Below, in pieces: positions 1 to 32,000 of a stretch of 32,000 nt of DNA. The stretch covers positions 2,340,001-2,372,000 of the forward strand of contig NC_010814.1 in NCBI RefSeq assembly GCF_000020385.1, in the 5' to 3' direction. The stretch is from Trichlorobacter lovleyi SZ (GTDB lineage Bacteria; Desulfobacterota; Desulfuromonadia; Geobacterales; Pseudopelobacteraceae). Within the stretch, counting starts at the first letter, position 1. Each line of letters begins with the position of its first letter. The position numbers and the translations under genes were made by a program. A model generated the notes under the pieces. That model had not been told where the DNA came from and made no database searches. It saw nothing but the letters and a program-made list of their open reading frames with translations.

Positions 1-450
1 GCCGCTGATGCCGGAGATTGAAGAGACATTGATAATGGCTCCACTGCGGCGGGCCAGCATCTTACGGGCACCCCACTTGCAGCAGTGGAACAGGGGGGAC
101 AGATTGGTACGCAGCACCGCATCCCAGTCATCTTCAGCCATCATGGCCAGAAAACCATCGCGGATAATCCCGGCATTGTTGACCAGGACATCAAGATACC
201 CGCTTGCTGCAGTGGCAGCATCAATCAGGCTGGTTGCCCCGCTGGAAGTAGCAACATCAGCCTTGATGGTGGTGATACTGCCTGCCAGCTCTGCTGCATC
301 CAGACGCAGCCTGTCCGCAGCCTCATCATTGTTCAGGTAGGCGGCAAAGACGGTGGCACCTGCTGCGGCAAAGCGCAGGGATACTGCCCGGCCAATGCCC
401 CGGGTACCACCGGTAACCACGACAACGTTATGTTCAAATTCCAGTCCCAT
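1..450 (-). CDS. FabG-like short-chain dehydrogenase/3-oxoacyl-ACP reductase (C-terminus runs off the window)
   Basis: This ORF is missing from the track because it is open to the window edge. The reverse complement of 1-450 reads without stops: MGLEFEHNVVVVTGGTRGIGRAVSLRFAAAGATVFAAYLNNDE...VLVNNAGIIRDGFLAMMAEDDWDAVLRTNL...GAIINVSSISGISG. It carries the TGxxxGIG Rossmann motif plus the NNAG and NxSS motifs of classical SDRs. A GAGGTG Shine-Dalgarno (SD) sequence lies about 9 nt upstream of the ATG at 448-450. The + strand ORFs at 8-340 and 85-486 are its shadows. Confidence 0.85.
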   Translation of the reverse strand, partial: MGLEFEHNVVVVTGGTRGIGRAVSLRFAAAGATVFAAYLNNDEAADRLRLDAAELAGSITTIKADVATSSGATSLIDAATAASGYLDVLVNNAGIIRDGFLAMMAEDDWDAVLRTNLSPLFHCCKWGARKMLARRSGAIINVSSISGISG

Positions 451-611
451 ATCAAACAACCACCTCAAGATTCTATAAACAGATAGTATTCCAGTTTCAA
501 ATCAAGGATGAGATCAAGGCGGCGAGGAATTCGGCGACGCAGGCGTACACGCAGTACGTTGAGGAGCCGATGACGAGCCAACGCAGATATCGCCTTGAGT
601 TGGAACTGGAA

Positions 612-1994
612 TCACTTCATCGGGGCGATTCTACTTCTTCCCATCCGCTTCAGCAACTTCCAAAGTGGTCCCCGCACCTTGAACATCCGCAACGCCTCCA
701 GCATGGTGTCGCTGATATTCACCTCCAGACCCGGTACAATCCAGTTTTTACGCTGCATTGCCTGTTCTGTCACAATCGTTGAAAGCCGGTCCCTGATGGC
801 CGGAGCCAGGTAAAAGGTAGGCTGCAGCAGATCTGTTTCAACGGTAATAATCCCCTCGTCCAGGGCGGTACGATACAGCCTGGTGCGGGGGTAGATCCGC
901 ACCCCGGTCATGGCAATGACGGCGGTAGGATTCAGTTCATCCATCAGCTGAAAGGTATCCAGAATGGTCTCTTCTGTCTCTCCTGGTCCGCCAAAGATGA
1001 TGTAGTGGGCAAAATCCAGCCCCGCCTCCCGGCAAAGCAGCGAGGCAGATCTGACCTGTCCGAGTGTAAACGATTTACAGAGACTTGTTAACATGCCAGG
1101 TGAACCGGAGTCAGTGCCGAACTCAATCGCATCGCAGCCGGCCCGCTGCATCAGATCCAGAAGCTGCGGTGTGATAAAATCCGGATTGATAAAGGCAGAC
1201 CAGTTAACCTGTAACCCGGCATCAATCATGGCTGTGCAGAGCTGTTCACAAAAGCTGACCGGGTAGTTAAAGATATCATCCACAAAATAGAGATAATCAA
1301 CACCATGATCATTCACCAGACTGCGGATCTCGGCAATAATCTCAGCCACCGGTCTGGTCCGCATCTGCTGGCCTTCCAGCAGCGGATAGGTGCAGTAACT
1401 GCAACCAAAGGGACAGCCCCGTTTGGTCTGCAGATTGGCCATGCCCCCTTCCTTCAGGTAGCGGGCCACATCAAACAGCTCCCGATCAGGACTGCCGATT
1501 CTGGAAACTGTTTGCGGCGGGATAAAGTCGATTTTCCCCGGCAGCACAACACCGGGCAGATCAGCCGGATCAATCCCTTGTGCCAGCCGGTCCAGCAGAA
1601 GGGGCAGCTGCTGCTCCCCCTCCCCCACCAGACCGATATCAGCACCGCAGGCAGCCAGGATCTCCAGCGGCATCAGGCTGAAACCTGAACCACCCACAAT
1701 GACGGTTGCCCTGCCTTTGCAGACCGTTACCAGATCAGTCAGACCGGACAGATAGGAACGGGCATCAGGCCAGGTAACATTATCCAGATTACGCAGCGAA
1801 ATGATCACCGCCTCAGGCTGTTCAGCAACAACCGTTGCCTGGAGCGCAGCAAGGGGATCGGCTTCAAAACAGAGATCCAGCACTGCCAACTGATGACCGG
1901 CCTGTTTGAGCGGGGCTGCCAGAAAGGCCAGACCAAGGGGAAAGACCGGATAGGGGGAACGCTCCCGGTTTGCCGAAACCAGCAGCAGCTTCAT
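612..1994 (-). CDS. Cobalamin(B12)-binding-domain radical SAM protein (lipid-cluster type)
   Basis: 460 aa. The N-terminal region is B12-binding-like (MKLLLVSANRE...AVIISLRN). The radical SAM cluster motif is RGCPFGCSYCTYP (CxxxCxxC). Its ATG at 1992-1994 overlaps the TGA of the upstream thioesterase gene (ATGA). Confidence 0.85.
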   Translation of the reverse strand: MKLLLVSANRERSPYPVFPLGLAFLAAPLKQAGHQLAVLDLCFEADPLAALQATVVAEQPEAVIISLRNLDNVTWPDARSYLSGLTDLVTVCKGRATVIVGGSGFSLMPLEILAACGADIGLVGEGEQQLPLLLDRLAQGIDPADLPGVVLPGKIDFIPPQTVSRIGSPDRELFDVARYLKEGGMANLQTKRGCPFGCSYCTYPLLEGQQMRTRPVAEIIAEIRSLVNDHGVDYLYFVDDIFNYPVSFCEQLCTAMIDAGLQVNWSAFINPDFITPQLLDLMQRAGCDAIEFGTDSGSPGMLTSLCKSFTLGQVRSASLLCREAGLDFAHYIIFGGPGETEETILDTFQLMDELNPTAVIAMTGVRIYPRTRLYRTALDEGIITVETDLLQPTFYLAPAIRDRLSTIVTEQAMQRKNWIVPGLEVNISDTMLEALRMFKVRGPLWKLLKRMGRSRIAPMK

Positions 1995-2422
1995 CGGCAG
2001 ACACCTTCATCCAGCCAGGCCCGCATGTTGGCCACCCTCTGTTCCACTTCCACCGGCAGACGATACTGCAGTACGCCGTTCATATCGGTCAGTGCATGGC
2101 AGACCAGACCAGTGGCCAGCCGCTGACCATCGACAGACAGCATCTCACAGCGAAAACGCAGCATGGCCGCTGCATCATCCTCCAGCCAGGTTCGAATCGT
2201 GACGACATCATTAAACAGGGCAGGCCGCAGGTACTTCAGTTCAAGTGACACCACCGGCCCCTGATAGCCCAAGGCCAACAGGTCATCCGGCCCAAGGCCG
2301 AACTGGCCGGACAGGTTATTGCGGCCGATTTCCATCCAGGCCACATAATGGCCGTGCCAGGCCACCTGATAGCTGTCCACCTCATTGAATCTGACCGTGA
2401 TTTCTGTTTCATCCCAACTCAT
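1991..2422 (-). CDS. Hotdog-fold acyl-CoA/acyl-ACP thioesterase (4HBT/YbgC-like)
   Basis: 143 aa. The N-terminus, VRFNEVDSYQVAWHGHYVAWMEIGR, is typical of 4HBT-type thioesterases. Its ATG at 2420-2422 overlaps the hsdR TGA at 2419-2421. Confidence 0.8.
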   Translation of the reverse strand: MSWDETEITVRFNEVDSYQVAWHGHYVAWMEIGRNNLSGQFGLGPDDLLALGYQGPVVSLELKYLRPALFNDVVTIRTWLEDDAAAMLRFRCEMLSVDGQRLATGLVCHALTDMNGVLQYRLPVEVEQRVANMRAWLDEGVCR

Positions 2423-5418
2423 GCCGGTGCAACCGGTTTCGGTGGTTCACAAGCTACATTCGTCATGGCAAACACCATATCTGAGACACTCCGCTTAAAA
2501 GATTCATTCTCAACAAACTGCTTGTAGGCCTCGGTATCATCCTTGAGCAGTGACAGCATGACCCGCGCCAACGCCTTGTCATGCTCCAGGCGGGCAGCAT
2601 TCGGGGTATTCTGTTTGGCGTTCCGGTAAGCCTGATCAGCTGCCACTTTAGGAGCGACATCATCCTGGATACGCTTTGCAACACGATCAACATCGCTAAA
2701 CAGGGTACCGAACTGTTCGTTGAACGATTTAAGGATATTGGTGAGCTTATCCATATCAGGCTGCGGTTTTCCACCACCACCGCCTACCGGTATTGGATCG
2801 ATTTCTGCTTCTTCATCTGCAAGGATGATGTTCATAACAGCCTGTTTTTCGGTACGATAGCTATCCATATCAATGGATTCCAGTATCCCCTTGGAGAGAT
2901 CCTCCTCTTGGGGGGCAGGCAGTTTTGGTATCAAAAAGGACAGGAAGATGGAGAGTTTTTCCCAATCAACATCGCTATAAGGCAAAATAGAAGACAGGAA
3001 TTCATAGGTGCGTGTAAACGCCTTGGCCTTGCCCTTGAAATCAATCTGGGCATCCTCATGCAACTCCTCAATATAAACCGCCACACAGGCGTCCAACAGT
3101 GGGTCTAACTTGTCACGTTGAGCGCCACCAAGATACAGCCCTACCAGCTCATCCACAACTGCCGCACGGTAGACGTGATAGTTGTCCAGTACCGCCTTCA
3201 GGTCATGAAGCTTGTTAGGGTCAGTCTCTTCACTCAAGACCGTAGTGCGGTAATAATCGGCAAAGGCGGCCTGAATCGTGTCAGCGTCATTCATAAAATC
3301 CAGCACAAACACGTCGTGTTTGCGAGGATGGGCACGATTCAACCGCGACAGGGTCTGCACTGCCTTGATGCCGGAGAGGGTCTTATCCACATACATGGTA
3401 TGTAGCAGCGGCTCATCATAGCCGGTTTGAAACTTATCGGCGCAAACCAGAATGCGGTACGGGTCTTCCTGAATTTTGTCTGCGATGTCTCCACTGGGGA
3501 AGCCATTCAGGGATGCCTCAGTAACCTTCTGACCTCGAAAATCATACTCACCGGAAAACGCAACAATGGCCTGGTATGGACTTTTCTGCTCCTCCAGGTA
3601 GGACTTAATGGCATGGAAATACTGGATAGCGCGCTCTATACCGTTGCAGACCACCATGACACGGGCCTGCCCACCGATCTTACCCTTGGCAATAACCTGC
3701 TCGCGGAAGTGATCCACCATGATCTCTGCTTTCAGCCGAATGGCGTGATCATGGCTTTCAACATACCGGCGCAGCTTTTTCTGGGCCTTGTTCTTGTCAA
3801 ACTCGGGGTCGTCTTTAACCTTCTTGATCAACTTGTAATAGCTGTTAACCGGGGTATAGCTTTTGAGCACATCCAGGATGAATCCCTCCTGAATCGCCTG
3901 TTTCATGGTGTAACAGTGGAATGGGCGATGCTTGACCTTCCCCTCTTCGCCCGGATACGGCTCACCAAATATCTCCAGCGTCTTGTTCTTGGGGGTGGCG
4001 GTGAAGGCGAAGTAGCTGGCGTTGGTAAGCATCTTCCGGGCCGCCATCCGTTTTTCCAGTACATCGTTGATCTCGTCTTCAGGGTCGGTCAGGGCTGCGT
4101 TCAATGCCCCGGCAGCCTTCCCCCCCTGGCTGGAGTGTGCTTCATCGATGATGATGGCAAAGCTCCGCCCCCGGTGCTCATCACCGATCTCATTCAGGAT
4201 ATAGGGGAACTTTTGCACCGTGCTGATGATGATCTTCTTGCCGGATTCTATGAACTTCCGCAGGTCGCCGGAGTGCTCTGCGTGCCCCACGGTGGAGCCA
4301 ACCTGCATGAAGCCCTTGATGGTGTTTTTGATCTGATCATCGAGAATGCGGCGGTCAGTAATGACGATGATTGAGTCAAAGAGATCCTTCCCGTCCTTGC
4401 GCAAAGCGACCAACTGATGGGCCAGCCAGGCGATGGAGTTGGACTTGCCGCTGCCAGCCGAATGTTGGATCAGATAACGCTGCCCCACGCCTTGCTTCAG
4501 CGCATCGGCCAGCAACCGCCGCACCACATCCAACTGGTGATACCGGGGAAACACCTGTTTGCGGGATTTCTTACGGGTTTTGGGGTTTATCTCTTCAACA
4601 ATCTGGGCATAGTTCTCAATGATGTCAGTAACGCCCTGAAGGGTAAGAACCCGTTTCCAGAGGTAGTCGGTCTTGAGGCCGTGCGGATTGGGCGGATTCC
4701 CGGCACCGTCATTCCAGCCCAGGTTGAACGGCAGGAACCATGAACCCTTTCCCTTAAGCTCGGTACACATCTGTACCTCACGGTCATCCACCGCAAAATG
4801 GACGATGCAGCGACCGAAGCTGAACAGCCGCTCCCGAGGATCGCGGTCCCGGCGGTACTGCTCAATGGCGTCCTCCACCGTCTGCTTGGTCAGGCTGTTC
4901 TTCAGTTCAAAGGTGGCAATGGGCAGGCCGTTGATGAACAGAGCAAGATCCAATGCCCGGCGGGTTTCATCACGACTGTAGCGGAGTTGTCGGGTGAGGC
5001 TGAAACGGTTGGCAATGTACAACTGGGCTGCCTTGTCATTACCAGGGGATGGGCTGCCATAGAAGAGGTCGATATGGTACTTCTCGTGCTTTACCCCTTT
5101 GCGCAGCAGGTCAATCACCCCACGCCTGGCGCATTCAGACTCTACACGGGCCAGAAACCGGCGGCGTACCGGCGTGTCCTTCTCCAGTTCAAGAGCAGTG
5201 GCGATCTCCGGTTGGGTTGCCTCTACAAAGGCATGCAACTGTGTCACATCAACGCAGTATTCCCGATCATAGTCACGGGCATCACCCAACAACCAGCCGG
5301 TACCGCCAAACGGCTCAACCGGATCATGCACACCACCAGCCGCAACAACTGCGGTTCGGCCGGTCATGGTGGTGCAGATCAGATCCTCCAGGCCACGCTC
5401 ACTGGTATCAGTGGTCAT
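2419..5418 (-). CDS. hsdR: Type I restriction enzyme R subunit
   Basis: 999 aa. The N-terminal PD-(D/E)xK-like nuclease motif is DLALFINGLPIATFELKN. The helicase Walker A motif is HSAGSGKSNSIAW and the DEAH box is IIIDEAHSSQ. Helicase motif VI-like QTLSRLNR is present, and the long C-terminal domain is typical of HsdR. Its ATG overlaps the darG TGA (ATGA at 5415-5418). Confidence 0.93.
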   Translation of the reverse strand: MTTDTSERGLEDLICTTMTGRTAVVAAGGVHDPVEPFGGTGWLLGDARDYDREYCVDVTQLHAFVEATQPEIATALELEKDTPVRRRFLARVESECARRGVIDLLRKGVKHEKYHIDLFYGSPSPGNDKAAQLYIANRFSLTRQLRYSRDETRRALDLALFINGLPIATFELKNSLTKQTVEDAIEQYRRDRDPRERLFSFGRCIVHFAVDDREVQMCTELKGKGSWFLPFNLGWNDGAGNPPNPHGLKTDYLWKRVLTLQGVTDIIENYAQIVEEINPKTRKKSRKQVFPRYHQLDVVRRLLADALKQGVGQRYLIQHSAGSGKSNSIAWLAHQLVALRKDGKDLFDSIIVITDRRILDDQIKNTIKGFMQVGSTVGHAEHSGDLRKFIESGKKIIISTVQKFPYILNEIGDEHRGRSFAIIIDEAHSSQGGKAAGALNAALTDPEDEINDVLEKRMAARKMLTNASYFAFTATPKNKTLEIFGEPYPGEEGKVKHRPFHCYTMKQAIQEGFILDVLKSYTPVNSYYKLIKKVKDDPEFDKNKAQKKLRRYVESHDHAIRLKAEIMVDHFREQVIAKGKIGGQARVMVVCNGIERAIQYFHAIKSYLEEQKSPYQAIVAFSGEYDFRGQKVTEASLNGFPSGDIADKIQEDPYRILVCADKFQTGYDEPLLHTMYVDKTLSGIKAVQTLSRLNRAHPRKHDVFVLDFMNDADTIQAAFADYYRTTVLSEETDPNKLHDLKAVLDNYHVYRAAVVDELVGLYLGGAQRDKLDPLLDACVAVYIEELHEDAQIDFKGKAKAFTRTYEFLSSILPYSDVDWEKLSIFLSFLIPKLPAPQEEDLSKGILESIDMDSYRTEKQAVMNIILADEEAEIDPIPVGGGGGKPQPDMDKLTNILKSFNEQFGTLFSDVDRVAKRIQDDVAPKVAADQAYRNAKQNTPNAARLEHDKALARVMLSLLKDDTEAYKQFVENESFKRSVSDMVFAMTNVACEPPKPVAPA

Positions 5419-6482
5419 GCGCTACCTGCCAATGACGGTATCCAGCCTTTTTTCGATAGCATGAACACAGCCAGAGCTATTTGCCGTGGGGTAAACTGAC
5501 GCTTACGGTCATTCCAACCATAAACCCGCGCTGTGACTTCCTCCAGTGAACAGGCTTGCTCCTGGCTTACCACCCAATGCACCGTTGCCAACAGCTCCAG
5601 GCCAAAGGGGGTTTCAAACCCTTCTACCAGTTCAAAGACACGGTTCATCCGGTTAACCGTATCCGGCTGTTCTTGCAGGAATGTTTGCGCATCCACCAGG
5701 GCACCCGGTACCAACTCCAACTGTTTATCCGGCGCATCACCGCCATCAGCGTAGCCCGAGACCAGATGTCCCTCTACAGCCCGCAAGACATGCCGCAGGT
5801 TTTCGGCATAGGGACCATAAGGAGCCTTGGTGTAATTCAGTCGTAGCGGTTCCTGTGCTGCCTGCATAAAGTACATCAACTTGTGTACCTCCAGCAGGGT
5901 AATGAAGGGGTCCAACAGCCCTGCCAGATAGCGGTGCATCAGCCCCACCAGTGCAGCCCGGCCTGGTGTCATCTTCGGAACATCGCTGGAGCGGTTCGCA
6001 CGCTCATCAGCCTTATCAGGAGCCGGTTCAAAGATGACCACCCGCAGCCCCTCAACCCCTTGCAAAGCGGCTTCAATACGGGGACGCACCTGCTTCCAGT
6101 CCAATCCGCCAAGACCGGCGCCCAACGGTGGTATGGCAATAGAGCTGATCTTGCGTATTCTGATCTCTTCAACCAAGGCCACCAGACCTGCATCTATATC
6201 TTCTATTCGACTCTTGGCCTTCCAATGTCGTTTGGTTGGAAAATTGATAACAAAACGTGGATTGGTGAGACGACCGGTTTCATACACAAACATCCGCCCC
6301 GGTTGCACTTCATTCAGCTTGCAGGCCGCAGCATAGGCCTTGAAGTTGTCCGGATAGGTGTTCTTAAACTGCAGGGCAATCCCCCGTCCCATGATACCGA
6401 CGCAGTTTACGGTGTTCACCACTGCCTCAACATCCTCGGCCAGTATGTTACCGGTTTTGTATTCAATCATGGCTTGCCTCAT
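5415..6482 (-). CDS. darG: DarG-like macrodomain antitoxin (ADP-ribosyl-DNA glycohydrolase)
   Basis: 355 aa. The N-terminal macrodomain signature is MIEYKTGNILAEDVEAVVNTVNCVGIMGRGIALQFK...IAIPPLGAGLGGLDW. The C-terminal domain of about 190 aa fits DarG. The gene lies immediately downstream of a DUF4433/DarT gene. An alternative start is the ATG at 6468-6470 (MIEYK...), which has a GAGG 6 nt upstream. Confidence 0.85.
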   Translation of the reverse strand: MRQAMIEYKTGNILAEDVEAVVNTVNCVGIMGRGIALQFKNTYPDNFKAYAAACKLNEVQPGRMFVYETGRLTNPRFVINFPTKRHWKAKSRIEDIDAGLVALVEEIRIRKISSIAIPPLGAGLGGLDWKQVRPRIEAALQGVEGLRVVIFEPAPDKADERANRSSDVPKMTPGRAALVGLMHRYLAGLLDPFITLLEVHKLMYFMQAAQEPLRLNYTKAPYGPYAENLRHVLRAVEGHLVSGYADGGDAPDKQLELVPGALVDAQTFLQEQPDTVNRMNRVFELVEGFETPFGLELLATVHWVVSQEQACSLEEVTARVYGWNDRKRQFTPRQIALAVFMLSKKGWIPSLAGSA

Positions 6483-6488
6483 AACGGT

Positions 6489-7130
6489 CTAATAATACCA
6501 ATTCTGCATCAATTCTACACGAGGTTTATGGGTTGATGCTGCAATGGCTGCACTGGCCTGCGCGTGAGTCTGCGTTGTCATCACGCCTATCCGGGTGACC
6601 AGTTCCCACGGAAACCGCTGTTCAATCAAAAACTCGGCCTGCTTGCCTTCTTTACATTTTTGCCAGTTGGTGGCTTCTACGGCCTGCCAGTCAATATCCC
6701 CAAGCCGGTCAAGATTGCTACGGTCTTCAAAATAATACGCACCGGCATTAGACAGCGTAAAGGCCCATCTCAGGTTTTGTGATTCAGCCCAGGCAACCGT
6801 CTGATGCAGATCTGCTTCCAGATGCACAATTGGGGCTTGTCCGCCACGATAGGTCAGTTCAGGATCGTTGGCCCGCCAGATAAGATACAGCATGACTGAG
6901 CGCGGACAAAAATAAAACGGCACACAATCGCCCACATTCAATCCAAAGTGGCTGGACAGAAATAGCTCGTTAAGACGTCTCTGCTTGATAGTCCCCATAC
7001 CGATGGTTGTGCCGGGCGGTTTGCTGCGCACAATCTCCGCATCACACAGCAGACCGTTGCTGGCAATGATTGATGTCAGGCGGTCAACATGCACGATATG
7101 ATAGATTTTGGGACGATCAGGAATAGCCAT
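6489..7130 (-). CDS. darT: DarT-like DNA ADP-ribosyltransferase toxin (DUF4433)
   Basis: 213 aa. The N-terminus (IYHIVHVDRLTSIIASNGLL) is DUF4433-like and the C-terminus (KQAEFLIEQRFPWELVTRIGV) retains the catalytic-type Glu. It is paired with the macrodomain gene 6 nt downstream. Its ATG shares one base with the hsdS TAA (TAATG). Confidence 0.85.
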   Translation of the reverse strand: MAIPDRPKIYHIVHVDRLTSIIASNGLLCDAEIVRSKPPGTTIGMGTIKQRRLNELFLSSHFGLNVGDCVPFYFCPRSVMLYLIWRANDPELTYRGGQAPIVHLEADLHQTVAWAESQNLRWAFTLSNAGAYYFEDRSNLDRLGDIDWQAVEATNWQKCKEGKQAEFLIEQRFPWELVTRIGVMTTQTHAQASAAIAASTHKPRVELMQNWYY

Positions 7131-8515
7131 TATGACTCATCCTCTGCATCTAAGCCATTATCATCCAGTTCGGCAGTTTCACCACAATCCTGCAGTGTTG
7201 CAAGCTCTTCCAGTTCATCCGGCAGTCGCGCCGCTGCCTGCCGAACATCCAGCTTGCCGGTGACCACATCGGCGATCAGACGGGTGCGGTATTCGCGGAG
7301 CAGGTCGATTTCACGTTCTGTACTTGCGATAACAGTGTTTATGACCAACAACTCTTTATCAAGATACTGCATAATCTCGTATTGTTCGTCGAGCGGAGGT
7401 ACTGGAACACGGATGTCATAAAAATCATCCGTATAGAGACGCCAGAAGCCTTGAACTATTCCCTTTGCTCGCTTACGCAGCTCAACCCTGCATGCTGGCG
7501 TTCTATACATAGCCTCAAAATAACGGGCGACCATTGGCCGTGCAGGGCGAAATACAGTGTAGTCTGGACTTATGAGACCTTGTCCAGGCGCGAGAGCGAA
7601 TACCCCTAAATGAGCCTTAAGTCTGTTAAGCACTAGATCACCGGATCTGCATAGTTTAGCGCCTACATATGATTCTGAGACAAGGCGTCGTTCCTCTATC
7701 TGCGAGTTTGGAATAAGTCCATACTTCTGGCTCATTGATAGATGGGTTTCAGTCCCTGTAACGGAACGTTCATCTACCTCATGAAAGACATACTTCGACC
7801 TGAGATCTTCCCAATGCCCTGGTATATCCCCCAACCACGGAATACCCGAAGGTTTCAGTTGCACATTTGGATCAAGGCCACGGGTGACGGCACGGTGGAT
7901 GATGACCTGCTTCTGCTCGTTCAGCAGCGCAATCACCTTCCGTTTAGCCCGGATAGCCTTTTCGATGCGCAGATTGGCATGGTTGAGGAAACGGACAATG
8001 CTTGTCTGTTCGTCGATGGGAGGTATTGAAAGCGGTAGCCGCTTGAAGTCAGAGTAATCAAGGTTCTGCCGGAGACCAGAACCCAGGCCATACAAGATCT
8101 TCGTTAGATCAAGTGTGTGTAGTAATTGGTACCCATACTCAGGCATTAGGGTCTCGGTGACCTTCATACACATATATGCCGAAGTAATGATCCCGCGATT
8201 CTTGACGATCCCTACCCGGAGGCTTGTTTTGTCGTTCTGTAGGTCGGTAGACCGGATAATAATGTCACCTGGATCAACGATCTGGTATGTTTCAAATGAC
8301 TCCGGGACCAAACCATGCAGCTTGTCTTCTGGCTTTACAATGATCCTTCCATAGCTCAATGAAAGGACCGTCTTCTCCTGCAGGCCTGTATTCTTTACCT
8401 TCTTCTCTCTGAAGGCAGAGAATCCAGGACCAGAATGCCAGTGGCTCGGTACATCGCCCAACCATGCCAATTCTGACTCCCGGTACTCCGGATATGGCTT
8501 CAGTTCGGCAATCAT
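7130..8515 (-). CDS. hsdS: Type I restriction-modification specificity subunit
   Basis: 461 aa with two target-recognition halves. Each half is followed by a conserved coiled region: LSIPPIDEQTSIVRFLNHANLRIEKAIRAKRKVIALLNEQKQVIIHRAVTRGLD and VPVPPLDEQYEIMQYLDKELLVINTVIASTEREIDLLREYRTRLIADVVTGKLD. It overlaps the hsdM stop (ATGA). Confidence 0.9.
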   Translation of the reverse strand: MIAELKPYPEYRESELAWLGDVPSHWHSGPGFSAFREKKVKNTGLQEKTVLSLSYGRIIVKPEDKLHGLVPESFETYQIVDPGDIIIRSTDLQNDKTSLRVGIVKNRGIITSAYMCMKVTETLMPEYGYQLLHTLDLTKILYGLGSGLRQNLDYSDFKRLPLSIPPIDEQTSIVRFLNHANLRIEKAIRAKRKVIALLNEQKQVIIHRAVTRGLDPNVQLKPSGIPWLGDIPGHWEDLRSKYVFHEVDERSVTGTETHLSMSQKYGLIPNSQIEERRLVSESYVGAKLCRSGDLVLNRLKAHLGVFALAPGQGLISPDYTVFRPARPMVARYFEAMYRTPACRVELRKRAKGIVQGFWRLYTDDFYDIRVPVPPLDEQYEIMQYLDKELLVINTVIASTEREIDLLREYRTRLIADVVTGKLDVRQAAARLPDELEELATLQDCGETAELDDNGLDAEDES

Positions 8516-10848
8516 GCTGCATTACCCTTCAACAGATCATCCAGCAGCCCTTCCGCCTCCTGCTCCACCGCCAGGATGTCGGCACGAATCTCTTCCAGGG
8601 TCCGCAACGGTTGCGGTTTGTAGAAATGCCGGGTAAAGCTGATCTCATAACCGATCTTGGTCTTGGACTCATCCAGCCAGGCATCCGGTGTATAGGGCAG
8701 CACCTCCCGCTGAATAAACGCCTCAATACCGCCATCCTCCAACAGCGGCACCTGCTCAGTATCACGCAGGTCGGTATCCGGCTCGTACTCAACCACGCAT
8801 GCTTTACCGTCTATGGTTACGGGATACAGCCCCCGCAACGGATCAGGTGTGGCCTTGCCCGGCTTGTGCAGCCTGGCGATAACCGGTGGCGCTGTTTCCA
8901 CCCGCCAACTGACTGCCTTGAGGATCAGCTTCAGCTCAGCGGCAGGCAGCTTACGGCCCAGTTTCTTCAGGGCGGTGTCAACATCAATGCGGAAGCGGTT
9001 GTGATCCTCATACAGATCGCCACCCAGCAGATCCCGCAGTGACTGGGCAGTTTCCATCAGCCGGGCATCACGCGCCCAGGTTCCGGCATCCAGCAGCTTT
9101 TTCTTTTTCTTCTCTGAGAGGCCCTTGCGGGGGGCTTCGTCGTCTTCCCCTTCGTCATCGCCTGCACCCCATTCAGCCAGGCGCTTGGCCAGTTCTTTCT
9201 CTATGCTGCTGAACTGTTCAAACAGGACATCACCAAACTCCTCATACAACTGCGTCCGAATCTCCTCATCCCCGGAGGCAAAACGTAATGACTCAATGGC
9301 CGGAAGGGATAACTGACTGTGCAGGCGCAGCGGGCGCTCCACCGTGACCTTCCAGTAGCCGAATGCCTTGTTCTGAAAAATCTTTGACTGCTCTGATTCA
9401 GTGAAGGATTGATAGGTGTCGCAGATGCGCTGGATATCATCATCGGACAGCTCGCAGTTCTTCTTGCCCAGGTTCTTGCGTAACGGCTTGAACCAGGCGG
9501 TGGCATCGATCAGCTGTACCTTGCCCTTGCGGTGATCCGGCTTACGGTTGGACAATACCCAGATATAAGTGGCAATGCCGGTGTTGTAGAACAGGTTAAG
9601 CGGCAGGGCTACAATGGCCTCCAGCCAGTCTTTCTCAATGATCCAGCGCCGGATGTTGCTCTCCCCCTGACCTGCATCGCCGGTGAATAATGAGGAACCG
9701 TTGTGGACTTCGGCAATCCGACTGCCCAGCCGGGATGTGTGGTTCATCTTGGCAACCATGTTGGCCAGAAACATCATCTGACCATCGCTGGAGCGGGTTA
9801 TCAGGGAATAGTCAGTATCATCGGCATGGGTGATCTTGAAACGGGAGTCACGGATGCCGTCCTTGCCCCCCATGGTGTCCAGGTCTTTTTTCCAGCTCTT
9901 GCCGTAGGGCGGATTGGAGAGCATGAAATCAAATTCATGGGCCGGGAAGGCATCGTGCGCCAGGGTAGACCACTCAGCACCGCCCACAATATGGTCGGCG
10001 TTTTCTCCTTCACCTTTCATCAGCATATCAGCCTTGCAGATGGCGTAGGTTTCAGGGTTGATCTCCTGGCCGAACAGGTAGGTCTTCACCTGTTTGTCCT
10101 GGGCAGCGGTCAGCTCCAACAAGGTTTCTTCAGCCAGGGTCAGCATGCCGCCGGTACCGCAGGCCCCGTCATAGAGCTGGTACGAACCAGACTGCACCTG
10201 ATCGGCAATCGGCAGGAAGATCAAGCGAGCCATCAACTTGACGGCATCACGGGGTGTCCAGTGTTCACCGGCCTCTTCGTTGTTGTCCTCATTGAACTTA
10301 CGGACCAGCTCTTCAAAGACCGTCCCCATGGAGTGGTTATCCATGGCTGGAAGCCGTACCGAGCCGTCGCTGTTCAGCACCGGATTGGGACTTACGTTGA
10401 TGTCGGGATCAAGGAACTTTTCAATCAGGGTACCGATGGCATCGGCCTTGGACAGAGTGCTGATCTGGTTGCGAAACTTGAAGTTTTCCAGAATATCCTG
10501 GACGTTCTGCGAAAACCCGTCCAGATAATCCTCAAAATCAAGTTTGAGTTGCTGTTGGTTGGCACGGGAGCGCAGATCACGCAGGGTGAATCTGGAGGTG
10601 TTATAGAAAGCCTGTCCGGCTGCCTCGCACAGGGCTGCCTTCTGCTCGGTAATCCCGGCATCATCCAGCATCTGTTTGGTATCCAGTACTGCCTGCTTGG
10701 TTGGTTCCAGTACGGCATCCAGACGACGCAGTACACACATCGGCAGGATTACATCAGGGTACTTGCCCCGCTTGAACAGGTCGCGTAGCACATCATCGGC
10801 AATGCCCCAGATAAAGGAGACAATCTTGTTGTGGGTGGCTTGATCCAT
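8512..10848 (-). CDS. hsdM: Type I restriction-modification N6-adenine DNA methyltransferase subunit
   Basis: The N-terminus is HsdM_N-like (NKIVSFIWGIADDVLRD). The AdoMet motif is YDGACGTGGML and the catalytic motif is MLSNPPYGKSW. I place the start at the ATG at 10846-10848. The track start at 10851 is a TTG one codon upstream. A C-terminal extension of about 270 aa follows the methylase core. Confidence 0.93.
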   Translation of the reverse strand: MDQATHNKIVSFIWGIADDVLRDLFKRGKYPDVILPMCVLRRLDAVLEPTKQAVLDTKQMLDDAGITEQKAALCEAAGQAFYNTSRFTLRDLRSRANQQQLKLDFEDYLDGFSQNVQDILENFKFRNQISTLSKADAIGTLIEKFLDPDINVSPNPVLNSDGSVRLPAMDNHSMGTVFEELVRKFNEDNNEEAGEHWTPRDAVKLMARLIFLPIADQVQSGSYQLYDGACGTGGMLTLAEETLLELTAAQDKQVKTYLFGQEINPETYAICKADMLMKGEGENADHIVGGAEWSTLAHDAFPAHEFDFMLSNPPYGKSWKKDLDTMGGKDGIRDSRFKITHADDTDYSLITRSSDGQMMFLANMVAKMNHTSRLGSRIAEVHNGSSLFTGDAGQGESNIRRWIIEKDWLEAIVALPLNLFYNTGIATYIWVLSNRKPDHRKGKVQLIDATAWFKPLRKNLGKKNCELSDDDIQRICDTYQSFTESEQSKIFQNKAFGYWKVTVERPLRLHSQLSLPAIESLRFASGDEEIRTQLYEEFGDVLFEQFSSIEKELAKRLAEWGAGDDEGEDDEAPRKGLSEKKKKKLLDAGTWARDARLMETAQSLRDLLGGDLYEDHNRFRIDVDTALKKLGRKLPAAELKLILKAVSWRVETAPPVIARLHKPGKATPDPLRGLYPVTIDGKACVVEYEPDTDLRDTEQVPLLEDGGIEAFIQREVLPYTPDAWLDESKTKIGYEISFTRHFYKPQPLRTLEEIRADILAVEQEAEGLLDDLLKGNAA

Positions 10849-11690
10849 CAATTCGCCTCACTGTCTATCCAGCGGTTAAACTTGGTCAGGGCCTGGCCGC
10901 TGCCCACCTCTATGCAGCGGTTGAAACCGGTGGCACGAACCGCCTTCCAGGTCCGCTCCCAGTAAACCGGCTGCTGCAGCTCATCAACCAGGAAGGCAGG
11001 GATAGCAGCGGCGGTCAGACGGGTTTGAGCAAGTGACTCAATCAGCGGAATCTGCGGTTCTGCAAAATGATACTCAGCAACAATCGCTGCCAGATCAGCA
11101 GCAACCCCGGCCATCAGCGGTGTATGCAGCGGGGCTTCGCAGGGAAAGCTGCTGACACTGAAGGCACCTTGCGCCTGACACTCTGCCAGGGCGGCTTCAA
11201 TCCCCTGTTGGGGACCGGCCAGCAGGAAGTGACGGGAGGTATTGTAATTTGCCACAAAGACTCCGTTATTACGGGCTGCAGACTCTAGCGGAGCAGCCTG
11301 CAGGCCGATGACACAGCCCAAGGCATAGGTGGCGGCGGCACTCATCCGGGCCATGCTGCTGCCGATCCGGCAGACCAGCTCCAGGGCCTCCTGTTCACCG
11401 ATACTGTTTGCGGCAGCCAGCGCGGCGTAAATCCCCAGGGAGTGCTCGGCAATCAGGGCGGGACGGCAATCTTCGCTGCGCAGCCTTCTGCTCCGGTAAA
11501 GTGACATGGCCACACCGTAAATCTGCAGGCAGGTATGATGGCTCAGCTGGCAGCCGCTGAGCGGCTGATGGGAGACCAAGTCGTAGCCGCAGCACTCCCG
11601 GCACAGTTCGGCAATGGCGCGGAAGTCTGCATCGTCCGGTGTACTCTGTTCCCACTGCAGCGGCTGTCCGGGAAAGGCCCAGAGTATCAT
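10848..11690 (-). CDS. FabD-like (malonyl-CoA:ACP transacylase family) acyltransferase
   Basis: The nucleophile elbow AEHSLGIYAALAAA compares with FabD GHSLGEY. Also present are FPGQ-like WAFPGQPLQW near the N-terminus and PLHTPLM, a His-containing C-terminal motif. I prefer the ATG at 11688-11690 because it overlaps the TGA of the upstream radical SAM gene (ATGA). The track ORF extends to 11774. Confidence 0.65.
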   Translation of the reverse strand: MILWAFPGQPLQWEQSTPDDADFRAIAELCRECCGYDLVSHQPLSGCQLSHHTCLQIYGVAMSLYRSRRLRSEDCRPALIAEHSLGIYAALAAANSIGEQEALELVCRIGSSMARMSAAATYALGCVIGLQAAPLESAARNNGVFVANYNTSRHFLLAGPQQGIEAALAECQAQGAFSVSSFPCEAPLHTPLMAGVAADLAAIVAEYHFAEPQIPLIESLAQTRLTAAAIPAFLVDELQQPVYWERTWKAVRATGFNRCIEVGSGQALTKFNRWIDSEAN

Positions 11691-13114
11691 GGGGCACCTC
11701 CTGTTCCCGCCGGGCAGCTGGCACGGTATTCCTTCATATATTCCGCAGGTTTCATCATCCGCTGGGTGCGCCACAGGACCCGGATGATGTACGGGATCTG
11801 GGAAGGGCGCACCTGTCTGACCCAGTCCATGATCCCCTTGTCTCCGGCAGTATTCAGGATTGAACGGCGCCAGGTCTCGGCATACAGCTCAAAAAACCGT
11901 TCAGGCCCCAGCCTCGGTTCCCAGAGCAGATGGTGCATGTCAAAGTTTGACCAAGGCTGACCAGCGGTTCGGTGGGCAACAGTACGGTAATAGTCGGTGC
12001 CGGGCAAGGGGGTCAGGATGGTGAATCCGGCCCGTTGCAGACCGTACTGTTCCACAAACCCCCAGAGCTGCCTGAAGCCCTCCTCGTCCCAGTCAGGATC
12101 AACCAGGAAATTGCCGTTGATGCCATACTTCAGCTCCCGGGCAATCCGTACCGCCTCAATGCTTTCTTTGATGCCGCTGTCTTTGTCCAGACCGGACAGC
12201 CCGTTGTCACTGGCCGCCTCCAACCCCAGAAAGATGTCAAAGTCCTTTGCCAGGGGGCGCCAGGCCGCCATGATAGCGGCGCTTCTGCAGATCAGGTCGG
12301 TGCGGGTCTGGACAAGTATCCAGCGTTTATAGACCCCGCGCTTCTTGAGCGCCGCTGCCAGTTCCAGGGAGCGGGCCGGATTGTACCAGAACAGATCGTC
12401 GGCCACAAAAACCGCATCACCGCTGGTGGCAAAGTCCTCCACCACCGCCGCAATGGAACGCTCCCGGCAGGTACGGTCGTACAGCTGCCAGACCGAGCAG
12501 AAGGAGCAGCGGTGGGGGCAGCCCCGGGCGGTCTCGATCAGCCAGACCGGCTTGAACAGCAGGCAGTGGTAGCCGTTGCGGTACTGCCTGACCAGATCAC
12601 GGGCAGGCAGCGGCACCAGATCCAGTGCCGGACGTTCCTCAAGCCGGGGGGTACTCTGCCAGCCGTCCGGTCTGCGCAGCCGCAACCCCGGCACCTGGTC
12701 CAGCGGTTCCCCCCGCTCCAGACAGCCTGCCAGCAACGGCATCAGACTCTCCCCATCCTCCACCATCACGGCATCAACCACATTGTTTTCCAGCGGTCCG
12801 GAGAAGGCCGCAGCAGCGTGTCCCCCCACGATGATGAATACTTCCGGCGCCAGACGCCGCACCTCACGGGCGGTTGCCAGCACCTGCTCGAACTCAAGGG
12901 TATGCAGACAGCTGATGCCGACCAGTCGGGGCCGTGAGCGGCGCAGCACCGTGGCAAGCCCGGGACGGAAGCGCAGGTCGGCAATCGTGACCTGATGATG
13001 GTCCTGCAACAGGGCTGCAGCGATATATTCAAGGCCCAGCGGTTCAACACAAAAGAACGGTCCCAGACCGAACTTGTCATGACCGGGATGGGGGCGCAGC
13101 AACAGAATGTTCAT
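11687..13114 (-). CDS. Cobalamin-binding-domain radical SAM protein
   Basis: 475 aa. The B12-like N-terminal domain is followed by ARGCPHRCSFCSVW (CxxxCxxC) and ILTPLPGT. It shows ATGA overlap with the upstream gene. Confidence 0.85.
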   Translation of the reverse strand: MNILLLRPHPGHDKFGLGPFFCVEPLGLEYIAAALLQDHHQVTIADLRFRPGLATVLRRSRPRLVGISCLHTLEFEQVLATAREVRRLAPEVFIIVGGHAAAAFSGPLENNVVDAVMVEDGESLMPLLAGCLERGEPLDQVPGLRLRRPDGWQSTPRLEERPALDLVPLPARDLVRQYRNGYHCLLFKPVWLIETARGCPHRCSFCSVWQLYDRTCRERSIAAVVEDFATSGDAVFVADDLFWYNPARSLELAAALKKRGVYKRWILVQTRTDLICRSAAIMAAWRPLAKDFDIFLGLEAASDNGLSGLDKDSGIKESIEAVRIARELKYGINGNFLVDPDWDEEGFRQLWGFVEQYGLQRAGFTILTPLPGTDYYRTVAHRTAGQPWSNFDMHHLLWEPRLGPERFFELYAETWRRSILNTAGDKGIMDWVRQVRPSQIPYIIRVLWRTQRMMKPAEYMKEYRASCPAGTGGAP

Positions 13115-14391
13115 GTTGTTTTCTCCTCCCTGCCGTAAATCCCGCCCCGCCGCAGGAGGTTGTACAACAGGTTGACCCCTTTGCCGGGGCTCTGCATGAC
13201 CCGTCCGGCAATCGCAGGCCAGCGGTAGGCCTCTTGGCGGGCCTGTACCCAGCCATTGTATAGACGTTCAGGAGACATCTGCTTGGGCTGATATACCACC
13301 TGACCATGGTCATAGCGCTGCCAGTCAGTATGCAGCAACCTCCCCTCCTGCTGAAACTGCGAGAACAGCGCAGTGCCGGGATAGGGGGTCAGAATATGAA
13401 AGGTGGGCAGGCTGGCTGCACAGTTTTCCAGGTAACGCACGGTTCGCTCAAACACTCCTGCATCATGATCGTCAAATCCAAAGATAACCGAGGCCTCCAC
13501 CACCACGCCGGTATCCCGGACCCGCTTGATCAGGTCAGCCTGGGAGGTCTTGCCGGCGGTCTTGGGGAGGTTGGCATACTCGCCATCCACAGATTCAAGC
13601 CCCACAAAAATACCGACACAACCGGAGGCAGCCAGCAGCCGGACCAGTTCCGGGTCTTCAGCAAAACGCAGGTTGGCTTGTCCGCCCCACTTCAACCCCA
13701 TACCGGCCATCCCACGCAGGATCGGCTTGGCCCGTTCCGGGTCCCCCAGGATATTGTCATCCAGAAACACCATCAGACCTGGCTTGAAACTCCTCAGTTC
13801 TGCCAACACATCCTCCGGCTCACGGTAGCGAAAGGTACGTCCGAAGTGGGGGGTAACCGTACAGAAGGGACAGTTGTAGGGGCAGCCGCGGCTGGCCTGC
13901 AGGGTCCTGGTGGTCAGATATTTACGGGGGGCCAGGAAATCATGGCGTGACCAGGGAATGGACAACTGATCCCCCTCCGGCAGCACCTGATAGAACGGCT
14001 GTAACTGTCCCTGTTGCAGATCATGCAGCAAAGCGGCCCAGACCGGCTCGGCCTCCCCCAGCACCACGCTGTCGGCATGTTTGATCGCCTCATCCGGCAG
14101 CACCGTGGGATGGATCCCCCCCAGCACCACCGGCACCCCCCGTGCGCGAAAGCGATCCGCAATCCGGTAGGCCCGCACCGCCTGATGGGTCATGGCCGTG
14201 ATCCCAACCAGGTCATAGTCACCATCAAAATCAATTTCTTCCTGCACCTCGTCAGCAAGCAGCACCTCCCATTCAGGCGGTGTGGCAGCGGCGACCTGCT
14301 TAAGAGACAGGGAAGGCAGCTGAAATCGCTTGACCCAGCCCAGTTTATGGGTGGCAGGGTACACCAGCAGCAGACGGGGTTTTACGGTCAT
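13111..14391 (-). CDS. Cobalamin-binding-domain radical SAM protein (paralog of 14388-15674)
   Basis: 426 aa with SRGCPYNCPFCTV, GLKW, CVGIFVGLES and ILTPYPGT. It aligns along its whole length with the 428-aa neighbour. It shows ATGA overlap with the upstream gene. Confidence 0.85.
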   Translation of the reverse strand: MTVKPRLLLVYPATHKLGWVKRFQLPSLSLKQVAAATPPEWEVLLADEVQEEIDFDGDYDLVGITAMTHQAVRAYRIADRFRARGVPVVLGGIHPTVLPDEAIKHADSVVLGEAEPVWAALLHDLQQGQLQPFYQVLPEGDQLSIPWSRHDFLAPRKYLTTRTLQASRGCPYNCPFCTVTPHFGRTFRYREPEDVLAELRSFKPGLMVFLDDNILGDPERAKPILRGMAGMGLKWGGQANLRFAEDPELVRLLAASGCVGIFVGLESVDGEYANLPKTAGKTSQADLIKRVRDTGVVVEASVIFGFDDHDAGVFERTVRYLENCAASLPTFHILTPYPGTALFSQFQQEGRLLHTDWQRYDHGQVVYQPKQMSPERLYNGWVQARQEAYRWPAIAGRVMQSPGKGVNLLYNLLRRGGIYGREEKTT

Positions 14392-15674
14392 GCATCGGCC
14401 CGTTTTTTTCGGATGGCGGAGCGGAAGCCGATATTCATCGGACCAAAGACCTGGACAGAACGGTGCAGCTTGAAGATACGGCGGTAGATGGAGCCCCAGG
14501 AGTAGAAACTGCGGCAGGCCTGATCATAGCCGTCCTGCAGTTGTTGGACCGTCATCCCCCGAGGCTGGAAGGTAACATGCTCCATATCGTAATCCTGCCA
14601 GTTATTGCTGATAATCCGCCCTTCAGCCTCAAGTCTCTGTCGCACCTTGGTACCGGGATAAGGGGTCAGGATCGGGAAGATGGCGGCCTCAAGCCGGGCA
14701 TCTTCGCAGAAGCGCAGGGTCTGTTCAAAGACCGCCGGAGTATCGCCATCGCAACCCATCACAAAGGAGCCCAGGATGCCGATGCCGTGATCCCGAAACT
14801 GCTGGGCATAGGCTTTGTAGGACGCAGCCTTGTTGGTTACCTTGCCCATGGCTGCCAGAGAGTCCTGATTCAGCGATTCAAAACCGACGAACATGCCGAC
14901 ACAACCGGATTCACCGGCAGCCTTTAAGAGCTCTTGATCTTCTGCAAAATCAATCGGGGCGTGGGAGAGCCACTTCAGGCCCATCCCCTTCATCCCCTCA
15001 AAGAGCGGTAAGGAATAACGCCGGTCAGCCACGATGTTGTCATCCACAAAAAAGACAAAGGAGTTGGCCTTACGCAGTTCCTGCAGTTCGGCCAGCACCT
15101 GCTCCAGTGGACGTTTGCGGTATTTGCGCCCGTAAAAGGCGGTGACCGAGCAGAACTCGCAATCAAAGGGACAACCGCGGGTAGTCTGGATGGTATTGGT
15201 AAAGAGATGACCGGAACCTTTGAAGATCTCCCGCCTGGCCTGGGGAATCAAGGCTGTGTCTATCAGCCCGTCTGCCCGATAAAGCCGCTGCAGTTGACCC
15301 GCCTGAAAGTCTGCTAACAACCGGGGCCAGACCAGCTCCCCCTCTCCCACCACGACACTATCCACATGCTGCAGCGACTCATCCGGCAGGTTACTGGCGT
15401 GAAAGCCCCCCATCACCACCGTCTTGCCACGGCTGCGAAAGGCATCCGCCAGCTGGTAGGCACGGGTTGCCTGGGCGGTCATGGCGGTCAGGGCGATCAG
15501 GTCTGCATCGGTATCAAAGTTAGTTGCACGGACAGCATCATCATGAAAGCTGACATCCCAATCCTGAGGAGTAACCGCAGCCAGGGATGCCAGTGACAGG
15601 GTGGGAAATTTAAAGCCCAGTTCTCCCCACAACCGACCTTTGGGCCAACCAGGGGAGAGAAAGAGAATTTTCAT
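14388..15674 (-). CDS. Cobalamin-binding-domain radical SAM protein (paralog of 13111-14391)
   Basis: 428 aa with TRGCPFDCEFCSV, GLKW, CVGMFVGFES and ILTPYPGT. Confidence 0.85.
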   Translation of the reverse strand: MKILFLSPGWPKGRLWGELGFKFPTLSLASLAAVTPQDWDVSFHDDAVRATNFDTDADLIALTAMTAQATRAYQLADAFRSRGKTVVMGGFHASNLPDESLQHVDSVVVGEGELVWPRLLADFQAGQLQRLYRADGLIDTALIPQARREIFKGSGHLFTNTIQTTRGCPFDCEFCSVTAFYGRKYRKRPLEQVLAELQELRKANSFVFFVDDNIVADRRYSLPLFEGMKGMGLKWLSHAPIDFAEDQELLKAAGESGCVGMFVGFESLNQDSLAAMGKVTNKAASYKAYAQQFRDHGIGILGSFVMGCDGDTPAVFEQTLRFCEDARLEAAIFPILTPYPGTKVRQRLEAEGRIISNNWQDYDMEHVTFQPRGMTVQQLQDGYDQACRSFYSWGSIYRRIFKLHRSVQVFGPMNIGFRSAIRKKRADA

Positions 15675-15689
15675 CAGCTGTTCCGGTGG

Positions 15690-15947
15690 CTACTTGCCGT
15701 TTTCAGCGATGTAACCGGCCATAGCCCGCACAGAGGCAAACACCTTGGTACCGGTTGCAGCATCAGGCACCACAACACCAAAATCCTTTTCCATTGCCAC
15801 CACCAGCTGCAAGGCATCTATGGAGTCAAGCCCCAGTCCTTCACCGAACAGGGGGGCATCACTGTCAATCTCGTCCGCAGACATCCCCTCAATCCGCAGG
15901 GCATCAATAATCATCTGTTTTACTTTGGGAATCAGCTCATCACTCAT
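15690..15947 (-). CDS. Acyl carrier protein
   Basis: 85 aa and acidic. The phosphopantetheine attachment motif is LGLDSIDALQLV. It overlaps the upstream acyltransferase gene by 8 nt. Confidence 0.85.
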   Translation of the reverse strand: MSDELIPKVKQMIIDALRIEGMSADEIDSDAPLFGEGLGLDSIDALQLVVAMEKDFGVVVPDAATGTKVFASVRAMAGYIAENGK

Positions 15948-16848
15948 CTGCTATCCTTTTCTTGCGGGAAGTGTCGGCCCAAAAATCAAAAAAGTTATAC
16001 CACTGATCCGGATACTGTCGAATGTAACGTTCAAAAACAGCAACCAGCTGCTCCATACCGGCCTTGATTGACTGGCGATGGTGGCCGTGGCTGCTCTGAA
16101 AGAATATCGGCTCATCCATCAGCGTTGCGTAGCGGCCATCAGGCAGAAGCGGGACAAACACCGGCAATACCGGCGCGCCAGTGGCCATGGCAAGATAGGC
16201 AGCGCCAACCGGAATATCCGTTGGCTGGCCGAAAAAATCAAGCTGAACCGTATTGGAAGAGCCATCGCGGTCACCGATCAGACAGATAATCTCGTTGCGC
16301 CGCAGGGCGTTAACCGCCTCTATCACTGCCAGAGGTGAGGTGTCATGGCGGTCAACGTAGATCACGCCGATGCCCCGTTCTGTGCGCACCTGCTCTCGCT
16401 GCTGGTTGACCTTTGCATCCGGCTCGGGAAAGGTCATCACATGCAGCTTGTAGCCCAGATCCGCCAGGCCAAGTCCCCCCAGCTCCCAGTTACCGAAATG
16501 GGGCGAGACCAGGATCGCGCCGCTGCCTTTGGCAAGGGCATCATCCAGCGCCTTGCCGGAACTGCGTTGGCCGATCAGGGCCTGAAGACGGTCGCCCCGC
16601 AACTGGATCATCAGCATCACATCACACCAGTTCCGGGCATATTTGTAGTAACTGGCGATCAGCAGCCTCTCAACCTGCCGTCTGCCGGTCACTATCCGCA
16701 GGTTCGCCCGCATGCCCCGGCGCTGCCGTGGTGTCAGCAGGTAAAACAGTGTCCCCCAGAACAGGGCAAAGGGGGCATGCAGCCAGCGGGGCACCAGCAT
16801 GGTAAACAGCTTGATAAAGAACAGGTTGAGACTGCTGTAAAGCGACAT
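15940..16848 (-). CDS. LpxL/HtrB-type lysophospholipid (lauroyl/myristoyl) acyltransferase family protein
   Basis: 302 aa with an N-terminal hydrophobic anchor. The HX4(D/E) motif is SPHFGNWELGG, and PVGAAYLAMATGAPVLPV is also present. Its ATG shares one base with the upstream TAA (TAATG). Confidence 0.8.
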   Translation of the reverse strand: MSLYSSLNLFFIKLFTMLVPRWLHAPFALFWGTLFYLLTPRQRRGMRANLRIVTGRRQVERLLIASYYKYARNWCDVMLMIQLRGDRLQALIGQRSSGKALDDALAKGSGAILVSPHFGNWELGGLGLADLGYKLHVMTFPEPDAKVNQQREQVRTERGIGVIYVDRHDTSPLAVIEAVNALRRNEIICLIGDRDGSSNTVQLDFFGQPTDIPVGAAYLAMATGAPVLPVFVPLLPDGRYATLMDEPIFFQSSHGHHRQSIKAGMEQLVAVFERYIRQYPDQWYNFFDFWADTSRKKRIADE

Positions 16849-18230
16849 TATCCGTTACGGGTTCCGTTCTTTTTGTTAAAGGCCGGATGTTCCCTGAACT
16901 CATCTTCCCAGACCTGGTCAGCGATCTCGCCATAGCTGCGCGAATAGTGATCCATCTGGTCGGCCAGGCCGGTAAATATCTCTTCTGCTCCGGCATGGGT
17001 CGGATAGGCCCCTTCACTCTCAAAAAATTCACGGCCGTTTTCCGGATGGTCAATCAGCATGCAGGGACGCAACAGGTTGTCATGCTCCCCCTGTTTTTCA
17101 CGGATTTTACGGAACAGTGCCGAGCCCAGGGCATCCTTCAGGCTGGTGCGACGGATATTATCCACGGCAAAATGGCAGAAGACACACGGCTCAATATCCC
17201 CGCTGGCATTGATATGCAGGTATTTACGTCCGGCAGCCAGGCAGCCGGAGATCATCGGACCGTCATTCCAGAAATCAACAAACAGCATCGGCTTGCTGGC
17301 CCGGAACTGAATCGTTGCCCGCCGCAGCTGGTCACGCTGTTCCGGTGACGGCATCAGGGCCGGATCCGGTTCTCTGCCCACCGGCACATAGGAGAACAGC
17401 CAGAGTGCAAACACCCCCTGTTCCAGCAGGAAGTCGATATAGGCCGGATCGGTGATGATGTCGGTATTTTTGCTGGAATGGGTGAAGGAACCGCAGAAGG
17501 AGAGTCCGTTTTCACGCAGCAGACGCATGGCGTTCATGACCTTTTTAAAGTGACCGGCACCCCGCCGCTCATCGGTTTCCTGCTCATACCCTTCCAGCGA
17601 GAAGGCCGGCATGACGTTACCCACCGCAATCAGACGCTGCACCAGGGTATCATCAATCAGCCCGCCATGGGTAAAGACCAGAAAGGCCATGTCGCTATGC
17701 TTTTCAAACAGCTCAAAAATGCCTTCCATGAAAAACGGTTCACCGCCGGAGATCACCGCAAAGTAGATCCCCATCTCCTTCATCTGGGTCAGCACGCCAT
17801 CAATCTCGTCCAGGGTTAATTCAAGGGACTTGTTGTAGTCTCCGGCGTAGCAGCCGTAACAGGACAGGTTGCAGCGCATGGTGACCGAGATGACCACGGT
17901 GGATGGTGGGTAGAAACCGTTCGCATCAGCCCATTCCTTACGTTTGTTGGTGCCGGAGAGCAGATGATTGATCGCCAGGTTGGTGATCCACTTGTCACGC
18001 TGATTGGGATGCAGCTCCTTCAGAATCCGGCGCGGAAATTCAATGGAGGGATGCTTCTGCTGTACAAGATTGCGGATCCAGCGGATACGGTCCCGGTAGT
18101 ACTCCTTCTTGGGGATCATCTCCATCAGGTGGGTCATCTTGATCAGGGTTTCATCAGATGAGCTGGTCGCCATATTCAACAGATAGGATACGACTTTATC
18201 ACGGGTATATGTCTTCAGTGACTGCAGCAT
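16848..18230 (-). CDS. Radical SAM protein with a C-terminal SPASM/twitch-like Cys motif (no B12 domain)
   Basis: 460 aa. The radical SAM motif is MRCNLSCYGCYAGDY and the GGEP motif is ISGGEPFF. The C-terminal motif is GCLAAGRKYLHINASGDIEPCVFCH. A helical N-terminal extension of about 105 aa precedes the core. Confidence 0.8.
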   Translation of the reverse strand: MLQSLKTYTRDKVVSYLLNMATSSSDETLIKMTHLMEMIPKKEYYRDRIRWIRNLVQQKHPSIEFPRRILKELHPNQRDKWITNLAINHLLSGTNKRKEWADANGFYPPSTVVISVTMRCNLSCYGCYAGDYNKSLELTLDEIDGVLTQMKEMGIYFAVISGGEPFFMEGIFELFEKHSDMAFLVFTHGGLIDDTLVQRLIAVGNVMPAFSLEGYEQETDERRGAGHFKKVMNAMRLLRENGLSFCGSFTHSSKNTDIITDPAYIDFLLEQGVFALWLFSYVPVGREPDPALMPSPEQRDQLRRATIQFRASKPMLFVDFWNDGPMISGCLAAGRKYLHINASGDIEPCVFCHFAVDNIRRTSLKDALGSALFRKIREKQGEHDNLLRPCMLIDHPENGREFFESEGAYPTHAGAEEIFTGLADQMDHYSRSYGEIADQVWEDEFREHPAFNKKNGTRNG

Positions 18231-18241
18231 TGGCCGCCTCT

Positions 18242-18904
18242 CTACATGTATCTCAGGAATGTCATACAGATATTCCAGGTATCCTGCACCGGACGATAAT
18301 GGCTGGTGGCCCGTCCGTCGGCAACCCGTGCCGGAACCGGCAGCGAACCGATCTTAAAACCGGCCTTCCAGCCCTTCACCAGCAGTTCCATCTCCAGATC
18401 ATAGCCATCTTTTTCAAGCCTCACCGCACGCAGCAGCCTGGCATGGTAAAAACGAAAACCGGACTGGCTATCGGTAATTTCAAATCCGGTCCGTTTACGG
18501 ATGCACCAGACACCAAAACGGTTCCAGACCTTGCGCAGGCCTGCCATTTCTTCAAATTGACTATGCCGGGATGCGAGAAGACAATCATAACCTTTTTTGT
18601 CAGCTTCAGCAAGTAACCGTGAAATAGCGCTGGGATCATGCTGGCCATCGGCATCAAGGGTGACGACTCCATCATACTGCTGCTGGATTGCCCAGGCAAA
18701 ACCGGTCTTGAGGGCAGCCCCCTTGCCCCTGTTGACCGGATGGCTCAACAGGGTGACCGGCAGCCCGTCAAGGGTTTCAGCCGTAGCGTCAGTGGAACCG
18801 TCATCAACCACAACAAGCGGGTAGCCGTGTGTCAGTGACTCCAGCACCACCTCTCTGAGTGTAGCGGCAGCATTATAGGCTGGTATCAGGATACAGGGGG
18901 ACAC
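18242..18904 (-). CDS. Family 2 glycosyltransferase (short, polyprenyl-phosphate/lipid-sugar transferase-like)
   Basis: 220 aa with ILIPAYNAA, VVVDDGSTD and TLDADGQHDP (DxD). It has a GTG start at 18902-18904 and overlaps the end of the deacetylase gene by 19 nt. Confidence 0.85.
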   Translation of the reverse strand: MSPCILIPAYNAAATLREVVLESLTHGYPLVVVDDGSTDATAETLDGLPVTLLSHPVNRGKGAALKTGFAWAIQQQYDGVVTLDADGQHDPSAISRLLAEADKKGYDCLLASRHSQFEEMAGLRKVWNRFGVWCIRKRTGFEITDSQSGFRFYHARLLRAVRLEKDGYDLEMELLVKGWKAGFKIGSLPVPARVADGRATSHYRPVQDTWNICMTFLRYM

Positions 18905-19737
18905 GATTCAAGCAACTCCACTAACGGTTTAAAGGTATGGCTTACCAGCAGCTTTTCCAGGCGTTTCCCGGAACCGGCACGGGGGCCATACGCCAGAAAG
19001 CCTCGCAACAGGGGTAGTGGCAGGCGGGGGCTGTCGGGATCCAGCTCCCGGGGATGCACAAACAGTACTCCCGGCACCCCTGCCAGCTGACAGCTGTGTA
19101 AGGCACGCTCAATCATCCCATAGGGAAACGCCCTGAAGCCCCAGCCCCCTCCGACCGGTAGATTTCCCAGCAGAGATTGCGCAACCAACGGCGGGAACTC
19201 ACAGATGCTCCCCTGTGACGTCTTAATCAGATGCGGCGCCCGCGGCCCGTTCGGATCGCCGATGGCGGCAAGCGGTGTCAGGCTGCTGTCGTAACGATAG
19301 CCAAGCTCTTTCAGGATTTCAAAGGCCCAGGGGGTCTTGCGTCTATCCAGGGACCAGCGGGGCGCCCTGAAACCAAGCGGCGTACAGCCGGTCTGCTGCC
19401 TCAGCACGGCAGCTGTACGTTCAAGTTCAGACCTGAATTCAGCCGGTGTCAACCCGGTGACCAGGCGATGCGACCAACCGTGGGAAGCAAGCTCGTGCCC
19501 ATCGGCAACAATTGCAGGAGCCAGCTCCGGAAAAGTATCTGCCACCTCACCAAGCATGAAGAAGGTCGCCCTGCTGCCCTGCCCGCGCAGCAGGTCCAGC
19601 AGCCGCCGGGTGGCAGCAACAACCCGTGATTGCCTGCGATACTCCGGCAGAATCTCCGCCCCACAGACATGGAACCAATCCTCAACGTCAACGGTCAGGC
19701 TGTGGCAGACGGATTCTGGCGATCCCGAAATTAGCAT
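18886..19737 (-). CDS. Polysaccharide deacetylase family protein (NodB-homology)
   Basis: 283 aa with LTVDVEDWFH, ATFFMLGEVA and HELASHGWSH motifs. It appears to be the first gene of the minus-strand cluster. Confidence 0.85.
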   Translation of the reverse strand: MLISGSPESVCHSLTVDVEDWFHVCGAEILPEYRRQSRVVAATRRLLDLLRGQGSRATFFMLGEVADTFPELAPAIVADGHELASHGWSHRLVTGLTPAEFRSELERTAAVLRQQTGCTPLGFRAPRWSLDRRKTPWAFEILKELGYRYDSSLTPLAAIGDPNGPRAPHLIKTSQGSICEFPPLVAQSLLGNLPVGGGWGFRAFPYGMIERALHSCQLAGVPGVLFVHPRELDPDSPRLPLPLLRGFLAYGPRAGSGKRLEKLLVSHTFKPLVELLESCPPVS

Positions 19738-19743
19738 CCAAAT

Positions 19744-19772
19744 TTAATACCTGATTATCGAAAGCTACTCAA
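19744..19772 (-). promoter_or_regulatory. Candidate sigma70-type promoter for the lipid cluster (possibly giving a leaderless mRNA)
   Basis: The minus strand reads TTGAGT-17 nt-TATTAA, and the -10 ends 6 nt before the deacetylase ATG at 19737. No SD is visible in front of that ATG. Confidence 0.25.
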
Positions 19773-20021
19773 TAAGTATATGCACCAGACAGGTTGCCCG
19801 CGGCAGCAGGATCCGGCCGTTGAAAGACCTGATATCTGATGGTTAAGCGGTGCATGGGCTGGCTTGCATCTGCCGCACGCTTACAAGTTCAGGACAGCAT
19901 GGATACATGGGATCTCTGGAGGACAGGCCTGTCTCATTGACGGCGTAATGTCAGAATGCCGTGTCTCAACATGTCGCTACAGCCAGTGCGGGATGCGAAG
20001 CCCGACCACCACCCGCTATCG

Positions 20022-20891
20022 TCATGGCATGGGGGACACCGTAAAAGCTCCATTCCCGTAAGCAGCCCCCTTGCCGATATGCAGCAGCCCCCCCAGGCTC
20101 AGCAAGGGGCCCAGTTCATTACAGGGGCCTTCCAGCACAAAATGACCTGACACACCACGCCGGCCCTGCTGCTGCACGCTTTGGGACAGCAGCCGGAATC
20201 GCTCAGCCGATTGTGCATACCTGCGAAACAGATCAGGATCTGCGCTTGTGCCGTAATAGGCCGTCAGTGAAGAAATGCGGCGTAAAACCGCCTTGACAAA
20301 CAGTCCGGGTTCAAAGCGATTCAGTTCTCGGCCCTGATGAAGCATGCGAAGCGGGCTGGTGATCGTAATCTGGATCTGCTGACAGGAGGCAAAGCGTGGT
20401 GTTGCGAGGTCAAGCAAGGTAGCAGCAGAAAGGACCGGTATGTCGGCAAGGCTTCGGGATGAGAGGTCAGGCAGGATACGCTGCTGGTTCTGATAGTCGC
20501 AGACAGAGACCTGGTACAAGCTAACAGCGTCAAGCGACTGCTCAACAGCCCGCACAAACAGTGCGACCTGATGAATGGCCGGCCCAAGCAGGACAAGGCT
20601 CAACTCAAGCTGTCCTGACTCTGTCTGCTGCAATGGCCCCAGAACAAATGGCACCCCCGGTCGCTGATAGAGTCTGACCAGCTCAGGGTCAGATGAGAGT
20701 ATGCGGCCACAGAGTAGAACAAAAGGACAGCTCCCGTTTTGAGGACAGCCTGTGCACTCCCTGTCATCCGGATTGCAGACCAGGGCACGTAGCGCTGCTT
20801 CAAACCGCAGGGCGCTGCCAACCAGCTGCGTGAGCTTTGCAAGCGTTTCTGATGGCAATGTCAGCTGCAGGGTAACGAGATTCAGGTCCAT
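20022..20891 (-). CDS. Cas6-like RAMP-fold protein (DUF2276 / PF10040-type), stand-alone
   Basis: 289 aa. The N-terminal Cys cluster is CNPDDRECTGCPQNGSCPFVLLC, followed by PGVPFVLGPL and LELSLVLLGPA. It also has ITSPLRML, LRRISSLTAYYG and a C-terminal glycine-rich RAMP-like motif, LGGLLHIGKGAAYGNGAFTV. This matches my memory of the DUF2276/Cas6 family pattern, but no HMM search was run. Confidence 0.5.
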   Translation of the reverse strand: MDLNLVTLQLTLPSETLAKLTQLVGSALRFEAALRALVCNPDDRECTGCPQNGSCPFVLLCGRILSSDPELVRLYQRPGVPFVLGPLQQTESGQLELSLVLLGPAIHQVALFVRAVEQSLDAVSLYQVSVCDYQNQQRILPDLSSRSLADIPVLSAATLLDLATPRFASCQQIQITITSPLRMLHQGRELNRFEPGLFVKAVLRRISSLTAYYGTSADPDLFRRYAQSAERFRLLSQSVQQQGRRGVSGHFVLEGPCNELGPLLSLGGLLHIGKGAAYGNGAFTVSPMP

Positions 20892-20923
20892 AAATAAAGC
20901 AGGGCGACCGTTGCCGGTCGCCC
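20892..20923 (-). terminator. Rho-independent terminator after frdB
   Basis: The minus strand reads GGGCGACCG-GCAA-CGGTCGCCC followed by TGCTTTATTT. The T-rich tail runs directly into the ATG of the Cas6-like ORF. Confidence 0.7.
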
Positions 20924-20950
20924 CATTACTCCATCATTCTTCAGACACAA

Positions 20951-21706
20951 TTAAAATTGGGCCTTGATATACTCCCTGTTCATACGGGCGATAAACTTGA
21001 CGTTGATCCCTTTTGGACAGGCAGCCATACACTCATAGTGGTTGGTACAGTTACCAAAACCACAGTCCTTCATGGCCTGAACCATGTTCGTAACGCGGGC
21101 CTTGGCTTCCACTTTGCCTTGGGGTAGTACAGCCAGTTGGGAAACCTTGGCGCCGGTGAACAGCATGGCCGCACCATTGGGGCAGCCAGCCACGCAGGCA
21201 CCGCATCCGATACACTCGGCAGCATCCATTGCCTCATCTGCAGCAGGCTTTGGAATCAGGATGGCGTTACCATCAGCAACACCGCCGGTATGACAGGAGG
21301 TGTAACCGCCGGCCTGAATGATCTTGTCCAGGGCTTCACGGTCAACCACCAGGTCCTTCACAATCGGGAACGCGCGGGCACGCCACGGCTCGATATAGAT
21401 GGTGTCGCCATCGTGAAACTTCCGCATATGCAGCTGGCATACGGTAGTACGCTCCTGGCCGCCGTGGGGCATACCATTAATAACCTGTGAACACATACCG
21501 CAGATACCTTCGCGGCAGTCATGGTCAAAGGCCACCGGCTGCTTGCCGGCCTTGATCAGGTCCTCGTTCAGGACGTCGAGCATCTCCAGAAAGGAGTGAT
21601 GCTCGGTGATCCCCTTGACAGTGTAGTTTTCAAATTTTCCAGTGTCGTTAGCGTTCTTCTGGCGCCACACGACAAGGTTAATCGTCATGGTCTTGTGATC
21701 GCTCAT
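20951..21706 (-). CDS. frdB: Succinate dehydrogenase/fumarate reductase iron-sulfur subunit
   Basis: 251 aa. The 2Fe-2S motif is CREGICGMC and the 4Fe-4S/3Fe-4S motifs are [12 protein letters not shown] and [12 protein letters not shown]. Its ATG shares one base with the frdA TAA. Confidence 0.93.
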
Positions 21707-23622
21707 TATTTGTAGCTCCTTACGGCGAGATGGACGTTCTCGAATTTGAGGGGCTCCTTGTGCAGTTCAGGCTCGTTGTTGATACCCTTGAACTCCCAGG
21801 CGCCTGCATAACAGAAGTTGGCGTCATCACGTTGTGCCTCGCCGTCGTCTGTCTGATACTCGGTCCGGAAGTGACCACCACAGGATTCGTTGCGATGCAG
21901 GGCGTCACGGCACATAAGCTCTGCAAATTCAAGGAAGTCTGCGGTACGTCCGGCATTTTCAAGATCCTGGTTAAACTCGGCACCGGTACCGGTAACCTTG
22001 ACGTTCTTCCAGAACTCTTCGCGCAGGGCGGGAATCTTCTCCAGGTTGATCTTCAGTGAGGCATCGGAACGGGCCATACCGCAGTTTTCCCACATCAGTC
22101 CACCCAGCTCACGCATAAACTCTGAAACGGTCTTCTTGCCGTTTACGTTGAGCAACTTATTGCCGTAAGCCTTGATTTCATCAACGGACTTCTTGAACTC
22201 GGGATTGTCAGTAGAGGTACCGGAAGGCTTCACGCCGGCCAGATAGCCGCCGATGGTGTATGGAATGACGAAGTAGCCGTCAGCCAGACCTTGCATCAGG
22301 GCTGAAGCACCCAGACGGTTTGCACCGTGTACCGAGAAGTTAGCCTCACCAAGTACAAACAGACCGGGGATGTTGCTCATCAGGTTATAATCAACCCAGA
22401 GGCCACCCATTGAGTAGTGGGGGGCAGGATACATACGCATTGGGCGCTTGTAGCCATCCTCATCGGTGATCTTCTCGTACATTTCGAACAGGTTGCCGTA
22501 ACGCTCCTTGATGGTATCAGCACCTACCCGCTTGATGGCAGTGGAGAAGTCAAGGTAGACACCGCGGCCACCCGGTCCAACACCGCGGGCATCATCACAC
22601 TGCTCTTTGGCAGCACGGGAGGCGATATCACGGGGGGCAAGGTTACCGAAGGAGGGGTATTTGCGCTCCAGGTAGTAGTCACGGTCGTCTTCAGCAATCT
22701 CGTTGGGGTGCTTGCCGCAATCTTCCTTCTTCTTGGGCACCCAGCAGCGGCCATCGTTCCGCAAGGACTCGGACATCAGGGTCAGCTTGGACTGATAATC
22801 ACCGGCTTGTGGAATACAGGTCGGGTGAATCTGGGTGTAGCAAGGGTTGGCAAAGAAAGCACCCTTCTTGTGGGCAGCCCAGTTTGCCGTTACGGAGCAG
22901 CCCATGGCGTTGGTCGAGAGGTAGAACACGTTCACATAGCCACCGGTTGCAAGACAGACTGCGTCAGCAGCATAGCTCTCGATCTCACCGGTAACCAGGT
23001 TGCGAACGGTGATCCCTTTGGCAACACCGTCAATAACCACCAGGTCAAGCATTTCACGGCGGGTGTACATCTTTACGGTACCGGCCTTGATCTGACGTGC
23101 CAGGGCAGAGTAGGCACCCAGCAGCAGCTGCTGGCCGGTCTGACCACGAGCGTAGAACGTACGGGAAACCTGGGCGCCACCGAAGGAACGGTTATCCAGA
23201 TAGCCGGCATAGTCACGGGCAAACGGAACACCCTGGGCTACGCACTGGTCAATGATGTTATTGGAGACCTGGGCAAGACGCCAGACGTCCGCTTCACGGG
23301 CACGGAAGTCGCCACCCTTGATGGTGTCATAGAACAGACGATAGATCGAGTCACCGTCGTTCGGATAAGCTTTAGCAGCGTTGATACCACCCTGTGCAGC
23401 AATCGAGTGCGCGCGACGGGGGCTGTCCTGATAGCAGAAAGCCTGTACGTTGTAGCCGAGCTCTCCGAGAGAGGCTGCGGCAGCGCCACCGGCCAGGCCG
23501 GTACCAACCATGATGATGTTGTATTTACGCTTGTTGGCGGGGTTAACCAGCTTCAGATCGAAGCGGTGTTTGTCCCAGCTCTGTTGAATTGGTCCGGTTG
23601 GACATTTACCATCGAGTATCAC
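21706..23622 (-). CDS. frdA: Succinate dehydrogenase/fumarate reductase flavoprotein subunit
   Basis: 638 aa. The FAD motif is [11 protein letters not shown] and the covalent-FAD His context is [14 protein letters not shown]. Also present are HPTCIP and [10 protein letters not shown]. It has a GTG start at 23620-23622 preceded by AAGGGGG. Confidence 0.95.
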
Positions 23623-23632
23623 GTGTACCCCC

Positions 23633-24301
23633 TTAACCTTTTATGATTCCGAAGAGAATTGACAGTGGGATGGCAACGAACCCGGCAAACAGCACCAGAG
23701 CAACCAGGGCACCGGCCTTGGTGATGGTGGGCAGGGTGTTACCGTTTGCCAGACCAAAGGTCTGGAACAGGCTCTGAATACCGTGATAGAGGTGCATGAA
23801 CAGCACCACCATGGCCACGGCATAGATACCGGCACCGGCGATGGACGAGAAGCTGGAAGCCACCATGGCAAAGACATTAAAATGACCGGCAGCATCATTA
23901 ACCAGTGTCAGACCGGGGGTAGCGCGGAACGTGAAGTGCAGCAGGTGATAGACGATAAAGACAAACAGCAGCAGACCGGTCCAGATCATGTTTTCACTGG
24001 CAAAAGTCGCCTTACGGGTTGCCTTGACAGCGTAGTCGGAGGGACGGCCGCCACGGTTTTCAATGGTCAACTGGATACCGTAGACTACGTGTACAACAAA
24101 CAGTGCCAGCATGATTGCCCTGAAGACCATGATAATGGGCAGCGGCATGCTGTGCAGATGCTCGGCGTAGGCGTTGATCCCGCTCGGGCCTACAAAAATG
24201 GTACTGTTGCCGATAAGATGGACAACAGCAAACAGGACCATACACAGACCTGTTACTGCCATCACAATCTTTCTGCCGATGGATGTGTTCAGAAATTCCA
24301 T
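23633..24301 (-). CDS. frdC: Succinate dehydrogenase/fumarate reductase dihaem cytochrome b membrane subunit (type B, five helices)
   Basis: Hydrophobic protein with conserved His residues in helices (VHLIGN, AEHLH, HVVYG, YHLLH, MHLYHG). I start it at the ATG at 24299-24301 ([11 protein letters not shown]...), which is preceded by AAGGAAGGGAG. The track ORF starts 16 codons upstream. Confidence 0.85.
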
Positions 24302-24491
24302 AAACTCCCTTCCTTTTATGATGTAGTGATGATGCTCACTGCGTGACAAACAGCCAAGAATACGTCCGGTTATACGCCCTGCGGTGGTCCCCGCCAGTTA
24401 AGCCTGCGATAATGCTGCATGAAGAGCCTCCTTGTGGGGTGTCTATGTTGTGTCCAGATCCTGTCCTGGTCAGTATTTCAAAGCACCGCGC

Positions 24492-24520
24492 ATACTAAAC
24501 GCCGTTTTAGGAAATTGCAA
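24492..24520 (-). promoter_or_regulatory. Candidate sigma70 promoter for frdCAB
   Basis: The minus strand reads TTGCAA-17 nt-TAGTAT, which implies a 5' leader of about 185 nt. Confidence 0.35.
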
Positions 24521-24602
24521 GGATTTTATGTATACAGCATACAAACCTGCCCCGCCCTGCCAGGTCATCTGACGCCCCATGGCACTTCTGACGCAAAGCA
24601 GG

Positions 24603-24631
24603 TGGACATGTGTCAAAACCCGTGTTATAAA
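24603..24631 (+). promoter_or_regulatory. Candidate sigma70 promoter for tRNA-Leu
   Basis: TGGACA-17 nt-TATAAA, with the -10 ending 11 nt before the mature tRNA 5' end. Confidence 0.4.
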
Positions 24632-24642
24632 GTTCGTCCTCT

Positions 24643-24729
24643 GCGGGCATGGTGGAATAGGTAGACACAAGAGACTTAAAATCTCTCGGGGGCAACCCTG
24701 TGCCGGTTCGAGTCCGGCTGCCCGCACCA
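24643..24729 (+). tRNA. tRNA-Leu (anticodon UAA), class II with long variable arm, encoded CCA
   Basis: The acceptor stem pairs GCGGGCA with TGCCCGC, followed by A and CCA. The D-arm is GTGGAATAGGTAGACAC. The anticodon stem-loop is AGAGA-CTTAAAA-TCTCT. The variable arm is long (CGGGGGCAACCCTG). The T-arm is GCCGGTTCGAGTCCGGC. Total length is 87 nt. Confidence 0.93.
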
Positions 24730-24862
24730 CCCTTTCTTAACACCCCTTAATCACTCGTCTCTTTTTACACCATTTTTCTTTTTATGCAGTTTTTTTTAGT
24801 TTTGTTATCAGCCAGCTGTGCTATAAGGCGATTATCTTAATTAATCTCCACAGGGAGGCACT

Positions 24863-25150
24863 ATGAAGAAATCAGAACTTGTTGCAAAGATGGCTGAAGG
24901 GGCTGGGCTCACCAAGGCACAGGCTGAAAAAGCCTTGGCAAGCTTCATTGCCGGTGTAACCGGTGCATTGACTGCAGGTGACAAGGTGACTCTGGTGGGA
25001 TTCGGTACATTTTCAGCCATTACCCGTAAGGCCCGCACCGGTCGTAATCCGCAGACCGGCAAGGCTATCAAGATAGCAGCAAAGACCTCTGGTAAATTTT
25101 CGCCCGGCAAATCCCTGAAAGACCTGGCCTGTAAAACCAAGAAAAAATAG
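24863..25150 (+). CDS. hup: HU-family nucleoid-associated DNA-binding protein
   Basis: 95 aa: MKKSELVAKMAEGAGLTKAQAEKALASFIAGVTGALTAGDKVTLVGFGTFSAITRKARTGRNPQTGKAIKIAA. This is the canonical HU/IHF signature GFGxF...R.GRNP.TG. A GGGAGG SD sits upstream. Confidence 0.93.
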   Translation: MKKSELVAKMAEGAGLTKAQAEKALASFIAGVTGALTAGDKVTLVGFGTFSAITRKARTGRNPQTGKAIKIAAKTSGKFSPGKSLKDLACKTKKK

Positions 25151-25174
25151 TTCGCAGTTTAATTTAAGTACCAG

Positions 25175-25203
25175 AAGACCCCGCTTCAACGGGGTCTTTT
25201 TTA
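25175..25203 (+). terminator. Rho-independent terminator after hup
   Basis: AAGACCCCG-CTTCAA-CGGGGTCTT followed by a T run. Confidence 0.8.
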
Positions 25204-25233
25204 TTCTGTCACTCAAGCTCTCTGGCAGCCATA

Positions 25234-26340
25234 TTACCTGCCCAGTTTATTCCGGATCGCCTCCACGACATGATAGGCATCATTAATTGCCGTATAAATA
25301 AGATTGGGATGTTTCTCTTCCTGAATCGATCCTTCACTGATCTTCATGTAGGAAGGAGAAATAGCCCCTCCCACCACATAGACCCCTTTGCGGGTTGACT
25401 CAAATTCGGCAGAAAGCAGCACCAGCCTGTCTCCTTCCTTGGCAACCCGGCAAACGCCGGCGGTACAGGAGATGGTTTGGACCCCCAGCTTATCAAAGAT
25501 CGGCACCGGCCCCTGGGAGCCGATACAGGCAATTACGTTCTGCATCGGAAAACTCAGGGCATGGTAGAGGTCAATACCGTCAGCCTGCTTAAACTCATTG
25601 ATCCTGATCACCAACCGGTCGACCCCTTCATCATCCACTTCACCGATCCGCGGTGTTGCCCCCGGCAGAAGGCGAATATTCCCGCCCAACAGGATTTCCT
25701 CACCGAGCCGCTGGGCCGTTTCCTTGTTGACATCGAATTTTTCAGACTTATGGGCCCAATAGACCGGCTGCGTGTCATTACACTCACGTTTTGCCTTCAG
25801 AATGGCGATCACCACGTCGGCAGCCGTATTACCGCCACCGATCACCAGAGTCTTTACCCCGACATATTTGGTCGGGTCATCAACATTCTTGGCGACCATC
25901 TTGGCATCGCCATAAACCGAGAGTTCACGGGGAATGCTGCTGCCAAAGGCCAGCACCACCTTGCGCCCCCTGAAGCGCCCCTTGTCCGTCAGAATGGTCA
26001 GGCTGTCACGTTCATCCTGAATATTTTCAAAGGCCACTTCAGTGCGGATATGCAGATTTTCATGCTGCACAAAATGTTGCACATATTGCAGATAGCTCTC
26101 AACCGTCACCGGCTTGTCCGGAGGCCGCAGTTCATCCACCAGAAACGGCTCCGGCGCATCCTTAGGTTTGGAGGCATACACCAGCTTCCCCTGCGGGTAG
26201 GTATTGGCAATACCTTGAAATGGTGCCTTGCCTGACTCAAGCACCAGATACGACAGATTGTACTTGTGACAGAGATAGGCCGTTGCAAGACCGGCAGGAC
26301 CACCACCAATAATTATGACATCATGCAGTTCAGATGACAT
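25234..26340 (-). CDS. NAD(P)/FAD-dependent pyridine-nucleotide-disulfide-type oxidoreductase
   Basis: Two dinucleotide folds are present: DVIIIGGGPAGLATA and TLVIGGGNTAADV. I prefer the start at the ATG at 26338-26340 (MSSELHDVIIIGGG). The track start at 26367 is 9 codons upstream. Confidence 0.8.
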   Translation of the reverse strand: MSSELHDVIIIGGGPAGLATAYLCHKYNLSYLVLESGKAPFQGIANTYPQGKLVYASKPKDAPEPFLVDELRPPDKPVTVESYLQYVQHFVQHENLHIRTEVAFENIQDERDSLTILTDKGRFRGRKVVLAFGSSIPRELSVYGDAKMVAKNVDDPTKYVGVKTLVIGGGNTAADVVIAILKAKRECNDTQPVYWAHKSEKFDVNKETAQRLGEEILLGGNIRLLPGATPRIGEVDDEGVDRLVIRINEFKQADGIDLYHALSFPMQNVIACIGSQGPVPIFDKLGVQTISCTAGVCRVAKEGDRLVLLSAEFESTRKGVYVVGGAISPSYMKISEGSIQEEKHPNLIYTAINDAYHVVEAIRNKLGR

Positions 26341-27043
26341 GGCTACATAAACCTCCGGAAGATGCAATGCGTACGGTTGACTGTCCCTCGACAGGAATCA
26401 GGCGGCTAAAATAGTCCAAGGTCACAAAAGAATCAGAGACCACCGGCGTACAGGTTGAGCTGTAATGACTGATGTAGAACAGGTAACGGATGCCGTATTC
26501 CTGTGCAGTGTGCAGATTTGTTTCACTATCCTCTCCCAGCATGGTCCGGTCTGGATCGTAGCGCACAAAGCGCTGCAGCTCACCCCAGAAGCGGCTATCC
26601 TCCTTGGGCAACCCGACTTGATGGGCAGAAACAACGCCATCAAACCAATGCCCGATCCTGGTCTTCTTCAACTTCAGGTCCAGGGTTTTACTGTGGGCAT
26701 TGGTCACCAGCCAGAGTTGTTTACCATGCTGCCGGCAGTAAGCCAGAAACTCCACCACCCCGGGATGTACCGCAATCAGATGTTCCACCTCCAGCTTCAA
26801 GAGGGGGATATCCAGCCCAAGCCGGTCAGACCAGTAATCAAGATTTGTCCAGTTAAGGGTTTGCTCCTGTGAGCGGAACAGGGCATGCAGCTGTTCTTGC
26901 GCCAGCTTCAGCGGCACCCTGTTCTTTGCAGCCCAGCGTTTTGGCACATGCTCAAGCCAGAAGTGATCATCAAAATGACGATCCAGCAGAGTCCCGTCCA
27001 TGTCCAGCAATACCGTATCAACATCGTGCCACTCAAGTATCAT
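26330..27043 (-). CDS. yrfG: HAD-superfamily hydrolase, YrfG-like GMP/IMP nucleotidase
   Basis: WHDVDTVLLDMDGTLLDRHFDDHFW...VPKRWAAKN...TLNWTNLDYWSDRLGLDI...LVTNAH...PKED..FW...DYFSRLIP closely follows my memory of E. coli YrfG. I prefer the start at the ATG at 27041-27043 (MILEWHDV...). The 3' end overlaps the next gene by 11 nt, or 38 nt if the track start at 26367 is used. Confidence 0.75.
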   Translation of the reverse strand: MILEWHDVDTVLLDMDGTLLDRHFDDHFWLEHVPKRWAAKNRVPLKLAQEQLHALFRSQEQTLNWTNLDYWSDRLGLDIPLLKLEVEHLIAVHPGVVEFLAYCRQHGKQLWLVTNAHSKTLDLKLKKTRIGHWFDGVVSAHQVGLPKEDSRFWGELQRFVRYDPDRTMLGEDSETNLHTAQEYGIRYLFYISHYSSTCTPVVSDSFVTLDYFSRLIPVEGQSTVRIASSGGLCSHVI

Positions 27044-27070
27044 GATCTGCTTATACACCCCTTTAAACAG

Positions 27071-27103
27071 AAAAAAAAGGTGGACCCGAAGGCCCACCCT
27101 TTT
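27071..27103 (-). terminator. Rho-independent terminator after the outer-membrane protein gene
   Basis: The minus strand reads AAAAGGGTGGGCC-TTCG-GGTCCACC followed by TTTTTTTT. Confidence 0.8.
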
Positions 27104-27127
27104 CATTGCTACCGTTCCGACCGGTTC

Positions 27128-28855
27128 TTAGAAGTGAACTTCGAAGGTACCGTAGATGTTGTGAGCTTCCTTCACAGGAGCTTGGAGCAACATAGTGGTT
27201 GGTGTAATATCGGAAATTTTGATTGGAGCGCCAACCCAGTTGTTGCTACCGGTGTACTCAAAGTCATAGTACTGGTAACCCAGCTTGAAGAAGGTCTTGG
27301 CAAAGAAGGATGAAATCGGCTTCAGATCAAGCTCTTGAATAACATAGGGCTCATACACCTTACCGCGGGTACCGACCTTGCTGGTCCACATATCGTCAGC
27401 AGCCGGTGAGAAGGTGATCCAGTTTTTGGAACCATAGTTAAACTCAAAGCCGAGCTTGGTCTTGCTGGGCAGGTCGTAACGCACGCCAGCAAACACTGCA
27501 TAACCGGTTTTATCACTTGGTGCTTCAGGATTAAATACTCCACCGGTCAACAGACCTTGGAACATGGCATTGGCAGAAACAGCGGTAGTGGGATGAGTAA
27601 CACTCAAACCACCATCAACGAAGAAATTCAGGTCGCCAGGGCCAACCTTCTTAAGGGTAGACATGGCACCGATACCGTACCAGTCAATTGAACCAAGGTT
27701 CACCGAAGGAGAGGTGTTGCCAAAGGCGGTGTTATTCATGACCGGGAAGTCAAAGATATTGAAACCACGGTTCCATTGCAGCCAAACCCGCAGCGGGTCG
27801 GTATCAACCGGGATAATGGCCACACCCAGCATGTCGGTATCTTTTAGGCTGTTAGAAACAGCTTGGTGATAGCCAGAATCAAAGCCACGGCCATAGCAGA
27901 CCTTGGCATAGAAGCCGGGCAGCATATCAATATCAGGGGCATAGCCCAGGGTCATACCGTCAAAGGCATAGTTGACCAGCAGGGCCGGGGTACCGCCGTT
28001 ACCGGGACGCTCGTTGTTGGACTTCAGGTTGGTAGGAGCACCATCGGTGGAAGGACGACGACCGACCGATAACCAGACCGGCTGATCCATGATGTTGCTC
28101 CAAGTGGCATAGGCACGGTCTACGTTCAGATAGCTGGAGGAAGGCACATGGCCCAACACACCATCAAAAACACCAGTACGGTCAGCAAAGTAGGCATTAC
28201 CGTTAACCGCTTTATCATCCTGTGAACCGAATACCTTGTACATACCCAGCTTGACGTTTACGGTCACATCCTTGGTTGCCTTGGCCTTCAGATCAAGGGC
28301 AAACTTATTGGTATAGAGGGTTTCATTTTGTGGCTTGCCTGCAGGAACCTGTACACCGAAACCACTCAACCCTCCCAGCATAGCTGAGTTAGCACCAAGA
28401 AATGCTTGAGCTTGAGATACGTTTTTAACGTTTGCCATGTTGGCTGCAAACGTCATCATAGAGCCCAAATTGGCTTGCCAAAATTGAGTCGCTTGCGCAG
28501 GAGTCCATGTCCCAGTATAAGTCGGACTAAATGTTGATTGACCATTAGTAGGATCTATTGCATTAAAAAAACCTGACTGCATAATGCTTTGTGCATTTGC
28601 AAATGTAGCTGGTGCACTAACATAAGCAGCTGTTTTTCCATGAAGACTATCTACACGGAACTGATAGCTACCGCCAATCTGCAGCCACTTGCCCAGTGAC
28701 TTGTCTTCAACCCGCTGAACCTGGCCCTTCAGGTCTTCCATCTGCTGCGACAGCTTGTCAAGCTTGGCCTGCAGATCTACCTCTGCAGCCATGGCGCCAG
28801 CCGGGATGGCCAGTGCAAGAACGGTGGACAACAACAACTTGTTTGTTTTACGCAT
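27128..28855 (-). CDS. Outer-membrane beta-barrel protein with N-terminal coiled coil (DUF3373-like putative porin)
   Basis: 575 aa. The Sec signal peptide is MRKTNKLLLSTVLALAIPAGAMA-AE. A heptad-like segment follows (LQAKLDKLSQQMEDLKGQVQRVEDK). The rest alternates Gly/aromatic-rich beta-strand pattern and ends in a C-terminal Phe (TFEVHF). An AAGGAGAA SD sits upstream. Confidence 0.7.
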   Translation of the reverse strand: MRKTNKLLLSTVLALAIPAGAMAAEVDLQAKLDKLSQQMEDLKGQVQRVEDKSLGKWLQIGGSYQFRVDSLHGKTAAYVSAPATFANAQSIMQSGFFNAIDPTNGQSTFSPTYTGTWTPAQATQFWQANLGSMMTFAANMANVKNVSQAQAFLGANSAMLGGLSGFGVQVPAGKPQNETLYTNKFALDLKAKATKDVTVNVKLGMYKVFGSQDDKAVNGNAYFADRTGVFDGVLGHVPSSSYLNVDRAYATWSNIMDQPVWLSVGRRPSTDGAPTNLKSNNERPGNGGTPALLVNYAFDGMTLGYAPDIDMLPGFYAKVCYGRGFDSGYHQAVSNSLKDTDMLGVAIIPVDTDPLRVWLQWNRGFNIFDFPVMNNTAFGNTSPSVNLGSIDWYGIGAMSTLKKVGPGDLNFFVDGGLSVTHPTTAVSANAMFQGLLTGGVFNPEAPSDKTGYAVFAGVRYDLPSKTKLGFEFNYGSKNWITFSPAADDMWTSKVGTRGKVYEPYVIQELDLKPISSFFAKTFFKLGYQYYDFEYTGSNNWVGAPIKISDITPTTMLLQAPVKEAHNIYGTFEVHF

Positions 28856-28999
28856 GCATCTTCTCCTTTGGTGGGATGAATACTGCTGGTGAACGTTAAC
28901 TGCCTGAAACTAAGTACATCAGCATAAAAATAAATAAAAATTACAAATCGATGTATACATACACAACATTTAACTTGTTTGCAACAATTTATCCATTCA

Positions 29000-29015
29000 A
29001 TTCAAATATTTGAAT
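29000..29015. repeat. Perfect 16-bp AT-rich palindrome ATTCAAATATTTGAAT
   Basis: The sequence is its own reverse complement. It lies in the AT-rich 177-nt spacer between the DUF1450 stop and the outer-membrane protein gene, and is preceded by a partial ATTCAA direct repeat. Confidence 0.6.
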
Positions 29016-29032
29016 TATTAAATATTAAATAA

Positions 29033-29257
29033 CTAGCTGTTTTTCTGATCTATCAACACCAGTAGCTGGCCGTACAGAGCATCGCCATCAGCAGCCATGA
29101 CCAGTTGCTTGTCAACAACGGCAAAGGGCTGCTGTTTGCAAATTTTACACTTTTTGGCACATTTCTTAAGTTTTATGTCCAGGTCAGGGTACTGTGCAAG
29201 CAGCTTTTGTGTAAACAGCCCGGAACCTTGATTATGTTGACAGAAACGGATTTTCAC
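29033..29257 (-). CDS. DUF1450 (YuzB-like) small Cys-motif protein
   Basis: 74 aa. IRFCQHN...PDLDIKLKKCAKKCKICKQQPFAVVDKQLV parallels the Bacillus YuzB pattern (VEFC..N...DVDVLEYGCL..CG.C....FALVNG). It has a GTG start 3 nt after the brnA stop. Confidence 0.55.
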   Translation of the reverse strand: MKIRFCQHNQGSGLFTQKLLAQYPDLDIKLKKCAKKCKICKQQPFAVVDKQLVMAADGDALYGQLLVLIDQKNS

Positions 29258-29260
29258 CGG

Positions 29261-29581
29261 TTATGCAGCCTTACGAGGCTGACCTTGCTGATTCATAACC
29301 TGGCGCAGAATTGCATTAGCACGGCTTTGATAGCCTTTGCCGCCGGTCTTTAACCAAGACACGACATCTGCATCAAGGCGGATGGTGATGGTCTGTTTTA
29401 CAGGACGATAAAACTTGCCAATCACCGCCTCATTCCAATTAGTAAGCTCTGGAGCGTCTGAACAATCAATCTTGGTATCAGGTAAACTGGCCAAGTTTTT
29501 TAATTCATCCAGTTGTTCTGCCGTCAATTCAGCAACTGACTGCTTACGCACGACCGTCTGTTTTTCAGATCCCTTCTTCAT
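29261..29581 (-). CDS. brnA: BrnA-type antitoxin (ribbon-helix-helix C-terminus)
   Basis: 106 aa counted from the ATG at 29579-29581 (MKKGSEKQ...). The BrnA-like motifs are DCSDAPELT...W and ITIRLDADVVSWLKTGGKGYQSRANAILR. It overlaps the end of brnT by 17 nt. Confidence 0.8.
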   Translation of the reverse strand: MKKGSEKQTVVRKQSVAELTAEQLDELKNLASLPDTKIDCSDAPELTNWNEAVIGKFYRPVKQTITIRLDADVVSWLKTGGKGYQSRANAILRQVMNQQGQPRKAA

Positions 29582-29858
29582 AACGCCTTCTTTCGTAAGC
29601 TGTCGCTTTTCGCGCTGAAACAATACGAATCACGACCACCTTAGCATCTTCTTGAAACAGGTGGGCAACCAGCAGCAAAACATTTCCGTTCACCATACCA
29701 ATTGACTGCCAACGTTCTTCCCCATCTATGTGACGATCCTGCACACTCAACAATAGCGGATCGTTAAAGACATGGGCAGCGGTTTCAAAGCTAACACCAT
29801 GTTTCAGCTTATTGGACTTGTTTTTGATTTCATCCCACTCAAACAACCATGAGCTCAT
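29565..29858 (-). CDS. brnT: BrnT-type toxin (DUF497 ribonuclease)
   Basis: 97 aa: FEWDEIKNKSNKLKHGVSFETAAHVFNDPLLLSVQDRHIDGEERWQSIGMV...VIRIVSARKATAYERRRY. This is the canonical DUF497 pattern. Confidence 0.85.
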   Translation of the reverse strand: MSSWLFEWDEIKNKSNKLKHGVSFETAAHVFNDPLLLSVQDRHIDGEERWQSIGMVNGNVLLLVAHLFQEDAKVVVIRIVSARKATAYERRRYEEGI

Positions 29859-29911
29859 AGTAAAAGATCACCGCCAAAAATGTAAATACAAATCTGTCAT
29901 TACCAATCTAT

Positions 29912-30442
29912 CTACACCACTGGAAACGGTGCTGCACCACCCGGAGGGGCTACAAAGACCCGCGTACCCAGGTCACCATCAATCATCAGGATGCCGTGGC
30001 CATTGGAACCGACCAGCTTCAGTTTGGCAATAATGTCGCGGTCATTATTTTCCTCTTCAATCTGTTCGGTCACAAACCACTGCAGAAAGATCTGAGAGGC
30101 ATGATCTTTTTCCTTAACCGCCAGCTCTGACAGGTCATTGATCCGGCTGGTAACGATCTGTTCATGGGCCAGGGTTTTTTCAAACATCTCCTGCAGGGAC
30201 TTATACTTGTTCGGCACAGCCTTGCTGGCAGTCAAGGTGATGTTGATCCCCTGATCAACCAGATAGTTAAAGAATTTCATAAAGTGGACCATCTCTTCCT
30301 GATACTGCACCATAAACCAGGTTGCCGCCCCTTTCAGCCCCATCTCATTGGCCGCAGACGACATGGAAAGGTAGATATTTGCGGAATACAGCTCGAAGTT
30401 CATGTGGGTGTTCAGGGCCTCTGCCATAGATTTACTGATCAT
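29912..30442 (-). CDS. ftnA: Non-haem bacterial ferritin
   Basis: 176 aa. The ferroxidase-centre pattern is LNTHMNFELYSANIYLSMS...QYQEEMVHFMKFFNYL...LAHEQIVT...FLQWFVTEQIEEE. An AAGGAGG SD lies 8 nt upstream. Confidence 0.85.
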   Translation of the reverse strand: MISKSMAEALNTHMNFELYSANIYLSMSSAANEMGLKGAATWFMVQYQEEMVHFMKFFNYLVDQGINITLTASKAVPNKYKSLQEMFEKTLAHEQIVTSRINDLSELAVKEKDHASQIFLQWFVTEQIEEENNDRDIIAKLKLVGSNGHGILMIDGDLGTRVFVAPPGGAAPFPVV

Positions 30443-30474
30443 TGCAACAACCTCCTTTATTCACATTTTTGGCG

Positions 30475-30502
30475 AGTATACTGCAATACTGCTGAATTTC
30501 AA
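30475..30502 (-). promoter_or_regulatory. Candidate sigma70 promoter for ferritin
   Basis: The minus strand reads TTGAAA-16 nt-TATACT, about 33 nt upstream of the ATG. Confidence 0.4.
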
Positions 30503-30578
30503 GCAACCAGATGCTGGCAGGTTGGTCAAAGTGGTGTATAGTTAGCGCTACCTGCATTATCTGGAAGGGAGGGCAGCC

Positions 30579-32000
30579 ATGAGCCTGCACAAACCGATTG
30601 AGTGGCTGAAGCAGCACCGTAAACGCCTGATTGTCTGGGGGGGCAGTATCTTCCTGTTTATGGTGCTGTTTTCCACGCTGGTTCTGCCGGTCATCATCAA
30701 GTCCCAAGCAGAAAAAGGGATCACCCGGGCAATCGGTCGCTCTGCCAGGATCGAAGCGGTACGCTTCAACCCGTTCGGCATGACCCTGACCGTGAAGGGA
30801 TTCAGTCTGTTTGAACCGGATGCCAGGTCTCCGTTTATACAGTTCAACAGTCTGCGCGTATCCCTCTCCAGCGCCAGTCTTTTCAGGTTTGCACCGGTGG
30901 CGGATGAGCTGAGCCTGGACAGATTGCAGGTCAAACTGATCCGTACCGCTGCCAACCGCTATAATTTTTCCGACATCATTGACCGGCTGGCAGCACAACC
31001 CAAGCAAGAAAAGAGCACAACGCCCCGCTTTTCAATCAACAACATCTCATTGCAGGGCAGCAGCATTGACTTTGAGGATCGTGCCGTCAACGGCGGCAAA
31101 AAGCATACGATCCGGGAGCTGACGTTTACCATCCCGTTTATCAGTACCATCCCCTATCTGGCAGAACAGTACACAGACCCCAGGTTTTCTGCAATTATCA
31201 ATGGTGCCCGTTTCAGCTTCAGCGGCAAGACGAGACCGCTCCACAACTCCATGGAGACCAACCTTAATCTGAAACTGGCTGAACTTGATCTGCCCTACTA
31301 TCTGGCCTATCTCCCTGCCCAGATGCCAATAAAACTGGACAGCGGCAAGCTAGGTCTTGATCTGGCCCTCACCTACCGCATACACCAGAATAAAAAACCG
31401 GAATTGATGATTAAAGGATTGACCCGTCTTGATGAGATCAGCGTCAAGGAGAAAAACAATGCCTCACTGGCCTCATTCAAACGGCTTGATGTTGTGTCAA
31501 AAGAAGTGGAGCTGTTTAGCCGCAAGGTGGTGCTGCAACAGCTAGCCCTTGATGGCCTGACCCTGCAGGTTGAGCGTGACAGTGCAGGTAAACTTAATTT
31601 CCAGCGGCTACTGCCAGCAGAGCCGGCAGCACCCAAGACCGGTAAAAAGACCGTAAAAAAGGAAAACTCTCCTCCCTTGCAGCTGATGGTTGAAAACCTG
31701 GCGTTGACAGATGGGGCGGTTTCATTTCATGACAGGCAACCAGCCGGTGGCTTCAAAAGCCGGCTCCAGGCGATCAATGTCAAACTCAGCAACCTCTCAA
31801 CAACCGCCAATACACAAAGTGCCTATGAAATTTCTTTTAATGGCGATAGTGCTGAGACGTTTGCTGCTTCAGGCACTGCCTCGCTTTCACCAATCAGTGC
31901 AACCAGCCGGTTTAATCTGAGCGGCATCAAGTTGCAGCGGGGCTGGCCCTATCTGCAAAACCTGTTGACCGCACCGGTGAATGGCAACCTGTCACTGGCA
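30579..32000 (+). CDS. DUF748/AsmA-like large envelope protein (N-terminal part, runs off the window)
   Basis: This ORF is missing from the track because it is open to the window end. It reads MSLHKPIEWLKQHRKRLIVWGGSIFLFMVLFSTLVLPVIIKSQAEKGITRAIGRSARIEAVRFNPFGMTLTVKGFSL... for 474 codons without a stop. It has an N-terminal TM anchor and a repetitive beta-rich DUF748-like pattern. A GGAAGGGAGGG SD sits upstream. Confidence 0.7.
   Translation, partial: MSLHKPIEWLKQHRKRLIVWGGSIFLFMVLFSTLVLPVIIKSQAEKGITRAIGRSARIEAVRFNPFGMTLTVKGFSLFEPDARSPFIQFNSLRVSLSSASLFRFAPVADELSLDRLQVKLIRTAANRYNFSDIIDRLAAQPKQEKSTTPRFSINNISLQGSSIDFEDRAVNGGKKHTIRELTFTIPFISTIPYLAEQYTDPRFSAIINGARFSFSGKTRPLHNSMETNLNLKLAELDLPYYLAYLPAQMPIKLDSGKLGLDLALTYRIHQNKKPELMIKGLTRLDEISVKEKNNASLASFKRLDVVSKEVELFSRKVVLQQLALDGLTLQVERDSAGKLNFQRLLPAEPAAPKTGKKTVKKENSPPLQLMVENLALTDGAVSFHDRQPAGGFKSRLQAINVKLSNLSTTANTQSAYEISFNGDSAETFAASGTASLSPISATSRFNLSGIKLQRGWPYLQNLLTAPVNGNLSLA

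What the first reader, a model, noticed from the sequence alone, without database searches (positions are those of the whole stretch)
1..19737. ACP-centred lipid-type cluster dominated by radical SAM chemistry (four B12-type plus one SPASM/twitch-type), with no ketosynthase in view
Reading the minus strand and ignoring the 8.4-kb defence block, the gene order is as follows:
- polysaccharide deacetylase, GT2, radical SAM, LpxL/HtrB-type acyltransferase, ACP
- three B12-domain radical SAM proteins, then the FabD-like acyltransferase
- hotdog thioesterase, a fourth B12-domain radical SAM protein, then the FabG-like SDR

Most junctions are 1-19 nt overlaps, and two have small gaps of 11-15 nt. The exception is a 161-nt gap before the FabG-like gene. 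This implies one translationally coupled operon.

No KS, dehydratase or enoyl reductase is visible. The distinctive steps would therefore be radical methylation, cyclisation or C-C coupling on an ACP- or lipid-bound chain.

From memory, NCBI/TIGRFAMs has a family named 'lipid biosynthesis B12 binding/radical SAM protein'. It was defined from the candidate ladderane-lipid clusters of anammox bacteria and look-alike clusters in Deltaproteobacteria. To my knowledge the product of the deltaproteobacterial clusters has not been established.
Basis: partly seen in the sequence, partly recalled or inferred. Interest (0 to 1): 0.8.

Follow-up and report, generated by a model that had tools for sequence, protein, structure and literature searches.

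The report
Orphan radical-SAM lipid cluster of Geobacter relatives
This is one copy of a conserved but still uncharacterised "ladderane-like" gene cluster of Geobacter-type bacteria; it probably builds a radical-SAM-modified fatty or polyene chain on its own carrier protein and exports it to the outer membrane, and its "missing" ketosynthase lies just past the window edge.

Summary
One of the four B12-type radical SAM proteins (612-1994) passes the curated cut-off of TIGR04072, "lipid biosynthesis B12-binding/radical SAM protein".

"No ketosynthase in view" is a window-edge artefact. In close relatives the truncated FabG is followed directly by KS, a Cys-less KS-like chain-length factor, a FabZ-like dehydratase, LolA-like, LolB-like and MMPL genes.

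The 16-gene core is collinear across Geobacterales: 37 of 40 loci spanning the deacetylase to LolA keep all 14 core genes of that stretch. Only the SPASM enzyme, B12a (14388-15674) and B12d (612-1994) are core. B12b and B12c are accessory, and 45 of 63 loci lack both between ACP and the acyltransferase.

The architecture matches the aryl-polyene logic of a type II PKS/FAS, a lipid anchor and outer-membrane export, but without aryl-starter genes. This cluster type was noted in Geobacter and Pelobacter in 2009. I found no paper naming its product.

Verdict: a new member of a known orphan kind, of moderate interest.

Side findings:
- A type I R-M/DarTG cassette is spliced into the operon.
- Acidobacteriota carry a stand-alone B12a+B12d pair.

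The parts
18886..19737 (-). Polysaccharide deacetylase + DUF3473. First gene of the conserved cluster.
   Evidence: PF01522 77 bits and PF11959 105 bits. Nearest NCBIfam is the XrtA-system deacetylase TIGR03006, 196 bits against a cut-off of 276. Present in the loci that reach this far upstream; none of the 40 loci that span it and LolA lacks any core gene other than B12a or LpxL.
18242..18904 (-). GT2 glycosyltransferase of the polyprenyl-phosphate-sugar type
   Evidence: PF00535 90 bits. Best NCBIfam hits are PpgS, AglJ and ArnC, all below cut-off. 59-86% identical across loci.
16848..18230 (-). Radical SAM protein with a C-terminal SPASM/twitch-type Cys domain and a roughly 100-aa N-terminal extension. 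Core gene.
   Evidence: PF04055 68 bits and PF13186 31 bits. Best families are NirJ2/AhbD at 81-86 bits against cut-offs of 500. Best solved relative is SkfB at 55 bits. 71-96% identical in nearly all Geobacterales loci (56% in L016).
15940..16848 (-). LpxL/HtrB-family acyltransferase. Overlaps the ACP gene by 8 nt.
   Evidence: PF03279 107 bits. Best NCBIfam is PIM acyltransferase PRK07920, 126 bits against 209. Missing only in L008 among full loci.
15690..15947 (-). Dedicated acyl carrier protein with a DSI phosphopantetheine-attachment motif
   Evidence: PF00550 44 bits. NF006617 69.0 bits against a cut-off of 70. Best solved relative is the aryl-polyene ACP ApeE, 9LS6, at 60.7 bits; the next-best ACP scores 35 bits.
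14388..15674 (-). B12a: B12-binding radical SAM + DUF4070. Core gene.
   Evidence: PF02310, PF04055 and PF13282. No NCBIfam near cut-off; best is HpnJ at 95 bits against 578. Present in 60 of 63 loci spanning ACP..AT. Paired with B12d as an isolated two-gene unit in Acidobacteriota.
13111..14391 (-). B12b: paralogue of B12a. Accessory gene.
   Evidence: 43% identical to B12a. Found in 24 of 63 loci, sometimes relocated.
11687..13114 (-). B12c: HpnR-like B12-binding radical SAM. Accessory gene.
   Evidence: Best family is HpnR at 226 bits against a cut-off of 650. Found in 9 of 63 loci.
10848..11690 (-). FabD/MdcH-like acyltransferase, probably malonyl-CoA:ACP. Has the EHSLG serine motif.
   Evidence: PF00698 59 bits. 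MdcH 139 bits and FabD 116 bits, both below cut-off. The 280-aa gene call comes from the identical contig. Sequence read.
2419..10851 (-). Inserted defence cassette: hsdM (8512-10848), hsdS (7130-8515), darT (6489-7130), darG (5415-6482), hsdR (2419-5418). Not part of the lipid pathway.
   Evidence: Pfam. PADLOC: MTase_I 855 bits, Specificity_I 324, DarT 219, DarG 449, REase_I 151. Absent between the acyltransferase and thioesterase genes in every fetched relative that spans them, including those at 90-94% identity, except L007.
1991..2422 (-). YbgC/4HBT-type hotdog thioesterase
   Evidence: PF13279 and PF03061. TIGR00051 53 bits against 69. Conserved next to the acyltransferase in all loci.
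612..1994 (-). B12d: TIGR04072 "lipid biosynthesis B12-binding/radical SAM protein". Core gene.
   Evidence: 392.4 bits against a cut-off of 360. Next best are BzaD at 224 bits and TsrM-type at 130 bits. Best solved relative is TsrM 6WTE at 115 bits. 567 related loci in species-representative genomes. 1635 50%-identity clusters at E<=1e-30.
489..611 (.). 123-nt element bounded by 19-bp imperfect inverted repeats, inside the B12d/FabG spacer
   Evidence: Five independent assemblies end 58 nt past the B12d stop. The element is found only in loci carrying the identical protein.
1..450 (-). FabG-like 3-oxoacyl-ACP reductase, N-terminal 150 aa. The gene runs off the window.
   Evidence: PF00106 121 bits. 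The full-length orthologue in L007 scores TIGR01830 272 bits against 298 and is followed by KS, CLF, DH, LolA, LolB and MMPL.
20022..20891 (-). Orphan Cas6-like gene between sdhB and the cluster. Its link to the cluster is unclear.
   Evidence: PF10040 43 bits. PADLOC Cas6 135 bits over the full length. In the same position in 15 of the fetched Geobacterales loci, at only 26-44% identity. No repeat array in the window.

Best explanation
The region is the upstream two-thirds of a conserved Geobacterales cluster. It encodes a dedicated type II fatty-acid/polyketide-like synthase whose product is tailored by radical SAM enzymes, attached to a glycolipid anchor and exported to the outer membrane.

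Proposed course; every step is inferred from homology and none was shown here:
1. The FabD/MdcH-like acyltransferase loads malonyl units on the dedicated ACP.
2. The KS plus Cys-less KS-like partner, FabG and the FabZ-like dehydratase (all but the start of FabG lie just beyond the window) extend the chain. No cluster-encoded enoyl reductase is present, so the chain is likely unsaturated or polyene-like.
3. The core radical SAM set (SPASM enzyme, B12a, B12d) modifies the ACP-bound or lipid-bound chain. The nearest characterised relatives of B12d are cobalamin-dependent C-methylases of sp2 carbons (BzaD, TsrM). The HpnR-like B12c and the B12a paralogue B12b come and go between species like tailoring enzymes. 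I therefore favour C-methylation, at least for the accessory enzymes.
4. The hotdog thioesterase edits or releases the chain.
5. The LpxL-type acyltransferase moves the chain from ACP to an acceptor made by the GT2 and the deacetylase, perhaps an amino-sugar-phosphate lipid.
6. MMPL, LolA-like and LolB-like proteins carry the product to the outer membrane, as proposed for aryl-polyene lipids.

The type I R-M/DarTG block is a later insertion and not part of the pathway.
For: The downstream genes KS, CLF, DH, LolA, LolB and MMPL follow FabG in L007 (84% identity), L009 (90%), L008 and most other loci. The KS keeps its Cys, HGTGT and GH motifs. Its partner has Phe at the Cys position and lacks the C-terminal domain, like the G. 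sulfurreducens paralogue tabulated by Rattray 2009.

Co-conservation is strong:
- 37 of 40 loci spanning the deacetylase to LolA keep all 14 core genes.
- 65 of 73 loci are collinear.

No enoyl-reductase or other unassigned gene appears inside the cluster in the Pfam-annotated relatives. The extra DNA found in some loci is unrelated cargo.

The ACP is nearest to ApeE of the aryl-polyene pathway. That pathway uses an acyltransferase, a GT, an RND exporter and LolA/LolB-like proteins to build and export a GalNAc-phosphate-glycerol lipid.

B12d scores highest against BzaD, TsrM and PhpK after its own family. B12c scores highest against HpnR. Core and accessory status comes, and the B12a/B12b paralogy.
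Against: - No chemistry is known for any of the five radical SAM proteins. Their scores against characterised families are far below cut-offs, and solved relatives are remote.
- The KS is closer to housekeeping FabF (269 bits) than to the aryl-polyene KSs in 7F27/7F28 (160-173 bits). The dehydratase is only a distant FabZ relative. The chain could therefore be an ordinary saturated acyl chain finished by the housekeeping FabI.
- The B12a+B12d pair stands alone in Acidobacteriota with no ACP or KS within 8-10 kb. These two enzymes may therefore act on a common membrane lipid rather than on the cluster's own ACP-bound chain.
- B12-binding radical SAM enzymes also include non-methylating members such as BchE and AprD4, which also appear among the weak hits.
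- The downstream genes are inferred from relatives. They were not seen in this genome.
Confidence: 0.5

Rival explanations
1. The radical SAM enzymes form carbon-carbon bonds (ring closure, cross-linking or coupling of two chains) on a polyunsaturated chain. This is the chemistry proposed for ladderane synthesis in anammox bacteria. The Geobacterales product would then be an unrecognised carbocyclic or cross-linked lipid.
For: - B12d belongs to the family named for the candidate ladderane clusters.
- Gene content overlaps the Kuenenia kuste3335-3352 cluster: ACP, FabF plus non-canonical FabF, FabZ, FabG, GT, deacetylase-like protein and radical SAM enzymes.
- Three radical SAM enzymes are core, which is more than simple tailoring would need.
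- Weak hits include the cyclase BchE and HpnJ.
Against: - The papers read associate ladderanes strictly with anammox Planctomycetota. Desulfotalea, which has the syntenic cluster, made no ladderanes.
- The phytoene-desaturase-like genes and SAM methylases of the anammox clusters are absent here.
- The role of any radical SAM enzyme in ladderane synthesis is itself unproven.
Confidence: 0.15
2. The cluster is an oxygen-independent route to polyunsaturated fatty acids or hydrocarbons (Rattray 2009). The radical SAM enzymes would act before or after polyene formation. For example, the AhbD/NirJ-like SPASM enzyme could decarboxylate the acid to an alkene.
For: - Desulfotalea, with a syntenic cluster, contains unusual polyunsaturated hydrocarbons.
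- KS/CLF+KR+DH without an enoyl reductase is the polyene-making arrangement.
- The nearest families of the SPASM enzyme are oxidative decarboxylases of haem pathways, though at only 81-86 bits.
Against: - A free hydrocarbon or fatty acid does not explain the conserved LpxL-type acyltransferase, GT2, deacetylase and LolA/LolB/MMPL export genes.
- The link between the Desulfotalea hydrocarbons and this cluster was never tested.
- From my own knowledge, such hydrocarbons are usually made by the Pfa/Ole pathways.
Confidence: 0.15
3. The cluster remodels lipid A or LPS. The special acyl chain is placed on lipid A or a core sugar by the LpxL-type enzyme, and the GT2 plus deacetylase act like ArnC/ArnD to make an amino-sugar donor.
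For: - The acyltransferase is of the LpxL/HtrB family.
- The GT2 hits ArnC-type enzymes and the deacetylase belongs to the same fold family as ArnD.
- A PagL lipid A deacylase gene lies at the distal end of the cluster in several relatives.
Against: - The acyltransferase scores best against PIM acyltransferase and far below every lipid A family cut-off.
- PagL is on the opposite strand and is seen in only 10 of the fetched loci.
- LPS already has its own export route (Lpt, from my own knowledge), so a dedicated LolA/LolB/MMPL set would be unnecessary.
Confidence: 0.1

Closest known systems
Candidate ladderane / extended FASII clusters of Kuenenia stuttgartiensis (kuste3335-3352, 2802-2805, 3603-3608) and the syntenic clusters of Desulfotalea, Geobacter and Pelobacter (Rattray et al. 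2009, PMC2649909)
   Same: - Dedicated ACP.
- FabF plus a non-canonical FabF lacking the catalytic Cys.
- FabZ, FabG, a glycosyltransferase and a polysaccharide-deacetylase-like protein.
- Several radical SAM enzymes, including a B12-binding type.
- The product is unknown outside anammox bacteria, and no enzyme has been characterised.
   Different: - No phytoene-desaturase-like gene, no SAM methylase and no phenylacetyl-CoA-ligase-like gene here.
- One ACP and one KS/CLF pair instead of several.
- This version adds a FabD-like acyltransferase, an LpxL-type acyltransferase and LolA/LolB/MMPL export genes.
- Orthology to the Kuenenia proteins could not be tested because no Kuenenia sequences were available.
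Aryl-polyene (APE) lipid clusters, apeA-R (Grammbitter et al. 2020, bioRxiv 10.1101/2020.12.19.423268)
   Same: - Type II KS:CLF pair, KR, hotdog dehydratase and thioesterase.
- An ApeE-like ACP, which is the best solved relative of the window ACP.
- A lipid acyltransferase and a glycosyltransferase.
- An RND/MMPL exporter with LolA-like and LolB-like proteins.
- The overall logic of chain on ACP, then sugar-phosphate lipid anchor, then outer membrane.
   Different: - No aryl-starter ligase (ApeH), no SAM methyltransferase (ApeB), and no second KS, ACP or DH.
- The KS is nearer to FabF than to ApeO/ApeR.
- Three to five radical SAM enzymes, a FabD-like acyltransferase and a deacetylase are added.
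Cobalamin-dependent radical SAM methylases BzaD, TsrM, PhpK and HpnR
   Same: B12-binding plus radical SAM architecture. They are the highest-scoring characterised families for B12d (BzaD 224 bits, TsrM-type 130, PhpK 126) and B12c (HpnR 226).
   Different: All scores are far below the family cut-offs of 450-650 bits. The substrates here are unknown, and methyl transfer has not been shown.
Type I restriction-modification operons carrying DarTG
   Same: hsdM-hsdS-darT-darG-hsdR in a single orientation with overlapping genes, and strong model matches.
   Different: The cassette sits inside a biosynthetic operon. Its first and last genes overlap the stop and start codons of the flanking lipid genes.

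Membership tests
TIGR04072 (lipid biosynthesis B12-binding/radical SAM protein) | Whole-protein score at or above the curated cut-off of 360 bits | tested here: met
   The 612-1994 protein scores 392.4 bits. The other three B12 proteins score 64, 58 and 84 bits, so they are not members.
TIGR04072 (lipid biosynthesis B12-binding/radical SAM protein) | B12-binding domain + radical SAM core with CxxxCxxC | tested here: met
   PF02310 49 bits and PF04055 67 bits. The motif C194-x3-C198-x2-C201 is in the translation and invariant in alignment A1.
TIGR04072 (lipid biosynthesis B12-binding/radical SAM protein) | Lies among lipid-synthesis genes | tested here: met
   Flanked by TE, FabG and KS in all Geobacterales loci. 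This does not hold for the Acidobacteriota homologues at 54-58% identity.
Anammox candidate ladderane cluster | ACP with FabF plus a non-canonical FabF lacking the active-site Cys | tested here: met
   ACP is in the window. KS and a Phe-for-Cys partner were seen in relatives L007 and L008, not in the window itself.
Anammox candidate ladderane cluster | Phytoene-desaturase-like oxidoreductase and SAM methylases in the cluster | tested here: not met
   No such Pfam domains in the window genes or in the gene tables of L007 and L008.
Anammox candidate ladderane cluster | Orthology of the radical SAM proteins to kuste2803, kuste3608, kuste3342 and kuste3343 | not testable with these tools
   No Kuenenia sequence could be fetched. 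The representative library carries no names.
Anammox candidate ladderane cluster | The organism makes ladderane lipids | not testable with these tools
   This needs lipid analysis. The papers read restrict ladderanes to anammox Planctomycetota.
Aryl-polyene (APE) cluster | Core set of KS (apeO, apeR), CLF (apeC), ACPs (apeE, apeF), DHs (apeI, apeP), KR (apeQ) and transporter (apeM), as listed | tested here: inconclusive
   One KS, one CLF, one ACP, one DH, KR and MMPL are present in relatives. The second KS, ACP and DH are absent. The DH gives only a weak ApeP-like hit.
Aryl-polyene (APE) cluster | Aryl starter activation (ApeH ligase) and ring methylation (ApeB) | tested here: not met
   No AMP-ligase or class I methyltransferase domain in the window or in L007/L008.
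Type I R-M with DarTG | HsdM, HsdS, HsdR plus DarT and a macrodomain DarG | tested here: met
   Pfam and PADLOC scores of 855, 324, 151, 219 and 449 bits.

The most novel reading that the evidence does not exclude
B12a and B12d form a portable two-enzyme module. The pair stands alone in anaerobic Acidobacteriota and is embedded in the Geobacterales cluster. In this reading it carries out radical chemistry other than simple methylation (ring formation or chain-chain coupling) on lipid chains. Together with the SPASM enzyme it would then produce an undescribed class of outer-membrane lipid that is widespread in anaerobes and mechanistically related to the unsolved ladderane pathway.
Probability: 0.2. 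Interest if true: 0.8.

Novelty: new member of a known kind. Interest (0 to 1): 0.42.

Why it matters
Ladderane biosynthesis is a long-standing open problem. Anammox bacteria have no genetic system, and their radical SAM enzymes have resisted heterologous expression.

The same named enzyme family sits in a tightly conserved cluster across the Geobacterales. That order includes cultivable and (from my own knowledge) genetically tractable species.

This analysis narrows the target to three core radical SAM enzymes. It also shows that natural strains differ by zero to two accessory B12 enzymes, which gives ready-made comparisons for lipidomics. Finally, it places the enzymes in an aryl-polyene-like route from synthesis to anchor to outer-membrane export, which says where to look for the product.

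None of this is new in kind. The cluster type has been known as an orphan since 2009.

Tried and rejected
- Searched for a known product. Literature searches on ladderane+Geobacter, ladderane+antiSMASH+Geobacter, TIGR04072 and "ladderane-like", and G. sulfurreducens locus tags GSU0456-0461 found nothing relevant.
- Looked for a regulatory RNA. Rfam at gathering thresholds finds only tRNA-Leu and no cobalamin riboswitch. Promoter and terminator scans are at chance level.
- Tried to get the taxonomic spread of the B12d family from the 50%-identity representative library. It gives 1635 clusters at E<=1e-30, but the ten I looked up are nearly all unnamed metagenomic proteins.
- Asked whether solved structures could assign chemistry. 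The nearest are TsrM, AprD4, 9CCB, TokK and SkfB, all remote, so I did not spend structure-prediction jobs.
- Tested whether the dehydratase is specifically related to anammox FabZ. It is not; ordinary FabZs score higher.
- Considered that the cluster genes might be a chance juxtaposition. Collinearity across 65 of 73 loci rejects this.
- Considered that the R-M block might belong to the pathway. It is absent from the closest relatives, so I rejected this.

Full report
**Observation**

Pfam and NCBIfam confirm every domain assignment:
- Polysaccharide deacetylase+DUF3473 (18886-19737).
- GT2 (18242-18904).
- Radical SAM with a SPASM-type C-terminus (16848-18230).
- LpxL-family acyltransferase (15940-16848).
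- ACP (15690-15947).
- Three B12-binding radical SAM proteins (14388-15674, 13111-14391, 11687-13114), here called B12a, B12b and B12c.
- A FabD/MdcH-like acyltransferase (10848-11690).
- A hotdog thioesterase (1991-2422).
- A fourth B12-binding radical SAM protein, B12d (612-1994).
- The first 150 codons of a FabG-like reductase (1-450).

The 8.4-kb block at 2419-10851 is a type I restriction-modification system with an embedded DarT/DarG pair.

The recalled family is real. B12d scores 392.4 bits against TIGR04072, whose cut-off is 360. B12a, B12b and B12c score 58-84 bits against that model. They reach no curated cut-off of any family. The SPASM protein likewise reaches none.

**The missing ketosynthase**

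The window ends inside fabG. Contigs carrying the identical B12d protein also stop there, but relatives do not.
- In a metagenomic contig at 84% identity (L007) and in Geobacter sp. SVR (L008), fabG is followed by a FabF-like KS, a shorter KS-like protein with only the N-terminal KS domain, a FabZ/ApeP-like dehydratase, LolA-like and LolB-like proteins and (in L007) an MMPL/HpnN-type exporter.
- A Trichlorobacter genome at 90% identity (L009) shows the same order as far as its contig runs.
- The KS keeps its Cys (TACSSS), HGTGT and GH motifs. Its partner has Phe at the Cys position, as Rattray et al. tabulated for the G. sulfurreducens paralogue.

"No KS or dehydratase" is therefore an edge artefact. 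No enoyl reductase appears in these relatives.

**Conservation**

A scan of species-representative genomes found 567 loci encoding a B12d relative. Eighty were fetched and compared by tblastn with all cluster proteins.
- Across Trichlorobacter, Geobacter, Oryzomonas, Pelotalea, Geomonas, Geotalea and unnamed Geobacterales the order is: deacetylase, GT2, SPASM, LpxL, ACP, B12a, acyltransferase, thioesterase, B12d, FabG, KS, CLF, DH, LolA, LolB, MMPL.
- Of 40 loci spanning the deacetylase to LolA, 37 keep all 14 core genes of that stretch. Of 73 loci, 65 are collinear.
- B12b and B12c are accessory. In 45 of 63 loci only B12a lies between ACP and the acyltransferase. Only three loci share the window's arrangement.
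- The closest named relative, T. thiogenes (94% identity), has B12a alone.
- B12b is a 43% paralogue of B12a. All other pairs are at or below 29%.

The conserved radical SAM set is therefore three enzymes, not five.

The B12d/FabG spacer varies from 23 nt to more than 4 kb. The cluster is probably two transcription units rather than one coupled operon.

**What it resembles**

Two known systems are close.

The first is the set of candidate ladderane clusters of Kuenenia and their look-alikes in Desulfotalea, Geobacter and Pelobacter, described in 2009.
- Shared parts: ACP, FabF plus non-canonical FabF, FabZ, FabG, a GT, a deacetylase-like protein and radical SAM enzymes.
- Parts absent here: the phytoene-desaturase-like genes and SAM methylases.
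- A 2026 review and a 2023 structural paper both state that no radical SAM enzyme of that pathway has been characterised.
- A 2023 survey found "ladderane" calls in many non-anammox phyla, with function unknown.

The second is the aryl-polyene pathway.
- A KS:CLF pair, KR, DH, thioesterase and ACPs build a polyene.
- An acyltransferase and a GT join it to a GalNAc-phosphate-glycerol lipid.
- An RND exporter with LolA-like and LolB-like proteins is proposed to take it to the outer membrane.
- The window ACP's best solved relative is ApeE of that pathway, at 60.7 bits; the next-best ACP in the list scores 35 bits.
- Against membership: the KS is nearer to FabF than to the aryl-polyene KSs, and there is no aryl-starter ligase or ApeB-type methyltransferase.

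It works like an aryl-polyene system in outline, but it is not a member.

**Most likely mechanism** (inferred, not shown)

1. A dedicated ACP is loaded with malonyl units by the FabD-like enzyme.
2. KS/CLF, FabG and the dehydratase extend the chain without a dedicated enoyl reductase.
3. The radical SAM enzymes modify the chain.
4. The thioesterase edits or releases it.
5. The LpxL-type enzyme transfers it to an acceptor made by the GT2 and the deacetylase.
6. The product is exported by MMPL and the LolA/LolB-like proteins.

For the radical SAM steps I favour C-methylation, at least for the accessory enzymes.
- After its own family, B12d's highest-scoring characterised families are the cobalamin-dependent methylases BzaD, TsrM and PhpK.
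- B12c's nearest is the hopanoid C-3 methylase HpnR.
- Enzymes that come and go between close species behave like tailoring steps.

This is weak evidence. All scores are far below cut-offs, and non-methylating B12 enzymes (BchE, AprD4) are also among the weak hits.

**A complication**

In seven Acidobacteriota genomes (Thermoanaerobaculia, Holophagales) homologues of B12a (67-70% identity) and B12d (54-58%) lie side by side. No other cluster gene lies within 8-10 kb, even at E<=1e-3.

Either the rest of the pathway is elsewhere in those genomes, or the pair acts on a common membrane lipid rather than on the cluster's ACP-bound chain. It does show that B12a and B12d travel, and probably work, together.

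**Rival readings**

- Ring-forming or coupling chemistry related to ladderanes.
- An anaerobic polyunsaturated fatty acid or hydrocarbon route, as Rattray et al. proposed.
- Lipid A/LPS remodelling, suggested by the LpxL-family enzyme, the ArnC/ArnD-like pair and a nearby PagL gene in some relatives.

Each is given with its evidence in the rival section. None is excluded.

**The inserted defence block**

The acyltransferase stop codon overlaps the hsdM start (TGATG). The hsdR stop overlaps the thioesterase start (ATGA).

The same junction sequences occur in L007, whose cassette carries a 23S_rRNA_IVP-domain gene in place of DarTG. The closer relatives L009-L011 have no cassette.

The window thioesterase is 92% identical to that of cassette-free T. 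thiogenes and only 60% to L007. Yet its first residues (MSWDET) match L007 (MIWDET) rather than T. thiogenes (VKTHET).

This fits a single original insertion that later spread by homologous recombination through the flanking lipid genes. That is an inference and was not tested further.

Other Geobacterales carry unrelated cargo at nearby junctions:
- An orphan HsdM plus a KilA-N protein, or a YhcG nuclease, between B12a and the acyltransferase.
- MFS, aldo-keto-reductase and PNPOx genes, or a BNR-repeat protein, between B12d and FabG.
- A 1176-aa alpha-amylase-domain protein between LolA and LolB.

**Verdict**

The locus is a new member, an expanded four-B12 variant, of an orphan cluster type recognised since 2009. 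It is not surprising to a specialist. It remains a good experimental handle on an unsolved class of lipid radical SAM enzymes.

Noticed in passing
window 2419-10851; junctions at 10846-10851 and 2419-2422; compare L007 1811-9579: A type I R-M/DarTG cassette is spliced into the lipid operon with start/stop codon overlaps at both ends. The same junctions occur in a relative at 84% identity whose cassette has a 23S_rRNA_IVP-domain gene instead of DarTG. Relatives at 90-94% identity lack the cassette. The mosaic identity of the thioesterase suggests spread by homologous recombination.
   Followed up: partly
window 489-611: A 123-nt element bounded by 19-bp imperfect inverted repeats begins at the base after the B12d stop codon. 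Five independent assemblies with the identical protein break 58 nt past that stop. This suggests a dispersed MITE/REP-like repeat.
   Followed up: partly
L077-L081, L085, L086 (e.g. L077 8693-11386): Acidobacteriota (Thermoanaerobaculia, Holophagales) carry adjacent B12a and B12d homologues with no other cluster gene nearby. B12a is as similar to the Trichlorobacter protein (67-70%) as many Geobacterales orthologues are, which hints at lateral transfer of the pair.
   Followed up: partly
window 20022-20891: An orphan Cas6-like gene (PADLOC Cas6, 135 bits, full length) lies between sdhB and the cluster. There are no other cas genes and no repeat array in the window. It keeps this position in 15 of the fetched Geobacterales loci but diverges fast (26-44% identity, while neighbouring genes are 80-97%).
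   Followed up: partly
L023 5955-8322; L067 7309-8634; L029 11388-15191; L025 11419-15426; L043 15801-19331: Different Geobacterales carry unrelated insertions inside the same cluster: an orphan HsdM plus KilA-N; a YhcG PDDEXK nuclease; MFS, aldo-keto-reductase and PNPOx genes; a BNR/sortilin-repeat protein; and a 1176-aa alpha-amylase-domain protein. The acyltransferase flank and the B12d/FabG spacer look like recurrent landing sites.
   Followed up: partly
L007 19324-20745 (minus strand); also L057, L066: A fifth, distinct B12-binding radical SAM gene (nearest ApyD, HpnJ and BchE at 174-182 bits) lies next to a PagL gene on the opposite strand, just past the MMPL gene, in some relatives.
   Followed up: no
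proteins P0189, P0215, P0239: The representative library holds proteins of 2100-2300 aa with four or five separate stretches matching B12d. These may be tandem fusions of B12/radical SAM domains.
   Followed up: no
window 20951-31007: The rest of the window is housekeeping or unrelated: succinate dehydrogenase/fumarate reductase subunits (20951-24349), tRNA-Leu(taa) (24643-24729), a flavin oxidoreductase, a HAD hydrolase, a DUF3373 protein (27128-28855), a BrnA antitoxin (29261-29623) and a ferritin.
   Followed up: yes

Follow-up and report, generated by a model that had tools for sequence, protein, structure and literature searches.

How does a complete set of restriction and toxin-antitoxin genes come to lie inside an operon for lipid synthesis, with stop and start codons overlapping at both edges? 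The locus that raises this question is found in Trichlorobacter lovleyi SZ, within a window of 32,000 nucleotides, by which we mean the whole stretch of DNA that was analysed. There, an 8.4-kb cassette with the minus-strand order hsdM-hsdS-darT-darG-hsdR is bordered upstream by a FabD-like gene and downstream by a thioesterase gene, and every gene of the block and of the lipid operon is on the minus strand. In our reading, to which we assign a probability of about three in four, the block is a horizontally acquired and strain-variable module of Type I restriction-modification (RM) and DarTG2-class genes, occupying a recurrent slot at the FabD-like/thioesterase stop/start overlap of the operon.

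The features of the locus are collected in Table 1. Direct reading of the sequence gives aatTGATGgat at the left junction (10850-10846) and ggcATGAgtt at the right (2422-2419); the start of the FabD-like gene overlaps the stop of the radical SAM gene upstream as ATGA (11690-11687). Inside the block, hsdM and hsdS overlap by 4 nt, hsdS and darT by 1 nt, and darG and hsdR by 4 nt, and a 6-nt gap (18 nt with the 351-aa darG start) lies between darT and darG. The original prediction had described both outer overlaps and internal junctions of 1-4 nt overlaps or a 6-nt gap, and its coordinates and gene identities agree with the sequence, Pfam and PADLOC. Its further claim, that the edges are free of any integrase, transposase, flanking repeat or tRNA, was borne out as well. 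Pfam scans of 25 window ORFs, all those inside or adjoining the block included, gave no match to an integrase or transposase family, and a search for repeat pairs bracketing 2419-10850 returned only chance-level pairs (among them I25, an asymmetric 14-nt pair). No terminal repeats, att-like sites or target duplication were found at the block, where the two junctions have only ATG in common. The sole tRNA of the window is a tRNA-Leu (24643-24729), 13 kb from the block, and Rfam and tandem-repeat scans gave no relevant match. The arrangement is real and not an assembly artefact, as window-type junctions with identical proteins recur in 12 independent assemblies, including the KB-1 culture metagenome and GCA_047291845.

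Table 1. Features of the cassette and the surrounding lipid operon (positions in the window).
Feature	Positions	Strand	Basis and remarks
B12-binding radical SAM gene	612..1994	-	Pfam; 4-nt overlap with thioesterase; operon runs on beyond
4HBT-family thioesterase, 143 aa, chimeric	1991..2422	-	Pfam 4HBT_2/4HBT; first lipid gene past the cassette
Crossover interval	2331..2365	-	Stretch common to donor-type and native-type thioesterase genes
Foreign 'donor-type' first ~19 thioesterase codons	2366..2422	-	Alignments, sliding identity
Right junction ATGA	2419..2422	-	hsdR TGA overlaps thioesterase ATG; read from sequence
hsdR, Type I restriction/translocase subunit, 999 aa	2419..5418	-	Pfam HSDR_N, SWI2_SNF2/ResIII, T1R_D3-like
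darG, macrodomain antitoxin, 355 aa (351 aa, other gene callers)	5415..6482	-	Pfam Macro; PADLOC DarG full length
darT, predicted ssDNA ADP-ribosyltransferase toxin, 213 aa	6489..7130	-	Pfam DarT; PADLOC DarT
hsdS, specificity subunit, 461 aa	7130..8515	-	Pfam Methylase_S; PADLOC Specificity_I full length
hsdM, Type I N6-adenine methyltransferase, 778 aa	8512..10848	-	Pfam HsdM_N + N6_Mtase
Left junction TGATG	10846..10850	-	FabD-like TGA shares its A with hsdM ATG; read from sequence
FabD-like malonyl-CoA:ACP transacylase, 280 aa	10848..11690	-	Pfam Acyl_transf_1; last lipid gene before the cassette
Upstream operon part	11687..19737	-	Pfam; deacetylase to B12-radical SAM genes

By its predicted gene content and synteny, the host is a conserved Geobacteraceae lipid operon of a fatty-acid/polyene-like kind. 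Its upstream part encodes a polysaccharide deacetylase/DUF3473 protein, a GT2, a radical SAM-SPASM protein, an LpxL-like acyltransferase, an ACP (15690-15947) and three B12-radical SAM proteins, all joined by overlaps or gaps of <=15 nt, and this synteny is kept in L014, L018, L111 and G. metallireducens L019. Homologues of the FabD-like protein are annotated as ACP S-malonyltransferase in Trichlorobacter lovleyi. Its tail (WIDSEAN before the stop) is 2 aa shorter than that of empty-site strains (WIDSEAATL). The radical SAM protein beyond the thioesterase is 97% identical (aa) to its counterparts in empty-site strains.

The domain content of HsdM, HsdS and HsdR (Pfam, PADLOC) is that of a Type I RM system. 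HsdM carries PF12161 and PF02384, matches PADLOC MTase_I with 855 bits over residues 2-773, begins with the family-conserved MDQATHNK and has homologues of 60-80% aa identity in many phyla. HsdR carries PF04313, PF18766/PF04851 and PF22679 (PADLOC REase_I). A comparison of its C-terminus with 16 homologues shows that the family-conserved core stops at DMVFAMTN, from which a 12-aa tail, VACEPPKPVAPA, extends to the TGA within the ATGA of the operon. The DarT match to Pfam (PF14487) is full length with 214 bits. Aligned to Thermus DarT (7OMV), the protein reads KQAEFL where the deposited chain reads KQAAFL, so that Glu is kept here against Ala there; we take this position to be the catalytic E160, and the 7OMV chain to be an E160A mutant made for crystallisation. 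In DarG, the macrodomain (PF01661) lies at residues 22-134; residues 4-154 align to 5M3I/5M31 (1.6e-51), mostly with identical or similar residues, and a C-terminal DarT-binding domain matches 7YK3_B over residues 171-338. With a macrodomain and not NADAR, the predicted pair belongs to the DarTG2 class (as defined in PMC11543638), and the antitoxin gene lies directly downstream of darT. For such a pair, reversible ADP-ribosylation of thymidine in ssDNA and a role in phage defence would be predicted.

Every ORF of the cassette is intact, and the overall dN/dS is 0.03-0.15 with dS up to 0.2 (hsdM 0.05-0.07, hsdR 0.03-0.07, darT 0.06-0.12). The exception to this conservation is hsdS, whose two target-recognition domains have been exchanged among cassettes that are nearly identical elsewhere. 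Only there does the nt identity among cassettes fall to 32-60%. Five alleles were found, with 34-50% aa identity to one another, conserved N and C termini, and two low-identity blocks around a ~78% conserved centre. These comparisons show four conserved genes under strong purifying selection beside an hsdS with exchanged specificity domains, and the selection (dN/dS 0.03-0.07) supports a function for the predicted Type I RM system, from which sequence-specific m6A methylation and restriction would be expected.

Whether the block really interrupts one biosynthetic operon, as the original prediction held, was decided by aligning the orthologous loci. In 14 of them, found in Trichlorobacter relatives as well as in G. 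metallireducens, the FabD-like and thioesterase genes are direct neighbours (L014-L016, L018, L101, L104-L106, L108, L109, L111/L112, L120, G. metallireducens L019, L020). The empty junction is mostly a 4-nt GTGA/ATGA overlap, with a 5-nt gap in L019 and a 1-nt TGATG overlap in L120. Within this one operon, then, the 8.4-kb block represents an insertion polymorphism. The same cassette is found at the same site, 94-100% identical (nt) outside hsdS, in the window, L001-L013, L021, L102, L103, L110 and L113-L115, and L117 holds a more diverged copy (hsdM 83% aa) with a left junction identical to that of the window. In total, RM-DarTG occurs at the slot in at least seven distinct alleles. Of the two alternatives that had been offered, a foreign cassette nested seamlessly in the operon or defence and lipid genes genuinely co-transcribed, the first is thus supported, both by the empty sites and by a cassette family that extends across many phyla.

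The slot is not reserved for RM genes. In three other lineages (L107, L116, L118) it holds a PIN toxin-antitoxin pair which has its own upstream region and ends exactly on the thioesterase ATG. L119 contains a decayed variant of the RM cassette together with an AlbA_2/HATPase gene; hsdM and most of hsdS are lost, which means that the cassette is not always maintained. The PIN-filled and the window-type RM-filled alleles share an AGT serine codon in WIDSE, where TCG is found in all empty alleles, as well as a brief match in AATT(T)G; as a link between the two kinds of allele, these are suggestive only. A likeness, seen by eye, between the 12-aa tail of HsdR and the 3' end of the PIN toxin gene proved to be at chance level when local alignments were compared with shuffles (p = 0.16-0.5), and the reading that RM replaced a PIN pair was rejected.

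The thioesterase gene gives an indication of how the cassette travels. Its donor-type segment is identical to that of other cassette-bearing alleles, and has only 62-75% nt identity to empty-site T. lovleyi in the 60-nt intervals that cover it. More generally, the filled alleles share a thioesterase 5' segment that is only 50-70% identical (nt) to native alleles. Downstream of the crossover interval, the window matches empty-site strains at 93-100%. The switch to native-type sequence comes at ~nt 60-95 of the gene in the window, at ~nt 180 in L113 and at ~nt 330 in L102/L103/L110; the L021 contig stops ahead of any switch. With three different crossover points, the donor-type tract indicates that the cassette spread through homologous recombination in the lipid genes. 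The alignments show that the cassette moves among Trichlorobacter lineages together with short pieces of neighbouring lipid genes, and indicate that in this genome it arrived, or was reshuffled, by homologous recombination in its flanks. Among the empty alleles, the nearest to the donor-type thioesterase is L111, at only 80% protein identity. As the cassette moved through recombination in lipid genes, no integrase, repeats or tRNA were needed. The earlier remark on the absence of insertion scars can be refined accordingly: the junctions are seamless and without repeats, but this is not mysterious, for a foreign thioesterase 5' segment adjoins the block.

Base composition is less informative. 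Over 60-nt lines, GC is 0.532 in the block against 0.578 in the lipid flanks (Mann-Whitney p = 1e-8) and 0.516 in the remaining window, with 54.8% for the SZ genome (PMC3403914). By GC3 and a CAI-like index, hsdM and hsdR are within the native range and darT and darG deviate mildly, while hsdS deviates clearly (GC3 0.51; CAI-like index 0.55, both the lowest of the set); when GC, GC3, CAI-like index and dinucleotide distance are taken together, hsdS alone stands out. The GC contrast drawn from a few lines by the original prediction was therefore correct in direction (53% vs 58%) but overstated, as the block is genome-typical and only hsdS is clearly off. Compositional support for a foreign origin is weak.

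The next question is how the two overlaps arose. In the empty allele L111, the ATGA of the right junction is the native overlap of FabD stop and thioesterase start (junction GTATGAGATGGGATGAAAC, with the thioesterase start ATGAGATGGGATGAAAC overlapped by the FabD stop). The empty allele L120, in which the thioesterase gene has an in-frame TAG, has the junction TGATGATCTGGG and reads GAGAACATCTGATGATCTGGG, with a native TGATGA. Insertion at TG^ATGA within such a TGATGA leaves TGATG as the left edge and ATGA as the right, and with them both overlaps. The primary event would then have placed the hsdM ATG at the former thioesterase ATG within the TGATGA junction, a microhomology model that draws on one empty allele, L120. 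The left flanks of L021 and L119 match L120 up to the ATG. The common TGATG-hsdM junction follows two different 6-nt FabD tails, GCGAAT for the window type but AACAGC/AACTGC for L021/L119, a difference that simple homologous recombination does not explain if its crossovers lie far from the junction. Tentatively, the TGATGA overlap could be a true intra-operon slot at which unrelated cassettes are repeatedly captured and are swapped through recombination, the RM genes being promoterless and expressed purely by way of the operon's transcription and translational coupling, and the two left junctions could reflect repeated microhomology-guided capture.

The same junctions could also be read as those of a cassette which is, or once was, a discrete site-specific mobile unit targeting the TGATGA overlap, and which entered more than once independently. 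Its targeting would have been provided by a recombinase encoded elsewhere, or by microhomology, the target offering TGATGATC and the start of hsdM TGATGGATC. That two distinct left-junction sequences meet an identical first hsdM nucleotide, that L117 (hsdM 83%) has the window-type junction and L021 (hsdM 98%) the other, and that the unrelated PIN pair likewise terminates on the thioesterase ATG would all suit such a unit. However, it would have to lack an integrase, a transposase and att-like or terminal repeats, and to leave a target duplication of at most an ambiguous ATG. Moreover, members of this RM family in other phyla lie in unrelated surroundings, bordered by ordinary non-coding DNA; all filled alleles have one and the same right junction, and the mosaic structure of the flanks points to homologous recombination. 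A mobile unit is thus an unlikely source of the arrangement, and we return to a strain-variable module in a recurrent slot.

Such a module would be expressed from within the operon. Homologues of hsdM in other phyla have non-coding DNA upstream, compared to 0 nt here. Consensus scans, which covered sigma-70 promoters only, found no enrichment of promoter- or terminator-like sites over shuffles and none at either junction. As the cassette has no upstream non-coding DNA of its own, hsdM would owe its transcription to the lipid operon promoter or to a cryptic one within lipid coding sequence. From the absent spacer DNA and the weak consensus scans, co-transcription of defence and lipid genes is likely. 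A GAGG lies 7 nt upstream of hsdM, at the position of the thioesterase Shine-Dalgarno in empty alleles, and hsdM may use this former thioesterase ribosome-binding site. The thioesterase itself has the weakest Shine-Dalgarno complementarity in the operon (anti-SD duplex of -2.9 kcal/mol vs -9.5 in empty alleles); read-through, together with translational coupling to the hsdR stop, may provide for its expression and for that of the genes downstream. In other respects, defence and lipid functions would be independent.

Co-expression could be adaptive in itself, with defence and lipid genes forming a selected functional unit in which, for example, surface remodelling is coupled to immunity. The nesting has persisted under purifying selection (the dS values given above and the L117 hsdM are in keeping with this), and the design of the junctions keeps translational coupling at both sides. 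Yet presence and absence vary among close relatives and related lineages, the slot also takes the PIN pair and the AlbA_2/HATPase variant, one copy of the cassette has decayed, and the RM-DarTG layout exists elsewhere without lipid genes nearby (PMC12255303). A selected unit is therefore quite improbable. That the cassette is ancestral in the clade and the empty sites are precise deletions is hardly conceivable: its presence in several diverged lineages (FabD-like 65-100% identical) would fit, but most lineages, like the outgroup G. metallireducens, have an empty site that keeps the 4-nt overlap intact and a Shine-Dalgarno of its own, a deletion restoring GTGA plus native 5' codons is implausible, and the foreign thioesterase segment beside the cassette in filled T. 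lovleyi marks an import, which refutes the idea.

A horizontally acquired module in an operon has precedents, and the statement that either explanation would be unusual was too strong. Type I RM operons that contain DarTG have been described (Jankevicius et al., 2016, PMC5179494; PMC12255303), as have RM units that act as mobile elements, either by insertion into operon-like clusters or by allelic exchange between flanks that are conserved (Furuta et al., 2010, PMC2853133; Ishikawa et al., 2010, PMC2993543). We found DarTG between hsdS and hsdR in nine complete homologous systems from other phyla and in a partial tenth limited by its contig, while other homologous systems have other genes or nothing there, L119 having its AlbA_2/HATPase gene. 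The DarT/DarG module therefore sits in a variable cargo slot between hsdS and hsdR. The EPEC RRDM island, with the order RptR - Type I RM - DarTG2 - M48 (PMC12255303), and the arrangement of Jankevicius et al. share with our cassette the gene order, the macrodomain DarG and the variable cargo site between hsdS and hsdR. Unlike the EPEC island, the cassette here has no RptR, promoter region of its own, M48 peptidase or flanking IS elements, and is fused start-to-stop into a host biosynthetic operon. Like the RM units of Furuta and Ishikawa, it lacks its own mobility genes, lies in an operon-like cluster where alternative cargo occurs, and has junctions at translation start/stop sites that leave the target genes intact. 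Those cases are mostly Type II and often have long target duplications, whereas here a five-gene Type I plus DarTG cassette has a duplication of at most ATG, overlaps at both ends, and direct evidence of transfer between lineages through its flanks.

The G. lovleyi SZ genome paper notes unnamed islands with COG class L/V genes, its text making no mention of restriction genes, and no published description of an insertion at the FabD-like/thioesterase junction was found in the literature. Two further comparisons are useful. Core-genome defence hotspots of Pseudomonas and E. coli hold variable defence cargo between core genes, swapped by homologous recombination in the flanks. The present locus resembles them in its conserved flanks, which are empty or carry variable and unrelated cargo in related genomes, in its presence/absence polymorphism, in the absence of mobility genes, and in mosaic flanks, where recombination has left a donor-type tract of three lengths. 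Unlike these intergenic hotspots, the slot here is a 1-4 nt stop/start overlap inside an operon, and its RM cargo appears to have no promoter of its own. Integron gene cassettes are promoterless and expressed from a host promoter. The likeness to them is a functional analogy only, consisting of apparently promoterless cargo, an apparent resident promoter upstream and alternative cargos in one slot; there is no integron integrase, attI, attC or non-coding recombination site here, and the PIN cargo has its upstream region.

The locus is a clean natural case of a defence system that lives and travels without mobility machinery. Conserved host genes on either side provide the arms for recombination, and the operon stays translationally intact because the insertion lies at a stop/start overlap. 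If the cassette is driven only by the promoter of the biosynthetic operon, searches limited to intergenic hotspots would miss such slots, and the expression of immunity could be tied to an unrelated metabolic programme; if the overlap is indeed an intra-operon slot for captured cassettes, immunity would be wired to the regulation of envelope-lipid synthesis. Five hsdS specificities appear to circulate in the population, and the cassette would act as a strain-variable obstacle to the genetic manipulation of G. lovleyi, an organism with uses in bioremediation.

Every gene between 612 and 19737 lies on the minus strand and is joined to its neighbour by an overlap or by a gap of at most 15 nt. Within this lipid operon sits the block hsdM-hsdS-darT-darG-hsdR, which encodes a Type I restriction-modification (RM) system and a DarT/DarG toxin-antitoxin pair. 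Read directly, the sequence at the junction of the FabD-like gene and hsdM is aatTGATGgat (10850-10846), and that at the junction of hsdR and the thioesterase gene is ggcATGAgtt (2422-2419), so the stop/start overlaps described at both edges in the original prediction are present; the internal junctions, said to be overlaps of 1-4 nt or a 6-nt gap, measure -4, -1, +6 and -4 nt.

Genes of the lipid operon and nested cassette, with other features of the window
Feature	Position	Strand	Basis
Upstream lipid genes, in order: polysaccharide deacetylase/DUF3473, GT2, radical SAM-SPASM, LpxL-like acyltransferase, ACP, three B12-binding radical SAM		-	Pfam + PADLOC
The three B12-radical SAM genes, in tandem	11687-15674	-	Pfam + PADLOC
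FabD-like acyltransferase	10848-11690	-	Pfam + PADLOC
hsdM	8512-10848	-	Pfam + PADLOC
hsdS	7130-8515	-	Pfam + PADLOC
darT	6489-7130	-	Pfam + PADLOC
darG	5415-6482	-	Pfam + PADLOC
hsdR	2419-5418	-	Pfam + PADLOC
4HBT thioesterase	1991-2422	-	Pfam + PADLOC
B12-radical SAM gene, downstream of thioesterase	612-1994	-	Pfam + PADLOC
Orphan Cas6-like gene	20022-20891	-	PF10040; PADLOC Cas6 1e-39
tRNA-Leu (anticodon taa)	24643-24729	+	
BrnA-antitoxin-like ORF	29261-29623	-	PF14384

That the block interrupts a single biosynthetic operon was borne out by orthologous loci, where the FabD-like gene abuts the thioesterase gene if the cassette is absent. In two T. lovleyi loci, L014 (no cassette; FabD-like 94% identical) and L018 (complete genome CP058409; 88%), these genes overlap by 4 nt (GTGA) and the remaining operon is syntenic, including the downstream KR, two KS, dehydratase, LolA, LolB and MMPL genes. 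The nearest homologues of the window's FabD-like protein likewise bear the name T. lovleyi. The FabD-like gene also adjoins the thioesterase gene in G. metallireducens, in the empty metagenome loci L101, L104-L106, L108 and L109, and in L111/L112. A cassette at the same site with junction proteins identical to those of the window is found in 12 independent assemblies, including the KB-1 dechlorinating-culture metagenome, and the cassette also occupies this site in diverged alleles (L021, L102, L103, L110, L113-L115 and L117). Because of this recurrence, together with the empty sites of relatives, the cassette is a real presence/absence polymorphism and not an artefact.

The host operon is one of the radical-SAM-rich, FAS-like clusters that Rattray et al. 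(2009) noted in Geobacter. It is similar to FAS-like clusters of the aryl-polyene or ladderane type, and its number of radical SAM genes varies: G. metallireducens has a single B12-radical SAM gene upstream of the FabD-like gene (L019:8718-10004), against three in T. lovleyi. Between frdB and the operon lies the Cas6-like gene (AF_1859_N in relatives), whose position is conserved in L014, L018 and L111; the window has neither a CRISPR array nor a further cas gene.

The flanks of the cassette are mosaic. Beside it, every filled allele has a common thioesterase 5' sequence with 50-70% nucleotide identity to the native T. lovleyi gene. The switch from this donor-type to native-type sequence comes after ~60-95 nt in the window (crossover interval 2331-2365), ~180 nt in L113 and ~330 nt in L102, L103 and L110, while L021 is donor-type throughout the 376 nt covered by its contig. 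Because the donor-type tract is shared and the switch points differ, the cassette entered T. lovleyi by homologous recombination in lipid genes, bringing along parts of the lipid operon of a more distant lineage, and was later re-assorted. Neither an integrase nor repeats nor a tRNA is required for such a route, and the claim that the edges lack these and transposases agrees with our scans: no integrase or transposase family matched in Pfam among the 25 window ORFs scanned, including all those inside the block or next to it, and a repeat search found no repeats bracketing it. The sole tRNA in the window is 13 kb from the cassette, between frdC and a pyridine-nucleotide oxidoreductase gene, and unrelated to it. 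Insertion polymorphism and flank-mediated transfer of the cassette are near-certain.

Both overlaps may derive from one native junction. L111, the empty allele most closely related to the donor-type thioesterase gene, reads ..GCTGTATGAGATGGGATGAAAC, from which we infer that the ATGA between hsdR and the thioesterase gene is the operon's native overlap of FabD stop and thioesterase start. The junction of another empty allele, L120, is GAG AAC ATC TGATGATCTGGG, and the left flanks of two filled alleles, L021 (GAGAACAGCTGATGGATCAAG) and L119 (GAGAACTGCTGATGGATCAAG), match it as far as the ATG. A segment starting with the hsdM ATG and inserted at TG^ATGA would produce TGATG at the left edge and ATGA at the right. 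The hsdM start is the family-conserved MDQATHNK, and, unlike the window gene, homologues elsewhere are preceded by ordinary non-coding DNA. In hsdR the conserved core stops at ..DMVFAMTN, after which a 12-aa tail reaches the operon's TGA. In L120 the thioesterase gene (L120:3095-3523) has an in-frame TAG at codon 14 (..RFN*VD..), which marks a pseudogene or else reflects a sequencing error.

One and the same TGATG-hsdM join follows two different FabD tails of 6 nt: GCGAAT in the window, L102, L103, L110 and L117 (whose hsdM is only 83% identical), and AACAGC/AACTGC in L021 and L119. Crossovers far from the junction cannot produce them; either the junction has more than one origin, or exchange took place within a few bases of start-codon microhomology (TGATGATC in the target, TGATGGATC in hsdM).

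In empty alleles GGAG/GGAGG serves the thioesterase gene; with the cassette in place it lies upstream of hsdM, and the window thioesterase gene has the weakest Shine-Dalgarno complementarity of the operon (-2.9 versus -9.5 kcal/mol in empty alleles), which fits its translation by coupling to the hsdR stop. Since purifying selection persists with no promoter DNA of the cassette's own, expression of a promoterless RM cargo from operon transcription is slightly favoured. Promoter and terminator consensus scans found no enrichment and none at the cassette junctions, which is weak evidence.

Across all 60-nt lines, GC is 53.2% in the block and 57.8% in the lipid flanks (612-2418 and 10851-19737; p = 1e-8); it is 51.6% on average elsewhere in the window and 54.8% in the SZ genome (PMC3403914). 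Against these values the block is genome-typical and the lipid operon slightly GC-rich, so the compositional outlier is the host operon, not the inserted block. The contrast of 40-52% with about 70% in the original prediction thus had the right direction, but its size reflected extreme single lines. By GC3 and a CAI-like index, a comparison it had proposed, hsdS alone deviates, whereas hsdM and hsdR fall within the native range. Its choice between a seamlessly domesticated foreign cassette and genuine co-transcription holds as to a foreign cassette nested seamlessly in one operon, given the empty-site relatives and mosaic flanks, but not as to a strong GC contrast; comparative genomics, not composition, proves the insertion. 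The BrnA-antitoxin-like ORF, next to a ferritin-like gene in the window's lowest-GC stretch (28500-30500; 0.43-0.46), may be another small toxin-antitoxin insertion.

The FabD-like/thioesterase boundary is a recurrent cargo slot. In L107, L116 and L118 it holds a 78-aa ORF and a PIN-domain toxin; these pairs are mutually homologous (73-90% aa) and are preceded by 70-120 nt of upstream DNA of their own, and the stop codon of the PIN gene overlaps the thioesterase ATG. A decayed cassette (L119:4433-6587) retains nine codons of hsdM and a C-terminal hsdS remnant, followed by an AlbA_2 (Schlafen-like)/HATPase_c_4 gene (488 aa) in place of DarTG, and then hsdR, preceded by a 140-nt spacer with two copies of the motif TAATTGATGGGTAATTGA, a possible operator. 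The Ser codon of ..WIDSE.. is AGT in 3/3 PIN and 5/6 RM alleles versus TCG in every empty allele, which hints at common ancestry of the filled left flank. Replacement of a PIN pair by RM at the site failed a shuffle test.

Between filled alleles the cassette is 94-100% identical in nucleotides, save for the two hsdS target-recognition domains. Five hsdS alleles (window, L021, L102, L110 and L113) are 34-50% identical (aa) and conserved at both termini; within the population, the nested RM system's DNA specificity is being shuffled. For hsdM, darT, darG and hsdR, dN/dS is 0.03-0.15 (dS up to 0.2), with no disrupted ORFs. DarT keeps a Glu (KQAEFL) where the deposited Thermus DarT chain 7OMV has Ala (KQAAFL), which we take for a mutation of the catalytic E160 made for crystallisation. 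The DarG macrodomain closely matches solved DarG macrodomains (E = 1.6e-51), and the C-terminal half of DarG aligns with the DarT-binding chain of 7YK3. By its macrodomain the pair belongs to the DarTG2 class, whose target for ADP-ribosylation is thymidine (PMC11543638). A separate DarT1-NADAR (DarTG1) system, expressed and crystallised, is also encoded by G. lovleyi (PMC11543638), so the strain carries both classes, the macrodomain pair being that of the window.

Homologues of hsdM at 60-80% aa identity are spread over Acidobacteriota, Nitrospirota, Verrucomicrobiota, Gamma- and Betaproteobacteria, Actinomycetota and other groups. Nine of the homologous loci have DarT-DarG placed between hsdS and hsdR, and a tenth (L081) has darT at its contig end; DarTG inside Type I RM was noted previously (Jankevicius et al., 2016; PMC5179494). 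The EPEC RRDM island (PMC12255303) has the same core but, unlike the window cassette, an RptR-controlled promoter of its own and flanking IS elements. Insertion of RM into operon-like clusters, with start/stop junctions that spare the target genes, has been described (Furuta et al., 2010; PMC2853133) and reviewed (Ishikawa et al., 2010; PMC2993543). The best explanation overall, to which we give a probability of roughly three in four, is an acquired Type I RM-DarTG2 cassette in a recurrent operon slot, moved via the flanking lipid genes. Its components and RM insertion into operons are thus of known kinds; less ordinary are a slot that is a stop/start overlap inside an operon, an RM cargo that would be promoterless, and alternative cargo at the same nucleotide position.
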